A stretch of DNA of 64,000 nucleotides from Candidatus Marinacidobacterales bacterium (GCA_965226495.1 OZ245365.1:576001-640000); one strand, 5' to 3'. Shown: positions 1-64,000, counted from the stretch's first letter. Translations and numbers: made by a program. Notes: a model not told the origin generated them from the sequence alone.

Positions 1-1214
1 ATGAAATCCAAGCTCATCGCGCCCAAGTAACTTCCTTTCCAGCCGAGCCACAGGGCACCGAGCGAGCAGCAGATTCCCGTGAGAAGCGCGGCGAAGAGCC
101 GCATACTTCCCTGGGGAGTCGCCATACCGCCTTCCGCGCGCGGGGTGCCAAGCCCGTAACCGAGTCCGGCTGCGCCTCCAAGTACGATTCCTTCGAACCC
201 CCCCGCGACGGGCGAGAGGTCTCGACCGAAAAGGCCTTCTAGCGTCAAGCGGCCGAGAAGATGTGCCGCGACCCCAATCGTTCCCCCGCCAAGCACACCC
301 ATGACCACGAGGGCGGGACCACGAAACGATCGAAAGAGCGCTTCGGCCGCGGCTAGGCCCGCTCCCACGCCGGCCGCTCCGACGCCTCCGATCGCGAATC
401 CCACTATCGCCAAGGCGATGAGAACGCCGTCGTTTGCGACGGAACCTGGACCGAACCGAAGCACGAGCCCACCCGCGAATCCCGCGACTAGGCCTGCCAA
501 CGCACCACCCGCAGCGGCGGCAACCCAACGACTGCCCACAAGACGGAGCGCACGTCGGAGTCGCAATACGACGAGATGGAAAGCGGCGGTCAAACCGCCC
601 GGCTCACCCAGCAGAGGCACCGACTCGGCGGCCGGCACATCCCAGCGGGTATCCCGGAGGAGTGCGCGCGCTCGCGCATGTCCTTTCCTTCGATCCAGCC
701 GGCGAAGGGCCTCGGATGTACCAAGAAGATGAAGTGCTTCGGCCGCTTCCCGCCGATCGTCATCGTCGCTGGGCTCCGCCGCACCGGAGTCCGGGGCGAG
801 CAGGCGCTCGAACGCGGATTCCCAGGCGGCTTTTGTGGCAGGCTCGGACCCGCTTGCCTCTTCTGTCACAGACGGACCGTTCGTTAGGGGAGTGTCGTCG
901 GCCTCTTCCACGACGTCGGCAAAGACGAACCGATAACCGTGGCGCGATACGGTGCGGATAAAGACGGGGTCCTTTGAATCGTCGCCCAGCGCGCGCCTCA
1001 GGGTCCTGATGGCCTGGGTGAGGGCGCCATCCGAGACGATGACATCGTTCCAAACTGCATCCATTATCTCCTGGCGGTGGACGGCCTCGTTCCGCCTCGC
1101 AATGAGGAGCAACAACAGGTCGAAATAGCGAGGGATGAGGGGAGCTTCTGTGCCCTCGCGGAGAAGGGTCCGTCGCGAAGGAGAGACGATGAAGTCGGCG
1201 AAGCGGTAACGCAA
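1..1214 (-). CDS. ToxR/CadC-like winged-helix (Trans_reg_C) transcriptional regulator with multi-pass membrane C-terminus; 3' end beyond window edge
   Basis: Not in the ORF track because it has no stop in the window. Manual translation from TTG at 1214: LRYRFADFIVSPSRRTLLREG...YFDLLLLLIARRNEAVHRQEIMDAVWNDVIVSDGALTQAIRTLRRALGDDSKDPVFIRTVSRHGYRF, an OmpR-type wHTH signature, followed by several Gly/Ala-rich hydrophobic helices. Exact start uncertain. Confidence 0.85.
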   Translation of the reverse strand, partial: MRYRFADFIVSPSRRTLLREGTEAPLIPRYFDLLLLLIARRNEAVHRQEIMDAVWNDVIVSDGALTQAIRTLRRALGDDSKDPVFIRTVSRHGYRFVFADVVEEADDTPLTNGPSVTEEASGSEPATKAAWESAFERLLAPDSGAAEPSDDDDRREAAEALHLLGTSEALRRLDRRKGHARARALLRDTRWDVPAAESVPLLGEPGGLTAAFHLVVLRLRRALRLVGSRWVAAAAGGALAGLVAGFAGGLVLRFGPGSVANDGVLIALAIVGFAIGGVGAAGVGAGLAAAEALFRSFRGPALVVMGVLGGGTIGVAAHLLGRLTLEGLFGRDLSPVAGGFEGIVLGGAAGLGYGLGTPRAEGGMATPQGSMRLFAALLTGICCSLGALWLGWKGSYLGAMSLDF

Positions 1215-1421
1215 CGGGTCGTAGTTTAGTACCCTCTCGCAGCGATGACAACGTGAGTGGTTGTTCGGATCCCGGAGCCCGCATATACTCTCGCCGGGTC
1301 CTGCCCAGGAGACTTTTCAATGAGCAAGTCGCAATCTGTTCTATTGTGTGAAGGTAAGCACGATTACGAAAAGTACCTCAAAATCCCGCAGCTTCTAGAC
1401 TGCCAAAAGCACTGAGCCTTC

Positions 1422-2621
1422 GTGATGGACGAGCTTCTCAGCTGGCGGCCCCAGTTTCCCATTCTCGAGAACACCGTCTACATGATTAGTAACTCGCTGG
1501 GTGCGATGCCCCGCGGGGTCTATGACCGCATGCGAGAGTATGCGGACACCTGGGCGACGCGCGGTGTCCGCGCCTGGGGCGACGGCTGGATGGATATGCC
1601 GGTTGCGGTCGGGAACCTCGTCGGCGAAATCATTGGCGCCGCGCCCGGCGAAATGACGATGCATCAAAACGTGACCATCGCGGAAGCCATCGTGACGTCG
1701 TGCTTCGACTTCGAGCCGCCCCGCAATCGGATCGTTTACACCGACATGAATTTTCCTTCGGTGATGTACCTCCACGAAGCGCAGAAGAGCCGTGGAGCGG
1801 AAGTCGTCATGGTGGAATCCGACGACGGCATCAGTGTCCCCACCGAGAAGGTTATCGCCGCCATCGACGAGCGAACGCTGCTGGTTCCGATCTCACACGT
1901 TCTATTCCAAAGCGCCTCCGTACAAGATGCTCGCGCCATCATCGAACATGCCCACCAGATGGGGGCTTACGTCATCCTAGACGTTTTCCAATCCGCCGGG
2001 ATTGTCCCGTTCGACATCAAGGAGCTCGACGCCGACTTTGCGGTGGGCGGCGTGCTCAAGTGGCTTTGCGGAGGACCGGGAGGAGCGTTTCTCTATGTGC
2101 GACCCGATCTGGTGCAGAAGTTGGAGCCGCGATTGACGGGGTGGATGGGGCATGCCCATCCGTTCGATTTCGAGATCGGCCCGATTCAGTACCGGGAGGA
2201 CGGTTACCGGTTCTTGAACGGAACTCCGGGCGTCCCCGCGCTTTATGCCGTCGAGCCCGGCTGCCGCATCGTATCCGAGATCGGTGTGGAGAAGATTCGG
2301 GAGAAGTCCAAGCGGCAGACTTCCCGGCTCATGGAGCTTGCTGGGGAGAAAGGCTACGAAACGCGAACGCCCGTCGACCCGGCGCGTCGCGGCGGCACGG
2401 TGTCGATAATGATGCCTCATGCGTACGAGGTCTCGCGCGAGCTCCTGAGACGGGAGTTCCTAGTGGACTATCGCCCGCAGGCGGGCATTCGAGTTTCACC
2501 GCATTTCTACACGAAAGACGAGGAGCTAGATCTAACGATTGAAGAGATCGGAAAGATTCTGGAGACCAAGGCCTATGAGCGCCATGAGCTGGCACCTGGA
2601 ACCAAGGCCAAGGTCACTTGA
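1422..2621 (+). CDS. Class-V PLP-dependent enzyme, kynureninase-like
   Basis: YMISNSLGAMP (kynureninase-like NSLG), SHVLFQ, LDVFQSAG, PLP-lysine motif GGVLKWLCGGPG, GWMGH, IRVSPHFY. Start is GTG 1422 or ATG 1425. Confidence 0.85.
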   Translation: MMDELLSWRPQFPILENTVYMISNSLGAMPRGVYDRMREYADTWATRGVRAWGDGWMDMPVAVGNLVGEIIGAAPGEMTMHQNVTIAEAIVTSCFDFEPPRNRIVYTDMNFPSVMYLHEAQKSRGAEVVMVESDDGISVPTEKVIAAIDERTLLVPISHVLFQSASVQDARAIIEHAHQMGAYVILDVFQSAGIVPFDIKELDADFAVGGVLKWLCGGPGGAFLYVRPDLVQKLEPRLTGWMGHAHPFDFEIGPIQYREDGYRFLNGTPGVPALYAVEPGCRIVSEIGVEKIREKSKRQTSRLMELAGEKGYETRTPVDPARRGGTVSIMMPHAYEVSRELLRREFLVDYRPQAGIRVSPHFYTKDEELDLTIEEIGKILETKAYERHELAPGTKAKVT

Positions 2622-2636
2622 GGTGGTGCACATACC

Positions 2637-2721
2637 GGGGGTCAGATCCCAAAATATCACAAGGGTCAGATCCAAAAATGTGCACGGCACGGGACCGATG
2701 CACAAAACTGGATTAGACCCC
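2637..2721. repeat. Intergenic REP/MITE-like element: two direct GGGTCAGATCC-AAAA units plus an inverted copy
   Basis: ggggtcagatcccaaaa (2638) and agggtcagatccaaaaatgtgca (2662). The downstream tgcacaaaactggattagacccc (2699-2721) is an imperfect reverse complement of the second unit. Confidence 0.55.
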
Positions 2722-2766
2722 GGGTTAAGTACGTGCTAATTAATCGATTTAAAAGGAGGTAGAGCT

Positions 2767-4275
2767 ATGCAAGGAATGATGCAGCAGACCGCCGTTCTAC
2801 TAGCGGAGCTACTTGGCCCCCAAGTCGTTCGCATTGTTGGCGCGTTGGTCATATTGGTAGCGGGGTGGTTGATCGCCCTCTTGGCGGCGGCCATCACAAA
2901 GGGGGCGCTCAAGCGCACGACGTTAGATAATCGACTGGCGGAGTGGATTCTAGACGAGAAGACGGCCAAAGGTTTCGAAATCGAGAAATGGGTCGCCAAA
3001 GCCGTCTATTACCTGATTCTGGTCTTCGCGGTGGTGGGGTTTTTCAATGCCTTGCAGCTCACCGTGATTAGCCAGCCACTCACTGGTTTTTTAAACCAGC
3101 TCTTCGGGTACATAGACAACCTCATCGGGGCTGGGGTTCTCGTTCTAGCCGCCTGGCTTGTGGCGACGCTGCTAAGGAAAATTGTGGGTGGCGCGTTGGA
3201 CATGGCCAAACTCGATGAGCGCCTCGGCGGAGAGGCGGGGCTGAAGAAAGAGAAAGGCGCGCCGCTGAGCAAGACGTTGGCCGATGCCGTTTACTGGCTC
3301 GTCTTTCTGCTTTTTCTTCCCGCGATCCTGGAAGCACTCTCTTTGCAGGGGTTGTTGACCCCGGTACAGAACTTGGTGGATCGGATTCTCGGCTTCTTGC
3401 CGAACATTTTGGCGGCTGGCGTCATTCTAGCGGTCGGCTGGTTTATCGCCCGGATCGTTCAGCGAATCGTCACCAATCTACTCGCCGCGCTCGGTGCCGA
3501 TCGTTTGGGCGAGAAGGTCGGGATCAGCAAGGCACTGGGAACTCGTACGCTTTCTGGCCTCCTGGGGTTGATCGTCTACATTCTGATCCTGGTCCCAGTG
3601 TTGATCTCTTCTCTCAATGCTTTGGCGCTCGACGCCATCACCCGGCCGGCCAGCAACATGCTGGAGAGTGTCATGGGTGCGATTCCCTCGATCTTCGCCG
3701 CCGTGATCCTCTTGACGCTGGCGTACGTCGTGGGTCGGCTCGTCTCGGGTCTCGTCAGTAATCTCTTGGCGGGGGCCGGTTTCGACAACGTGCTGGAGCG
3801 GATCGGACTCGCCAAGGCGAAGTCTGCCAAGGCAGACCGTACTCCGTCCGCCATCGTCGGGTATCTCCTCCTAGTCGGCATCATGCTCTTCGCCTCCATT
3901 GAAGCGGCAGGATTGCTCGGATTCGCGAGTCTTGCGGCCTTGGTGTCCGGATTCGTGGTCTTCGCAGGTCAGGTGATTCTGGGGTTGGTCGTTTTCGGAG
4001 TCGGTCTCTATCTCGCGAACCTTGCTGCTAGTACCATCGAAGCGAGCTCGTCGGCTCAGGCCGGGTTGTTCGCCATCGTGGCGCGCATCTCCATCATCAT
4101 CTTGTCGGGCGCGATCGCCTTGCGACAGATGGGACTCGCCAACGAGATCATCGAGCTCGCGTTCGGCATCCTTCTGGGCTCCGTCGCGGTAGCCGCGGCC
4201 CTCGCCTTCGGGCTCGGCGGAAGAGATATCGCCGCCAAGCAGCTCTCCGGCTGGCTGGGTTCCATCAAGAAATAG
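2767..4275 (+). CDS. Conserved TM-helix repeat membrane protein (CmpX / MscS-associated family)
   Basis: Strong RBS AAAGGAGGT. Repeated units of the type FLPNILAAGVILAVGWFIAR / IPSIFAAVILLTLAYVVGR, and a C-terminal ALAFGLGGRD motif. Confidence 0.8.
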   Translation: MQGMMQQTAVLLAELLGPQVVRIVGALVILVAGWLIALLAAAITKGALKRTTLDNRLAEWILDEKTAKGFEIEKWVAKAVYYLILVFAVVGFFNALQLTVISQPLTGFLNQLFGYIDNLIGAGVLVLAAWLVATLLRKIVGGALDMAKLDERLGGEAGLKKEKGAPLSKTLADAVYWLVFLLFLPAILEALSLQGLLTPVQNLVDRILGFLPNILAAGVILAVGWFIARIVQRIVTNLLAALGADRLGEKVGISKALGTRTLSGLLGLIVYILILVPVLISSLNALALDAITRPASNMLESVMGAIPSIFAAVILLTLAYVVGRLVSGLVSNLLAGAGFDNVLERIGLAKAKSAKADRTPSAIVGYLLLVGIMLFASIEAAGLLGFASLAALVSGFVVFAGQVILGLVVFGVGLYLANLAASTIEASSSAQAGLFAIVARISIIILSGAIALRQMGLANEIIELAFGILLGSVAVAAALAFGLGGRDIAAKQLSGWLGSIKK

Positions 4276-4282
4276 GAGGAGC

Positions 4283-4711
4283 GTGGATCGGTTTAGCATC
4301 GAGCACCGCGTGCCATGGCCCGACGTCGATCTCGTTGGGGTCGTCTATTTCGCCCGCTTCTTGAGCTATTTCGAGTTGGCGGAAGTGGAGTGGATGAGGG
4401 CGCAAAAGATCGACTACGAGGGCCTTCTAAACAAAGAGAAGATTTGGTTACCGAGGGTGTCGGCTCACTGTGACTATCAGTCGCCGGCACGGTTCGGTGA
4501 TTTGCTTTCGATTGCGATGAAGCTCGGCCGCGTGGGTCGGTCGAGCTTCAAGTTGGTCTATGAGGTCCATCGTCTCCCTGAGCGCACACACCTCGCGGAT
4601 GGTTACATCGTGGCCGCGGCCGTCTCCCGCAGTACCTTCAAAGCGGTCCCGCTTCCGGATCAACTGCGAGAGGTTCTCCAAACGCTGGAAGTGGAACAGG
4701 ACAAGAACTAA
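4283..4711 (+). CDS. Hotdog-fold acyl-CoA thioesterase (4HBT/YbgC family)
   Basis: RVPWPDVDLVGVVYFARFLSYFELAE motif, CDYQSPARFGD, GRSSF. RBS AGGAG before the GTG. Confidence 0.85.
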   Translation: MDRFSIEHRVPWPDVDLVGVVYFARFLSYFELAEVEWMRAQKIDYEGLLNKEKIWLPRVSAHCDYQSPARFGDLLSIAMKLGRVGRSSFKLVYEVHRLPERTHLADGYIVAAAVSRSTFKAVPLPDQLREVLQTLEVEQDKN

Positions 4712-4716
4712 AGCCC

Positions 4717-5901
4717 ATGGCGAAGGCAGTGAATCAGGAAGCGGCGAAACTCAGTCCGACCGAGTTCCGCAAACGTTTTCCCATCTTCGAGTCCAAGATA
4801 CTCGTCAATAGCTGCGCGAAGGGTGCCCTTTCCGGAGAGGTGGAGGAGGCCTACGACCGCTACCTCCATTCTTGGCGAACCGGCGGTTCCCCCTGGGACG
4901 AGTGGGTCGGCGTTCTGGAGAGCACCCGCTCCGCCTACTCGGAGTTTCTCGGCTGCGCCCCCGACCAGTTGGCGCTGACTTATTGCGCCTCCACCGCGAT
5001 GAACGTGATCGCAAGCGCCTTGGATTTCAGCGGCCAACGAAACAAGATCATCGTTGGCGATTTCGAGTTTCCTACTTCGGCACAGATCTGGTTTGCGCAG
5101 CAACGGCGCGGAGCCCAGATCACTCGAATTCGTGCCGACGGCGCGGGCAGCAAGCTACCGCTCGAAGCGTATGCTCGCGGCATCGACGAGGAGACGTTGC
5201 TCGTACCCACCACGCATGTGTGCTTCCGGAACGGTTTCCGGGTGGACATTCGCGGCGTGGCACGGGCGGCCCGAGAAGCCGGTGCCTATTCCCTGGTCGA
5301 CGACTACCAGTGTTGCGGGACCCGGCCCATTGACCTGAAGGATCTGGACTGTGATTTCCTGTTGAGCGGCTGCTACAAGTATCTCCTCGGTTCCTCGGGG
5401 CTCGCGTTTTTGTATGTGAGGGAGGAGCTCATCCAGAAGCTAGAACCGACGGTGACCGGGTGGTTCGCACAAGAGAATCCATTTGCCTTCGACATCGAGC
5501 GGCAGACGTACCACGCGACGGCTCGTCGATTCGAGACGGGGACACCACCCGTGCCCAGCCTCTACGCCGCGGAAGCCGGCATCCGGTTAGTGATGGAGGT
5601 CGGCCTCGAGCGTATCCGCGATCACGTCGAGAAGTTGGTTACCGAGGCCATCCGAAAGGCGCGTGAAAGGGGCATCGAGATCTTGACTTCAGACGATCCC
5701 GCCGAGCACGGTCCGTTAGTGGTATTGCGTTCAACGGACTCCAGCAAAGCGGTGGCTGTCCTGGAAAAAGAAGGAATCATCACGTCCAACCGGCACGACG
5801 GCCTGCGCCTGAGCTTTCACTATTACAACGTGCCGGAAGATGTCGATGCGATTTTCGATGTCCTGGATCGACACCCCAAGCTCATGGTACGAACAAAGTA
5901 G
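4717..5901 (+). CDS. Class-V PLP-dependent enzyme (second kynureninase / cysteine-desulfurase-like paralogue)
   Basis: VNSCAKGALS, THVCFRNG, VDDYQCCG, SGCYKYLLGSSG (PLP Lys), RRFETGTP, LRLSFHYYN. Confidence 0.85.
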   Translation: MAKAVNQEAAKLSPTEFRKRFPIFESKILVNSCAKGALSGEVEEAYDRYLHSWRTGGSPWDEWVGVLESTRSAYSEFLGCAPDQLALTYCASTAMNVIASALDFSGQRNKIIVGDFEFPTSAQIWFAQQRRGAQITRIRADGAGSKLPLEAYARGIDEETLLVPTTHVCFRNGFRVDIRGVARAAREAGAYSLVDDYQCCGTRPIDLKDLDCDFLLSGCYKYLLGSSGLAFLYVREELIQKLEPTVTGWFAQENPFAFDIERQTYHATARRFETGTPPVPSLYAAEAGIRLVMEVGLERIRDHVEKLVTEAIRKARERGIEILTSDDPAEHGPLVVLRSTDSSKAVAVLEKEGIITSNRHDGLRLSFHYYNVPEDVDAIFDVLDRHPKLMVRTK

Positions 5902-5902
5902 A

Positions 5903-7933
5903 GTGGCCTACGTCCTAGGAACGAGAAGCCTTTCCAAGGTCGGCATCGTCGGCTCTGGCCAGATCGGTCCCGACATCGCCCTTCACTTCACCAAGGTGCT
6001 TCATGAACACGACGTTCCTGTGGTGGTGGTGGATATCGCGCTCGATGCGCTTGCCGCCGGCCGTGCCAAGCTCGTCAAGAAAATAGACAAAGGCGTCGAG
6101 ACCAAGGCCTTCAAACCGGAGCAGGCTGAGGCCATGAAGGCCAACGTCACCTTCACCGGAGACTACCAGGAGCTGGCCGGCGCTAGCTTGGTTATTGAAG
6201 CGGCTTCGGAAGATGAGGGACTGAAGCAACGCATCTTCGCGCACGTCGAAGAGCTGGCCGCCCCCGATGCGATCCTCGCTTCCAACTCCTCCCACCTCGA
6301 GCCGGAGCGAGTCTTTGCCAAGTCCAAGGACCCATCTCGAGCCCTGGTCATTCATTACTTCTTTCCGGCGGAGCGCAATCCACTAGTGGAAGTCATTCCA
6401 GGCGCGAAGACCGACCAGAGTCTCGTCGATTGGCTGCTTCAATTCTACGAAGCCATCGGCAAGGTTCCGATTCGTGTGGGGAGTCGTTACGGGTACGCGG
6501 TGGATCCAGTGTTCGAGGGAATCTTCCAGGCGGCCGCGCTCTCAGTCGAGGAAGGACTCGGTACGGTCGAAGAGGTCGACTACGTTGCCGCGAAGGCCCT
6601 GGGGCTCGGAGTCGGGCCCTTCACCGCCATGAACCTGACGGGCGGTAATCCGCTCACCGCACACGGGCTCACCGAGATGCATGAGCGGGTGAATCCCTGG
6701 TTCAAGACCCCGGAGCTCATGCGGCAGGTCATAGAGGAGGGACGCCCTTGGGATGCTGCCACGCGGGGTCAGATCCCGGATGTAGCACCGGAGGCGGCAG
6801 CCAAGATCACTGCACGCTTGCAGGGGGCTTTCTTCGGCTTGGTGGGTGAAGTGCTCGACAGCGGTATCACCAACGTCGCCGATCTCGAGATGGCGATTCA
6901 AATAGGCTTGGTCATGCGGCCGCCGTTTCAGTTCATGAACGAGCTGGGCCCAGCGAATGCGCTGGAGTTGGTGCGCAGCTATAAAGAGGTCCACGAAGAT
7001 TTCCCGGTGGCGGAAACCCTTGTGCGCCAGGCGGAATCGGGAGAGCCTTGGGAAATCCCATTCGTGCTACGACGCGACGAGCAACGCGTCGCCATTCTCA
7101 CCATCCGGAGGCCGCAAGTCCTCAACGCCCTCAACCAAGACGTTTACACTCAACTCGACCGCCACTTGGCCGCCATTGCCGCGGATGATGAAGACGGCGG
7201 CATCGAGGGCGTCGTGATCACCGGGTTCGGACAGAAAGCCTTCGTCTCCGGCGCCGATATTTCCATGATCGCCGCCGTCCGTTCGCCCGAGGAAGGGGAG
7301 AAGCTTTCGCAAAGCTCCCATGCCACCATGAATCACATCGAGAACTTTGCGAAGCCCGTGATCTGTGCCTACAACGGGCTTGCCTTCGGCGGTGGCAACG
7401 AGCTGGCCATGGCGTGTCATGGGCGAATCGCTCGGAAAGGCTTGAAAATCCTCGCCGCGCAGCCAGAGCCTAACCTGGGAATCATCCCCGGTTCCGGAGC
7501 AACACAGCGCCTCCCCCGGCTCGTGGGTTTCGAGACCGCATGGCCGATGTTGCGCACCGGCCGCCCCATCTCGGGCGCAGAGGCCGTAGACATCGGCCTC
7601 ATTGATGAAGAGGTGGAAGGTGATTTGGTGGCAGCGGCAGTCGCCCTTACGAAGGGGGCCGCTTCCGGGCAGAAGGCACTGAAGCGCATCGCGCGCGAAC
7701 CCATCGAACTTCTGGTCCAACTACCGGATGTCGAGCTCGGTCACTTGTCCCGCGCCGTCGACGCGGTGCTTCAGAAGGCAGTCCTCGAGGGAGCGAAGAT
7801 GTCTTTGGAGGAAGGTTTGCGTTTCGAGTCCTGGTGCTTCGGGGAAGGGTGCGGGCTCGAGGACATGCGGATCGGCGTCGACAACTTCATCGAGAACGGA
7901 CCCCGTTCAAAGGCCTCGTTCGTTCACCGTTAG
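5903..7933 (+). CDS. Bifunctional 3-hydroxyacyl-CoA dehydrogenase (N-terminal) / enoyl-CoA hydratase (C-terminal)
   Basis: GIVGSGQIG Rossmann motif, VIEAASED, LASNSSH, HYFFPA..LVE; crotonase motifs IRRPQVLNALN, AFVSGADI, GGGNELAMAC, QPEPNLGIIPG.GATQRL. GTG 5903 is preferred over 5840 because it avoids overlapping the previous gene. Confidence 0.9.
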   Translation: MAYVLGTRSLSKVGIVGSGQIGPDIALHFTKVLHEHDVPVVVVDIALDALAAGRAKLVKKIDKGVETKAFKPEQAEAMKANVTFTGDYQELAGASLVIEAASEDEGLKQRIFAHVEELAAPDAILASNSSHLEPERVFAKSKDPSRALVIHYFFPAERNPLVEVIPGAKTDQSLVDWLLQFYEAIGKVPIRVGSRYGYAVDPVFEGIFQAAALSVEEGLGTVEEVDYVAAKALGLGVGPFTAMNLTGGNPLTAHGLTEMHERVNPWFKTPELMRQVIEEGRPWDAATRGQIPDVAPEAAAKITARLQGAFFGLVGEVLDSGITNVADLEMAIQIGLVMRPPFQFMNELGPANALELVRSYKEVHEDFPVAETLVRQAESGEPWEIPFVLRRDEQRVAILTIRRPQVLNALNQDVYTQLDRHLAAIAADDEDGGIEGVVITGFGQKAFVSGADISMIAAVRSPEEGEKLSQSSHATMNHIENFAKPVICAYNGLAFGGGNELAMACHGRIARKGLKILAAQPEPNLGIIPGSGATQRLPRLVGFETAWPMLRTGRPISGAEAVDIGLIDEEVEGDLVAAAVALTKGAASGQKALKRIAREPIELLVQLPDVELGHLSRAVDAVLQKAVLEGAKMSLEEGLRFESWCFGEGCGLEDMRIGVDNFIENGPRSKASFVHR

Positions 7934-7935
7934 TG

Positions 7936-8889
7936 TTACTGCTTGCGAGTGTCCAACAGTTGTTCCCACGCGTCACGTAGGCCTAGCCCTCGAGCAACAC
8001 CCTCGAGGCGCGATGCGACCGGACCCGGTATCGGAATCCCGTTCGCCCTCCGTTCTTCCTCGGCTTCGTACTCTGGTTCGCCTGGATAGTAGATACGCGC
8101 TCCGCTCGAGCCGGATGATGCCTTCAGCTTCTTGAGCAACTCGCCGATCCGGTTGCGAAAGCGCAGCCAGGGACCAAAGGCTTCGATCTGGATCGCTGCG
8201 AAGAAATGGCCGATATGTGCGGCCTCCGAGCCGTCTCCTTTAGCACCGGAGAGCTCGGTGCCGAAGGAGCCTCCCGACAGGATGCCGCACAAGATCTCGA
8301 CGGCTAGACTCAACTCGTCCTGTTGCCGCCCCGAATCGACTTCACGAGTCGTGAAATCGAGAACGAAGGGACTGCCGTCTTCCAGCGCTGGAATAGCGAT
8401 GGCCGCTGGGTTTGCACCGTGGAACGGTGTGGAACCACCGGGTGGGGCTACGGGGACGTCGTTTGTCATCACTATCCCTACCATCTTCTCGGGAAACGCC
8501 ATCCGCGCGTAATAGCTCAACATGCCCAGCTGATTGCTCTTCCTGACGGCAACGGCAGCCACACCGTTCCTCGAGGCCTTCGTGACGGCGAGCTCCATGG
8601 CTTTTGCTCCCACGACGGGTCCGGGACCGTTGTCACCATCGATGGTTGCCGCAGCCGCGATTTCCTGGACGACTTTGATTTCGGGCGTCGGGTTCACCAA
8701 ACGCGCCGACAAACGATCGGCGTAGAAGGGAATTCGCGCCACGCCTTGGCTTTCTACGCCCGCAAGATCGGCCGCCACGATCGCTTCTGCGATCGTCGAG
8801 GCATCTTTTGGCGGCACCCGAAGTCGCTTAAAGATCTCGCGAACGAGGTAGTGGAGTTTTCCGGGATGAACAAAGAGAGTTTCCGCCAT
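7936..8889 (-). CDS. Ldh_2 (type-2 malate/lactate dehydrogenase, AllD/YiaK/ComC) family protein, probably catalytically altered
   Basis: A..IVAADLAGVESQGV, IDGDNGPG, GVAAVAVRKSNQLG, GANPAAIAIP, GHFFAAI, IYYPGEPE...R..NGIP. The family His positions are Gln here. Confidence 0.85.
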   Translation of the reverse strand: MAETLFVHPGKLHYLVREIFKRLRVPPKDASTIAEAIVAADLAGVESQGVARIPFYADRLSARLVNPTPEIKVVQEIAAAATIDGDNGPGPVVGAKAMELAVTKASRNGVAAVAVRKSNQLGMLSYYARMAFPEKMVGIVMTNDVPVAPPGGSTPFHGANPAAIAIPALEDGSPFVLDFTTREVDSGRQQDELSLAVEILCGILSGGSFGTELSGAKGDGSEAAHIGHFFAAIQIEAFGPWLRFRNRIGELLKKLKASSGSSGARIYYPGEPEYEAEEERRANGIPIPGPVASRLEGVARGLGLRDAWEQLLDTRKQ

Positions 8890-8961
8890 GAGGGTGTCGA
8901 AATCCTAGCCGCGGATGCGGGAGAAGTCAAAGGGAGAGAGGGTCAAGTTTTGCACTCTTGG

Positions 8962-9016
8962 GGGTGCAAGTCACCATATATGGGGACGTTCCGAGGAACC
9001 GTGGCCAACTCCCTAC
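8962..9016 (+). promoter_or_regulatory. Putative enhancer (UAS) boxes for a sigma-54 activator, giant gene 1
   Basis: CCATATATGGGGA, then GTGGccaactccCTAC starting 21 nt after ATGG. The same arrangement occurs upstream of all four giant genes. Confidence 0.65.
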
Positions 9017-9050
9017 ACCTGTTCCCCGGGCAAGACTCGTTGATCACCTC

Positions 9051-9107
9051 TAAGTGATTAGTTCATAAGCGACTTCGCAAGTAGCTTCGTCGGCACTAGT
9101 CTTGCTT
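9051..9107 (+). promoter_or_regulatory. IHF-like site plus sigma-54 -24/-12 promoter, giant gene 1
   Basis: TAAgtgaTTAGTT (9051-9063; two mismatches to YAANNNNTTGATW). cGGCActagtcTTGCT with GG 9092-93 and GC 9104-05 (GG-N10-GC). Confidence 0.75.
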
Positions 9108-9146
9108 TAACCACACACGATCGAGAGATCTCTGTCCGCCCGTTCT

Positions 9147-12100
9147 ATGTCTTGGCTCGGGGGTACTTTGACTAAGTCAGCGCATCCAAAACTTAGATCG
9201 CACGCATTGAAGGCTCTTGCCTTTTCTATTCTGGCCGTCTGTCTACCCACGTCCCTTTTCTCCGCCGAAGTGACCATCGAATCCTCTGCTCAGGTGAATC
9301 ACGAGGTGTGGGAAAGCCAGGGCGCGGCCGTCATCTTTACCTGCGACCAGATCGGCTACGTCTTTTACTTGGCAGCGTTCGATGCCACCTCGGGAACTCC
9401 AACCTACCGGCAGACGACCGATGGGGGAACCACCTGGGGACCGGCGGTCGCCATCACATCCCGGACGGACATCGAGGATCTCGGCGGCATTTGGTACGAC
9501 CGCTGGACGCCGGGCGATACGACAGGGACAAAGATCCACATCAGCTATTACTCCGGTGTGGCCGACGACACCACTTACTACCGAAGCCTGGACACCGCGG
9601 ATAACTCGCTGGGTAGCGAGGTCTTGGTCGCCGACATGACCAATATCAACCAAGATGACGGTCACACGTCGATCACCAAAGCTACCGACGGCGATCTCTT
9701 CATCTATGCCGCCAGCACGGGCGTTCAAGATGTCTGGCGGTCCATTGACAACGGCTCCAGCTGGGTATCCACTTCGGCTTCCTTTCTCGATGACGACCTC
9801 GATCAGGGAAACCTGATGCCGCTCTCCGGGGGAGACGTTCTGCTCACCTGGTATGATGCGACGGCTGCAACAACCTTTTCCCGCGTCTTAACCAACGGCT
9901 TGGTCTGGGATGTAGCGAGCACCACGGTTGCTACCAACATCAATTTCACCAGCCATACCTGGGCCAGCACTTGGGGCACTTCCATCGACAAAACCTCTGG
10001 CGATATCTTTCTTGCCGTCAATGATTGCCCCGCTGACCCGGTGGGTTGTCTTCCCACCCCTGACTCCAGCATCGAGACTTACTTTTACGATGAAAGTCTG
10101 CGTTCCTGGTCGCAAAGAACCAATGTTTTGAGCGCCGACACCTCCAATGTTCGAGACGTCAAGGTATCCATCGACGAGAACACCGGTGATATTTACGTCG
10201 TCTATCAACGCGGCGGAACCGGCAGTCACGTTTACTACAAGAGATCTGTCGACGGAATGACGAGCTGGGGAGTGGAAACGCAGGTGAGTACCACCGGCGA
10301 CGACCTGCGCGTGATTAGACCCAACCTGATGAGCGATGAGCGGCTCTATGCCGTGTGGTTCAATGATGATCTGTCGGATATCTTGGGCGACACCATCGTC
10401 GACCTCACCTCGTCTACCCCGTCTCTCACACTGACCGACCAAACCGCCACCCAGGTCGGCGACGCGCTCACCACCAGCTCGCCGGTCACGGACGTTGTTT
10501 TCTACCGCTTCAACCTCGCTCGGTCCGGCACCGTCACCGTGAACAATATCCGGGTCAACTTCACCACCGGGGGCGGGATCGTCAACGCTGACGTCACCAA
10601 CGGCCAGCTCTACCGGGACGAGAACAACGACGGAGCCTGGGACGTCGGCGATACGCTCCTGCTGGGCGGCGTGACACCCGCAGGAGGCGTGCTTGCCTTC
10701 AACGGCTTGGGCGAAGATCCGGCAGGGGGAACGAACTATCTGGTACGCGCCACGATCGATAACCTGGTCAACGGCGACACCACCACCTTCTCGGTCAACT
10801 TCGCGGATATCGACGTCGTGGAGGCCGGTGTCAACGAATGTGGCACCATCACCGACGCCGTCCATATCCAGGATTTGTTCCTCACACTGGCCAATCATGG
10901 CTCCGGCCAGGTCCCGGACCGGTTCACCGCCGTCACGCCGGTGACCGATGTGCTCTTCCGCTTCAACCTGACGGCGACGGGAACGATCACCGTGGACGTC
11001 TTGCGAGTCAACTTCACCACGGGTGGAGGCGTTGTCAATGGGGACGTCCCGGTGGGTCAACTTTGGGAGGACGTCAACAACGACGGTGCGATCGACGGCG
11101 GCGACAGTCAGATAGGTGGAAACGTCACCCCCACCGGTGGCGTCCTGACCTTCAACACTGATTTCTCGCCCGCCGTGAGCGGCACCAATTACCTGGTACG
11201 GGCCACGGTCGCAAACCTCCTGGGCGCGGACACCACGACCTTTTCGGTGGGCGCTGCCGACATCGACCCGCTCGAGCCAAGCGTCACCGAGTCCGGTTCT
11301 ATCACCAACGCCGTCCATACCCAGGACAACGTCGTCGACCTGACCCAGGGTCACTACCGCTGGCGCAACGATGACGGTGTTGAGTTAGGAGACACCAACG
11401 AGGTGAGCGAGACCGCCTCCACCACGACAACGAATGCGGCCTACGAGGCCTTGTCCGGTATGTCGATCACGCCGGGTGCGGGTGACTATCTGGTGTGGTT
11501 CAGCGGGACCCTGAGGAACAGCAGTACGGGCACCCAGCACGTGTCTCTTTACCTCGATGCGGGTCAGATTGCCGAGAGCGAGCGCGAGATTACAACTGAG
11601 ACTTCGATACCGAATACGCGTTACGTGACCGCCACGCATGCCTTCATTGCGGGAGTGACGGCGGGCCAAACAATCAACGTGCGTTGGAAGACGAGCGCCG
11701 GTACGGCGACGATGCTCGAGCGCACGCTGACCGTAACGAAGGTGAATGCCGCAGATGTTACGCAGGCCACGGCGACCACGCTTGCAACCGAAACAAGCGT
11801 CACCGACACACTCATCAACAGTATGACCCTCACCCCGGGGGCGGGTGACTATCTCATCTGGTTCAGCGGCTCGAACGCCAACACCGCGGCCCCTTCGAAG
11901 AACCACGTGTCGTTGTATGTGAACGGATCTCAGGTAACTCACACGGAGCGGGAGATCGATCAAGAGGAGTCCCTCGGGAATACCTTCTTCCCCGTGGCTT
12001 CACATGCACGAGTGCTTGCAGTGGGAGCGACCGACGCGATAGAAGCACGCTGGAGAGTTAGCGCCGGGACCGCCAACATGAACGCCCGGACGTTGACCGT

Positions 12101-15100
12101 CTACAAGATCAATCCCGCGGAAAACTTCCAAGCGAGTTCCGATATAGACGATGGACCCTTCTCCACCGCCAGCTATACCCAGGTGAACAGCATGACGCTC
12201 ACCCCGGGAGCGGGTGACTATCTCGTGTGGTTCAGCTCCTCCCTGGTAGCCGATAACTCTGGCGATACGGTGCACGTGTCCTTGTTCTCTGGGGGCAGCC
12301 AGGTGCCCCACAGCGAGCGTGAGATTTGGGTGGAAGGCTCGATCGATACGGCTCCCTTTCAATCGTTCCCGGTGGCCACGCACGCCTATATCACGGGAGT
12401 AGGTGGGAGCGATGCCATCGAGGTGCGATGGCAGCTCACGGGTGGTGGTACCGCCACGATGCACGAGCGCACTTTGGTGGTGCAAAAAGTACCGTCTCCG
12501 ATCCTGGCGACCTTTGCGGCCGCCGAGGACACGAAACTGACCGGCCTGGCCAAGAACACCATCAAACGGGTTCGCTTCGAGGTATCGAACGAGGGCAACG
12601 CAAGCTCAGGCGCCGTGACCTACCAGCTTCAGGTGGCGGAGACCGCCACTTGCAGTGCGGGCAGCTACAACAACGTTCCCACGGACACGAGCGGGCATTG
12701 GCAAGTTACGGACTCGTCATTCATCACTGATGGTGAGCCGACCGCGAACATCAGTCCCGGGCTTACCGACGACGCGACGACGTTTGTGTCGGGTGAGCTG
12801 AAGGACTTGGGTAACACCACCGGAACCATCACCCTAGGCGTAGACCAGTTCACCGAGGTCGAGTTTTCGGTCCAGGCACTGGCGGCGGCCACCGACGGCG
12901 GTGATTATTGCTTCCGCCTCCAAGTCCTCGATACCTATATCAACTACGCCGAGGTCCAGCTGGCCGCCCCGACCACCGATGTCACGGTGACTGTCTCCGG
13001 CACCCAGACAGCGACGATGGGAATCCCCAGCACGAACCAGTACGTGGGCGGGAAGTTCGTCATCGTCGACAACACCGGCTCGCGAAACATCACCGGTATC
13101 ACCATCACCGAGAGTGGGACCGTCGACGCTCTGAACAACCTGGATAACATCAAGCTCTTCTACGAGCTCGACACCACGGCTCCGTATGACGGAGCGAGCG
13201 AAAGCTACGCTGGGACAGAGTCTCAGTTCGGGGTAACGGACACGACCGGTTTCAGCGCTGCCAACGGAACATCGAGCTTCACGGGCACGGTGGCGATCAA
13301 CACGACATCGACGATGGTGGTGTACGTGGTGTTCGATGTAGGCGCGGGAGCCACCCCGGGCGAGACGGTCGAGATCAGCATCAATGACTCCTCGACGGAA
13401 GTCACGGCCAGTGCAGGAACCGTCGGTCCGGCCACACCGGTCGCGATCCCGGGGACCACGACACTTGCCGCGCCGCCTGCAGGTGTCATTTTCTACTCGG
13501 TGGGGACGGACAACACCGCGCTCTATTCGGATACGGCTTCGGCCGCGAGCGGAACGCTCACCCTGAATAGCGCAGCTGCCAACAACATTGGAGTGGGTGA
13601 CGAGATCCGGGAAGGAGCGAACCGTTACTACATCACCGGGCGCACCTCAGCGACCGTTTTTGCGATTCAGAATTCTGCCGCGAATGGTGGTACCCCGGGC
13701 GATACGAACATTACCTTCGCGCTCACCGCAATCACGATTTTTCGCGCCTTCAACGACTTGGACACCGCACCCACCGGCTCTGCGGACGCCAACCACCTCA
13801 ACACTACGGATCTCGTAACCGGTAACTTCCAGCTCAACTGGGCGTGTTACAACGACGGTCCCGATCCGTCGGTCGAAGTGGTGATTCAGGAGCCATGGGT
13901 CACTGGGCCTGCGAACTACATCCGGGTCTTCACTCCCACCGACTCAACCCAAGTCGGAATATCTCAGCGACACACCGGCGTTGCCGGCACCGGATACCGA
14001 ATTGCGCCTTCCACCGTCGCAGGCTCCGGCAATTTCAATCTGCTGCAGATCAGCACGGACTTCGGCCACGTCCGCATCGAGGGAATCGAGCTCGACGGCT
14101 CGAACGTGACCGGTGGCGACGGTGTATACGGTATCGACCTGGGTGACAGTGACGGCGCGAGCTCCGACGACATTCGGATCTCCCACTGCCTAATTCACGA
14201 CATCACCAACTCGAGCCTCGCGGATGCGAGCGGCCTTGATGTGGCAGGGATCAACGTCTTCGTTGGGCGCCCCTCGGACAACACGAAGATCTGGAACAAC
14301 ATCATCTACGACGTCTCCAACGTGAGCACCAACGGTGCCTCTGACGCGAAGGGCATCAGGATGAGCGCGCCCGGGGTTACCTACTACGTCTACAACAACA
14401 CCGTGTACGACATCAGGAAGACGGGCACGGGTGGTGACGCCAACGGTATCGAAGACAACGGTGTGACCGGCGTTCATGCGAAGAACAATTACGTGGGTCT
14501 CGTCCAGCACCTCATGGGTGGCCCGCAACTCTGCTTCAACGGCACGTTCCTTTCCGAGAACAACAACGTCTCTTCGGACGCCACGGCGGGGGGCGCCGGG
14601 AGTCAGATCAACCAGTCAGCTTATGCTTCCTACTTCGTGGACACCACGGGCGGTAGCGAAAACCTCCACCTACTCAATGACTCGAACACGCTTTGGGGCT
14701 CTTTCGGTACCGACCTGGATAGCGACGCCAATCTGCCAATTACGGACGACGTCGATGGCGAGGCGCGGGACGCGACCCAGCCGGACATCGGAGCGGATGA
14801 GGCCGCCCCTGCCGTCGTCGCCTTCTACTCGGTGGGGACGGACAACACCGCGCTTTATTCGGACACAGCCTCGGCGTCGGCCGGGACCCTCACGCTGAAC
14901 AGCCCTGCCGTCGACAAAATCGGAGTCGGTGACGAGATACGGGAGGGAGTGAATCGTTACTACATTACCGGACGCAACTCGGCGACCGAGTTTACGATCC
15001 AAAACTCTGCCGCCAATGGAGGTACACCGGGTGACGCGAACATTACCTTCGCGTCTACCGCCATCACGGTTTTCCGGGCGTTCAACACGCTCACGGCAGC

Positions 15101-18100
15101 CGAGGCAGGCTCCTCCAACGCGAGTCATCTCAACACGGCGAACCTCGTTACCGGCAACTTCCAGCTCAACTGGACCTGCTATGACGACGCTGCCCTGAAC
15201 GATACTGTCGTAATCAACGGGTACACGACGGGAGCCAGCAGCTACATCCACATCTATACACCGACCGCGACTAACGAAGTCGGAATCTCCCAACGTCACA
15301 CCGGAGTCGCAGGAACGGGATTCCGCCTAGTTCCGGTAACCAGTACCCCACCAAGTCTCATACGGGTTTTGCGTATCCAAGATGAGCACGTCCGCGTCAC
15401 CGGGATCGAGATCGATGGCTCCAGCATTACAAATGGCCAAGAGTTAGAGGGAGTTTCAACCTCTAACTCACTCACTGGGGCATCCGACATTCGACTCGAC
15501 AAACTCATTGTCCACGATATTCGCAGCGAGGACGGCGGCGGCGGAGATGCCGATCCGATTGGCGTTCATATCGGTGGCGGAAACGTCAAGCTCAGCAACT
15601 CGATCATCTATGACATCGCGCAAAGCACCGCCCAGGCTAACGCCGACGCTTACGGAAGTCGCACGTCCGGCGTCGCCAACAACGTCTTCTACCATAACAA
15701 TACGATCTTCAATATCAAGAACACCGGCAACACTCGCTCCGCTTGGGGAATCCAGCGCAGTGTCGGTACGGTCACTGCCAAGAACAATGCCGTATTGGAT
15801 GTGGAATCGACGAGCGGGGGAGAAGCGTGCTTCAACGGGGCGATGACGCAGAGCAATAATGTCTCCTCGGATGCCACCGCCGTCGGTCCCCAGAACCAAA
15901 CGTCGTACGCCACGTATTTCCAGAACATCACCAACGGCAGTGAGAATCTTCACCTGCGCAATGACTCGAACGCCCTTTGGGGCTCGTTCGGCGCCGATTT
16001 GGACACCGACCCCAATCTGCCGGTCACCGAAGATGTCGATGCAGAGGCCAGGGATGTTTCCACCCCTGACATTGGCGCCGATGAGTTCGCAGGCGCGGTG
16101 GGGGCGGGCGTCATTTACTACTCGGTGGGGACGGACAACACCGCACTTTATTCGGACACGGCGTCGGCGTCGGCCGGGACTCTCACGCTGACCAGTCCTG
16201 CCGTCGACAAAATCGGAGTGGGTGACGAGATACGGGAAGGGGCGAATCGCTACTACATCACCGGTCGAACCTCGGCAACCGAGTTTACGATCCAGAACTC
16301 CGCCGCGAACGGAGGCACACCGGGCGATACCAGCATTACCTTCGCCTCCACCGCGATCACTATTTTCCGGGCCTTCAACGGCCTCTCGGCGACCCAAGCT
16401 GGCTCGTCCGACGCCAACCATCTCGCTACGTCTAACCTCGTTACCGGCAACTTTCAGCTCAACTGGGCATGCTACAACGACGGGCCTATGAGCGACGTTC
16501 TCAGCGACTGGAACGGCGTTTCGATCACCGGTTGGACGACTGGGGTGAGCAACTACATTCGAATGTTCGCACCGGTCACGGCGACTGAAGTGGGAACCTC
16601 CCAACGGCATAGCGGAACAGCCGGCTCCGGATTCCGTTACGTCCCCAGTACGGCCACCCCTCAGGTCACCTTCAGTCTCGTGGACGTACAAGCGGATCAC
16701 TTTCGCATCGAAGGTATCGAGATCGATGGCTCTAGTGTTTCAAACGGACAGGGGGTCCAAGCAATTGGCACATTTGGCGTTACCACGGCCGGGAGCGATC
16801 TCTGGTTCGACAAACTGCTCATTCACAGCCTCACCAATACGACCGACGGTATCGTCAGAGCAATCTCCCTTCAAGATGGCAATCTCAAGCTGAGCAATTC
16901 CATTATCTATGGATTAACGAGTGTAGGAACAACGGCCACTAACTATGCGATAGGAGTTGAGCTAAACGAAGCGGCCGGAACTTTCTACATTCACAACAAT
17001 ACTATCTACAACATCAAACAAACTGCCGGCGCCGGTGGCGCAAACGCGTACGGGATAGTGCGATGGCCCGCCGCCGGTGCCACGACCGTCAAGAACACGT
17101 ACGTCGGAGACGTGAATTCTATATTGGGGTCAGAGTGGGATTTCAACGGTATCACGACCCAGAGCAACAACGTCTCCTCAGACGCCACCGCGGCGGGTGC
17201 TGGAAGCCAGGTAAACAAAGCGGCGTACGCGACCTACTTCCAGAACATCACTGCCGGCAGCGAGAATCTTCACCTTCGCAATGACTCCAACACCCTTTGG
17301 GGCTCGTTCGGCGCCGATCTAGACAGCGATCCCAACCTGCCGATCACCGATGATATAGATGGAGATGTTAGAGATGCCTCCACCCCTGACATTGGCGCCG
17401 ATGAGTTCACAGGCGCGGTGGGTGCGGGCGTCATTTACTACTCGGTGGGGACGGACAATACCGCGCTCTACTCGGGCAACGCCTCGGCGTCGAGCGGAAC
17501 GTTGACGCTGGCGAGCGCTGCGGTCGACAAGATCGGGGTGGGCGACGAGATACGGCTAGGAGCGAATCGGTACTACATCACCGGCCGGAACTCGTCGACC
17601 GAGTTTACGCTTCAAGACTCCGCGGCCAATGGAGGCACACCGGGCGATACGAATATCAACTTCGCGTCTACCGCGATCACGATCTTCCGAGCCTTCAACG
17701 ACTTGGACACCGCGACCACCGGCTCCGCGGACGCCAACCACCTCAACACCAGTAACCTCGTTGCCGGCGACTTCCAGCTCAACTGGGTCGGTTACAACGA
17801 CGGCCCTGACCCCTCGTGGAGGCCTGCCATCGAGGAGCCCTGGGTTACCGGAGCATCTAACTACATCCGATTATTCACGCCCACCGATCCAAGCCAAGTG
17901 GGAGTATCACAGAGGCACACCGGCACCGCTGGCACCGGATATCGAATCCGTCCCGTGGGATCAGCCATTGGTATAAGTCACTTCAACTTCGTGTTCATCA
18001 GCACCGACAACGGTTACGTACGATTGGAAGGTATTGAAATTGACGGCTCCGGGCTTACCAACGCCGAAAACATCCGGGGTATTTATATCAATGATCCTGC

Positions 18101-21100
18101 GCCAGGCACAGGGGAAGACGTTCGGATTTCCCATAGCCTTATCCATGATTTAGTCAATACCACGATCGATGATTCGGATCAGAGCAAAATCCTCGCTCTC
18201 TATGTAGACCAAACCAACAATACAAAGATCTCGAATAATGTCGTCTACCATCTCCTCAATGTCTCGACCAATGCGGCGAGCGAGACGACAGGACTAGACA
18301 GTGTGGTAGGCGGAACGACACATTATGTCTTTAACAATACGTTTTACGATATTCAGAGCACCGCAACTACCCAACAGGCACGCGGGATTTGGGATAGTGT
18401 TGGTTCGACGCTTGACGTCCAAAACAACTATGTAGGACTTGTAGACAGCGTCGGGGGATTGGAGGCCTGTTTCGTGGGGCCTTTTGCAAACGAGAACAAC
18501 AATGTGTCCTCCGACGCGACCGCCGCCGGCACCGACAGCCAGACCAACCAGTCGGCCTATGCCTCCTACTTCGTAGACACGACGGGTGGTAGCGAGAACC
18601 TCCATCTAATCAACGACTCCAACACGCTTTGGGGCTCGTTCGGCGCCGATCTAGACACCGATCCCAACCTGCCGGTCACCGATGACGTCGACGCCGATGC
18701 TCGGGATGCGTCGACCCCGGATATCGGCGCCGACGAGTTCAGTAATCCGGTCATTGTTACTTTCTATTCGGTGGGGACGGACAACACCGCCCTTTACTCG
18801 GACACCGGGTCCGCGTCGAGCGGTACGTTAACCCTGAACAGCGCTGCCGTGGACAAGATCGGAGTGGGCGACGAGATACGGGAAGGAGCGAACCGCTACT
18901 ACATCACCGGGCGCATCTCAGCCACCCAGTTTACGATTCAGAACTCCGCCGCGAATGGAGGCACACCGGGCGATACGAATATTACCTTCGGGTTAACCGC
19001 GATCACGATTTTTCGGGCCTTCAACACCCTCACCGCGGCCGAGGCGGGCTCCCTAGATGGCAGCCATCTCGGGACTGCGAACCTCGTCGTGAGCAATTTC
19101 CAACTCAACTGGACCTGCTATAACGATACTGCCCTCGACGATACCGTCTTCATCAACGGGTACACGACCGGGCCGAACAACTACATTCACATCTACACGC
19201 CCACGACGACGAGCGAAGTCGGGACCTCTCAGCGCCACGACGGAACGGCGGGAACTGGATTTCGCATGGTACCGGTAACCAGTACTCCGTCCAGTCTCGT
19301 GAACTTTGTCCGTATCGATGATGATCATGTCCGTATCACAGGCATCGAAATCGATGGCTCGAGCATTACCAACGCCCAAGAAATTACTGGAGTGTCAATC
19401 TCCAGTTCGGTTTCACCCTCGTCCGATATTCGATTGGATAAACTCATTATTCACGACATTCAAAGCCAGGACGGTACCGGCGGCGACGCTGATCCGATTG
19501 GCATCCATATTGGTGACGGAAATGTAAGGCTCAGTAACTCGATCATCTATGACATCGTGCAGACGACGGTGAACGTTGATGCCTGGCCACGAGGAGTGCG
19601 CATAAATTCCGGCAACCACTACCTTCACAACAATACGATCTTCAATATCAAGAACACCGGCAACGCCCTAGATGCCTATGGGATCGCAAGTGCTGGCACG
19701 GTGACCGTCAAGAGTACCGTCGTTTTAGATGTCGTGGCGTCCGGTGGACCACAAGCGTGCTTCAGCGGCGCGCTCACTCAAAGCAACAACGTCTCTTCAG
19801 GCGCCACTGCGGTCGGGCCCCAGAATCAATCGGGCCCGTACACCAACTATTTCGTAGACGTTAGCGACGGTACGGAGGACCTTCACCTGTTGAACGACTC
19901 GAACTCCCTCTGGGGTTCCTTCGGCGCCGACCTCGACAGCGATCCCAACCTTCCTATCACCGACGATATCGACGGCGGCGTGCGGGATGCGTCGACCCCA
20001 GATATCGGGGCTGATGAATTTGGTGCCGCCCCGGGGTCACTGACGCTGGCCGACCACGGCGCCACGCAAGTTGGGGACCAGTTCACTATCCAGGCTTCGG
20101 TCACCGACGTTTTGTTCCGTCTCAACCTCAGTCGCTCCGGTACGGTGACCGTCGACAACATTCGCGTCAATTTCACCGTCGCAGGAGGCGTGGCGAACGG
20201 CGATGTCAGCAACGGTGAGCTGTACCGCGACGTGAACAACAACGGCGTCTTCGACAGCGGGACCGACACACTCGTTCTGGGCAGCGTGACGCCGGTGGCC
20301 GGTGTCCTCGCCTTCAACAGTTTGAGCGAAGACCCGGGTGCCGGAACGAACTATATCGTCCGCGCCACCGTCAACAGTCTTAATGCCGGCGACACGACCA
20401 CGTTATCGGTCGGCACGGCGGACATCGATCTCGTGCAGGGGGGAGTCCTCGAATCGGGCTCGATCACGAACGCCGTGCACACCCGGGACGCTGGCGCCAT
20501 CATCTATTACTCGGTGGGGACGGACAACACCGCCCTTTACTCGGACACCGCTTCGGCATCGACAGGGGTCCTCACCCTGAATAGCGCTGCCGCCGACAAC
20601 ATCGGGGTGGGCGACGAGATACGAGAAGGTGCGAATCGCTACTACATCACTGGGCGCATTTCAGCGACCGAGTTCACGATCCAGGACTCGGCAGCGAATG
20701 GCGGCACGCCGGGCGATTCGAATATTAACTTCGCGCTGACTGGGATTACGATTTTCAGGGCGTTCAACACTCTCACGCTAGCCGAGGCGAACTCTCCAGA
20801 CGTTGACCATCTCAATACCTCCGACCTCGTCGCCGGCAACTTCCAGCTCAACTGGACTTGCTATGACGATCTTGCCCTGGATGACACGGCGATCATTGAC
20901 GGATATACCACGGGGGCCAGCAACTACATTCACATCTATACGCCGACGGCGACGAGTGAAGTCGGTGTCTCCCAACGTCACATCGGGGTCGCAGGAACGG
21001 GATTTCGCATAGCGCCCATCACCGCGGCTCCAGCCGATCCTCTAGAAATCATCGATATCCGCGATGATCATGTCCGCATCACCGGGATCGAGTTCGATGG

Positions 21101-21479
21101 TTCTGGTATTACGAATGGCAGGGCGATTAAGGGAATCGAGGTCGACGCTTCCGTTGCTGCTTCCGGTGACCTTCGATTTAACAAGCTCATCATTCACGAT
21201 CTTCAGAGTCAGGACGGAACTGGCTCAGACGCTGATATATATGGCTTCAGACTCGTTAACGGAAATGTGAGGATCAGCAATTCGATTATCTATGACCTCG
21301 AGCAGACCACAGCGCTTAACAATGCCTCCGCTCTTGGAGTGAGGACATCCGGTGGATCGAGCCACTATCTCCATAACAATACCATCTTCAACATAAAGAA
21401 CACCGGGACTGGCACGGTACTACTTTCGGAGTCAGTGCATCCGGCGGTACGGTCACTGCCAAGAACACCGTTGTTCTAG
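9147..21479 (+). CDS. Giant secreted repeat protein 1, N-terminal part (BNR/Asp-box propeller, Ig-like modules, six beta-helix modules); frameshifted at about 21416
   Basis: 4110-aa ORF with a hydrophobic signal-like N-terminus, Asp-box motifs (YRQTTDGGTTW, WRSIDNGSSW, YKRSVDGMTSW) and six SVGTDNTALYS...PDIGADE modules. The last module continues in another frame after 21416. Confidence 0.9.
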   Translation: MSWLGGTLTKSAHPKLRSHALKALAFSILAVCLPTSLFSAEVTIESSAQVNHEVWESQGAAVIFTCDQIGYVFYLAAFDATSGTPTYRQTTDGGTTWGPAVAITSRTDIEDLGGIWYDRWTPGDTTGTKIHISYYSGVADDTTYYRSLDTADNSLGSEVLVADMTNINQDDGHTSITKATDGDLFIYAASTGVQDVWRSIDNGSSWVSTSASFLDDDLDQGNLMPLSGGDVLLTWYDATAATTFSRVLTNGLVWDVASTTVATNINFTSHTWASTWGTSIDKTSGDIFLAVNDCPADPVGCLPTPDSSIETYFYDESLRSWSQRTNVLSADTSNVRDVKVSIDENTGDIYVVYQRGGTGSHVYYKRSVDGMTSWGVETQVSTTGDDLRVIRPNLMSDERLYAVWFNDDLSDILGDTIVDLTSSTPSLTLTDQTATQVGDALTTSSPVTDVVFYRFNLARSGTVTVNNIRVNFTTGGGIVNADVTNGQLYRDENNDGAWDVGDTLLLGGVTPAGGVLAFNGLGEDPAGGTNYLVRATIDNLVNGDTTTFSVNFADIDVVEAGVNECGTITDAVHIQDLFLTLANHGSGQVPDRFTAVTPVTDVLFRFNLTATGTITVDVLRVNFTTGGGVVNGDVPVGQLWEDVNNDGAIDGGDSQIGGNVTPTGGVLTFNTDFSPAVSGTNYLVRATVANLLGADTTTFSVGAADIDPLEPSVTESGSITNAVHTQDNVVDLTQGHYRWRNDDGVELGDTNEVSETASTTTTNAAYEALSGMSITPGAGDYLVWFSGTLRNSSTGTQHVSLYLDAGQIAESEREITTETSIPNTRYVTATHAFIAGVTAGQTINVRWKTSAGTATMLERTLTVTKVNAADVTQATATTLATETSVTDTLINSMTLTPGAGDYLIWFSGSNANTAAPSKNHVSLYVNGSQVTHTEREIDQEESLGNTFFPVASHARVLAVGATDAIEARWRVSAGTANMNARTLTVYKINPAENFQASSDIDDGPFSTASYTQVNSMTLTPGAGDYLVWFSSSLVADNSGDTVHVSLFSGGSQVPHSEREIWVEGSIDTAPFQSFPVATHAYITGVGGSDAIEVRWQLTGGGTATMHERTLVVQKVPSPILATFAAAEDTKLTGLAKNTIKRVRFEVSNEGNASSGAVTYQLQVAETATCSAGSYNNVPTDTSGHWQVTDSSFITDGEPTANISPGLTDDATTFVSGELKDLGNTTGTITLGVDQFTEVEFSVQALAAATDGGDYCFRLQVLDTYINYAEVQLAAPTTDVTVTVSGTQTATMGIPSTNQYVGGKFVIVDNTGSRNITGITITESGTVDALNNLDNIKLFYELDTTAPYDGASESYAGTESQFGVTDTTGFSAANGTSSFTGTVAINTTSTMVVYVVFDVGAGATPGETVEISINDSSTEVTASAGTVGPATPVAIPGTTTLAAPPAGVIFYSVGTDNTALYSDTASAASGTLTLNSAAANNIGVGDEIREGANRYYITGRTSATVFAIQNSAANGGTPGDTNITFALTAITIFRAFNDLDTAPTGSADANHLNTTDLVTGNFQLNWACYNDGPDPSVEVVIQEPWVTGPANYIRVFTPTDSTQVGISQRHTGVAGTGYRIAPSTVAGSGNFNLLQISTDFGHVRIEGIELDGSNVTGGDGVYGIDLGDSDGASSDDIRISHCLIHDITNSSLADASGLDVAGINVFVGRPSDNTKIWNNIIYDVSNVSTNGASDAKGIRMSAPGVTYYVYNNTVYDIRKTGTGGDANGIEDNGVTGVHAKNNYVGLVQHLMGGPQLCFNGTFLSENNNVSSDATAGGAGSQINQSAYASYFVDTTGGSENLHLLNDSNTLWGSFGTDLDSDANLPITDDVDGEARDATQPDIGADEAAPAVVAFYSVGTDNTALYSDTASASAGTLTLNSPAVDKIGVGDEIREGVNRYYITGRNSATEFTIQNSAANGGTPGDANITFASTAITVFRAFNTLTAAEAGSSNASHLNTANLVTGNFQLNWTCYDDAALNDTVVINGYTTGASSYIHIYTPTATNEVGISQRHTGVAGTGFRLVPVTSTPPSLIRVLRIQDEHVRVTGIEIDGSSITNGQELEGVSTSNSLTGASDIRLDKLIVHDIRSEDGGGGDADPIGVHIGGGNVKLSNSIIYDIAQSTAQANADAYGSRTSGVANNVFYHNNTIFNIKNTGNTRSAWGIQRSVGTVTAKNNAVLDVESTSGGEACFNGAMTQSNNVSSDATAVGPQNQTSYATYFQNITNGSENLHLRNDSNALWGSFGADLDTDPNLPVTEDVDAEARDVSTPDIGADEFAGAVGAGVIYYSVGTDNTALYSDTASASAGTLTLTSPAVDKIGVGDEIREGANRYYITGRTSATEFTIQNSAANGGTPGDTSITFASTAITIFRAFNGLSATQAGSSDANHLATSNLVTGNFQLNWACYNDGPMSDVLSDWNGVSITGWTTGVSNYIRMFAPVTATEVGTSQRHSGTAGSGFRYVPSTATPQVTFSLVDVQADHFRIEGIEIDGSSVSNGQGVQAIGTFGVTTAGSDLWFDKLLIHSLTNTTDGIVRAISLQDGNLKLSNSIIYGLTSVGTTATNYAIGVELNEAAGTFYIHNNTIYNIKQTAGAGGANAYGIVRWPAAGATTVKNTYVGDVNSILGSEWDFNGITTQSNNVSSDATAAGAGSQVNKAAYATYFQNITAGSENLHLRNDSNTLWGSFGADLDSDPNLPITDDIDGDVRDASTPDIGADEFTGAVGAGVIYYSVGTDNTALYSGNASASSGTLTLASAAVDKIGVGDEIRLGANRYYITGRNSSTEFTLQDSAANGGTPGDTNINFASTAITIFRAFNDLDTATTGSADANHLNTSNLVAGDFQLNWVGYNDGPDPSWRPAIEEPWVTGASNYIRLFTPTDPSQVGVSQRHTGTAGTGYRIRPVGSAIGISHFNFVFISTDNGYVRLEGIEIDGSGLTNAENIRGIYINDPAPGTGEDVRISHSLIHDLVNTTIDDSDQSKILALYVDQTNNTKISNNVVYHLLNVSTNAASETTGLDSVVGGTTHYVFNNTFYDIQSTATTQQARGIWDSVGSTLDVQNNYVGLVDSVGGLEACFVGPFANENNNVSSDATAAGTDSQTNQSAYASYFVDTTGGSENLHLINDSNTLWGSFGADLDTDPNLPVTDDVDADARDASTPDIGADEFSNPVIVTFYSVGTDNTALYSDTGSASSGTLTLNSAAVDKIGVGDEIREGANRYYITGRISATQFTIQNSAANGGTPGDTNITFGLTAITIFRAFNTLTAAEAGSLDGSHLGTANLVVSNFQLNWTCYNDTALDDTVFINGYTTGPNNYIHIYTPTTTSEVGTSQRHDGTAGTGFRMVPVTSTPSSLVNFVRIDDDHVRITGIEIDGSSITNAQEITGVSISSSVSPSSDIRLDKLIIHDIQSQDGTGGDADPIGIHIGDGNVRLSNSIIYDIVQTTVNVDAWPRGVRINSGNHYLHNNTIFNIKNTGNALDAYGIASAGTVTVKSTVVLDVVASGGPQACFSGALTQSNNVSSGATAVGPQNQSGPYTNYFVDVSDGTEDLHLLNDSNSLWGSFGADLDSDPNLPITDDIDGGVRDASTPDIGADEFGAAPGSLTLADHGATQVGDQFTIQASVTDVLFRLNLSRSGTVTVDNIRVNFTVAGGVANGDVSNGELYRDVNNNGVFDSGTDTLVLGSVTPVAGVLAFNSLSEDPGAGTNYIVRATVNSLNAGDTTTLSVGTADIDLVQGGVLESGSITNAVHTRDAGAIIYYSVGTDNTALYSDTASASTGVLTLNSAAADNIGVGDEIREGANRYYITGRISATEFTIQDSAANGGTPGDSNINFALTGITIFRAFNTLTLAEANSPDVDHLNTSDLVAGNFQLNWTCYDDLALDDTAIIDGYTTGASNYIHIYTPTATSEVGVSQRHIGVAGTGFRIAPITAAPADPLEIIDIRDDHVRITGIEFDGSGITNGRAIKGIEVDASVAASGDLRFNKLIIHDLQSQDGTGSDADIYGFRLVNGNVRISNSIIYDLEQTTALNNASALGVRTSGGSSHYLHNNTIFNIKNTGTGTVLLSESVHPAVRSLPRTPLF

Positions 21480-21776
21480 ATGTTGCCGGACTTGGTACCG
21501 TAGCGTGCTTTGACGGCGCGATCACCCAAAGCAACAACGTCTCCTCGGATGCCACCGCCACGGGGGCGGGTAGCCAGATCAACCAGCTCTCCTACGCTAC
21601 TTACTTTGTAAGCACGATTGCCGGCAGTGAAAATCTTCACCTGCTAAACGACTCGAACACCCTTTGGGGCTCGTTCGGGGCGGATCTGGATAGCGATCCC
21701 GACCTTCCGGTCACGGATGACATCGACGGGGCGGCGCGTGACGCTTCGACTCCGGACATCGGTGCAGACGAGTTTG
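13491..21776 (+). repeat. Six copies of a ~1.3-kb constant-variable-constant beta-helix module in gene 1
   Basis: Starts at about 13491, 14823, 16116, 17436, 18762 and 20505 (TCGGTGGGGACGGACAA...). Four further copies in gene 3 at about 44438, 45728, 47054 and 49991. Confidence 0.9.
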
Positions 21777-24700
21777 GCGCCGGCGGACCCTGCATTCCCA
21801 CCATTAACTTCCGGTCGATCGGTATCGATACCAACCCGCTCGCCAACACGGGCACGGCCTCGGTGGCGCTAGGCGGCACGGTGGTCACCCTCAGCGTGGC
21901 TTTGCCATCGAATATCGGCAGGGGGGATCGGATCTGGCTCGATACCAGCGGTGTCAACGAGGAGCGGTTCATCCTGGTTCGCAACTCTGATACGCAGGTG
22001 ACGTTGCAGCAGCCGGCACAGAATGACCACAGCGGTGGCGTGTCCTACAGCATAGAGCGTGCTTACTCGGGCGCAGACCCCATTCAGGCCTGGGAAACGG
22101 CGCGCCAAGGAGATCTCGTTGCTCAGAACCGAAGGGAAATCGGTGTCGCCTATAACGATGGTGTTCTCACCAATGGCGTGGATATTGTGGGCTCGACCAC
22201 CGACGCGTGCCACTTCATGTGGCTTACCGTGGCCGAGGGGGACCGCCATAGCGGTGTCGCGGGTACTGGGGCTCTTATCGACTCGAGCAGTGAGGGCGAT
22301 CCGCTCGTCGGTGAGATCGAGATTTTTGACCCCTACACGGTCGTCGACTGGTTCGAGGTTACGGGAGTCAACGGAAATAGCACCAATGCCGGCGTCAGGG
22401 TCAGCGCCAGCGCTACCAACATAAGCCTCTCCAATCTCATCGTTCACGGAAATCAGAACGGAGTGCGCGGCTCCGGCACCGGTACTAAAAGCTTCACCAT
22501 CCGAAACTCCATCATCTATGACAATGTGGAGGCTGGTATCGAAGGCGATGAGGCCGGCGACACCGTTCTCGTCGAGAACTGTACTGTTTACAAGAATCCG
22601 TCGCGCGGTGTGGCTGCGACAGATGCGGACATGACGGTCACCAACACGATCTCGGTGAACAACGCTCCCGGGCCCGACTTTAGTGTCGGGGTTGGAACTC
22701 TAACGCAAACCAACAACATTTCGTCCGACGGCACCGCGGCGGGCACGGGCCCGCTGACGGGCCGCACCGCGACCGACAATCCCACCCCCGGTGCGGGTAA
22801 CTGGGTCATCTTCCGAAGCCTCACCGCGGGCGTTGAAAACCTCCACCTCCAAACCGGTGCTGAAAATGATGCCATCGATGCCGGTACCGACTTGTCTTCC
22901 TTCTTTGCGAATGACATCGACAACGAGCTGCGCCCCGGCGGAGCTTGGGACATTGGAGCGGATGAGCTGGCGGCCACGTTGATGGTTACCGGCAAGTACA
23001 CGGGCGACGGTGGTGCCGGTCGGCAGATCACGGGACTCGGCTTCCAACCGGACGTGGTCCTCATCAAGGTTGACTACCTGGCAGCGGCCGCGGACGATTC
23101 GGCCGCGATCATGAAGACGGCGACCATGAGCGGCGCCAACTCGAAGCCCCTCCATGCGGCACAAACCTTTCGAACCGACTTGATCACGTCGCTCGATGCC
23201 GATGGATTCACAGTTGACAACACACTCAATGTCAACGCTCTGAACAGCTGCGGTGCCGGAAGCGACCCATGCGAATATCACTGGATTGCCTGGAAAGCCG
23301 GCGCGGACATGAAGCTCGGGACCTACACCGGAAATGGCACGACACAGTCGATTACCGGGGCCGGCTTTTCACCCGATTACCTAGTCGTCATGGCGGAGAC
23401 GAATCTCCGGCCCGTCCATCGTAACAGCTTGACAGGTGCCTGGAGTTCAAGGTTCGGGCCGGGAGGTTTTTCTGCAGACGCCATTACTTCACTCGACGCA
23501 GACGGCTTCAGTCTAGGGAACAGCGTCACTGAACCGGCAAACCACCCGAACGAATCGGGCGTGACTTACCACTACGCGGTCTGGAACGAGGTGGCCGGGC
23601 AAATGGATGTCGGCATCTACCCGGGAGATGACAGCGACGACAAAGATATCAACGGCGTTGGCTTTCAGCCCGAGTTCGTGATGGTGCAGGCGTACGACGA
23701 CAGTAAGGACGGCCGGATGAAGAGCGATACCATGACCATTGGTGCCTCTGACGACGCTTCGATGAGCTTCCGGGGAGGCCTCGTAAACAATGTCATCCAG
23801 GACCTCACCACCGACGGCTTCCAAATCGGCTCTGACACTACCATCAACGACTCTTCAATCAATTACTTTTATGCCGCCTTCAACGCGATACCGAACCTCG
23901 CAACGGCGGTCGAGCTCGTTTCCTTCACGGCGACCGGTCTCGACGGCGAGGTTTCGCTGGAGTGGGAGACGGGTTCGGAGCTGGATAACCTGGGATTCCA
24001 TCTGTACCGGTCGCTTTCCGTGGAGGGTCCGTACGAGCAGATCACGGCCAGCGTGATTCCTGGGCTCGGTTCTTCTCCTGAGGGAGCGAAGTACGCGTAC
24101 CGCGATTCGGGCCTCACCAACGGCGTGGCCTACTACTACAAGTTGGAAGACATCGAGACGACGGGAGTGACAGAGCTCCATGGCCCGATCTCGGCAACCC
24201 CGAGCTCGGAAGTTGTGGTCGAAGGCGGCTCCGAAGGCGAGGAAGGTTCGACCGGAGAAGACCTCGGTGACCTGACGTCTCGCATCACCTACGGGGATCC
24301 GTTGGCGAATGAGCTGAAGGTACGCCGCCGCGGCAAGAAGTGGATGGAGCTCGAGCTTATCACCGAAGGCTTCTATGCCATCCCGCAAGACGATGGCTCG
24401 GTGTTGCTGGAGGTTCCTGGCTTCGAAGACTTCGGTGGTCCGGACCTACCGGATGTACCGGTCTACCGCACGTGGCAGGATGTCCTGGCGGGACGCAACG
24501 TGAAGGTGGCGTCGGTGAAGGTCGGCGGAGTGGCGGAGTTTGCGAGCCTGCGCCCGAGCTCCTCGGAGCTCGTCGTCGTGGCTTCGGGAGACGGCACGGT
24601 TTCGACCGGGCGCCGGCGTAGGAAGCGCCGCCAGCCACCTCATGTTTACTACCCCGAGTCGTGGGCCAAGCTGATGAGCGTGGGCTTCCAAGGTCCTGCG

Positions 24701-26950
24701 AAAAAGGCGTTGGTCGAGATGGCCCCGCTTCGGTGGGATGCTACGGCCGAGCGATTGGTGCTGGCCCGCCGTGTGGTGGTGCGTATCTCGTTCAAGGGCA
24801 AAGACAAGGCAGAGCTGAAGCTCGGCAAGAGTCACCGAGAAGTCGGAAGCCATGCGAACCGGAGCGTCTATGCCCGCATCGCGGTGACCGAGCCCGGACT
24901 CTATGGGGTGAGCTACGAGTCGGTATTCGGAAAGAGGCGAAAGGCCATCAAGACCAGCTCCTTGAGACTGAGCCGTCAGGGTGAGCCGGTGGCGTTTTTC
25001 GTGAGTCCGAACGCGAAGAAGTTCAAGAAGAACTCGAAGCTGTACTTCTTGAGTGATGGGGCGGCTTTGAATCCGTATGGTCACGAAGCGGTCTATGAGC
25101 TCGAAGCCAGCCAACAAGGCCTCCAGATGGAGTCCTTGAATGGAAGCCCAGTGGGAGCCCCCACCAGTTTCTACTGGAAGACGTTGAAGCGGGAAGAGAA
25201 CCTGCTCTACCAAGCTGCTTTCGAGGGAGAAGAAGACATCTGGCAGTGGGATTGGCTATTCGGTCCGATGACGAACGGCTATCCGTTCGAAGTGACAAAT
25301 CTGTCGCCCGTGGCCGAAAACTCGAAACTGAGAGTGTGGCTCCACGGAGCGAGTGACTTCCCGGAGGATCCGGATCATCACGTGCGTCTCTACGTGAACG
25401 GAACGCTCCTGACCGAGACGTGGTGGGACGGCGAGACGCCGCACTTCGTGGAAACCGAACTAGGTCCTGGTCTACTCCAAGAAGGCGAGAACACGCTCGA
25501 GATAGAAGAGGTCGGGGACACGGAAGCTCAGTACTCGATGGTGATGCTGGACCGTTTCGAGGTGAGCTACCCGGCCCAGCTGGTAGCGGAAGCGGGCGAG
25601 CTCAAGGGCAGTTTCAGCGAATCGGGAGTGGCGACTATCACGAGTCCGCCCGGGAACCTTTTCGACGTGACGGATCCAGAACCGAAACGGGTCACCGGAT
25701 TCCAAGCGGTCCAAGAAGGATTGAGCTATCAAGCCGAATCGGGTCATCGCTATCTATTGACGAGCTCGGTGAAGACTCCCGAAGTGAGGCGCGCACAGCC
25801 TGCAGGTCTGAAAAAGGCGTGGAGCCGAGCGGAGTATCTAGTCATCGGTCCGCGAGAGTTTCTGGCTGCCGCGGAGCCTCTGCTGTTCCATCGTCGAGAC
25901 GAGGGCCTGATATCGGGAGCGATTGCAACGGAAGACATCTATGACGAGTTCGGATACGGTGAGGCGACGCCGGAGTCGATCAAGGACTTCCTGAGCTACG
26001 TCTACCACCACTGGAGCGAGCCGACATTAAGGTACGTCCTCTTACTCGGAGACGGGACCTACGATACCAAGGACTATTTGGCCACAGGTGTGAAGAGCCA
26101 GGTCCCAGTAAAGATTCTCAAGACGCAGTTCGTGTGGACCGCATCGGATCCGTGGTACGGAGCCATCAATGGCGAGGACATACTTCCGGATGTGGCGGTG
26201 GGGAGGCTTCCGGCGGCGTCGTTCGAAGAGGCGCAGCGACTGGTCGCGAAGATCCTTGAGTACGAGAGAGAGCCCTCAGCTCCCGCGCAGTCGCCTGACG
26301 ACGGAGCGGGGGGCGCTGGGGGTGGGGCCCCGGCGCCATTGAGTAACGCAAGCAGACTCACTGGTCCGATCGTCCTGATTGCCGACAACCCGGATGCAGC
26401 CGGGAACTTCGTGTCGGATGCCGAATCGCTGTCCTCGACGGTGCTTTCTGGAGAGGATGTCCGGAAGATCTACTTGACCGATCTCGGATCGGCGGGAGCC
26501 CGAAGTGCCGTGCTTCAGGCCTTCGACGACGGAGCATCCCTCATTAGTTATATGGGGCACGGGGCGATTCATCTCTGGGCGAACGAGAACTTGCTCAACA
26601 TCTGGGATGTGGATTCACTATCACCACAATCTCAGCAACCGTTCCTTCTAACGATGAACTGCCTGAACGGGTACTTCCACTTCCCGTACTTCAACTCCTT
26701 GTCGGAAGAGCTTCTGAAGGCGGAGGGGAAGGGCATCATCGCGGCCTTCTCGCCGACCGGCTTGAGTCTCAACGGGCCGGCGCATCGATTCCACAAGGCT
26801 CTACTCGACCATGTCGTCAATCAGCAGCACGAGCGATTGGGAGATGCAGTACTGGCGGGCCAGGCCGCTTATGCCGAGACGGGAGCCTTCCCGGAGCTTC
26901 TGAGCATCTACCATCTGCTGGGGGATCCGGCCCTTCGAATGCGACAGTAA
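21416..26950 (+). CDS. Giant protein 1, C-terminal part (beta-helix, GFQPD repeats, C25 peptidase cassette); with the previous ORF it forms one ~5934-aa gene
   Basis: The frame of ORF 21863..26950 is open back to 21416 and reads GTTFGVSASGGTVTAKNTVVLDV...NNVSSDATA...PDIGADEF, completing the module. It ends SYMGHG...TMNCLNG...YHLLGDPALR. Confidence 0.9.
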   Translation, partial: GTTFGVSASGGTVTAKNTVVLDVAGLGTVACFDGAITQSNNVSSDATATGAGSQINQLSYATYFVSTIAGSENLHLLNDSNTLWGSFGADLDSDPDLPVTDDIDGAARDASTPDIGADEFGAGGPCIPTINFRSIGIDTNPLANTGTASVALGGTVVTLSVALPSNIGRGDRIWLDTSGVNEERFILVRNSDTQVTLQQPAQNDHSGGVSYSIERAYSGADPIQAWETARQGDLVAQNRREIGVAYNDGVLTNGVDIVGSTTDACHFMWLTVAEGDRHSGVAGTGALIDSSSEGDPLVGEIEIFDPYTVVDWFEVTGVNGNSTNAGVRVSASATNISLSNLIVHGNQNGVRGSGTGTKSFTIRNSIIYDNVEAGIEGDEAGDTVLVENCTVYKNPSRGVAATDADMTVTNTISVNNAPGPDFSVGVGTLTQTNNISSDGTAAGTGPLTGRTATDNPTPGAGNWVIFRSLTAGVENLHLQTGAENDAIDAGTDLSSFFANDIDNELRPGGAWDIGADELAATLMVTGKYTGDGGAGRQITGLGFQPDVVLIKVDYLAAAADDSAAIMKTATMSGANSKPLHAAQTFRTDLITSLDADGFTVDNTLNVNALNSCGAGSDPCEYHWIAWKAGADMKLGTYTGNGTTQSITGAGFSPDYLVVMAETNLRPVHRNSLTGAWSSRFGPGGFSADAITSLDADGFSLGNSVTEPANHPNESGVTYHYAVWNEVAGQMDVGIYPGDDSDDKDINGVGFQPEFVMVQAYDDSKDGRMKSDTMTIGASDDASMSFRGGLVNNVIQDLTTDGFQIGSDTTINDSSINYFYAAFNAIPNLATAVELVSFTATGLDGEVSLEWETGSELDNLGFHLYRSLSVEGPYEQITASVIPGLGSSPEGAKYAYRDSGLTNGVAYYYKLEDIETTGVTELHGPISATPSSEVVVEGGSEGEEGSTGEDLGDLTSRITYGDPLANELKVRRRGKKWMELELITEGFYAIPQDDGSVLLEVPGFEDFGGPDLPDVPVYRTWQDVLAGRNVKVASVKVGGVAEFASLRPSSSELVVVASGDGTVSTGRRRRKRRQPPHVYYPESWAKLMSVGFQGPAKKALVEMAPLRWDATAERLVLARRVVVRISFKGKDKAELKLGKSHREVGSHANRSVYARIAVTEPGLYGVSYESVFGKRRKAIKTSSLRLSRQGEPVAFFVSPNAKKFKKNSKLYFLSDGAALNPYGHEAVYELEASQQGLQMESLNGSPVGAPTSFYWKTLKREENLLYQAAFEGEEDIWQWDWLFGPMTNGYPFEVTNLSPVAENSKLRVWLHGASDFPEDPDHHVRLYVNGTLLTETWWDGETPHFVETELGPGLLQEGENTLEIEEVGDTEAQYSMVMLDRFEVSYPAQLVAEAGELKGSFSESGVATITSPPGNLFDVTDPEPKRVTGFQAVQEGLSYQAESGHRYLLTSSVKTPEVRRAQPAGLKKAWSRAEYLVIGPREFLAAAEPLLFHRRDEGLISGAIATEDIYDEFGYGEATPESIKDFLSYVYHHWSEPTLRYVLLLGDGTYDTKDYLATGVKSQVPVKILKTQFVWTASDPWYGAINGEDILPDVAVGRLPAASFEEAQRLVAKILEYEREPSAPAQSPDDGAGGAGGGAPAPLSNASRLTGPIVLIADNPDAAGNFVSDAESLSSTVLSGEDVRKIYLTDLGSAGARSAVLQAFDDGASLISYMGHGAIHLWANENLLNIWDVDSLSPQSQQPFLLTMNCLNGYFHFPYFNSLSEELLKAEGKGIIAAFSPTGLSLNGPAHRFHKALLDHVVNQQHERLGDAVLAGQAAYAETGAFPELLSIYHLLGDPALRMRQ
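23900..26950 (+). repeat. Conserved ~3.05-kb C-terminal cassette (TAVELxxF, Ig/FN3-like, C25 propeptide-like, C25 peptidase), copy 1
   Basis: Near-identical protein and DNA to 36183-39230 and 54914-57961. Confidence 0.95.
26270..26342 (+). mobile_element. ~72-bp double-hairpin palindromic element inserted in frame in gene 1
   Basis: GAGCCCTCAGC..CGCAGTCGC..GACGGAG..GCGCTGGGGGTGGGGCCCCGGCGCCATTGA. It encodes an insertion (EPSAPAQSPDDGAGGAGGGAPAPL) that is absent at this site in genes 2 and 3. Confidence 0.7.
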
Positions 26951-27029
26951 GCAACCCCGCTTCACTCTGCGGGTGTTTCCCCACGTTCGTCCCGTAAACT
27001 CGACCTACGTAAGGTTTTGTCGGTGCGAG

Positions 27030-27083
27030 GGAGCATCCCACCACATATGGGGAAATCGGACAAAATCGTGGCCGGTTCCCCAC
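27030..27083 (+). promoter_or_regulatory. Putative enhancer (UAS) boxes, giant gene 2
   Basis: CCACATATGGGGAA, then GTGGccggttccCCAC at 27068, 21 nt after ATGG at 27047. Confidence 0.65.
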
Positions 27084-27117
27084 AGAACGGTCACGCGCGC
27101 CAGAGTAGAAACGCACC

Positions 27118-27174
27118 TAACCGATTGATTTTAAAGGGTCCACGGTGCGCCCCCAGGAGGCACGCCTCTTGCTT
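27118..27174 (+). promoter_or_regulatory. IHF site plus sigma-54 promoter, giant gene 2
   Basis: TAAccgaTTGATT (27118-27130) is a perfect IHF core. aGGCAcgcctcTTGCT has GG 27159-60 and GC 27171-72. RBS GGAGG at 27189. Confidence 0.8.
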
Positions 27175-27200
27175 TATTAGGCTCGACTGGAGGTACGCGT

Positions 27201-30200
27201 TTGTCGATCGAGTTCCGTCTATCCGCCCGAAAAATCCTTTCGCTCTTCTATTCCCTCTGGGTCTTCGGGGTTTTGCTCGGATCCGCTTCGCCCGCTCAGG
27301 CTCAAGATGTCACGGTGAGCGCCTCGGGAGCTCAGACGGCCACCATCGTCATCCCGAGCACCAATCAGTATGTGGGCGGCAAATTCGTCATCATCGACAA
27401 CACCGGCTCCCGAAACATCACGGGCATCACCATCACCGAGAGCGGTGCAGTGGATGCTCTGAATAACCTGGACAACATCAAGCTCTTCTACGAACTGGAT
27501 ACGACGGCACCTTATGACGGGGCGAGCGAAAGTTTCGCCGGGTCGGAACTCCAGTTCGGAGCGACCGATACGGACGGGTTCAGTGCCGCCAACGGGACGT
27601 CCAGTTTCACCGACTCCGTCGCCATCGACACGACGTCGACGCTGGTGGTGTACGTGGTGTTCGATGTGGGGGCCGGAGCGTCAGCCGGTGAGACCGTTCA
27701 GATCACCATCGAAGACGCATCCAGCGAAGTCGTTGCGAGCGTGGGAACGGTGGGACCAGGCACCGCGGTCTCGATTTCTGGGACGTCGATTCTCTCCGCG
27801 GCCGGGTGCGGGCCCGTCGTCAACTACCGGTCGATCGGCGCGCAGGCGACCCCTCTTGCCAACACCGGCACTGCGTCGGTCGCTCTGAACGGAACGGTCG
27901 TCAACTTCAGCGGCGTCTCGTTACCGGCCAACCTGGGCCAGGGCGATCGGATTTTTCTGAACACGGGTGGCGTCAATGAGGAACGATTCATCCTTTCACG
28001 GGATTCCGCTACTCGAGTCACACTTCAGACTCCAGCACAAAATAGCCATGGCGGTGTCCCCTATCTCATCGAACGCGTCTACAACGGAGCTACCCCGATT
28101 AGGGATTGGGAGGTGGCAACGCAAGTAAACCTCGTCGGCCTGAATCGTCGGGAGACCGGAGTCGCCTACAACGACGCCGTGTTTAACGACCCCGGTGTGA
28201 TTAGCATCAATGGAGCGACTACCGACGCCTGCCACTTCAGGACACTCACCGTGGCGGCTGGCCAGCGACACACCGGTATCGAGGGAACGGGCGTCGCCAT
28301 AGACGGCGGCGGCGGGCTCGCCTTTGATGATGACTACACCGTCCTCGAGTGGTTCGAAATTGCCAATGTCGGAGACGCGCTAGAAATCATCGGCGCCAAC
28401 CTTCTTTTCGCAAATCTCATCATTCGCGATTTTGGCCCGAGTGGCTTTGACACCAGCGGCTCCAGTTGGAGCTATACCGCACGCAACTGTTTCGTCTACG
28501 GCGGTGGCAGTCACGGGTTTAGCGGTGGCACCGGAGCGGGCCCGACCGCGACCGTTGAGAACTGCACTATCTACGGAAATAGCGGTGCGGGGATTAACGA
28601 GGGCACCGGGCCTGTCTTTACCGTCCGGAACACGCTCTCGATGGGAAACAGCGGTCTCGACTTCAACATCGTTGCCGGAACGCAGACCAACAACATGTCC
28701 TCCGACACGAGCGCTCTGCCCATCGCGAACCGCAGCAAGCTGCCGGCTGACCAATTCATCGACCACCTTGGAACGCCTCCCAACTTCCACCTGAAGTCCA
28801 CCGCGGATGCCAAGGACATTGGCTCGGATTTGTCCGCCTTCTTCACAAACGATATCGATAACGATCCGAGGCCCATCGGTGCTGGGTGGGAGATCGGTGC
28901 GGACGAACAAGGGGTGGCCGGGCCGACTCTGATACTGGCCGACCACGACGCCGGCCAGGTCGCCGACAAGTTCACGTCAACTCCCTCCGTCACGGATGTC
29001 TTGTTCGCCTTCAAACTAACCCGCTCGGGTACCGTCACCGTCGATAACATTAGAGTCAACTTCACCACCGGCGACGTTGCAAATGGCGATGTCAGCAATG
29101 GCGAGCTCTATCGGGACGTTAACAACAACGGTATTTTCGATAGCGGCACGGACACGCTCGTACTGGGCGGCGTCACGCCTGTGGCCGGCGTTCTGGCCTT
29201 TAACTCCTTGAGCGAAGATCCGGGGGCGGGAACCAACTACATCGTCCGTGCCACGGTCATTAACCTGATTCCCAACGACACTACGACGTTCTCGATGGGC
29301 ACCGCGGATATCGATGAAGTACAGGGGGGCATCACCGAGTCCGGATCCATTACCGGCGCCGTTCATACTCAGGACGGTATCCCGAATCTTACCGAGGGGC
29401 ACTACCGTTGGCGTAATGATGATGGTGGTGAGTCCGGCGGCAGCGATACGACGGAGGTGAGTTCGACGGGACCGGCGACGACGACGGGCACGGGTTCTTA
29501 CGAGGCGCTGACAGGAATGTCGATCACTCCGGGAGCGGGTGACTATCTGGTGTGGTTCAGCGGGACCTTGAGGAATGACACAACCGGTACGCAGCATGTT
29601 TCCTTGTTCCTCGACGGCGGCCAGATAACCCACACCGAGCGCGAGATCACGACGGAGAGCTCGATCCCCGACGCTCGATTCGTAACCGCCACGCACACCT
29701 ATATTGCTGGGGTGACGGCAGGTCAGGCGATCAACGTGCAGTGGCAGACGAGCGCGGGTGTTGCGACGATGCTCGAGCACACGTTGACGGTCACGAAGGT
29801 TAATGCGGCCGATGTCACGCAGGTCATCCGGACCAACGCCCTATCTACCGGGCCCGTTACCGACACTCTGATCGATGGCATGACACTGACGCCGGGAGCG
29901 GGAGACTACCTGATTTGGTTCAGCGGTTCGAACGCCAATACACTGGATCCTACCAAGAATCACGTGTCGTTGTACGTGAACGGGACCCAAGTGGTTGGCA
30001 CGGAGCGAGAGATCGACCAAGAGGAATCGCTCGGCAATACGTTCTTCCCTGTGGCCAGCCATGCCCGGGTGCTCAGCGTGGGAGCGGGGCAAGCGATTGA
30101 GGCGCGCTGGAGAGTGGACGCCGGCATGGCGACGATGAACGCGCGTACGCTGACCGTTTACAAGATCAATCCAGCCGATAACTTTCAAGCGCAGTCCGAC

Positions 30201-33200
30201 ACGGATGATGGCCCGTTCTCCGGCGGTACTTATACCCAGGTGAACAGCATGACGCTCACGCCGGGGGTGGGTGATTATCTCGTTTGGTTCAGCTCGTCGG
30301 TAGTTACCAGCGGTCAATCAGGCGACACCTTCCACGTGTCGTTGTTCTCTGGTGGCAGTCAGGTACTGGAGAGCGCACGTGAGATATGGAATGAAGGCTC
30401 GATTGACATCAGCCCTTTCCAATCGTACCCGGTAGCCACGCACGCGTACATCACGGGAGTGGGAGCAACGGACGACATCGAGGTCCGCTGGGTGAGGACG
30501 AGCGGCACGGGTAACGCCACGATGCACGAGCGTACGTTGGCGGTGCAGAAGATCGTGAGTGGAAGCGGCGCCACGTTTTCTATCGCACAAGATACAAAAC
30601 TGACGGGTCTTGCCAAGAGCACCATCCAACGGGTTCGTTTTGGGGTTTCGAACGAAGGGACGGGGACCTCGGGCCCGGTAACCTACGAGCTCCAGGTGGC
30701 AGAGACGGCGACGTGTAGCGCGGGGACGTATTCCACCGTGCCCACCGCGGCCGGTGGTCACTGGCAGGTCTTCGGCTCGACCTTCATCACCGACGGTGAA
30801 GCGACCTCGGACATCAGTCCAGGGTTGACCAATGACGCGACCACGTTTGTCACAGGTGAGCTGAAAGACACGGGGAACACCACCGGAAGTATCACGCTCG
30901 CCACCGACGAGTTCACGGAGATCGAGTTTTCCGTCCAGGCGCTGGCCGCGGCCACGGACGGGGGGGATTACTGCTTCCGTCTCTACGATGCCGCCAACAC
31001 CCAGGTTCTAGATACCTATACCGTCTATGCCGAGGTCCAACTTGCTGGTGCGGGCGGCGCATCGCTGACCTTAGCGAATCACGACTCCGGTCAGGTTGCC
31101 GACAAGTTCACTACGACGTCGCCGGTCACCGATGTTCTGTTCCGTTTCAAGTTGACTCGCTCCGGTACGGTAACGGTCGACAACCTACGTGTCCAATACA
31201 CCACGGGCACTGTCATCGACGCGGACATCACCAGTGGAGAGCTGTGGCGAGACGTAAACAACGACGGCGTGGTCGATGGCGGTGATTTCTCCGTCCAGAC
31301 GGGAATCGCCGGTTCGGCGGGCGCGCTCGCCTTCAACTCGCTCGGTGAGGATCCGGGAATAGCCGGGACCCATTACTTGGTACGAGCCACAGTGGCCAAT
31401 CTCGTCGCCGCCGATACCACAACTTTCTCTCTTGGCGCCGCAGACATCGACGAGGTGGAGGGAGGGGTCGCCGAGTCCGGCTCGATAGCCAATGCTACCC
31501 ACACTCAGGATGTAGGTAGCGGATCGGATATCGCCGGTACCATTTCGGAAGATGTTAACGGAGATGGCAGCCTTGCCGATGCCGCGGTGCGAGACAACGC
31601 CACCGTGTCACTCTACCAGGATGGCGGGGATGTTCAGCCTGATGGCGGCGATGACATCTTTCTTACCGTCACCTCTACCGATGTTAGCGGCAACTACACT
31701 TTTGCAAGTTTGAGCGCCGGGACCTACTGGGTCGTCGTCGATTCTAAAACTGTCACACCTAGTGCAGGTCTCAACGGCAGCTTTGTTCAGGGGGACGTGT
31801 GGCCTGAACAGACTTACGGCGCTATCGGAGCGTGGTGCGATGACGGTACCGGCGTGGCTACGGAGCTCGGTGCCACTGGTGCTTGCTTCGGCGGTCAGGT
31901 GAGCACGGTCTCTGACGATGCTTCGACACTCGCCGCGTCAGAGCATGTGACCCGGGTTGTTGTAGTGGCTAGCAATGTCTCAGGCGTGGACTTTGGTTTC
32001 AGCTTCGTCCCGGTAGTCAACACCCTCGCCGGCGACGCGCAGGATGACGACGGGAGCGCCAATCGGACGGTTCAAGGGTCGCTGCGCCAGTTTATCCAGA
32101 ACGCCAATGCGGTCGTTGGCGCGAACGCCATGCGCTTCGTGCCCTCCGGTCCGACGAATACCACCGACGGGGGTGGGAACAATTGGTGGAGCATCGACGT
32201 CACACTGGTCCTGCCCGCCGTCACCGATGTGAATACAACCATCGACGGCACTGCTTATGATCGATCCGACGGTTTCACGGTGCTCAACACCAACGCGACG
32301 CTGCTCGGATTCGTCGGTGCGGTGGGCCTAGGTGCCGATGCGCTGCCAGGCACCGCCGATGAGCCGACCCTATCCGGAGTCCAAGGACCCGAGCTCGAGA
32401 TCGTCAACGATCGTGCCACGAACGTGGTGGACATTGGCCTCGATCTGCAAGCGAACGATCTCACGGTGCGACGAATCGCCAGCTATGGTTTCGGTAGCAG
32501 CAATCTTTTCCAGGACGCCAACATTCGCGTCGGCATCAACAGCGGGGCGACGAACTTCACAGGCATTCTCATCGAGGACAACGTCATCGGGTCGAACGCA
32601 GCCAGTTTCACCGACCCCGGTGCCGGCAACCGGTCCACGGTGAATGACATCGCGGTGTTCGGCGCCGACAGCGGCACCATCCAGAGCAATCTCATCGGCT
32701 ACGCTGGCCGCTTCGGCGTTTTCCTGAGCGATACCGCAGTGGGATGGACCGTTCAAGGTAACGAGATCCGGGCGAATGCGCTCACCAATGCGGCCCAAGA
32801 CGGCTTGGACATCGGCAATAGCTCCAGCGGCGCTACCGTTAGCGGAAACCTCTTTGCTTTGAGCGATGGTGGCGGTGTCGATAGCTGGCGGGGTCTCGGC
32901 AATAACCTCATCGAGAACAACACGTTCTCGCAAAATGGTCAAGCTGGCACCGAGCCCGCCGCGATGAGGATATTCGGTGCCGACAACGTCATCAGGCTGA
33001 ACGACATTCAAGATAACGTTGGCCCCGGCGTCTTGATCGTCAGCGACATCAGCCAAACCGGATCGCCTTCGATCCAGAACGACATCAGCCAGAACCGGTT
33101 TTCCGGCAACGGTTCGAACGCCATCGACCTGCTGGCGTTGGGCGGGGACGCCAGTTTGGGGGATGGGATCACTGTCAACGACGCCAGTACGGACGCCCAG

Positions 33201-36200
33201 GCGGGCAACATCGGTCTGGACTACCCGGTGATCACCTCGGCCACTATCAGCGCGGGTACGACGACGGTAACCGGCACCACCTGTGCGAGCTGTGATGTGG
33301 AGGTCTACCGAGCGGTCGCCGGCGCAGGCGATACCTTGGCCACTGTCGACTATGGGGAAGGAGTCGAGTTCTTAGGTTCAACGACGGCCGACGGACTCGG
33401 CGACTGGACCGTAGGCGGCATCACCACTCTGATAGCTGGGGACGACGTCTCAGCCATCACGATGGATACGAACGACAATACGTCGGAGTTCGGAGTAAAC
33501 GTCACGGTCGTCGTGGCAGGCAGTGTATCGCTCACCTTGGCGGATCACGGGGTCGGGCAGGTCGGCGACCGTTTCACTACAACCGCTTCGGTGACCGAGG
33601 TACTGTACCAGTTCAAGCTCACCCGCGTCGGGACCTTCGACGTCACCGAGCTGCGCGTCAACTTCACCACCACCGACGGTATCGCCAGCGGGGACGTCAC
33701 AAGCGCCGAGCTGTGGCGGGACCTGAACGGGAACGGCGCCGTCGATGGCGCGGACACAATGATTCAGGGTGGCATTACAGGCTCCGGCGGCCAATTGATC
33801 TTCACGACCGACTTCACTCCGGGTACCGGGGCGGGCACCGATTACCTCGTGCGTGCCACCGTCAACAACCTTGCAGACGGCGAGTTCACGACGTTCTCCC
33901 TCAGCGCCGCCGAGATCACCGAATCGGTCGCGGTCCCGGAGAGCGGAAGCGTTTCGAACGCGCTTCACATCCAGGATCCCGCGCCTCCTTCCTGCTCGGC
34001 CTCTTTCAATTGGCTCGGCACCCCCCTCGACGTGTCCCCCGGAGGCACGGGGGCTTGGGTCGATGTCGATGTCTCGGCCACGGTTCCGGCCGGCTCGACA
34101 GGCGTCATTTTGCAAGTTGTTGGCGATGCGGCAACGGACTACGACTATGGTGTCCGCATGAACGGGTCTAGCGATGACTGGATGATCGTCGACAACGACG
34201 ACAACATGCGCAATGGGCCAATTCAACGCTTCTATATGGTGGGCGTCGACGCCGGCCGTATCTTCGAGGTCTTTCAGGACAGTGCCACCATCACGACCTA
34301 TCTCGTCGGATATACCGGCAATGGTGTGACGTTCTTTCTAAATGCGATCAACAAGTCCTTCGATGCTCCTCTCAACTCGTATCAGCCCATCAGCATCGCG
34401 GCGGACACTGGCGGGGATACGGCGATAGGTGCGATCTTCAACATCAATAACCTGTTTAGCTCCGGCACCGCATATGGGCTGCGACATCCAAGCTCCGGCT
34501 TAGATATCTATAATGAGACCCGCGCAGAGTCTTTCCACACCCAGGTGGTGGGCGTCGACGGTAGCGAAGTCGCCGAAGCCAAGATTGGCAACGCGCAGCT
34601 CGACATCTACCTCACGGGTTACATCACCAGTGGAGCCGTCTTTTTTACGACGCCCCTCAACAAATCCACCGCGACCCTGGAGCCCACTTACGTCGATGTT
34701 GATATTACCGGCGACATCGGCGCAGACGATGCCAACGGCGTTTTCCTCGAGTTCAACGAGGTTGGTAACGCGTCCCGTAACGTCGCCGTTCGAATGAATG
34801 GTGAGACCTACGATCTCGGATACTACAACGAGATGCGCCACCACGGTGCGTTCACTGCGATAGATGGCAGCGATATCTTTGAACAGAAGATCCAGTGGGA
34901 TGACATGGATCTATACATGCACGGTTACACGCTTGCCTCCTGCGGCGCACCAGCTCCTACCACCAACTACCGTTCGATTGGAAGTGCTGGACCTTACTCG
35001 GCGTTCGATGTGGCGGCGACCAATGGCTCCCCTGTCGTCGTGGGGAATGGTACTGCCTGGGTGACGGCGAACCGCGGACGCGGCGACCATATCGACATCG
35101 ACGGCGCCGACTACACGATCCTATCCGTCGATACCGAGTCGCAACTCACGCTGACCGGGCCGTTTACGGGCGTGACCGGTGTGGGGAAGGCCTACACCAT
35201 CTCACGACAATTCGACACGCTTCAGGAGTGGGAGGATTGCATCAGCACTGGAGTGGGCTGCGTTTACTTCCCGGTCGCCGGTGGGGATCTCGTGGGCGAC
35301 AACCGCCGCGAGGTGGGGATTGCTTATGCGGACACTGACTTCACCTGGTCAGTACTAGGCAACCGAATCCTGTTCATAGACGATTCGACGACCGACGCCG
35401 ATCATGACATCACGCTCACCGCCGACGGGGGAAACCGGCACTACGGGAGGGCCGGGCAAGGCGTTGTTCTCGACAACACGACCAACACCATTGATGCCAT
35501 GGGTGTTCGCGACGATTTTGTCACCGTGGAGTGGCTCGAGGTCAAGAACGGCGGGGCCGGCACCGACGGCATTCAGATTCGAAGCCAGGCCGTGTCGAAC
35601 CGTGTCGTGGTCCGGAACAATCTCGTCCACGATGTGGGCCAGCTCGGCATCGTGACGAATTATGAAGGACTCGTCATCGACATCTATAACAACATCGTCT
35701 ACAACACCCCCGATCCGGGCATACGCATCGGCGCGGCGGTGGCGCTCACCGCGGCAAGCGAAATCCGCATCCTCAACAACACGGTGTACAACATCGGCAA
35801 TAACGGGATTAGTACTAGCGGGGCAGTCGCGGCGGGGAGCACGGAGATTACTCTCCAGAACAATATCGCTCACACGACCGTGGGCGACGCGTTTCTCGTT
35901 GGCAGCCCGGTGGTGGTCAATGCCGCGAGCAGCAACAATCTTTCTAGTGATGGCACGGCGCTTACTCACAGCCCGAATTCCGGTTCCCCCAACGGCATCC
36001 AGGAGGCGGACGTCAACAACCTGAACTTCGTTTCGACGACCCCAGGCTCAGAGGACCTGCACATTACCAGCGGTAGTGCGGCCGAGAACCTTGCCGCGGA
36101 TCTGAGCTCTACCTTTGACTTCGACATCGATTCTGGAGGCCGGGTGCTTCCATGGGACATCGGTGCCGATGACATCGCGGCGACGACCGCGGTGGAGCTG

Positions 36201-39200
36201 GTGTCGTTCGAGGCTCGCGGAATCGACGGCGCGGTAGAGCTCACGTGGGAGACCGGCTCGGAGATCGATAATCTCGGCTTCCATCTCTATCGGTCGCTAA
36301 CCGAAGAAGGTGCGTACGAGCAGATTACTGCCAGCGTGATTCCTGGCTTGGGTTCTTCGCCGGAGGGGGCGAAGTACGCTTACCATGATTCAGGCCGCAC
36401 GAACGGCGTCACGTACTACTACAGGCTGGAAGATATCGAAACGACCGGAGTGACGGAGCTCCATGGTCCGGTGTCAGCAACGCCTACCGCAGAGGTTATC
36501 GTGGAAGGGGACACCGGGGATGAAGAAGACGGGACCGGGGAGGAGCTAGGCGAGCTTTCATCTCGCATCACGTACGGGGATCCGGCGGCCAACGAGCTGA
36601 AGGTGCGCCGCCGCGGGAAGAAGTGGATGGAGCTGGAGCTGATTACGGAAGGTTTCTACGCCATACCGCAAGAAGACGGCTCGGTGCTTCTCGAGGTCCC
36701 TGGCTTCGAAGACTTCGGCGGTCCGGATCTACCCGATGTGCCGGCCTACCGCACCTGGCAAAACGTCTTGGCGGGACGCAACGTGAAGCTGGCATCGGTG
36801 AAGGTCGGTGGAGTGGCAGAGTTTGCAAGCTTGCGGCCAAGCTCCTCTGAACTGATCGTCGTCGCTTCGGGAGACGGCACGGTCCAGACCGGCCGTCGGC
36901 GTAAGAAACGTCGCCAAGCGCCTCATGTTTACTACCCCGAATCCTGGGCCCAGCTCATGAACGTGGGTTTCCAAGGTCCGGCCAAAAAGGCCTTGGTCGA
37001 GATGGCCCCCCTTAGGTGGGATGCGACGGCCGAGAAACTGGTCCTGGCCCGCCGCATCGTGGTCCGCATCGCGTTCAAGGGTAAAGACAAGGCGGAGCTG
37101 AAACTTGGCAAGAGCCACCGAGAAGTCGGAAGCCATGCGAACCGGAGCGTCTACGCCCGGATAGCCGTGACGGAGCCGGGTCTCTATGGGGTCAGCTACG
37201 AGTCGGTATTCGGAAAGAGGCGAAAGGCCATCAAGACCAGCTCCTTGAGACTGAGCCGTCAGGGTGAGCCGGTGGCGTTCTTCGTGAGCCCGAACGCGAA
37301 GAAGTTCAAGAAGAAGTCGGTGCTGTACTTCCTGAGCGATGGGTCGGATTTGAACCCCTACGGCCAGGAAGCGGTCTATGAGCTCGAAGCCAGCCAACAA
37401 GGGCTCCGGATGGAAGCCCTGAACGGAGCCCCGGAGGGCGCCCCCACCAGCTTCTACTGGAAGACGGTGAAGCGGGAAGAGAACCTGCTCTACCAAGCAG
37501 CCTTTGAAGGCGAAGAGGACATCTGGCAGTGGGATTGGCTGTTCGGCCCGATGACCAACGGCTACCCGTTCGAAGTCACGAACCTATCGCCGGTGGCCGA
37601 AAACTCGAAGCTCAGAGTGTGGCTCCACGGAGCGAGTGACTTCCCCGAGGATCCCGACCACCACGTAAGACTCTACGTGAATGGAACCCTACTCACCGAC
37701 ACCTGGTGGGATGGCGAGACGCCTCACTTCGTGGAAGCGGAGCTTGGTCCGGGCTTGCTCCAAGAGGGCGAGAACACTCTGGAGATCGAAGAAGTGGGGG
37801 ACACGGAAGCCCAGTACTCGATGGTGATGCTGGACCGATTCGAGGTGAGCTACCCGAGCCAATTAGTAGCGCAGTTGGGAGAGCTTGAAGGCAGCTTCAG
37901 CGAGTCGGGAGTGGCGACCGTCACTGGCCCACGTGGACAGATTGGAGCCCTCAGCCCACCCGCAGTCGCGCAGTCGACGGAGGGTGAGCCTTGGGGGTGG
38001 GGCCCCAAGGCATTGATATTCGACGTGACGGAGACCGAACCGCGACGAATCAGCGGAGCGAGCGTCGTTCCGGGTGGCTTGAGCTTCGGCGTGGAGTCGG
38101 GCCGTCACTATCTATTGACGGACTCGGTGAAGATTCCGGAAGTGAGCCGCGCGCAGTCGACCGGTCTCAAGCAAGTATGGAGCCGTGCTGAGTATCTGGT
38201 GATCGGACCTAGAGAGTTCCTGGCTGCCGCGGTGCCGCTACTGGCCCACCGGAGAAACGAAGGCCTGATAGCGGGAGCGATCGCGACGGAAGACATCTAT
38301 GACGAGTTCGGATACGGAGAAGCGACGCCGGAATCGATCCGCGACTTCTTGAGCTACGTGTACCACCACTGGAGCGAGCCGACTCTGCGGTACGTCGTCC
38401 TCCTAGGAGATGGGACCTACGACTACAAGGATTACCTGGCCACGGGAGTTAAGAGCCAAGTGCCGGTGAAGATCTTGAAGACGCGTTACATCTGGACGGC
38501 GTCGGATCCATGGTATGGAGCCATCAATGGAGACGACATCCTACCGGATGTGGCGATCGGAAGGCTTCCGGCGGCGTCAATCGAAGAAGTGCAGACACTG
38601 GTCCAGAAGATCCTGGCCTATGAATCTGCCTCGCCAGATTCGGAGGCTCCCATCGTCTTGGTCACAGATAATCCGGACATCGCCGGGAACTTCGACGCGG
38701 ATGCGGAAGAAATAGCGTCGACCGTGTTCTCGGAAGAGGGCGTGGAGAAGATCTACTTGAGCCAATTAGGGACTGCTGGAGCGCAGAGTGCGATCTTGAA
38801 TGCCTTCGATGAAGGCGCGTCTCTGATGAGCTACATGGGCCACGGAGCGATTCATCTTTGGGCCAACGAGAACTTGCTCAACATCTGGCAAGTGGAGTCC
38901 CTGTCCTCACAAGAGCAACAGCCTCTCCTTTTGACCATGAACTGCCTGAACGGGTACTTCCACTTCCCGTACTTCAACTCATTGTCTGAGGAACTGCTGA
39001 AGGCGGAAGGGAAGGGGATCATCGCAGCATTCTCACCGACCGGCTTGAGTCTCAACAACCCAGCGCATCGTTTCCACAAGGCTCTACTCGATCATGTCGT
39101 GAACCAGCAGCACGAGCGATTGGGAGATGCCATCCTAGCGGGCCAGGCTGCTTATGCCGAGACGGGAGCCTTCCCCGAGTTGCTGCGCATCTACCATCTC

Positions 39201-39230
39201 CTCGGCGACCCGGCACTTCGTTTGCGTTAA
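27201..39230 (+). CDS. Giant secreted repeat protein 2 (4009 aa) with C-terminal C25 peptidase cassette
   Basis: TTG start with GGAGG RBS, signal peptide ending AQA-QD, modules shared with genes 1 and 3, an SdrD-B-like domain, beta-helices, and C25 motifs GHG, NCL and LLGDP. Confidence 0.92.
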   Translation: MSIEFRLSARKILSLFYSLWVFGVLLGSASPAQAQDVTVSASGAQTATIVIPSTNQYVGGKFVIIDNTGSRNITGITITESGAVDALNNLDNIKLFYELDTTAPYDGASESFAGSELQFGATDTDGFSAANGTSSFTDSVAIDTTSTLVVYVVFDVGAGASAGETVQITIEDASSEVVASVGTVGPGTAVSISGTSILSAAGCGPVVNYRSIGAQATPLANTGTASVALNGTVVNFSGVSLPANLGQGDRIFLNTGGVNEERFILSRDSATRVTLQTPAQNSHGGVPYLIERVYNGATPIRDWEVATQVNLVGLNRRETGVAYNDAVFNDPGVISINGATTDACHFRTLTVAAGQRHTGIEGTGVAIDGGGGLAFDDDYTVLEWFEIANVGDALEIIGANLLFANLIIRDFGPSGFDTSGSSWSYTARNCFVYGGGSHGFSGGTGAGPTATVENCTIYGNSGAGINEGTGPVFTVRNTLSMGNSGLDFNIVAGTQTNNMSSDTSALPIANRSKLPADQFIDHLGTPPNFHLKSTADAKDIGSDLSAFFTNDIDNDPRPIGAGWEIGADEQGVAGPTLILADHDAGQVADKFTSTPSVTDVLFAFKLTRSGTVTVDNIRVNFTTGDVANGDVSNGELYRDVNNNGIFDSGTDTLVLGGVTPVAGVLAFNSLSEDPGAGTNYIVRATVINLIPNDTTTFSMGTADIDEVQGGITESGSITGAVHTQDGIPNLTEGHYRWRNDDGGESGGSDTTEVSSTGPATTTGTGSYEALTGMSITPGAGDYLVWFSGTLRNDTTGTQHVSLFLDGGQITHTEREITTESSIPDARFVTATHTYIAGVTAGQAINVQWQTSAGVATMLEHTLTVTKVNAADVTQVIRTNALSTGPVTDTLIDGMTLTPGAGDYLIWFSGSNANTLDPTKNHVSLYVNGTQVVGTEREIDQEESLGNTFFPVASHARVLSVGAGQAIEARWRVDAGMATMNARTLTVYKINPADNFQAQSDTDDGPFSGGTYTQVNSMTLTPGVGDYLVWFSSSVVTSGQSGDTFHVSLFSGGSQVLESAREIWNEGSIDISPFQSYPVATHAYITGVGATDDIEVRWVRTSGTGNATMHERTLAVQKIVSGSGATFSIAQDTKLTGLAKSTIQRVRFGVSNEGTGTSGPVTYELQVAETATCSAGTYSTVPTAAGGHWQVFGSTFITDGEATSDISPGLTNDATTFVTGELKDTGNTTGSITLATDEFTEIEFSVQALAAATDGGDYCFRLYDAANTQVLDTYTVYAEVQLAGAGGASLTLANHDSGQVADKFTTTSPVTDVLFRFKLTRSGTVTVDNLRVQYTTGTVIDADITSGELWRDVNNDGVVDGGDFSVQTGIAGSAGALAFNSLGEDPGIAGTHYLVRATVANLVAADTTTFSLGAADIDEVEGGVAESGSIANATHTQDVGSGSDIAGTISEDVNGDGSLADAAVRDNATVSLYQDGGDVQPDGGDDIFLTVTSTDVSGNYTFASLSAGTYWVVVDSKTVTPSAGLNGSFVQGDVWPEQTYGAIGAWCDDGTGVATELGATGACFGGQVSTVSDDASTLAASEHVTRVVVVASNVSGVDFGFSFVPVVNTLAGDAQDDDGSANRTVQGSLRQFIQNANAVVGANAMRFVPSGPTNTTDGGGNNWWSIDVTLVLPAVTDVNTTIDGTAYDRSDGFTVLNTNATLLGFVGAVGLGADALPGTADEPTLSGVQGPELEIVNDRATNVVDIGLDLQANDLTVRRIASYGFGSSNLFQDANIRVGINSGATNFTGILIEDNVIGSNAASFTDPGAGNRSTVNDIAVFGADSGTIQSNLIGYAGRFGVFLSDTAVGWTVQGNEIRANALTNAAQDGLDIGNSSSGATVSGNLFALSDGGGVDSWRGLGNNLIENNTFSQNGQAGTEPAAMRIFGADNVIRLNDIQDNVGPGVLIVSDISQTGSPSIQNDISQNRFSGNGSNAIDLLALGGDASLGDGITVNDASTDAQAGNIGLDYPVITSATISAGTTTVTGTTCASCDVEVYRAVAGAGDTLATVDYGEGVEFLGSTTADGLGDWTVGGITTLIAGDDVSAITMDTNDNTSEFGVNVTVVVAGSVSLTLADHGVGQVGDRFTTTASVTEVLYQFKLTRVGTFDVTELRVNFTTTDGIASGDVTSAELWRDLNGNGAVDGADTMIQGGITGSGGQLIFTTDFTPGTGAGTDYLVRATVNNLADGEFTTFSLSAAEITESVAVPESGSVSNALHIQDPAPPSCSASFNWLGTPLDVSPGGTGAWVDVDVSATVPAGSTGVILQVVGDAATDYDYGVRMNGSSDDWMIVDNDDNMRNGPIQRFYMVGVDAGRIFEVFQDSATITTYLVGYTGNGVTFFLNAINKSFDAPLNSYQPISIAADTGGDTAIGAIFNINNLFSSGTAYGLRHPSSGLDIYNETRAESFHTQVVGVDGSEVAEAKIGNAQLDIYLTGYITSGAVFFTTPLNKSTATLEPTYVDVDITGDIGADDANGVFLEFNEVGNASRNVAVRMNGETYDLGYYNEMRHHGAFTAIDGSDIFEQKIQWDDMDLYMHGYTLASCGAPAPTTNYRSIGSAGPYSAFDVAATNGSPVVVGNGTAWVTANRGRGDHIDIDGADYTILSVDTESQLTLTGPFTGVTGVGKAYTISRQFDTLQEWEDCISTGVGCVYFPVAGGDLVGDNRREVGIAYADTDFTWSVLGNRILFIDDSTTDADHDITLTADGGNRHYGRAGQGVVLDNTTNTIDAMGVRDDFVTVEWLEVKNGGAGTDGIQIRSQAVSNRVVVRNNLVHDVGQLGIVTNYEGLVIDIYNNIVYNTPDPGIRIGAAVALTAASEIRILNNTVYNIGNNGISTSGAVAAGSTEITLQNNIAHTTVGDAFLVGSPVVVNAASSNNLSSDGTALTHSPNSGSPNGIQEADVNNLNFVSTTPGSEDLHITSGSAAENLAADLSSTFDFDIDSGGRVLPWDIGADDIAATTAVELVSFEARGIDGAVELTWETGSEIDNLGFHLYRSLTEEGAYEQITASVIPGLGSSPEGAKYAYHDSGRTNGVTYYYRLEDIETTGVTELHGPVSATPTAEVIVEGDTGDEEDGTGEELGELSSRITYGDPAANELKVRRRGKKWMELELITEGFYAIPQEDGSVLLEVPGFEDFGGPDLPDVPAYRTWQNVLAGRNVKLASVKVGGVAEFASLRPSSSELIVVASGDGTVQTGRRRKKRRQAPHVYYPESWAQLMNVGFQGPAKKALVEMAPLRWDATAEKLVLARRIVVRIAFKGKDKAELKLGKSHREVGSHANRSVYARIAVTEPGLYGVSYESVFGKRRKAIKTSSLRLSRQGEPVAFFVSPNAKKFKKKSVLYFLSDGSDLNPYGQEAVYELEASQQGLRMEALNGAPEGAPTSFYWKTVKREENLLYQAAFEGEEDIWQWDWLFGPMTNGYPFEVTNLSPVAENSKLRVWLHGASDFPEDPDHHVRLYVNGTLLTDTWWDGETPHFVEAELGPGLLQEGENTLEIEEVGDTEAQYSMVMLDRFEVSYPSQLVAQLGELEGSFSESGVATVTGPRGQIGALSPPAVAQSTEGEPWGWGPKALIFDVTETEPRRISGASVVPGGLSFGVESGRHYLLTDSVKIPEVSRAQSTGLKQVWSRAEYLVIGPREFLAAAVPLLAHRRNEGLIAGAIATEDIYDEFGYGEATPESIRDFLSYVYHHWSEPTLRYVVLLGDGTYDYKDYLATGVKSQVPVKILKTRYIWTASDPWYGAINGDDILPDVAIGRLPAASIEEVQTLVQKILAYESASPDSEAPIVLVTDNPDIAGNFDADAEEIASTVFSEEGVEKIYLSQLGTAGAQSAILNAFDEGASLMSYMGHGAIHLWANENLLNIWQVESLSSQEQQPLLLTMNCLNGYFHFPYFNSLSEELLKAEGKGIIAAFSPTGLSLNNPAHRFHKALLDHVVNQQHERLGDAILAGQAAYAETGAFPELLRIYHLLGDPALRLR
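36183..39230 (+). repeat. Conserved C-terminal C25 cassette, copy 2
   Basis: TTAVELVSF...SYMGHG...TMNCLNGYF...YHLLGDPALRLR. Confidence 0.95.
37945..38016 (+). mobile_element. Double-hairpin palindromic element inserted in frame in gene 2
   Basis: GAGCCCTCAGCCCACCCGCAGTCGCGCAGTCGACGGAGGGTGAGCCTTGGGGGTGGGGCCCCAAGGCATTGA, encoding ALSPPAVAQSTEGEPWGWGPKAL. Gene 1 lacks it at this position (SPPGNLFDV). Confidence 0.7.
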
Positions 39231-39290
39231 GACAACCAGAAAATTCCAGTTTGTCCGCCTCCGTCATTACGTACAGTTTTGCTGGATTGA

Positions 39291-39345
39291 GGATGCATCC
39301 CACCACATATGGGAACCTCTACAGAGAGCGTAGCCAACTCCCCGC
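39291..39345 (+). promoter_or_regulatory. Putative enhancer (UAS) boxes, giant gene 3
   Basis: CCACATATGGGAA, then GTAGccaactccCCGC at 39330, 21 nt after ATGG at 39309. Confidence 0.6.
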
Positions 39346-39377
39346 ACATGGCTTGAACCGGAAAGATGCCCCCACTC

Positions 39378-39446
39378 TAAGCGACTGATTCTAAGCGGGT
39401 TCTCGCAGACTTATCTTGACAGCCTTATCAGGCATTGCTCTTGCTT
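39378..39446 (+). promoter_or_regulatory. IHF-like site plus sigma-54 promoter, giant gene 3
   Basis: TAAgcgaCTGATT (39378-39390). aGGCAttgctcTTGCT has GG 39431-32 and GC 39443-44. Confidence 0.75.
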
Positions 39447-39511
39447 TAATCAGGACGCAATGGGGGAAGTGTGTCGATGAAGGCCGGCGTTCCAGGAAAC
39501 GGGTGTCTCCG

Positions 39512-42500
39512 ATGAGGCGATTCGTCGGTGCTCTAGCCCTCGCCGTTCCTTTTCTGGTAGCCAGTCTCCCCGCAGAGGCGCAGGACGTTCTGACCCAGGG
39601 CCATTACCGGTGGCGGAACGATGACGGGGGGGAGGGGGACGTCGATACCGTTCAGGTCAGCGACACCGCCGATACGACTACCGTCAGCGGCACGTACGAG
39701 CTGGTATCGGGCATGACCATCACCCCGGGCGCCGGGGACTACTTGGTCTGGTTCAGTGGGTCGCTGGAGAGCACCGCAGGAGGTTCTACCCAAAATGTCT
39801 CTCTGTTTGTCGACGGCGGCCAGATTACCCATACCGAGCGCGAGATACTGACCGAAGGCTCGATTCCCGACACTCCTTTTACCGCGGTCACCCACGCTTT
39901 CTTGCCGGGAGTAACGGCGGGCCAAGCGATCAATGTGCGCTGGAGGACGAGTGGGGGCACCGCCACCATGCACCAGCGCACGCTGGTGCTCACCAAGGTC
40001 AACGCCGCGGATGTCACGCAGGTCAGTGCGACGGCGAACGACACGACGACCAGCGCCGCCTACACCGCGGTCACCGGGATGAGCATCACCCCGGGAGCGG
40101 GTGATTACTTGGTGTGGTTCAGCGGTTCGGTGAACGGCGACACCAATACGACGGAGCAACAGGTTTCTCTGTTCGTGAACGGGGTCCAGGTGGCGCATAC
40201 CGAGCGCCGGGCGGACCAGGAAGACTCTCTGACCAATACCTATTTTCCCGTGGGGTTGCATGTGCGTTTGACGTCAGTGGGAGCGGCGGAAGCCATCGAC
40301 GTGCGTTGGCAGACCACGGGCGGTACCGCCACCATGGCGGAGCGGACGTTGACGGTGTACCAGATCAACCCGGCCGACAGCTCCCAGGCCAGTGCGACGT
40401 TGGATGACACCACGGTAAGCGCGACGTGGACTCCGGTGGACAGCATGGCGCTGACGCCGGGCGTCGGGGACTATCGCATCTGGTTCAGCAGCTCGGTGGA
40501 AGGGACGACGGCCAACTCGGTCCAAGATGTGGCGCTCTATGTCAATGGCATCCAGGTAGCCCACACAGTGCGGAGTTTCCTGTTGGAAAGCTCCCTGACG
40601 GATACGTTCCAATCTTTTCCTGTCGCCCTTCACGCTTATGTGACGGGGGTGGGGGCGGCGGACGTCATCGACGTGCGTTGGCAGACGTCGGGTGGCACCG
40701 CCACCATGCACGAGCGCACCCTGGTGGTAGACCGATTGCAAAGCGTCAGCGGTGCGACCTTTGCCGCGGCGGAAGACACCAAGCTCACCGCTCTTACCAA
40801 GAACACACTCAAGCGAGTTCGCTTCGAGGTCTCGAACGAGGGCGCGGGAGGCTCCGGCCCCGTCGCCTATGAGCTCCAAGTGGCCGAGACCGCCACCTGC
40901 AGCTCCGGCACCTATACCACGGTACCCACCGCAGCCACCGGCCACTGGCAAGTCATCGACTCCAGCTTCATTACCGACGGCGAGGCGAGCTCGAATGTCA
41001 CCGATGGCCTGACCGATGAAGCGACCACCTTTGTGGCGGGTGAGGCCAAAGACACCGGCAACACCACCGGAAGCATCACCCTAGCCTCGGACGCGTTCAC
41101 CGAGATCGAGTTTGCGGTACAAGCACTAGCCGCTGCCACCAATGGGGGGGACTACTGTTTCCGCCTCTACGATGCGACCAACAATCAGGTCCTCGACGCC
41201 TATTCGGTCTACGCCGAAGTCAGTTTGGCGGTGGACGTTCTGACCCAGGGCCACTACCGGTGGCGGAACGATGACGGTGGAGAGGTCGCCGCCACCTGGG
41301 CAGCCGCCGAGGACACCGCTCTGAGCCCGTTGGAAAAAAACACCATTCGACGGGTGCGCCTCGGGGTGTCGAACGAAGGGACAGCCAGCTCGGGTGGCGT
41401 GGCTTACGAGCTGCAAGTAGCCGAGACCGCGACGTGTAGTGCGGGCGCCTATGCCGCGGTGCCGATCGCGGCCACCGGTCACTGGCAAGTCATCAACTCT
41501 AGCTTCATTACCGACGGTGAGGTGACCTCGAACGTGGCCGGCGGTCTGACCGATGACGCCACCACCTTCGTGGCGGGTGAGGCCAAGGACACTGGCAACC
41601 CGACCAGCGGTTTCACCTTGGCGCCGGACGAGTTCACCGAGATCGAGTTTGCGGTCCAGGCTACGAACAATGCTACGGCCGGCGGGGACTATTGTTTCCG
41701 ACTCTATGACGCGACGAACAACGAGGTCCTCGATACCTATACCGTCTACGCCCAGGTGACCTTGGCGACAGATGTTCTGACCCAGGGCCACTACCGGTGG
41801 CGGAATGACGACGGAGGGGAAGGAAGCGTCGATAACTTTCAGGTCAGCGAAACCGTCGATACGATGACCACCGGTGGGAGCTACGAGCTGGTATCGGGCA
41901 TGACGATCACCCCGGGCGCCGGAGACTACTTAGTCTGGTTCAGTGGCTCGCTGGAGAGCACCACGGGGGGCTCTACTCAACATGTCTCTCTGTTTGTGGA
42001 CACCGGCCAGATTACCCATACCGAACGCGAGGTACTGACCGAAGGCTCGATTCCCGACACTCCGTTTACCGCGGTCACCCACGCGTTTTTGCCGGGAGTG
42101 ACGGCGGGCCAGGCGATCAATGTGCGCTGGAGGACGACCGGTGGCACCGCTACCATGCACCAGCGCACGCTGGCGGTCACCCGGGTCAACCCTGCGGATG
42201 TCACGCAGGTCAGTGCGACGGCGAACGACACGACGACCAGCGCCGCCTACACCGCGGTCACCGGTATGAGCATCACCCCGGGAGCGGGTGATTACTTGGT
42301 GTGGTTCAGCGGTTCGGTGAACGGCAACACCAATACGACGGAGCAACAGGTTTCTCTGTTCGTGAACGGGGTGCAGGTGGCGCATACCGAGCGACGGGCA
42401 GACCAGGAAGACTCTTTGACAAATACTTATTTTCCGGTGGCGTTGCACGCGCGTTTGACGGGAGTGGGAGCGGCGGAAGCCATCGACGTGCGTTGGCAGA

Positions 42501-45500
42501 CCACGGGCGGTACGGCCACGATGGCGGAGCGGACGTTGACGGTGTACCAGATCAACGCGGCCGACAGCGCCCAGGCCAGTGCGACCTTAGATGACACGAC
42601 GGTAAGCGCGACGTGGACTCCGGTGGACAGCATGGCGCTGACCCCGGGCGCCGGGGACTATCTCGTTTGGTTCAGCAGCTCGTTGGAAGGGACGACGGCC
42701 AACTCGGTTCAAGATGTGGCGCTCTATGTCAATGGGATCCAGGTAGCCTACACCTTGCGGAACTTCTTGGTGGAAAGCTCCCTCATCGATACGTTCCAAT
42801 CCTTCCCCGTCGCCCTTCACGCGTATGTGACGGGGGTGGGTGCAGCGGACGTCATCGACGTGCGATGGCAGACATCGGGCGGTACCGCCACCATGCACGA
42901 GCGCACCCTGGTGGTGCAACGGGTAACGAACCCCAGCGGTGCGACCTGGGCCGCGGCGGAGGACACCAAGCTCACCGGTCTCGCCAAGAGCACGATCAAA
43001 AGGGTTCGCTTGGAAGTCTCGAATGGGGGCACCGGGAGCTCGGGGGCTGTGACCTACGAACTGCAAGTGGCCGAGACCGCCACCTGCAGCGCCGGCACCT
43101 ATACCACGGTGCCCACCGCCGCCACCGGCCACTGGCAAGTCATCGATTCCGGCTTCATCACCGACGCCGAGCCCACGTTTAACATCAATCCGGGCCTGAC
43201 GGATGGCGCGACAACGTTTGTTTCGGGTGAGTCGAAAGACACCGGCAACACGACTGGCAGCATCACCCTCGCCTCCGACGCGTTCACCGAGATCGAGTTC
43301 TCGGTTCAAGCACTAGCCGCTGCCACCGACGGCGGTGACTACTGTTTCCGCCTCTACGACGCAACCAACAGTCAGGTCCTCGATACCTACTCGGTCTACT
43401 CCGAGGTCCAGCTGGGCGCCCCGCCCACCGATGTCACGGTGAGTGCGTCGGGCACCCAAACCGCCAGCATGTTCATTCCCAGTACCGACCAGTATGTGGG
43501 TGGCAAGTTCGTCATTATCGACAATACGGGCTCTCGGAACATTACGGGGATCACCATCACCGAAAGCGGGACGGTGGATGCCCTGAACAATCTGGACAAC
43601 ATCAAGCTTTTTTACGAGCTCGACACGACGGCTCCCTATGACGGAGCGAGCGAAAGCTATGCCGGGGGGGAACTCCAGTTCGGAGTGACCGACACCGACG
43701 GCTTCAGCGCCGCCAACGGGACGTCCAGTTTCACCGACACGGTGGCGATCGATACGACCTCTACGCTGGTTGTGTACGTGGTCTTCGATGTGGGTGCGGG
43801 GGCCACCCCTGGTGAGACGGTCGAGATCAGCATCAACGACCCATCCACCGAAGTCACCGCCAGCGCAGGAACCGTCGGCCCGGCTACGCCGGTTGCGATC
43901 CCTGGGACCACGACGCTCACCGCGGCGGTTACTGTGAGTGCGTCAGGTACCCAGACGGCGAGTATGGCCATCCCCAGTACGAACCAGTACGTGGGAGGCA
44001 AGTTCGTCATCGTCGACAACACGGGCTCGCGGAACATCACGGGCATCACGATTACCGAGAGCGGGACCGTCGATGCCCTGAATAATCTGGATAACATCAA
44101 GCTCTTCTATGAGCTCGATTCGACCGCTCCCTATGACGGGGCGAGCGAAAGCTACGCCGGGACGGAGTCTCAGTTCGGGGTAACGGACACGACCGGTTTC
44201 AGCGCTGCCAACGGGACATCGAGCTTCACGGACACGGTGGCGATCAACACGACATCCACGCTGGTGATGTATGTCGTCCTCGATGTCGGTGCGGGTGCTT
44301 CCGGCGGAGAGACCGTCGAGATCAGCATCAACGACCCCTCGACCGAAGTCACAGCGAGTGCGGGCACGGTGGGGCCGGCAACGCCGGTGGCGATTTCTGG
44401 GACGACGACACTTTCGGCGGGGTCTGGCGGCGTCATCTTCTACTCGGTGGGGACGGACAACACCGCCCTTTATTCGGACACCGCCTCGGCGTCGGCCGGG
44501 ACCCTCACGTTGAATAGCCCGGCCGTCGACAAAATCGGAGTCGGTGACGAGATACGGGAAGGAACCAATCGCTATTACATCACTGGGCGCAACTCGGCGA
44601 CCGAGTTTACGATTCAGAACTCTGCCGCCAACGGCGGCACACCGGGGGATACGAATATTAGCTTCGCATCCACTGCGATTACGATTTTCCGAGCCTTCAA
44701 CAGCTTGACGTCCGCGGAAGCGGGCTCCACCGACACAAACCATCTCAACACCGCCGACCTCGTCGCCGGAAACTTCCAAGTCAACTGGACTTGTTACAAC
44801 GATGCTGCTCTCGATGACATGGTGTTGATCAACGGGTACACGACGGGAGCCAGCAACTACATCCACATCTATACACCGACAGCGACAAGCGAAGTCGGCA
44901 CCTCCCAACGTCACACCGGAACAGCAGGAACGGGATTTCGCTTGGTACCGAACACCAGTACTCCACCCAGCCAGGTCAACATCATTGACATCCTCGATGA
45001 TGATGTCCGCCTCACCGGGATCGAGATCGATGGCTCCAGTATTACCAATGCCCAGAATCTGGCAGGAATTAGCGTTGACGTTTCGGTTTCTGCCTCGGGT
45101 GATATTCAATTGAACAAAATCATCCTGCACGATCTTCAGAGTCAGGACGGGACCGGTGGCGATGCCGACGTTAATGCGCTCGACATTGCTAATGGGAACC
45201 TAAAACTCAGCAACTCGATCATCTATGACATCGCACAGACCACGGCGAACGCCAATGCCCGTACTCGAGGAGTCGACATAACGGGCGGTTCCAACCATTA
45301 TCTTCATAACAATACGCTCTTCAATATCAAGAACTCACTCAACACACATTCTGCCTATGGAATCAATGTCGGAGCTGGCACGGTCACCGTCAGGAATACG
45401 GTCGTTCTAGATGTTGTTTCTGCTCTTGGTTCCGAAGGGTGCTTCAATGGAACGATCACTCAACTCAATAACGTTTCCTCCGACACCACCGCGGTCGGCC

Positions 45501-48500
45501 CCCAGAACCAAACGGCCTACGCCACCTATTTCCAGAACATCACCAATGGCAGCGAGAATCTTCACCTGCGGAACGACTCCACCACACTTTGGGGCTCGTT
45601 CGGTGCCGATTTGGACGCTGATCCCAATCTGCCAGTCACCGATGATATCGATGGAGATGCTAGGGATGCCTCTACCCCTGACATCGGTGCCGATGAGTTC
45701 ACCGGTGCCGTGGGGGCGGGTGTCGTCTTCTACTCGGTGGGGACGGACAATACCGCGCTCTACTCGGGGAACGCCTCGGCGTCGAGCGGAACGTTGACAC
45801 TTAGCAGTCCTGCCGCCGACCGTATCGGAGTCGGTGACGAGATACGGGAAGGGGCGAATCGGTACTACATCAACGGGCGCAACTCGGCGACCGAGTTCAC
45901 GGTTCAAAACTCGGCTGCGAATGGAGGCACCCCGGGCGATACGAACATTAACTTCGCGTCGACCGCGATCACGATTTTCCGGGCCTTCAACGACTTGGAC
46001 ACGGCGACCACCGGCTCTGCCGACGCCAACCACCTCAACACCGCTGACCTCGTCGCGGGGGATTTCCAGCTCAACTGGGCCTGTTACAACGACGGGCCGG
46101 ACCCCTCGTGGAGGCCTGCCATCGAGGAGCCCTGGGTTACCGGAGCATCTAACTACATCCGATTATTCACGCCCACCGATCCAAGCCAAGTGGGAGTATC
46201 ACAGAGGCACACCGGCACCGCTGGCACCGGATATCGAATCCGTCCCGTGGGATCAGCCATTGGTATAAGTCACTTCAACTTCGTGTTCATCAGCACCGAC
46301 AACGGTTACGTACGATTGGAAGGTATTGAAATTGACGGCTCCGGGCTTACCAACGCCGAAAACATCCGGGGTATTTATATCAATGATCCTGCGCCAGGCA
46401 CAGGGGAAGACGTTCGGATTTCCCATAGCCTTATCCATGATTTAGTCAATACCACGATCGATGATTCGGATCAGAGCAAAATCCTCGCTCTCTATGTAGA
46501 CCAAACCAACAATACAAAGATCTCGAATAATGTCGTCTACCATCTCCTCAATGTCTCGACCAATGCGGCGAGCGAGACGACAGGACTAGACAGTGTGGTA
46601 GGCGGAACGACACATTATGTCTTTAACAATACGTTTTACGATATTCAGAGCACCGCAACTACCCAACAGGCACGCGGGATTTGGGATAGTGTTGGTTCGA
46701 CGCTTGACGTCCAAAACAACTATGTAGGACTTGTAGACAGCGTCGGGGGATTGGAGGCCTGTTTCGTGGGGCCTTTTGCAAACGAGAACAACAATGTGTC
46801 CTCCGACGCGACCGCCGCCGGCACCGACAGCCAGACCAACCAGTCGGCCTATGCCTCCTACTTCGTAGACACGACGGGTGGTAGCGAGAACCTCCATCTA
46901 ATCAACGACTCCAACACGCTTTGGGGCTCGTTCGGCGCCGATCTAGACACCGATCCCAACCTGCCGGTCACCGATGACATCGACGCCGATGCTCGGGATG
47001 CGTCGACCCCGGATATCGGCGCCGACGAGTTCAGTAATCCGGTCATTGTTACTTTCTATTCGGTGGGGACGGACAACACCGCCCTTTACTCGGACACCGG
47101 GTCCGCGTCGAGCGGTACGTTAACCCTGAACAGCGCTGCCGTGGACAAGATCGGAGTGGGCGACGAGATACGGGAAGGAGCGAACCGCTACTACATCACC
47201 GGGCGCATCTCAGCCACCCAGTTTACGATTCAGAACTCCGCCGCGAATGGAGGCACACCGGGCGATACGAATATTACCTTCGGGTTAACCGCGATCACGA
47301 TTTTTCGGGCCTTCAACACCCTCACCGCGGCCGAGGCGGGCTCCCTAGATGGCAGCCATCTCGGGACTGCGAACCTCGTCGTGAGCAATTTCCAACTCAA
47401 CTGGACCTGCTATAACGATACCGCCCTCGACGACACCGTCATCGTTAACTCGTATACGACCGGGCCCAACAACTACATTTACATTTACACTCCCACCGAC
47501 GCGACCGAGGTCGGCGTCTCCCAACGTCACGATGGAACCGCGGGGACGGGATTCCGCATGGTACCCGTCATCAATTCACCAGTTGGTATAACGCGAGTCC
47601 TCCGTGTCGCTGACGATCATGTCCGCATCACTGGGATTGAGATCGATGGCTCTAGTATTACCGATGGCCAGGAGATCGAAGGAGTTTCAACCGCCAATAC
47701 GCTGACCGCTGCCTCCGATGTTCGATTCACCAAACTCATCGTCCACGATATTCACAGTGAGAACGGTAGCGGCAGTGATGCCGATCCCATTGGCATCGCT
47801 ATTGGTGGAGGAAATGTAAAGCTCAGCAACTCGATCATCTATGACATCGTGCAGACCACCGCGCACGTTGACGCCGATGCTCGAGGAATTCGCACGTCCG
47901 GTGGTGCCAACAACGTCTATTTCCATAGCAATACGATCTTCAATATCAAGAACACCGGCGCCACTCGCTTCGCTTGGGGAATCCACAGCGGTGGCGGCAC
48001 GGTCACTGCCAAGAACACCGTCGTCTTGGATGTCGAAGCGACGAGCGGAACTGAAGGCTGCTTCAATGGGGCGATGACGCAGAGCAACAATGTCTCCTCG
48101 GATGCCACCGCGGTCGGTCCCCAGAATCAAACAGCCTACGCCTCGTACTTCCAGAACATCACCGACGGCAGCGAAGACCTCCACCTACTGAACGACTCGA
48201 ACACCCTTTGGGGCTCGTTCGGTGCGGATCTAGACAGCGATCCAAACCTTCCGGTCACTGACGATATCGATGCTGGCGCCCGTGATGCCACGCAGCCGGA
48301 CATCGGAGCCGATGAGTTTGGCGCTACCCCGTGCAGCCCGACCATCATCTATCGATCCATCGGCACCAGCACCGCAAATCTCGCCGATACGGGCACGGCG
48401 TCGGCGGGCCTCGGCGCTACCATCGTCACCTTCAGCGGCGTTAGTCTACCGACGAACATCGGCCAGGGCGACGAGTTGACGCTCGACATCGGTGGTGCCA

Positions 48501-51500
48501 ACGAGATTCTCTACATCTTGTCTCGGGATTCCGCTACTCAGGTCACACTGCAAACCGCGACGGCCAATGATCATAGCGGTGGCGTGTCTTACACCATCAA
48601 GCGCGCCTTCTCGGGCGTGGACCCCATTCAGGATTGGGAGACCGCTCGCCAAGGCGACCTCGTTGCCCTGAATCGACGCGAGGTAGGAGTTGCCTACAAC
48701 GATGGTGTGTTCGTCAATGGGGTGGACATCAGCGGCTCTGTCACCGACTCGTGCCACTTCATGAGGCTCACTGTGGCTGAAGGCCAGCGACATACCGGCG
48801 TGGCCGGGACCGGTGTTCGGATCGATATGAGCGGCGAGCCCGATCCCCTGGTAGGCGAGCTCGAAACCTTTGACGACTATGTTGTCATCGAGTGGTTCGA
48901 GGTGACCGGTGTCACGGGTAACGCCACCTTCTCTGGTGTGCGGATGGGCAATTTTAGCGCGAACATACTCCTCTCCAACTTAATCCTCCACGGCAATGAA
49001 AATGGCGCAAGAGCCTCGGGTGCTTCCCCCCATAGTTTCACGATCCGAAACTCCATCATCTACGACAACAACGGCGTGGGTATCGAAGGCGACGAGGTGG
49101 GAGATACATTCTTTATTGACAATTGCACGATCTACAACAATTTGTTTGCCGGCGTCGACGCGGTGTTTTCAACGATGACGGTTCGGAACACGATATCGAT
49201 GAACAACCCGCCGGGCTCCGACTTCAAGGCCTCGGCGGGGACGCTGAATCAATCGAACAATATCTCCTCCGACGGTACCGCCTCCGGCGCCGGCTCGCTC
49301 ATCAACCGTACCGCCACCGCCAACGGCAGCCCCGGTGCCGGTGACTGGGTGATTTTCGACAACCTCACCGCGGGCAGCAAGAGCTTCCATTTGCAGAACA
49401 GTGTGGAGAACGATGCCATCGATGCCGGAACGAATCTCTCCTTCAGTTTCGCGGACGACGTCGATGGCGAGATCCGTCCCGCAATCTGGGACGTGGGCGC
49501 CGATGAGCTCTTTGCGGGTGCCGCATCGCTCACCTTGGCCGACCACGATGCGAGCCAGGTCGGTGACAGATTCACCACCACTTCACCGGTCACCGATGGA
49601 CTCTTCCGCTTCAAGCTCACTCGCTCCGGCACGGTGACGATCGACACCGTCAAGGTGAACTTCACCACGGGCTCCGGTGTGGTCAATGGAGATGTCTCGG
49701 CCGGAGAGCTCTGGATCGACACCGACAACGACGGTGTCATCGATGGCGGCGATACCTTAATTCAGGGAAGCGTCACTCCGTCAGGAGGGGTGCTCACCTT
49801 TACCAACAACGTCTCACCCGGCACCGGCGGGACGAACTACCTGGTGCGGGCGACGGTCGCGAACCTGGCCGCCGGCGACTCGACCACCTTCTCGGTAGGG
49901 ACTGCCGATATCGATGAGGTCGAGGGAGGCGTTACCGAGTCCGGCGCGATCACGAACGCCGTTCACACACAAGAAGTAGGCGCCGTCATCTACTACTCGG
50001 TGGGAACGGACAGCACCGCCCTCTATTCGGACACCGCCTTGGCATCGGCAGGGGTCCTCACGCTGAACAGCGCTGCAGCCAACAACATCGGGGTTGGTGA
50101 CGAGATACGGGAGGGAGCGAATCGTTACTACATCACCGGGCGCAACTCCACGACCGAGTTTACGATTCAGGATTCTGCTGCGAATGGTGGCACACCGGGC
50201 GATGCGAATATTAACTTCGCGCTGACTGGGATTACCATTTTCAGGGCGTTCAACACTCTCACGCTAGCCGAGGCAAATTCGCCGGATGGCAACCATCTCA
50301 ATACCTCCGACCTCGTCGGCAGCAACTTTCAGCTCAACTGGACTTGTTACGACGACACCGCGATGAATGATGCGGAGATCGTTATCGACGGCTGGACCAG
50401 TACGGGAGTATCGAATTACATCCGTATCTACACCCCAACGGATAGCAGCGAAGTCGGCACGACACAACGCCATAATGGAGTGGCCGGAAGCGGATTTCGC
50501 CTGGTCCCCTCGAACGCTTCTCCACCTAGCGCGTATGTCGTTATCTACATGTTCGAAGACTACGTTCGTATCGAGGGCATTGAAATCGACGGGTCCAATA
50601 TCTCCAACGGGCAGGATCTGATGGCCGTACGAACGAGCAGTTCTGTTTCTCCTGCGGGGGACTATCGGTTCGACTACCTCCTCATACATGATTTCGCCAA
50701 CTCTTCGGTCAATCAGGCAACGCAAGACGGCGACATGTTCATCATTGCGGTCAGAGAGGGAAGCGCGAAAATAAGCAACAGCATTTTGTATAACTTCGAA
50801 CAATTCAACAATAACGTGACCTCCAGCATTGCCGCCATTCGGTTCGAGGGAGCTGGGACCAGCTACGTCCACAACGTGACCATCTACAACATAAAGGACA
50901 CGGTGGGTACCGGGAGCTGTCGTGGGGTGGACAATTTTGGCGGGCCGACACTTACGGCACGAAATGTTGCCGTGTTCGACGTCATCAGCTCTCTCGATGA
51001 CGAGCAGTGCTTCAACGGGGTCACCACGCAGAGCAACAACGTGTCCTCGGATGCCACCGCGGTCGGCCCCCAGAACCAAACGGCGTACGCTACGTATTTC
51101 ATCGACATCACTGACGGCAGCGAAAATCTTCACCTACGGAACGACTCCAATACCCTTTGGGGTTCGTTTGGCGCCGATCTAGACGGCGATCCGGACCTTC
51201 CGGTGACCGACGACATCGACGGCGATGCACGGGATGCATCGACTCCCGATATCGGCGCCGATGAGTTCAGCTCCAATCCGACAACCAACTATCGCTCCAT
51301 CGGACCGGTAGCGGACTACACGACGAACGACGTCACTGCGACTAACGGCTCGCCCATCGTTATCGGGAACGCAACCGCTTGGGTGACGGCCAACCGCGGT
51401 CGCGGGGACCGGATCCAAATCGACGCGACCGACTACACCATCTTGTCGGTGGATACCAACACCCAGCTCACGCTGACCGAGCCCTTTACCGGCGCGACGG

Positions 51501-54500
51501 GCCCCGGAAAGGCGTACACGATCTCCCGGCAATTCGACACGCTTCAAGAGTGGGAGGATTGCATCAGTGCCGGGGTAGGCTGTGTCTATTTCCCGGTCAC
51601 CGGCGGGGATCTCGTCGCCGATGACCGGGTTGAAGTGGGCATCGCTTACGACGACGGCGTCTTTGCCTTGACGTCCACGGTCACTATCGACGGCTCGACC
51701 ACGGACGCAACCCACACCATCACCCTCACTGCGGATGGCGTAAACCGGCACTACGGAGTCACCGGCGCGGGAGTCGTCGTGGATGGACAAGACTTCGCGC
51801 GCGAGCTGCTCATCCTGGACAATAATGTCACCGTCGAATGGCTGGAGTTCATCCGGGTCCGGGGCGCGGACAACCGAGCCGCGATAAGGGTCGCCGGCCC
51901 AGTCGGCGAACCGTCGACGAACATTCTCTTGCAGAACCTTCTGATTCACGATTTCTTGGACCCCGGCGTCAATCGTGTAAGCGGGATACGTCTTTCGGGT
52001 GACCCGGGCAAGAGCGTGACTGTCCGCAACTGCATGATCTGGGACGGGGATCAAATAGGTATCGAGGCGGACGAGACGACGGATACGCTCATTGTCGAGA
52101 ACTGCTCGATTGACAACATGGATAGTACGGTCGAGAGCAACGGAACCGGCATCGCCGCGATCAATACCGACGTGACCGTCCGGAACACCATCGCTACGAG
52201 CAACCCGGCGGGAGACTTCATCGCGACCGGCTCAGGTGGTTACTCAGGGGCCAGCACCAACAATACCGCTTCTGATGGCACGGCCCCGGGCGCCAGCGCC
52301 CAAACCGCTGCCGCGGTCGATCTTTTCGTGGCTCCTAACTCCAACTTGCATCTCATAAGCGGCGCGGTCGCCATCGACACTGCGGTCGACCTCTCACCGA
52401 GCTTCTCGAACGACATCGACGGGGACGGCCGCCCGTTCGGGCTTTCTTGGGACAGGGGTGCGGATGAATTTGGTCAAACCTACTACCGCTCCATCGGACC
52501 GGCGCCGGACTACACCACCGGTACCATCGATGCCACGAACGGCTCCGCGGTGGTAACGGGAACCGGGACGAGTTGGCAGACGGCGAATCGCGGGCGGGGC
52601 GACGCCATTACATTCCCCTGCCCGGACCCTCCAACCTGCACTGGCGGCACCGATTACACGATCCTCTCGGTCGATTCCGAGACGCAACTCACGCTAACGG
52701 CACCGGTGAGCGGCAATTTCACGGGAACGTACAACGTCGCCCGGCAATTCGACACACTCCAAGAGTGGGAGGACTGCATCAGTGCTGGAGTAGGCTGTGT
52801 TTACTTCCCGGTGACCGGCGGGGATCTCGTCGGCGACAACCGGGTTGAAGTGGGTATCGCTTACGACGACGGAGCCGCCTTCGCCGAGCTCTTGATCGAC
52901 GACGCCACCACTGATGCCAACCACACGATCACCCTCACGGTGGATCCCGGAAACCGGCATAACGGGATTGCCGGTCAAGGGGTGGTGGTCGACCTAGGTC
53001 CTCTGGGCACGATCGATGCGGTGCGAGTGAGAGACGATTTCGTGACCGTGGAATGGCTGGAAATCACAGGTGGACAGCCAACACAAGGCGCGGAGGGCAT
53101 CCATGTCCGCGCTCAGAGCCCTTCTAACCAAATCATTTTGCGGAATAACATCGTTCACGATGTCGATGGAGACGGAATCGTCAGCGCCTACGAAGGCGTC
53201 AATATCGATATCTATAACAACATCGTTTACGGGGGCGCGCTCAATGGCATTCGGATCAACGCCGTGACTCCACCCCACACCGGCGTGATCCGCATCTTGA
53301 ATAACACCGTCTATAACAACGCCCTTAGGGGGATTCGCTCCAGCGATGCGGGTAGCGGGAAGTTGCTTCAAAACAACATCGCCCACAGTAATTCGCCGGG
53401 GTTGGATTTCTCGATTACTGGAACCCTCGATCCGGCCAGCAGTAACAACTTGGCCGGCGACGCGAGCGGTATTGCGCACTGCCCGGCGGGAGGAGGCATC
53501 GACTCGGTCCCGCTATCTGGTGCCGGCGGGGTGAACTTCGTTTCTACCGTCAGTGGCTCGGAGGACCTTCACATTACCAGCGCTAGCCGCGCGGTGGGGG
53601 CGGCGGCGGATCTGAGCGGCATCTTTACCGACGACATCGACGGGTGGATCGCGCGGCAAGCTCCTTGGGATATCGGTGCGGATGAGGTCGACGGGGCGGC
53701 GACCTCACCCACCAACTACCGCTCTATCGGAGGCGCGCCGCACTACACCGCCCCCGGTACTATCGACGCCACGGGCGGCTCCAATGTGGTGACCGGAACC
53801 GCCACGACTTGGCTGACGGCGAATCGCGGGCGGGGCGACGTCATCACCTTCCCGTGCCCGGACCCCCCAACCTGCACCGGCGGCACGGACTACACAGTTC
53901 TCTCGGTCGACTCGAACACGCAGCTCACCCTGACGACGCCGGTGAGCGGTAACTTCACGGGAACCCACAAGATCTCGCGGCAATTCGCGGCGCTTCAGGA
54001 CTGGGAGACCTGCATCTCCAGTGGAGTAGGTTGTGTCTATTTCCCCGTCGGTGGCGGTGACCTCGTGACCGACAACCGAAGCGAGGTGGGGATCGCCTAC
54101 GACGATGGAGCCTCCTTTGCCAGGGTCACGATCGATGGCTCCATAACCGATGCCAACCACACCATCACCCTCACGGTCGACCCAGGGAACCGGCATTACG
54201 GGATTGCCGGTCAAGGCGTTTTGCTCGACAACGGCACTGACACCAACGACGCACTTAGAATAGAGGACGATTTCGTGACCGTGGAATGGCTAGAGATCCA
54301 AGGTGGGGACATCCCGTCCCAACCAAGGGGCATTTTTGTTGCCAACCAGAACGTGCCGAACAAGATCATCGTGAGGAACAATCTCATTCATGAGGTAGGG
54401 GAAGACGGAATCGCGACTCTCGAGGCGGACCTCGTTATGGATGCGTATAACAACATCATCTACGCCACACCGGATGATGGCATCCAGATCGGCGAAACTC

Positions 54501-57500
54501 TCGGCCCAGGGGCTCAGATCCGCCTCTTGAACAATACCATTTACAATTGTACAGACCAGGGAATCACCTCTGCCGTTGGCGATCACTCCACAGTGACACT
54601 GCAAAACAACATTGCCTTCTGCACTGGCAACGATTTCAACATTACCCTACCCGTCAATCCCGCGAGCAGTAACAACCTCTCCGGTGACGGGACTGCAACG
54701 GCCCGTAGTCCCGCCGGGGGCGACCGGCCTAACGTTGCACTGGTGGATGTTCAATTCGTCAACACAGCTGGCCCTATCGACCTTCACATCCGGAGCGGAA
54801 GTCTCCTCGGTGCCGAAGATGGGGGCGTCGATTTGAGCTCCGTTTTCAACTTGGACATCGATGCCGGGGCACGCACGGTTCTCTGGGAGATCGGGGCGGA
54901 TGATGTCGAGGCGACCACGGCGGTGGAGCTGGTGTTGTTCGAGGCTGTGGGTACAGACGGTGCTGTGGAGCTTAGGTGGGAGACCGGCTCGGAGCTCGGT
55001 AACCTGGGGTTCCATCTCTACCGGTCAAACACGGAGGAAGGCCCCTACGATCGGATCACGGCGAGCGTGATCCCAGGCTTGGGCTCGTCGCCCGAGGGTG
55101 CGAAGTACGCGTATCGCGACTCTGGCCTGACCAATGGCGTGACGTACTTCTACAAGCTGGAAGACATCGAGACGACCGGGATAACAGAGCTCCATGGACC
55201 GGTGTCCGCGATACCTACCGCGGAAGTTGTCGTCGAAGGCGACACCGGCGGCGAGGACGATTCGAGCGGAGACGAGCTCGGCGATCTGACCTCCCGCATC
55301 ACGTACGGCGACCCATCTGCGAACGAGCTGAACGTACGCCGCCGCGGGAAGAAGTGGATGGAGCTGGAGCTGATTACGGAAGGTTTCTACGCCATACCGC
55401 AAGACGACGGCTCAGTACTCCTTGAGGTCCCTGGCTTCGAAGACTTCGGGGGTCCGGACTTGCCCGATGTGCCGGCCTACCGTACCTGGCAAGACGTCTT
55501 GGCGGGTCGCAGGGTGAAGCTGGCATCGGTGAAGACCTCCGGCATGGCCGAGTTTGCAAGTCTGCGTCCGAGCTCCTCTGAGCTGATCGTCGTGGCTTCG
55601 GGAGACGGCACGGTGCAGACCGGCCGTCGCCGTAGAAAGCGACGCCAACCCCCTCATGTTTACTACCCCGAGTCCTGGGCCCAGCTAATGAACGTGGGTT
55701 TCCAAGGTCCGGCGAAGAAGGCACTAGTCGAGATGGCGCCGCTCCGGTGGGATGCCACGGCCGAGAAACTGGTCCTGGCCCGCCGCATCGTGGTCCGCAT
55801 CGCGTTCAAGGGTAAAGACAAGGCGGAGCTGAAACTTGGCAAGAGCCACCGAGAAGTCGGAAGCCATGCGAACCGGAGCGTCTACGCCCGGATAGCCGTG
55901 ACGGAGCCGGGTCTCTATGGGGTCAGCTACGAGTCGGTTTTCGGCAATAGGAGAAAGGCCATCAAGACGAGCGCTTTGAGACTGAGCCGTCAGGGAGTGC
56001 CGGTGGCGTTCTTCGTGAGCCCGAACGCCAAGAAGTTCAAGAAGAAGTCGGTGCTGTACTTCCTGAGCGATGGGGCGGCTTTGAACCCGTATGGTCACGA
56101 AGCGGTCTACGAGCTCGAGTCGAGCTCCGAAGGCTTGCAGATGGGAGCCGTGGACGGAAGCCCGGTAGGTGCGCCCACGAGCTTTTACTGGAAGACACTC
56201 GAGCGAGAAGAAAACCTTTTGTACCAGGCGGCCTTCGAGGGCGAAGAGGACATCTGGCAGTGGGATTGGCTGTTCGGCCCGATGACCAACGGCTACCCGT
56301 TCGAAGTCACGAACCTATCGCCGGTGGCCGAAAACTCGAAGCTCAGAGTGTGGCTCCACGGAGCGAGTGACTTCCCCGAGGACCCCGACCACCACGTAAG
56401 ACTCTACGTGAATGGAACCCTACTCACCGACACCTGGTGGGATGGCGAGACGCCTCACTTCGTGGAAGCGGAGCTTGGTCCGGGCTTGCTCCAAGAGGGC
56501 GAGAACACTCTGGAGATCGAAGAAGTGGGGGACACGGAAGCCCAGTACTCGATGGTGATGCTGGACCGTTTCGAGGTGAGCTACCCTGCCCAGCTCCTAG
56601 CCGAAGAGGGTGAACTGAAGGGCCTCTTCAGCGAGTCAGGAGTGGCGACTATCACTGGCCCACGTGGACAGATTGGAGCCCTCAGCCCACCCGCAGTCGC
56701 GCAGTCGACGGAGGGTGAGCCTTGGGGGTGGGGCCCCAAGGCATTGATATTCGACGTGACGGAGACCGAACCGCGACGAATCAGCGGAGCGAGCGTCGTT
56801 CCGGGTGGCTTGAGCTTCGGCGTGGAGTCGGGCCGTCACTATTTATTGACGGACTCGGTGAAGATTCCGGAAGTGAGCCGCGCGCAGTCGACCGGTCTCA
56901 AGCAAGTATGGAGCCGTGCTGAGTATCTGGTGATCGGACCTAGAGAATTCCTGGCTGCCGCGGTGCCGCTACTGGCCCACCGGAGGAACGAGGGTCTGAT
57001 AGCGGGAGCGATTGCGACGGAAGACATCTTCGACGAGTTCGGCTATGGCGAGGCGACACCGGAGTCGATCCGGGATTTCTTGAGCTACGTGTACCACCAC
57101 TGGAGCGAGCCGACCCTGAGGTACGTCGTCCTACTAGGAGACGGGACGTATGACACCAAGGACTATCTAGCAACCGGCGTCACGAGCCAGGTGCCGGTGA
57201 AGATCCTGAAGACGCGTTACATCTGGACGGCGTCGGATCCGTGGTACGGCGCCATCAACGGCGACGATATCTTGCCGGACGTGGCGATCGGACGACTACC
57301 CGCGGCCTCGGTAGAAGAAGCGGAGAGATTGGTTCAGAAGATCCTCGAGTACGAATCCGGGGAGGGAGATCCGGAGGCACCTTTTGTCCTGGTGGCGGAC
57401 AACCCGGACCATGGAGGAGACTTCGTGGCGAACGCGGAGGAGCTTGCGACGACGGTACTGTCTGGCCAAGAGATTGACGAGCTCTATCTTTCCGAGTTGG

Positions 57501-57961
57501 GAACCGCGGCGACGCGAAGTGAGATCCTCGATGCATTCGACAGCGGAGCGTCTCTCATGAGCTACATGGGCCACGGCGCGATCCATCTTTGGGGCAATGA
57601 GAATTTGCTCAACATCTGGGATGTGGATTCACTGTCACCACAGTCTCAGCAACCTTTCCTCCTGACCATGAACTGCCTGAACGGGTACTTCCACTTCCCG
57701 TACTTCAACTCGCTATCCGAGGAACTACTCAAGGCAGAGGGCAAGGGCATCATCGCGGCCTTCTCGCCGACGGGATTCAGTCTGAACAGCCCCGCGCACC
57801 GATTCCACAAGGCTCTGCTAGATCATGTGGTGAACCAGCAGCACGAGCGATTGGGAGATGCGATCCTGGCCGGTCAGTCCGCTTATGCTCAGACGGGAGC
57901 CTTCCCCGAGCTTTTGCGTATCTACCATCTGCTGGGCGATCCGGCCCTGAGGTTGCGCTAG
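39512..57961 (+). CDS. Giant secreted repeat protein 3 (~6149 aa) with C-terminal C25 peptidase cassette
   Basis: The ORF-track start 39416 lies upstream of the sigma-54 promoter. ATG 39512 (or GTG 39503) gives signal peptide MRRFVGALALAVPFLVASLPAEA-QD. Same module pool and C25 cassette as genes 1 and 2. Confidence 0.92.
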   Translation: MRRFVGALALAVPFLVASLPAEAQDVLTQGHYRWRNDDGGEGDVDTVQVSDTADTTTVSGTYELVSGMTITPGAGDYLVWFSGSLESTAGGSTQNVSLFVDGGQITHTEREILTEGSIPDTPFTAVTHAFLPGVTAGQAINVRWRTSGGTATMHQRTLVLTKVNAADVTQVSATANDTTTSAAYTAVTGMSITPGAGDYLVWFSGSVNGDTNTTEQQVSLFVNGVQVAHTERRADQEDSLTNTYFPVGLHVRLTSVGAAEAIDVRWQTTGGTATMAERTLTVYQINPADSSQASATLDDTTVSATWTPVDSMALTPGVGDYRIWFSSSVEGTTANSVQDVALYVNGIQVAHTVRSFLLESSLTDTFQSFPVALHAYVTGVGAADVIDVRWQTSGGTATMHERTLVVDRLQSVSGATFAAAEDTKLTALTKNTLKRVRFEVSNEGAGGSGPVAYELQVAETATCSSGTYTTVPTAATGHWQVIDSSFITDGEASSNVTDGLTDEATTFVAGEAKDTGNTTGSITLASDAFTEIEFAVQALAAATNGGDYCFRLYDATNNQVLDAYSVYAEVSLAVDVLTQGHYRWRNDDGGEVAATWAAAEDTALSPLEKNTIRRVRLGVSNEGTASSGGVAYELQVAETATCSAGAYAAVPIAATGHWQVINSSFITDGEVTSNVAGGLTDDATTFVAGEAKDTGNPTSGFTLAPDEFTEIEFAVQATNNATAGGDYCFRLYDATNNEVLDTYTVYAQVTLATDVLTQGHYRWRNDDGGEGSVDNFQVSETVDTMTTGGSYELVSGMTITPGAGDYLVWFSGSLESTTGGSTQHVSLFVDTGQITHTEREVLTEGSIPDTPFTAVTHAFLPGVTAGQAINVRWRTTGGTATMHQRTLAVTRVNPADVTQVSATANDTTTSAAYTAVTGMSITPGAGDYLVWFSGSVNGNTNTTEQQVSLFVNGVQVAHTERRADQEDSLTNTYFPVALHARLTGVGAAEAIDVRWQTTGGTATMAERTLTVYQINAADSAQASATLDDTTVSATWTPVDSMALTPGAGDYLVWFSSSLEGTTANSVQDVALYVNGIQVAYTLRNFLVESSLIDTFQSFPVALHAYVTGVGAADVIDVRWQTSGGTATMHERTLVVQRVTNPSGATWAAAEDTKLTGLAKSTIKRVRLEVSNGGTGSSGAVTYELQVAETATCSAGTYTTVPTAATGHWQVIDSGFITDAEPTFNINPGLTDGATTFVSGESKDTGNTTGSITLASDAFTEIEFSVQALAAATDGGDYCFRLYDATNSQVLDTYSVYSEVQLGAPPTDVTVSASGTQTASMFIPSTDQYVGGKFVIIDNTGSRNITGITITESGTVDALNNLDNIKLFYELDTTAPYDGASESYAGGELQFGVTDTDGFSAANGTSSFTDTVAIDTTSTLVVYVVFDVGAGATPGETVEISINDPSTEVTASAGTVGPATPVAIPGTTTLTAAVTVSASGTQTASMAIPSTNQYVGGKFVIVDNTGSRNITGITITESGTVDALNNLDNIKLFYELDSTAPYDGASESYAGTESQFGVTDTTGFSAANGTSSFTDTVAINTTSTLVMYVVLDVGAGASGGETVEISINDPSTEVTASAGTVGPATPVAISGTTTLSAGSGGVIFYSVGTDNTALYSDTASASAGTLTLNSPAVDKIGVGDEIREGTNRYYITGRNSATEFTIQNSAANGGTPGDTNISFASTAITIFRAFNSLTSAEAGSTDTNHLNTADLVAGNFQVNWTCYNDAALDDMVLINGYTTGASNYIHIYTPTATSEVGTSQRHTGTAGTGFRLVPNTSTPPSQVNIIDILDDDVRLTGIEIDGSSITNAQNLAGISVDVSVSASGDIQLNKIILHDLQSQDGTGGDADVNALDIANGNLKLSNSIIYDIAQTTANANARTRGVDITGGSNHYLHNNTLFNIKNSLNTHSAYGINVGAGTVTVRNTVVLDVVSALGSEGCFNGTITQLNNVSSDTTAVGPQNQTAYATYFQNITNGSENLHLRNDSTTLWGSFGADLDADPNLPVTDDIDGDARDASTPDIGADEFTGAVGAGVVFYSVGTDNTALYSGNASASSGTLTLSSPAADRIGVGDEIREGANRYYINGRNSATEFTVQNSAANGGTPGDTNINFASTAITIFRAFNDLDTATTGSADANHLNTADLVAGDFQLNWACYNDGPDPSWRPAIEEPWVTGASNYIRLFTPTDPSQVGVSQRHTGTAGTGYRIRPVGSAIGISHFNFVFISTDNGYVRLEGIEIDGSGLTNAENIRGIYINDPAPGTGEDVRISHSLIHDLVNTTIDDSDQSKILALYVDQTNNTKISNNVVYHLLNVSTNAASETTGLDSVVGGTTHYVFNNTFYDIQSTATTQQARGIWDSVGSTLDVQNNYVGLVDSVGGLEACFVGPFANENNNVSSDATAAGTDSQTNQSAYASYFVDTTGGSENLHLINDSNTLWGSFGADLDTDPNLPVTDDIDADARDASTPDIGADEFSNPVIVTFYSVGTDNTALYSDTGSASSGTLTLNSAAVDKIGVGDEIREGANRYYITGRISATQFTIQNSAANGGTPGDTNITFGLTAITIFRAFNTLTAAEAGSLDGSHLGTANLVVSNFQLNWTCYNDTALDDTVIVNSYTTGPNNYIYIYTPTDATEVGVSQRHDGTAGTGFRMVPVINSPVGITRVLRVADDHVRITGIEIDGSSITDGQEIEGVSTANTLTAASDVRFTKLIVHDIHSENGSGSDADPIGIAIGGGNVKLSNSIIYDIVQTTAHVDADARGIRTSGGANNVYFHSNTIFNIKNTGATRFAWGIHSGGGTVTAKNTVVLDVEATSGTEGCFNGAMTQSNNVSSDATAVGPQNQTAYASYFQNITDGSEDLHLLNDSNTLWGSFGADLDSDPNLPVTDDIDAGARDATQPDIGADEFGATPCSPTIIYRSIGTSTANLADTGTASAGLGATIVTFSGVSLPTNIGQGDELTLDIGGANEILYILSRDSATQVTLQTATANDHSGGVSYTIKRAFSGVDPIQDWETARQGDLVALNRREVGVAYNDGVFVNGVDISGSVTDSCHFMRLTVAEGQRHTGVAGTGVRIDMSGEPDPLVGELETFDDYVVIEWFEVTGVTGNATFSGVRMGNFSANILLSNLILHGNENGARASGASPHSFTIRNSIIYDNNGVGIEGDEVGDTFFIDNCTIYNNLFAGVDAVFSTMTVRNTISMNNPPGSDFKASAGTLNQSNNISSDGTASGAGSLINRTATANGSPGAGDWVIFDNLTAGSKSFHLQNSVENDAIDAGTNLSFSFADDVDGEIRPAIWDVGADELFAGAASLTLADHDASQVGDRFTTTSPVTDGLFRFKLTRSGTVTIDTVKVNFTTGSGVVNGDVSAGELWIDTDNDGVIDGGDTLIQGSVTPSGGVLTFTNNVSPGTGGTNYLVRATVANLAAGDSTTFSVGTADIDEVEGGVTESGAITNAVHTQEVGAVIYYSVGTDSTALYSDTALASAGVLTLNSAAANNIGVGDEIREGANRYYITGRNSTTEFTIQDSAANGGTPGDANINFALTGITIFRAFNTLTLAEANSPDGNHLNTSDLVGSNFQLNWTCYDDTAMNDAEIVIDGWTSTGVSNYIRIYTPTDSSEVGTTQRHNGVAGSGFRLVPSNASPPSAYVVIYMFEDYVRIEGIEIDGSNISNGQDLMAVRTSSSVSPAGDYRFDYLLIHDFANSSVNQATQDGDMFIIAVREGSAKISNSILYNFEQFNNNVTSSIAAIRFEGAGTSYVHNVTIYNIKDTVGTGSCRGVDNFGGPTLTARNVAVFDVISSLDDEQCFNGVTTQSNNVSSDATAVGPQNQTAYATYFIDITDGSENLHLRNDSNTLWGSFGADLDGDPDLPVTDDIDGDARDASTPDIGADEFSSNPTTNYRSIGPVADYTTNDVTATNGSPIVIGNATAWVTANRGRGDRIQIDATDYTILSVDTNTQLTLTEPFTGATGPGKAYTISRQFDTLQEWEDCISAGVGCVYFPVTGGDLVADDRVEVGIAYDDGVFALTSTVTIDGSTTDATHTITLTADGVNRHYGVTGAGVVVDGQDFARELLILDNNVTVEWLEFIRVRGADNRAAIRVAGPVGEPSTNILLQNLLIHDFLDPGVNRVSGIRLSGDPGKSVTVRNCMIWDGDQIGIEADETTDTLIVENCSIDNMDSTVESNGTGIAAINTDVTVRNTIATSNPAGDFIATGSGGYSGASTNNTASDGTAPGASAQTAAAVDLFVAPNSNLHLISGAVAIDTAVDLSPSFSNDIDGDGRPFGLSWDRGADEFGQTYYRSIGPAPDYTTGTIDATNGSAVVTGTGTSWQTANRGRGDAITFPCPDPPTCTGGTDYTILSVDSETQLTLTAPVSGNFTGTYNVARQFDTLQEWEDCISAGVGCVYFPVTGGDLVGDNRVEVGIAYDDGAAFAELLIDDATTDANHTITLTVDPGNRHNGIAGQGVVVDLGPLGTIDAVRVRDDFVTVEWLEITGGQPTQGAEGIHVRAQSPSNQIILRNNIVHDVDGDGIVSAYEGVNIDIYNNIVYGGALNGIRINAVTPPHTGVIRILNNTVYNNALRGIRSSDAGSGKLLQNNIAHSNSPGLDFSITGTLDPASSNNLAGDASGIAHCPAGGGIDSVPLSGAGGVNFVSTVSGSEDLHITSASRAVGAAADLSGIFTDDIDGWIARQAPWDIGADEVDGAATSPTNYRSIGGAPHYTAPGTIDATGGSNVVTGTATTWLTANRGRGDVITFPCPDPPTCTGGTDYTVLSVDSNTQLTLTTPVSGNFTGTHKISRQFAALQDWETCISSGVGCVYFPVGGGDLVTDNRSEVGIAYDDGASFARVTIDGSITDANHTITLTVDPGNRHYGIAGQGVLLDNGTDTNDALRIEDDFVTVEWLEIQGGDIPSQPRGIFVANQNVPNKIIVRNNLIHEVGEDGIATLEADLVMDAYNNIIYATPDDGIQIGETLGPGAQIRLLNNTIYNCTDQGITSAVGDHSTVTLQNNIAFCTGNDFNITLPVNPASSNNLSGDGTATARSPAGGDRPNVALVDVQFVNTAGPIDLHIRSGSLLGAEDGGVDLSSVFNLDIDAGARTVLWEIGADDVEATTAVELVLFEAVGTDGAVELRWETGSELGNLGFHLYRSNTEEGPYDRITASVIPGLGSSPEGAKYAYRDSGLTNGVTYFYKLEDIETTGITELHGPVSAIPTAEVVVEGDTGGEDDSSGDELGDLTSRITYGDPSANELNVRRRGKKWMELELITEGFYAIPQDDGSVLLEVPGFEDFGGPDLPDVPAYRTWQDVLAGRRVKLASVKTSGMAEFASLRPSSSELIVVASGDGTVQTGRRRRKRRQPPHVYYPESWAQLMNVGFQGPAKKALVEMAPLRWDATAEKLVLARRIVVRIAFKGKDKAELKLGKSHREVGSHANRSVYARIAVTEPGLYGVSYESVFGNRRKAIKTSALRLSRQGVPVAFFVSPNAKKFKKKSVLYFLSDGAALNPYGHEAVYELESSSEGLQMGAVDGSPVGAPTSFYWKTLEREENLLYQAAFEGEEDIWQWDWLFGPMTNGYPFEVTNLSPVAENSKLRVWLHGASDFPEDPDHHVRLYVNGTLLTDTWWDGETPHFVEAELGPGLLQEGENTLEIEEVGDTEAQYSMVMLDRFEVSYPAQLLAEEGELKGLFSESGVATITGPRGQIGALSPPAVAQSTEGEPWGWGPKALIFDVTETEPRRISGASVVPGGLSFGVESGRHYLLTDSVKIPEVSRAQSTGLKQVWSRAEYLVIGPREFLAAAVPLLAHRRNEGLIAGAIATEDIFDEFGYGEATPESIRDFLSYVYHHWSEPTLRYVVLLGDGTYDTKDYLATGVTSQVPVKILKTRYIWTASDPWYGAINGDDILPDVAIGRLPAASVEEAERLVQKILEYESGEGDPEAPFVLVADNPDHGGDFVANAEELATTVLSGQEIDELYLSELGTAATRSEILDAFDSGASLMSYMGHGAIHLWGNENLLNIWDVDSLSPQSQQPFLLTMNCLNGYFHFPYFNSLSEELLKAEGKGIIAAFSPTGFSLNSPAHRFHKALLDHVVNQQHERLGDAILAGQSAYAQTGAFPELLRIYHLLGDPALRLR
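46100..47419 (+). repeat. ~1.3-kb near-identical copy of gene 1 tract 17808-19127
   Basis: Constant offset of 28292. Antisense ORFs 17961..18146 / 46253..46438 and 18294..18605 / 46586..46897 are identical. One substitution noticed (GACGTC vs GACATC). Confidence 0.9.
54914..57961 (+). repeat. Conserved C-terminal C25 cassette, copy 3
   Basis: TTAVELVLF...SYMGHG...TMNCLNGYF...YHLLGDPALRLR. Confidence 0.95.
56676..56747 (+). mobile_element. Double-hairpin palindromic element in gene 3 (same site and sequence as in gene 2)
   Basis: Identical to 37945-38016. Confidence 0.7.
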
Positions 57962-57986
57962 AGATCCAGTCCCCCGGCCACGCACT

Positions 57987-58352
57987 TCAAAGGAGGTCTT
58001 TACCCGTGGTGAGGGCCGTTCGGAGTAGCGGTTCCCCTTCTTGTTGGAAACGTTCCACTTCTTCATTCGTCAACACGAACAGATCGACTGCGCAGGGTAG
58101 CGGTCCCAGCGCGCGAAGCGCGGACGGGATCCGGTCGCGAGACTGATCGTGGGGACTGCTCTCTACCACGATTAGAAGATCGGCATCCGAGCGAGGTGAC
58201 GGGACCCCCGTTGTCAGAGAGCCGAAGAGGATCACTCGTTCAATCTCAGGAACCCGTTTCCGGGCACGCAACGCCGCCTGGCGAAGTTGCTCAATTCTCT
58301 CCGCTTTGTTGAGGTAGATGGCGCCGGCAGAAATCGATGATCGTTCTTGCAT
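57987..58352 (-). CDS. Minimal nucleotidyltransferase (MNT) domain protein, partner of the HEPN gene
   Basis: VILFGSLTTG..SPRSDADLLIV (GS...DxD) and VDLFVLT. Overlaps the HEPN gene. Confidence 0.85.
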   Translation of the reverse strand: MQERSSISAGAIYLNKAERIEQLRQAALRARKRVPEIERVILFGSLTTGVPSPRSDADLLIVVESSPHDQSRDRIPSALRALGPLPCAVDLFVLTNEEVERFQQEGEPLLRTALTTGKDLL

Positions 58353-58695
58353 CGGAGATCGCTCCTTCAGCCTCTCCCCGTGTGTACAGCTTCCCGGGAT
58401 ATCCCTCGGCGAAGCCGTTAGGGTAACGAGTCGGAATGTAATGCTTGTCGAGGCGGCTGGCGGTTTCGATGATCTCCTCAGGGGCTGCGGCGTCCTTGGG
58501 CAACGCCTCTACTAGCCCGGTGACCAAATGGCCCCACGGCTCTCCTCCCCGGACCATACTAAGGGCATTGACCGTCTTTTCAGCTGCTTGTTGCGAGGCG
58601 AAGGCGGCCCACTCGTAATCCGCGTCGTCGAGGGAATGCTCCGCGTGGCGGAGATCCCGCACGCCTTGCTCCAGCCAGTCACGCCATCTGTTCAT
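58291..58695 (-). CDS. HEPN domain protein
   Basis: MNRWRDWLEQGVRDL.HA...YEWAAFASQQAAEK...WGH...LDKHYIPTRYP. Start taken at MNRW (58695). Confidence 0.85.
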   Translation of the reverse strand: MNRWRDWLEQGVRDLRHAEHSLDDADYEWAAFASQQAAEKTVNALSMVRGGEPWGHLVTGLVEALPKDAAAPEEIIETASRLDKHYIPTRYPNGFAEGYPGKLYTRGEAEGAISDARTIIDFCRRHLPQQSGEN

Positions 58696-58789
58696 ATCTA
58701 ACAACTTATTATCGCATGCCACTGTGGCACACGCTAAGGCTGACCGCCGCGCGCAAAGGGGGTAGTATCAGAGGTCGCCAGGGAGCGCA

Positions 58790-58866
58790 TGCTGATCCCG
58801 GAGCCTTCTCCGGGCTTCTGCGTATCTACCATCTGACTCGGTGACCGGGCGCTCAGTCTCAGGTAG
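58790..58866 (+). pseudogene. Decayed remnant of the C25-cassette 3' end
   Basis: ggagccttctccgggcttctgcgtatctaccatctgactcggtgaccgggcgctcagtctcaggtag reads GAFSGLLRIYHL/(+1)LGDRALSLR*, compared with GAFPELLRIYHLLGDPALRLR* in genes 2 and 3. Confidence 0.8.
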
Positions 58867-58971
58867 TCCTCGGGCACGCTATTATCCAGAGAAACCATCT
58901 ACCGCCTGATCCAGCGCTCGGTTCCTTCCGCGGGCGGCGTTTAGAACCAAGAGTGCTATGACCGTTCGGTA

Positions 58972-59387
58972 TCAGGTGATGTTGAATCGCTTGCGGATAG
59001 CCATGACGAACGCCAGCAAATCGTCGAGGTGGTCCTCGACCACCTCTCTCAGGATGGCCAGATCGACGATCTCGTATCCGTGAACAAGTATATTGCGGAA
59101 ACCCACGATGTTCTTGAGATTCGCCACCAGGCGGTCCGGCAGAAAGCCTGCACGTTCCAGGATGTCGAATAACTCGCGGTTGGTACGAGGTTCTCCGAGG
59201 CGCTCGTCGGAAACGATGTGCGAAGCGACGTCGAGTGCCGCTTGGATTGCAATTTGAAGCGTGTGCTCGACAAAGCGCTCTTCACGGACATCACGCGAGA
59301 TTTCGGCCGGACGGCTGAGGGTTTGGAGCTCCCGAACACTGTCTCGATGAGAGCCAACTTCTTGGCTATCAGTTCGGGATCGGTCAC
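58972..59387 (-). pseudogene. DUF86/HepT-like HEPN RNase toxin, frameshifted near the 5' end, no adjacent MNT partner
   Basis: MTDPELIAKKLALIET (ORF 59049..59387) joins SVRELQ...QIAIQAALDVASHI...GFRNILVHGY (ORF 58972..59478) through a 1-nt shift at about 59340. RX4HXY motif intact. A sequencing error is possible. Confidence 0.75.
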
Positions 59388-59455
59388 TTAAGCTCCTTAC
59401 GACGGTGCGCCGCCTCCCGCAGCACAATTTTAGCATGTTCATCGATGTGTCGGGC

Positions 59456-59652
59456 GGCCCGGCGCACGGATTCCACAAAGCTGTACTCGCAAACGTCCTG
59501 AATCAGAACCACGAGCGTCTGGGCGACGCGATCCTTGCCGGCCAGCGTGCCTACGCACAGACGGGACTTTCCCCGAGCTTCTACGCATCTACCATCTCCT
59601 CGGCGATCCGGCCCTGCGGTTGAGATAGAGATCCAGTCCCCCGGCCACGCAC
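59456..59652 (+). pseudogene. Second remnant of the C25-cassette 3' end plus 3' flank
   Basis: GPAHGFHKAVLANVLNQNHERLGDAILAGQRAYAQTG/(fs)FPELLRIYHLLGDPALRLR*, followed by TAGAGATCCAGTCCCCCGGCCACGCAC, which is identical to 57959-57985. Confidence 0.85.
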
Positions 59653-59748
59653 CTACTCGTTACGCCTATTCAGTGCGCATGATGAATCAGCATCCTGCGC
59701 GGCTGAAACCGGCCAAGTAGGAAGCATTTCTGGGAGGTGGACAAAAAG

Positions 59749-60015
59749 CTAATCGTAATGGGTCCACATCCGGATGACTTTGACGATGCGCTCCTTCTCG
59801 TAGACCTGATAAACGAGACGGTGTTGCACGTTAATTCGGCGCGAGTAGGCGCCAGACAGGTCACCCATGAGCTTTTCGAAACGTGGCGGGCTCCGGAACG
59901 GATCTTTCTTCAAAATGGCGAGTAGGAACTCTACCTTTGGCCGAAGTCCTGACGCTGAGACTTTCTTCGCGTCTTTCTGGGCCTGGCGGGTCATGACGAC
60001 CCGCCACTCAGTCAC
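59749..60015 (-). CDS. yoeB: Txe/YoeB family toxin
   Basis: W.VV.T.QA.KD...L...PF...P..EKL.GDLSGAYSRRIN.QHRLVY......MWTHY. Confidence 0.88.
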   Translation of the reverse strand: MTEWRVVMTRQAQKDAKKVSASGLRPKVEFLLAILKKDPFRSPPRFEKLMGDLSGAYSRRINVQHRLVYQVYEKERIVKVIRMWTHYD

Positions 60016-60254
60016 CAGTCCAATTCCTCAGCGCAGTCTTCCAATCTGGTAGCGAGACCCTCACGAATCGATTCCCGCATGTTGGGAATCGAGAGGAGAT
60101 AGACCGTTTCTTGGAGCGCGCGCCAGTCATCTTCCGATACGAGGATGGCATTGGCTCTCTTACCACTGATCTGGATGACCTCGCTCGAAACAGCCACTTC
60201 ATCCAGCAAGCGGTAGAGGTTTTGCCTTGCCTTGGTTGCGGTGATGCTCTTCAT
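60012..60254 (-). CDS. yefM: Phd/YefM (Axe) family antitoxin
   Basis: MKSITATKARQNLYRLLDEV...NAILVSEDDWRALQETVYLLSIP. Overlaps the toxin by GTGA. RBS AGGAGG. Confidence 0.88.
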   Translation of the reverse strand: MKSITATKARQNLYRLLDEVAVSSEVIQISGKRANAILVSEDDWRALQETVYLLSIPNMRESIREGLATRLEDCAEELDW

Positions 60255-60273
60255 CAATCCTCCTATTTCATGT

Positions 60274-60302
60274 ATCGTACGCTAAAGCGTACGTGTCGTC
60301 AA
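60274..60302 (-). promoter_or_regulatory. Sigma-70 promoter and palindromic operator of yefM-yoeB
   Basis: Minus strand TTGACG-17 nt-TACGAT, overlapped by the perfect inverted repeat CGTACGCT-AA-AGCGTACG (60276-60293). Confidence 0.7.
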
Positions 60303-60344
60303 GGGCAGTGTGTCCCATCGCCTTCGACAAGGCCTCACGCTTGG

Positions 60345-60399
60345 GGCGCCGAACCCCTACCCATGGGGAAGTTAGTCCCGAGCGTGGCTGATTCCCCAC
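60345..60399 (+). promoter_or_regulatory. Putative enhancer (UAS) boxes, giant gene 4
   Basis: CTACCCATGGGGAA, then GTGGctgattccCCAC at 60384, 21 nt after ATGG at 60363. Confidence 0.65.
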
Positions 60400-60431
60400 G
60401 TGCCGCGCGACTCTGACGGCGGTCATCCCGG

Positions 60432-60487
60432 TAAATACCTGATTCAAAAGCCCTAAGTTGCACTCATCGGCGGCATCACAATTGCTT
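60432..60487 (+). promoter_or_regulatory. IHF-like site plus sigma-54 promoter, giant gene 4
   Basis: TAAatacCTGATT (60432-60444). cGGCAtcacaaTTGCT has GG 60472-73 and GC 60484-85. Confidence 0.75.
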
Positions 60488-60513
60488 TAATTCGGGTGAT
60501 GGAAGTGCGTTCG

Positions 60514-63500
60514 ATGGGGAGTGGTGCGCCCGGTAACAAGATCCTGGGTCTTGCTCTGCTTGCTGTCACCTGTCTATTCGGAACGACCTCGCCCTCCTAT
60601 GCCCAGATCGCGACCGGTACCTACATCGGGGACAACAGCGCAGGCCGTGTGATCACAGTTGGCTTCCAGCCGGACATCGTCATTATTAAGGTCGACGACG
60701 GAAGCATTTCCACTCCAACACAGGGGGTCATCAGAACCTCCACGATGGGCAACACGAAGGAAGCCTGGGGCAGTTCCGCCCTCCAGGCTGGTTACATCAC
60801 AGCGCTCACGGGTACGGGGTTCACCGTGGGCAACGACATTCGAGTCAATGGCAGGGATATCTGCGGGCTGGGGACGGACCCTTGTGTCTACTACTGGATT
60901 GCCCTCAAGGCCGATAGCGATATCAAACTCGGCACCTACGTTGGCGACGGGAACGCCACGCAGTCCGTCACCGGGGTGGGTTTCTCTCCCGAGTACGTGA
61001 TGACGATGGCTGACGCCAATCACTACCCTTACAACCGCACCAATCAGGGAACCGTGGAATCTCGTCGGCTGCGCAACGGAGGAACACCCAACAACGGCCT
61101 TCCATCTCTCGACGTCGGCGGCTTCACCGTCGGAAATGCAGGAAGTACCTCCGAGTTTCAAAACGAGAACCTCGTGACCTACCACTACATCGCGCTCAAT
61201 GACGTCCCTGGGAAGATCAAGGTGGGTGGCTACGCAGGCATCGGGTCCTCGCAAAACATCACTGGACTCGGTTTTCAACCCGAATTCGTGATGACGCAGG
61301 CTTGGACCGACTCCAAGGAGGCGAATTTCAAGAGCGACAAGATGGCGGCCGGCGAGACGATGGACTTTGCTTCGGCCGTTCTTACGGGTCGCATCACGGC
61401 GATTCTTCCCGATGGTTTCACCGTGACCGGTGACAGCCGCGTCGGAAACTCCGGCGAAAGCTACGGTTACGTCGCCTTCAACGCCGGTCAAAACCCGCTT
61501 TGCTGGGACCCAAGCTACTTACACCGTCAGCAGGTGACGGTCTCGGCCGGATCCGTCGCGGTCCCGGCCGACTACACGCAATCTTTGACGTTCGACCACG
61601 CGGCGCTGGTCTCGGCGGGAAAATCCCTGGCGAACGGCGACGATCTCCGAGTTGTCTATTGGAATGGCGCTACCTGGGAAGAGCTCAACCGCATCCTCGA
61701 TCCCGCGTCCTCGTGGAACAGCGCCACAACCACGATCTTGTTCAAGCTACCGGCCGGAATCGCTGCCTCTTCTTCGGACACCAACTACTACCTTCATTAT
61801 GGCAACCCCGCCGCGACCAATCCGCCCGCGGACCCCGCATACGTATACGTCCATTACGATGGCTACGAGAGTGGGGACTACGGTGGCTGGACCGGTGAGA
61901 GCTCGGGGCCCGGAGACACCAACACTATCGTCACTGGGCCATCTCCCGTTCACAGTGGCACCTACGCCTCGGAGTCCTTCGTGGACGGCGACGCGGTTCA
62001 GTCGGACTGGGCGTTCGTCGACGAGGACTTCACCGGCAAGCCGGGTCTGCACTCGACGATCTGGGTCTACATTCCGACCGGCTACACCGCAGAAGATGAC
62101 ATCACCGTTCTTCATACCTACACCGGTGGCTGGACGACGAAGGTGGCGTCTTTGGCAATCCGCTCACCTATTGGGGATATGAGGCCCCTCCTTGGCATTC
62201 ACCCGGCCGGACCCACGTTTCATTTCGGTACCGGTACCGCGCTGAGTTTGGATACATGGCACAAGTTGGAGATGAAAATCTGGGTCGATCCCGTCAACGG
62301 GCGCGCCGAGGTGTGGCAAGACGACGTCAAGACCATAGACCTGACCGGCGTCAACACCGGCAGTGGACCCATCGACCATACGATCCACAACATATTTCAT
62401 AAGACGATTAGCGCCGTGCTCCCCGACACTCTCTATTTCGACGACTCTCTCGACCAGGTCTGGCTGGATGGCAACGACCCGACCGCCGTCTTAGGTGCCG
62501 AAACGGATGGGTGCGCCTGCGATTGGCAATTCACCAAGAAGATCACGATCGATCACACGAAAGTCGGGCTGGATAACACGGGCTCCCTGTCCGGCAACTT
62601 TCCCGTCTTCATCGATATCACCGCGGATTACCTGAAGACGACAGCAAACGGTGGCGACATACAAAACGCCAACGGCTATGACATCATCTTCCTGGATTCC
62701 GACCAGATGACTCCGCTCGACTACGAGGTCGAAAAATACGATGGATCGACTGGGCGCCTCGTGGCGTGGGTGAGCGTGCCCAACCTGTCCAAGGCGACCG
62801 ACCGAGATATCTTCCTTTCTTATAGCAACGCCTGCATCTTCTCGTCTCAGGAGAACGTCGCCAATATTTGGACTTCCTTCAACGGAGTCTGGCACTCCAA
62901 GGAAACACCAGCAGACGGAACGACCGATGCTCATCGAGATTCGACCTCAAACAACAACCACGGAACCCCAGAGGACTTCGAAGATGGAGACGGCGGATCG
63001 ACCGACGCGGTAGGCAATTTCGATGGCGCCAATGATTACAAGGTTAATGCCGACCGAGTGGCAGTCAATGACGACGCGAGTCTGGAGCCCAGTGGCGACA
63101 TGACCCTGGAGGCTTGGGTGCAGTTCGATGCATCGACGGACGGATCGATCGTCTACAAGCGTCATTCGGCAGCGCCATGGTTCTCTTATCAACTCTACGC
63201 GAGCAGCTCGCAAGGCACCTTTAAGCCGTTTTTTGAATGGAGAAATAGTTCAGGGACCGCCTGGGTCACGTTCCAGACTGCTGGTGCATTGAGCATGGGG
63301 ACTTGGTACCACCTGGTTGGTGTGCATTCGGGAACGGATCTCAAACTCTATATCAACGGAAGTAACGTCAACGTGACGAATGGGACGACTTCTGGGACGC
63401 TCTTCGATTCCGATTTCGAACTTAATATCGGGGCGACTTGGAGCGGAGGTCTGTCGATTGACGGTATCATCGACGAGGTTCGCATTTCTCCTAGCGCTCG

Positions 63501-64000
63501 CTCGGAGGATTGGATTCTGACCTCCTACAACCAGGGCTTACCCTCTTTCTACACCATTGAAAGTGCCGAGGACGTGACCCTTGCCGATCATGCGGTAGGT
63601 CAGGAATCGGACAAGTTCTTCTCCGCCCCCTCGGTCACGGGAGCGGAGCTCTTTGCCTTTCAGCTCACCAACAACACAGCCGGCGCCCTCACCGTGGACC
63701 AAGTGGTTCTGCCCCTGTCCGCCGTCAGTGGAATTGCCGATACGGATTTCGCCAATCTGCTTCTCTACGTAGATGACAACGGAGATGGAACGATCGATGG
63801 CTCCGATGTCACCGGCACGGTGGGGGGCTCGGGTTCCGTCGACGCGGGCGTGACGACAATCACTTTCGGTGCGAATTTCCCGATAGCCGCCAGCTCAACC
63901 GTCAACTACATCCTCATCGGGGACGCAAACAATCTGGTCTCCAACGACACGGTCACCATCGATCTAGATACTACTGATGTAACGCTCCTTTCGGGCACCG
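60514..64000 (+). CDS. Giant secreted repeat protein 4, 5' part (GFQPD repeats, DUF2341-like and LamG-like domains); runs off the window
   Basis: Not in the ORF track because it has no stop. MGSGAPGNKILGLALLAVTCLFGTTSPSYA-QIATGTYIGD...VGFQPD; DUF2341-like KKITIDH...NFPVFI...DYEVEKYD...VAWV; LamG-like TLEAWV...WYHLVGV...LYING...GIIDEVRIS; and a TLADH..GQ module. ATG 60499 is an alternative start. Confidence 0.88.
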   Translation, partial: MGSGAPGNKILGLALLAVTCLFGTTSPSYAQIATGTYIGDNSAGRVITVGFQPDIVIIKVDDGSISTPTQGVIRTSTMGNTKEAWGSSALQAGYITALTGTGFTVGNDIRVNGRDICGLGTDPCVYYWIALKADSDIKLGTYVGDGNATQSVTGVGFSPEYVMTMADANHYPYNRTNQGTVESRRLRNGGTPNNGLPSLDVGGFTVGNAGSTSEFQNENLVTYHYIALNDVPGKIKVGGYAGIGSSQNITGLGFQPEFVMTQAWTDSKEANFKSDKMAAGETMDFASAVLTGRITAILPDGFTVTGDSRVGNSGESYGYVAFNAGQNPLCWDPSYLHRQQVTVSAGSVAVPADYTQSLTFDHAALVSAGKSLANGDDLRVVYWNGATWEELNRILDPASSWNSATTTILFKLPAGIAASSSDTNYYLHYGNPAATNPPADPAYVYVHYDGYESGDYGGWTGESSGPGDTNTIVTGPSPVHSGTYASESFVDGDAVQSDWAFVDEDFTGKPGLHSTIWVYIPTGYTAEDDITVLHTYTGGWTTKVASLAIRSPIGDMRPLLGIHPAGPTFHFGTGTALSLDTWHKLEMKIWVDPVNGRAEVWQDDVKTIDLTGVNTGSGPIDHTIHNIFHKTISAVLPDTLYFDDSLDQVWLDGNDPTAVLGAETDGCACDWQFTKKITIDHTKVGLDNTGSLSGNFPVFIDITADYLKTTANGGDIQNANGYDIIFLDSDQMTPLDYEVEKYDGSTGRLVAWVSVPNLSKATDRDIFLSYSNACIFSSQENVANIWTSFNGVWHSKETPADGTTDAHRDSTSNNNHGTPEDFEDGDGGSTDAVGNFDGANDYKVNADRVAVNDDASLEPSGDMTLEAWVQFDASTDGSIVYKRHSAAPWFSYQLYASSSQGTFKPFFEWRNSSGTAWVTFQTAGALSMGTWYHLVGVHSGTDLKLYINGSNVNVTNGTTSGTLFDSDFELNIGATWSGGLSIDGIIDEVRISPSARSEDWILTSYNQGLPSFYTIESAEDVTLADHAVGQESDKFFSAPSVTGAELFAFQLTNNTAGALTVDQVVLPLSAVSGIADTDFANLLLYVDDNGDGTIDGSDVTGTVGGSGSVDAGVTTITFGANFPIAASSTVNYILIGDANNLVSNDTVTIDLDTTDVTLLSGT

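Follow-up and report, generated by a model that had tools for sequence, protein, structure and literature searches.

A C25 peptidase cassette at the ends of giant secreted proteins: a candidate self-severing zymogen in a bacterium without detectable type IX secretion markers

Here, we propose that the C25 peptidase cassette at the C-termini of an array of giant secreted proteins is a self-activating, self-severing zymogen module, a reading to which we assign a probability of roughly one half. On this proposal, a giant mosaic passenger would be exported by Sec while fused to a latent peptidase module of 1014 residues, and after export the peptidase would activate itself by cutting in at least one of the conserved disordered segments flanking its prodomain, the candidates being the acidic linker just behind an FnIII-like domain and two Arg-rich loops. 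Since the prodomain and the disordered segments stand between passenger and enzyme, activation there would sever the passenger, FnIII-like end included, from the enzyme body, and the giants would be self-processing polyproteins. Peptidases of this type would have the FnIII-like domain as their partner, either as a recognition handle or as a docking piece. Self-cleavage, the site of the cut and the fate of the products are what we infer from this arrangement.

To our knowledge, what is understood of C25 peptidases comes from Bacteroidota alone, where the gingipains are virulence proteases and PorU serves as the sortase of type IX secretion (T9SS). Giants of this kind in a bacterium without detectable T9SS markers suggest that surface proteins are processed or displayed by a route not yet described. 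The first-pass annotation of this DNA knew of no described system with this architecture, and our literature search likewise found no publication on it. The features that we describe are an array of tandem genes, a first domain of FnIII-like fold, a prodomain of gingipain type and putative sigma-54 promoters. A well-populated C25 subfamily is joined to the ends of giant surface-type proteins and brings along a prodomain and an FnIII-like domain as its dedicated partner. Should the module cut or anchor the passenger to which it is fused, very large proteins would have a compact and portable device for their display or release, and a role of PorU-like enzymes outside type IX secretion would come to light; its split and fused forms make a concrete, testable enzyme-partner pair.

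The gene array

The window (the whole 64-kb stretch of DNA analysed here, from a marine Acidobacteriota genome) carries four tandem genes whose translations have visible signal-peptide-like N-termini, as the first-pass annotation had it (Table 1); ORF calls place all of them on the plus strand. The array extends past the window to six genes and a truncated seventh, the cassette of gene 4 ending at genome position 646374. In the genome as a whole, 11 C25 matches correspond to nine genes: besides the six of the array, a tandem pair lies at 223-247 kb and a single gene at 5.49 Mb. The passengers, of about 3000-5100 residues, are mosaics of beta-helix, Laminin-G-like and other modules; gene 3 is built of repeated modules that include beta-helix units ending in DIGADE, and the modules of gene 4 are DUF7483, DUF2341 and Laminin_G_3. 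A protein of 300-600 kDa would have to cross the outer membrane, a point that counts against the zymogen reading.

Gene 1, previously taken as complete, is split into two frames as assembled. One G behind 21415 is present in the contigs of all four public runs compared (from four studies) and restores a single 5934-residue frame, so those runs have an intact gene 1 and it is the window that is short of one base. A listing of 24 runs, consulted for expression of the array, included no RNA data set. The sigma-54-type motif has four exact matches and one match with a single mismatch, against 0.09 expected. As one of its copies (39431-39448) falls within the TTG-started frame of gene 3, the ATG is the likely start of that gene. 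The three modules of the insertion zone between genes 3 and 4 are of the types NTP_transf_2 with HEPN, HepT-like, and YoeB-like with Phd/YefM.

Table 1. Coordinates of the genes, cassettes and associated features in the window
Feature	Position	Strand	Remarks
Sigma-54-type -24/-12 motif	9092..9109	+	GGCAY-N5-TTGCTTTA; upstream of gene 1
Further copies of this motif	27159-27176, 39431-39448, 60472-60489		
Gene 1 (g1)	9147..26950	+	Giant secreted protein, 5934 aa once the missing base behind 21415 is counted
Gene 1 frames as assembled	9147..21479 and 21377..26950	+	Overlap 21377-21479
Gene 1 cassette	23903..26947	+	1015 aa; His codon starts 26558, Cys codon starts 26660 (from ORF start 21377)
Gene 2 (g2)	27201..39230	+	4009-aa secreted protein, beta-helix modules; cassette 36186..39227
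Gene 3 (g3)	39512..57961	+	6149 aa from ATG 39512; open frame back to TTG 39416
FnIII-like beta-sandwich, gene 3 cassette residues 1-100	54917..55216	+	Most conserved part of the cassette
Acidic Gly/Ser/Asp/Glu linker, residues 101-125	55217..55291	+	Predicted disordered, pLDDT <50 at 104-124; length varies among relatives
Gingipain-type prodomain, residues 126-300	55292..55816	+	Arg-rich loop near residues 232-250
Basic disordered linker, residues 301-320	55817..55876	+	Consensus in relatives GGxRGRRxR
PorU-type pre-catalytic beta-sandwich body, residues 321-660	55877..56896	+	Includes CBM36-like jelly roll at 426-555
C25 catalytic domain, residues 667-1014	56915..57958	+	His886 57572-57574, Cys920 57674-57676
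Insertion zone, gene 3/gene 4 interval	57987..60257	-	Three toxin-antitoxin-type modules
Weaker cassette relic	58659-58835		
Cassette relic	59459..59625	+	Last ~56 codons, 73-95% identical to gene 3 end, internal frame shift
Gene 4 (g4), 5' part	60514..64000	+	ATG 60514 or GTG 60496; runs off the window

Anatomy and conservation of the cassette

Genes 1, 2 and 3 end in a shared cassette of 1014-1015 residues, as first described, with a protein identity between copies of 79-82% rather than the near-identity claimed. In all three, Peptidase_C25 (Pfam PF01364) is matched over profile positions 1-374 of 374 at the extreme C-terminus, with E-values from 1e-74 to 3e-79 and 252-267 bits against a cut-off of 23; the match reaches residue 1198 of 1199, and the chain ends with the catalytic domain. 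The AlphaFold model of the cassette (pLDDT 86.5, pTM 0.83) has three disordered segments, at 104-124, 307-316 and 584-606. The Arg-rich character of the loops is kept across 48 cassette sequences, and one Arg-rich loop falls within, or is next to, the loop aligned with the loop region of gingipain prodomains.

The anatomy is conserved and the catalytic residues are intact. Cassettes carry the motifs YMGHGA and TMNCLNG, whose GHG His and NC Cys align with His211 and Cys244 of RgpB; H886 and C920 do not vary in any of 48 aligned cassettes, and the codon starts given for the clan-CD dyad of gene 1 are confirmed. Both dyad motifs occur in six of the six array copies and, among the three copies outside the array, in the two split ones; the ninth copy gave a pattern match for the Cys only (VMGCHLG), its His being found by eye. 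Comparison among array copies yields a dN/dS of about 0.08-0.11 across all folded parts, and the cassette is under purifying selection.

The whole cassette recurs, behind differing N-termini, in more than 100 distinct relatives, mostly from Acidobacteriota; these are proteins of 1.2-3.6 thousand residues that differ in their N-terminal Pfam families, and the cassette is covered in full at their extreme C-terminus. The genome survey suggested by the first-pass annotation thus returned the cassette behind many different passengers, and no T9SS markers in the source genome. Proteins of about 1000 residues in Acidobacteriota were considered as stand-alone cassettes and set aside: the ten examined start inside passengers, lack a signal peptide and are fragments.

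Relation to the gingipains

The model of the catalytic domain superposes on RgpB (4ief_B) with Z 40.9 and rmsd 2.1 over 318 residues, a gingipain-like fold, and on Kgp with Z 36.1, while residues 126-300 superpose on the Kgp prodomain (5mun_A) with Z 16.0 and rmsd 3.2 over 170 of 182 residues, the Propeptide_C25 fold. Gingipain prodomains were also matched by sequence profile (E 2.5e-10 and 9.9e-07) and, in a second profile comparison, with E 7.1e-08 for Kgp and 4.5e-06 for RgpB; Pfam Propeptide_C25 alone gave E 0.019, short of its cut-off. The likeness to RgpB, RgpA and Kgp (PDB 1cvr, 4ief, 4rbm, 5mun) accordingly lies in the catalytic fold and the prodomain fold, and the Arg-rich loops in and behind the cassette's prodomain are comparable to the RgpB autoprocessing sites Arg126 and Arg229. 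In RgpB, according to the review PMC4357240, Arg126 of a prodomain loop occupies the S1 pocket and the enzyme becomes active through autolytic cuts at Arg126 and Arg229, a prodomain placed before the enzyme being the arrangement in which gingipains cut themselves. Two alignments place Asp163 of RgpB, the acidic S1 pocket residue on which Arg or Lys specificity depends, opposite different cassette residues, and the Arg-rich loops are uncertain substrates that may not be cut.

RgpA and Kgp are protease-adhesin polyproteins, and the logic of joining a protease to non-catalytic modules in one polyprotein is common to gingipains and giants. The module order is reversed: in the giants the non-catalytic modules are N-terminal and the catalytic domain comes last. 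The IgSF domain and the T9SS C-terminal domain (CTD) that follow the catalytic domain of gingipains are absent from the cassette, which, unlike gingipains, has PorU-type body domains inserted between prodomain and catalytic domain. A proteinase-adhesin complex is mentioned in the abstract of PMC10319874.

Might the giants, then, be displayed degradative proteases? The passenger would hold or target a gingipain-like enzyme, as a stalk or adhesin, and that enzyme would work on external proteins in trans, either for nutrition or in interactions with a host or with other microbes; the sole self-cut would be the usual removal of the prodomain, and release of the passenger would not be the purpose. 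We consider this somewhat unlikely. The structural proximity of the catalytic domain to the degradative gingipains and the presence of a gingipain-type prodomain are what it would predict, it has a precedent in the polyproteins RgpA and Kgp, and it would accommodate both the C25 domains found, mostly within proteins of 900-1700 residues, in 66 of the 151 Acidobacteriota genomes sampled and a cassette without a passenger (L054, below). Against this, once the prodomain is removed, only non-covalent binding between the pieces would keep enzyme and stalk together, and the strict one-to-one fusion, the highly conserved FnIII-like domain and the split forms fit a dedicated substrate or partner better. 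A role in cis gains indirect support from the gingipain-type prodomain with Arg-rich disordered loops between passenger and enzyme, together with the coupling of the FnIII-like domain to the peptidase.

A partner domain coupled to the peptidase

The FnIII-like domain matched no Pfam family even at E 10, and in NCBIfam (limit E 1) its single match was at chance level, with E 0.11 and 11 bits where the cut-off is 800. Its model (pLDDT 92.4) matches ordinary FnIII domains such as those of Ihog and a C. thermocellum Fn3-like protein, with Z of about 10-10.8. We dropped as unsupported the idea that it is a relative of the T9SS CTD, no CTD being among the 50 matches listed (Foldseek; wide VIA search). 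In the Atlas it falls among unnamed clusters only, the nearest named one being Por_Secre_tail at 0.86, under the level that counts.

In the source genome, one weak generic FnIII aside, the domain is confined to the nine C25 genes. Ten of the 151 Acidobacteriota genomes have it, and all ten have C25, against 66 of 151 overall. It also occurs in split form, on secreted or anchored proteins encoded beside stand-alone peptidases in other genomes (G161, G139, G075, L045, L055 and L053). Two of these, from Chloroflexota (L045 and L055), consist of a signal peptide, the FnIII-like domain, a Thr/Pro-rich stretch and a C-terminal membrane helix, and are encoded directly upstream of stand-alone C25 genes. 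Five genomes with the domain on separate proteins (G050, G066, G069, G088 and G112) showed no C25 gene on the same contig or nearby, which weighs against the zymogen reading. By genome comparison, the FnIII-like domain is coupled to this peptidase type, split as well as fused and across phyla, which is a new result.

In four Acidobacteriota proteins, the FnIII-like domain stands at the extreme C-terminus of otherwise unrelated secreted proteins and is followed by a tail of about 9-22 residues, a placement typical of a sorting or recognition signal; at a Cytophagia locus, it immediately precedes a T9SS CTD, where PorU cuts. One could picture the domain and the PorU-like C25 enzymes as a multi-phylum sorting system without type IX secretion, in which the domain would be recognised, the chain cut behind it and the protein handed to a surface acceptor, an extension that we hold to be unlikely. 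Equally tentative is its corollary that the cut may take off a short tail in some proteins and a membrane anchor or a T9SS CTD in others, and in the giants the peptidase itself; the genes of the window would then encode self-sorting cargo, each with a single-use sortase.

Relation to PorU and the absence of type IX secretion

That the region before the catalytic domain looks PorU-like, as had been noted by eye, is confirmed: cassette residues 303-1014 are collinear with residues 25-788 of PorU (6za2_A; Z 21.9, rmsd 5.7, 556 residues), Foldseek aligns the two with E 1.4e-25 over 837 columns, and PorU is the best profile match among solved structures (118.7 bits). The curated PorU model (NCBIfam NF033707) gave 192.5 and 203.1 bits, below its cut-off of 420, with only positions 306-732 of 1095 matched, and scores with the PorU profile are graded from 409-417 in Cytophagia neighbours through 337-361 in Chloroflexota to 192-203 for the cassette. 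The HMM and structure searches proposed at first pass hence recovered a full-length Peptidase_C25 and a PorU-collinear body, with the PorU model and Pfam Propeptide_C25 both below threshold; and the expected grouping with PorU rather than gingipains holds for the pre-catalytic body, the catalytic domain being at least as close to RgpB.

As in PorU, the C25 dyad is preceded by the same series of beta-sandwiches, and an Ig-like domain with a linker lies beside the site where PorU acts and the cassette would act. The cassette lacks the C-terminal third of PorU and PorU's own CTD, its gingipain-type prodomain gave no alignment to PorU, and unlike PorU it forms one chain with a giant passenger of its own. 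The latency of PorU is based on dimers and not on a prodomain (PMC10202324), which speaks against the zymogen reading. PorU prefers to cleave at T/E/D/N|G/A/S (PMC10202324); in the acidic linker of the cassette, D, E or T followed by G, S or A is common and, judged by eye, fits this preference. The C80 cysteine peptidase domain of MARTX and large clostridial toxins is likewise a clan-CD enzyme inside a giant secreted protein and cuts its own chain, an analogy that the first-pass annotation drew and that the C80 entry of PMC4357240 supports. It belongs to another family than C25, is ligand-activated and internal, whereas the cassette is C-terminal, and no C80 structure is among the fold matches listed for the cassette.

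The source genome (94.8% complete) is without detectable T9SS markers: profile searches for SprA_N, Por_Secre_tail (CTD cargo) and PorV returned no match. As controls, CTD matches numbered at least 150 and 118 in two Cytophagia genomes, one of which also had SprA and both of which had PorV; the GldM_1st profile had no match even there and is uninformative as a marker. SprA_N was found in none of the 151 sampled Acidobacteriota genomes. In agreement with the initial impression that a T9SS CTD, RTX repeats and an autotransporter barrel are missing, the array proteins have no Pfam or NCBIfam match to Por_Secre_tail, RTX or autotransporter families.

These comparisons bear on whether the cassette is a cis-acting sortase, in which, as in PorU, the Cys would form a thioester with the new passenger C-terminus after a cut just behind the FnIII-like domain; we find this quite unlikely, and no less so its second step, in which an amine of a surface glycan or lipid would accept the passenger for covalent display. 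The collinear pre-catalytic body, the best profile match, the graded score series, the linker composition and the Cytophagia locus are all consistent with it, as is the fact that Wzz/tyrosine-kinase polysaccharide genes adjoin two of the three C25 loci of the source genome, with the ninth copy lying among polysaccharide genes (Wzy_C, Polysacc_synt_2 and DegT). It is opposed by the missing PorV, SprA and CTD, by the missed PorU cut-off and by the main array, within about 10 kb of which no polysaccharide genes were found, and hydrolysis and transpeptidation are indistinguishable from sequence. An all-against-all BLAST of the ORFs in 63 loci identified no neighbour genes common to the Acidobacteriota loci, bar Wzz/tyrosine-kinase-like ORFs in four loci.

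Passenger-free and anchored forms

In L054, a relative from Deltaproteobacteria, a signal peptide is followed by the entire cassette with its FnIII-like domain, and there is no passenger. Such a cassette makes sense without a passenger, which tells against the zymogen reading. Least probable is a reading in which the FnIII-like domain, rather than marking a substrate, binds the peptidase body as a docking or anchoring piece: in the giants it would tether the peptidase to the passenger with no cut between them, and in Chloroflexota it would hold a separate peptidase on a Thr/Pro stalk anchored in the membrane. The anchored proteins upstream of the Chloroflexota peptidases and the N-terminal position of the domain in the L054 peptidase itself would suit it, but the four Acidobacteriota proteins with a C-terminal domain and short tail look like bearers of a sorting or recognition signal. 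The polysaccharide locus of the ninth copy also includes a radical-SAM peptide cassette.

Architecture of the cassette and a possible self-processing role

We propose that the giant secreted proteins of this array are most economically read as self-processing polyproteins, a reading to which we assign a probability of about 0.5 and which, like all our functional statements, is inferred from anatomy and comparative genomics. This is based on the prodomain fold, the Arg-rich stretches, and the position of the linker within the cassette, the shared C-terminal module of 1014-1015 aa that terminates the first three giant genes (g1, g2, and g3). The last ~345 cassette residues match Pfam Peptidase_C25 over the full profile length (E 1e-74 to 3e-79 in these genes). 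The catalytic motifs and g1 positions noted in the first-pass annotation are correct: the His and Cys codons start at 26558 and 26660, respectively, and both residues (H886 and C920 in cassette numbering) are invariant in 48/48 aligned cassettes. The cassettes had also been described as near-identical; measured identity is 79-82%.

An AlphaFold model built on the 48 aligned cassettes (pLDDT 86.5, pTM 0.83) contains three disordered segments (residues 104-124, 307-316, and 584-606), and fold and profile comparisons gave the domain order listed in the table. The catalytic domain is the end of the protein, with neither an Ig domain nor a CTD (the C-terminal domain of type IX secretion system (T9SS) cargo) behind it. 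The folded parts each have a dN/dS of about 0.08-0.11 among the array copies, and the acidic linker has one of 0.27; with dS near saturation, these values are rough.

Judged by sequence profile, the cassette is about equally far from PorU (118.7 bits over 415 positions) and gingipain (RgpB, 104.7 bits over 347), and its architecture is a hybrid in which a gingipain-type prodomain precedes a PorU-type body. The body is collinear with PorU, in line with the earlier impression of a PorU-like region before the catalytic domain; the PorU cut-off is missed, the NCBIfam PorU model giving 192-203 bits (cut-off 420) over positions 306-732 of 1095 only. With the same model, relatives form a graded series of 409-417 bits (Cytophagia), 337-361 (Chloroflexota), 257 (Deltaproteobacteria), and 179-215 (stand-alone Acidobacteriota forms). 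We therefore file the cassette under C25, as a branch that has diverged within the PorU-like group and is not PorU itself.

In gingipains, latency is achieved by the prodomain putting a basic residue into the S1 pocket, and activation by autolytic cuts within the prodomain and at its end (PMC4357240). The cassette shares this prodomain fold, and two Arg-rich stretches, both conserved and disordered, occupy comparable positions: the basic linker and a second Arg-rich loop inside the prodomain (near residues 232-250), which lies within or beside the stretch aligning with the gingipain prodomain loop region. A third disordered segment, the acidic linker, directly follows the FnIII-like domain. 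Both Arg-rich stretches and this acidic linker lie between the passenger (the variable part N-terminal to the cassette) and the enzyme, and because of this position an activating cut in any of the three segments would also sever the passenger. Alternatively, the giant protein might be a displayed degradative protease, which we regard as possible though doubtful. The PorU acyl-enzyme is resolved by a surface amine (PMC10202324); that the cassette acts as a sortase in cis seems unlikely to us. That the FnIII-like domain serves for docking, with no cut at all, is the least probable reading, and we give it little credence. Our literature search, whose reach did not extend to the PorU structure paper, found no description of this architecture.

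Features of the array, the cassette, and related loci
Feature	Position	Strand	Description
g1	window 9147..26950	+	two frames as assembled; 5934-aa single frame once extra G counted
g2	window 27201..39230	+	4009 aa
g3	start TTG 39416 or, likelier, ATG 39512; ends 57961	+	
g4	start 60496/60514, extends past window end	+	
Zone between g3 and g4	window 57987-60257		three toxin-antitoxin-type modules, two cassette 3'-end relics
Cassette 3'-end relics	59459-59625; 58659-58835 (weaker)		
sigma-54-type motifs	window 9092-9109, 27159-27176, 39431-39448, 60472-60489; genome 646485, 667902		
C25 genes g1-g6	genome 585-668 kb		this array
Truncated seventh array gene	L062:3913-6291, genome about 667.9-670.3 kb		after g6; signal peptide and one beta-helix module; no cassette
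Two tandem C25 copies	genome 223-247 kb	opposite	frame breaks within C25 part
Ninth C25 copy	genome 5.49 Mb		divergent, without prodomain segment
FnIII-like beta-sandwich	cassette 1-100		Z about 10 against FnIII domains
Acidic linker	cassette 101-125		Gly/Ser/Asp/Glu; length variable
Gingipain-type prodomain	cassette 126-300		Kgp prodomain 5mun_A Z 16.0, rmsd 3.2, 170 aa; profile E 7.1e-08 (Kgp), 4.5e-06 (RgpB)
Basic linker	cassette 301-320		consensus GGxRGRRxR
Beta-sandwich body	cassette 321-660		collinear with PorU; model 303-1014 against 6za2_A 25-788: Z 21.9, rmsd 5.7, 556 aa
Catalytic domain	cassette 667-1014		RgpB Z 40.9, rmsd 2.1, 318 aa, 25% identity; Kgp Z 36.1
Small FnIII-like-domain proteins	L045:368-1363, L045:6812-7432, L055:9923-11011		signal peptide, domain, Thr/Pro-rich stretch, C-terminal membrane helix with basic tail; beside stand-alone PorU-like peptidases

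The FnIII-like domain as a partner of the peptidase

Conservation within the cassette is highest in the FnIII-like domain: its mean column identity is 68% (44 sequences), and the figure for the cassette as a whole is 32%, the two sequence sets being different. Neither Pfam nor NCBIfam holds a model for the domain. In the organism's own genome it is confined to the nine C25 genes, save one weak generic FnIII, and at E <= 1e-25 it occurs in 10/151 Acidobacteriota genomes, all ten of which also have C25. Outside the class of the window it is carried on separate proteins. At four loci (L068, L069, L070, and L072) it sits at the far C-terminus of secreted proteins that are unrelated and 468-524 aa long, with only ~9-22 residues after it. 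In three genomes, genes for separate proteins of this kind neighbour stand-alone peptidase genes of this type: G161 has exactly one together with one peptidase (its signal lipoprotein-like, as judged by eye) on the same strand 1.5 kb apart (the pair L067:4288-5928 and L067:7407-10910), G139 has two followed by the peptidase, and in G075 (pair in L074) the distance is 2.7 kb and the peptidase consists of signal peptide, prodomain, body, and C25. There is no C25 gene near the FnIII-like gene in G050, G066, G069, G088, and G112. At one Anaerolineales and one Chloroflexota locus, small proteins encoded immediately upstream of C25 genes carry the domain at their head, at a Cytophagia locus the gene after a near-PorU gene carries it directly before a T9SS CTD, and at a Deltaproteobacteria locus the entire cassette follows a signal peptide, with no passenger. 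Thus, from co-occurrence, neighbouring genes, and fused forms, the coupling of the domain to this peptidase type is well supported, and its role may be that of a recognition mark or docking piece.

A secreted FnIII-like-domain protein at another locus (L073:4007-5389) has an N-terminus weakly resembling the "cistern family PEP-CTERM protein" model (E 0.0064, far below the cut-off), which, if real, would hint that a single type of passenger has different sorting ends across lineages.

Type IX secretion and distribution

The survey of T9SS genes proposed at first pass gave no match to SprA_N, Por_Secre_tail, or PorV in the organism's own genome (94.8% complete), and two other Marinacidobacterales genomes had no T9SS-marker match save a weak, sub-cut-off PorV-profile match in one (G003, E 3.5e-4). 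As positive controls, the same searches in two Cytophagia genomes returned at least 150 and at least 118 CTDs, together with PorV in each and SprA in one. Of 151 evenly sampled Acidobacteriota genomes, none (0/151) had a SprA_N match and 66 had C25 at E <= 1e-40, the C25 tally being one that takes in the unpublished genome G174. So the C25 peptidases of these genomes operate outside T9SS.

Searching 1.84 billion cluster representatives with the cassette yielded 28361 matches at E <= 0.001 and 5321 at E <= 1e-30, the best 150 of which cover the whole cassette at the extreme C-terminus of ~1200-3600-residue proteins. The cassette had been expected on variable N-termini, and in a 5.8-billion-protein set the full cassette is indeed found at the C-terminal end behind different Pfam families (Beta_helix, Laminin_G_3, DUF2341, DUF7483, SBBP, VCBS/UnbV, and NHL), the sole source name seen for these relatives being "C25 family cysteine peptidase". 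Proteins of ~1000 aa were considered as stand-alone cassettes and set aside, the ten examined being fragments without signal peptides. The nearest relatives are labelled Candidatus Marinacidobacterales, Vicinamibacteria, or Acidobacteriota, and 61 loci from species-representative genomes are nearly all from Acidobacteriota. Within the order, the FnIII-like domain is present in 15 of 21 genomes (0-17 copies; the tally takes in the unpublished genome G011) and mostly absent from the small, ~3-Mb genomes of one family.

Layout and regulation of the array

The window is taken from a single 6.34-Mb contig (576001-640000). Four large tandem genes with signal peptides had been claimed; ORFs and the signal-peptide-like N-termini of all four translations confirm them, downstream of an ordinary metabolic gene block. 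As assembled, g1 is split into overlapping frames with a break near 21408-21425. Since contigs of 4/4 public runs (from four studies) carry an extra G behind 21415 that restores its frame, the break is a base missing from, or a mutation private to, this assembly. Frame breaks in g6 (which, with g5, lies beyond the window) and in both 223-247 kb copies may also reflect missing bases. In total, 11 C25 matches in the genome correspond to nine genes.

Passenger modules are common to several array genes in a mosaic pattern, and the zone between g3 and g4, with its toxin-antitoxin-type modules (nucleotidyltransferase with HEPN; HepT-like; YoeB-like with Phd/YefM), looks like the remains of insertion events in which the end of an older gene was displaced. 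Given this module sharing, the toxin-antitoxin modules, and the cassette relics, the array is therefore dynamic.

Before each giant gene, 25-65 nt from the start, is a sigma-54-type -24/-12 motif (GGCAY-N5-TTGCTTTA; five matches, four of them exact and the fifth with one mismatch, where 0.09 would be expected), and about 100 nt upstream of each motif is a conserved element (CCACATATGGGGAA ... CGTGGCCAACTCCCC) that is a possible activator site. When the motif is loosened, it matches at 25 places in the genome, 6 of them within the array, and rpoN is present. With a motif and element of their own, the array genes are predicted to be separate co-regulated units, not one operon. The truncated seventh gene also has its own sigma-54-type motif, and an AAA_16/HEAT gene overlaps its end.

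The ninth C25 giant (L065 and L066; genome 5.48-5.51 Mb) lies within a polysaccharide locus (Wzz/tyrosine kinase, Wzy_C, Polysacc_synt_2, and DegT) with a radical SAM/SPASM gene just downstream. Near the start of the window, a gene encoding four mechanosensitive-channel helix repeats lies between two class-V aminotransferase/kynureninase-like genes (1422-2621 and 4717-5901), and these appear to be ordinary metabolic neighbours with no relation to the array.
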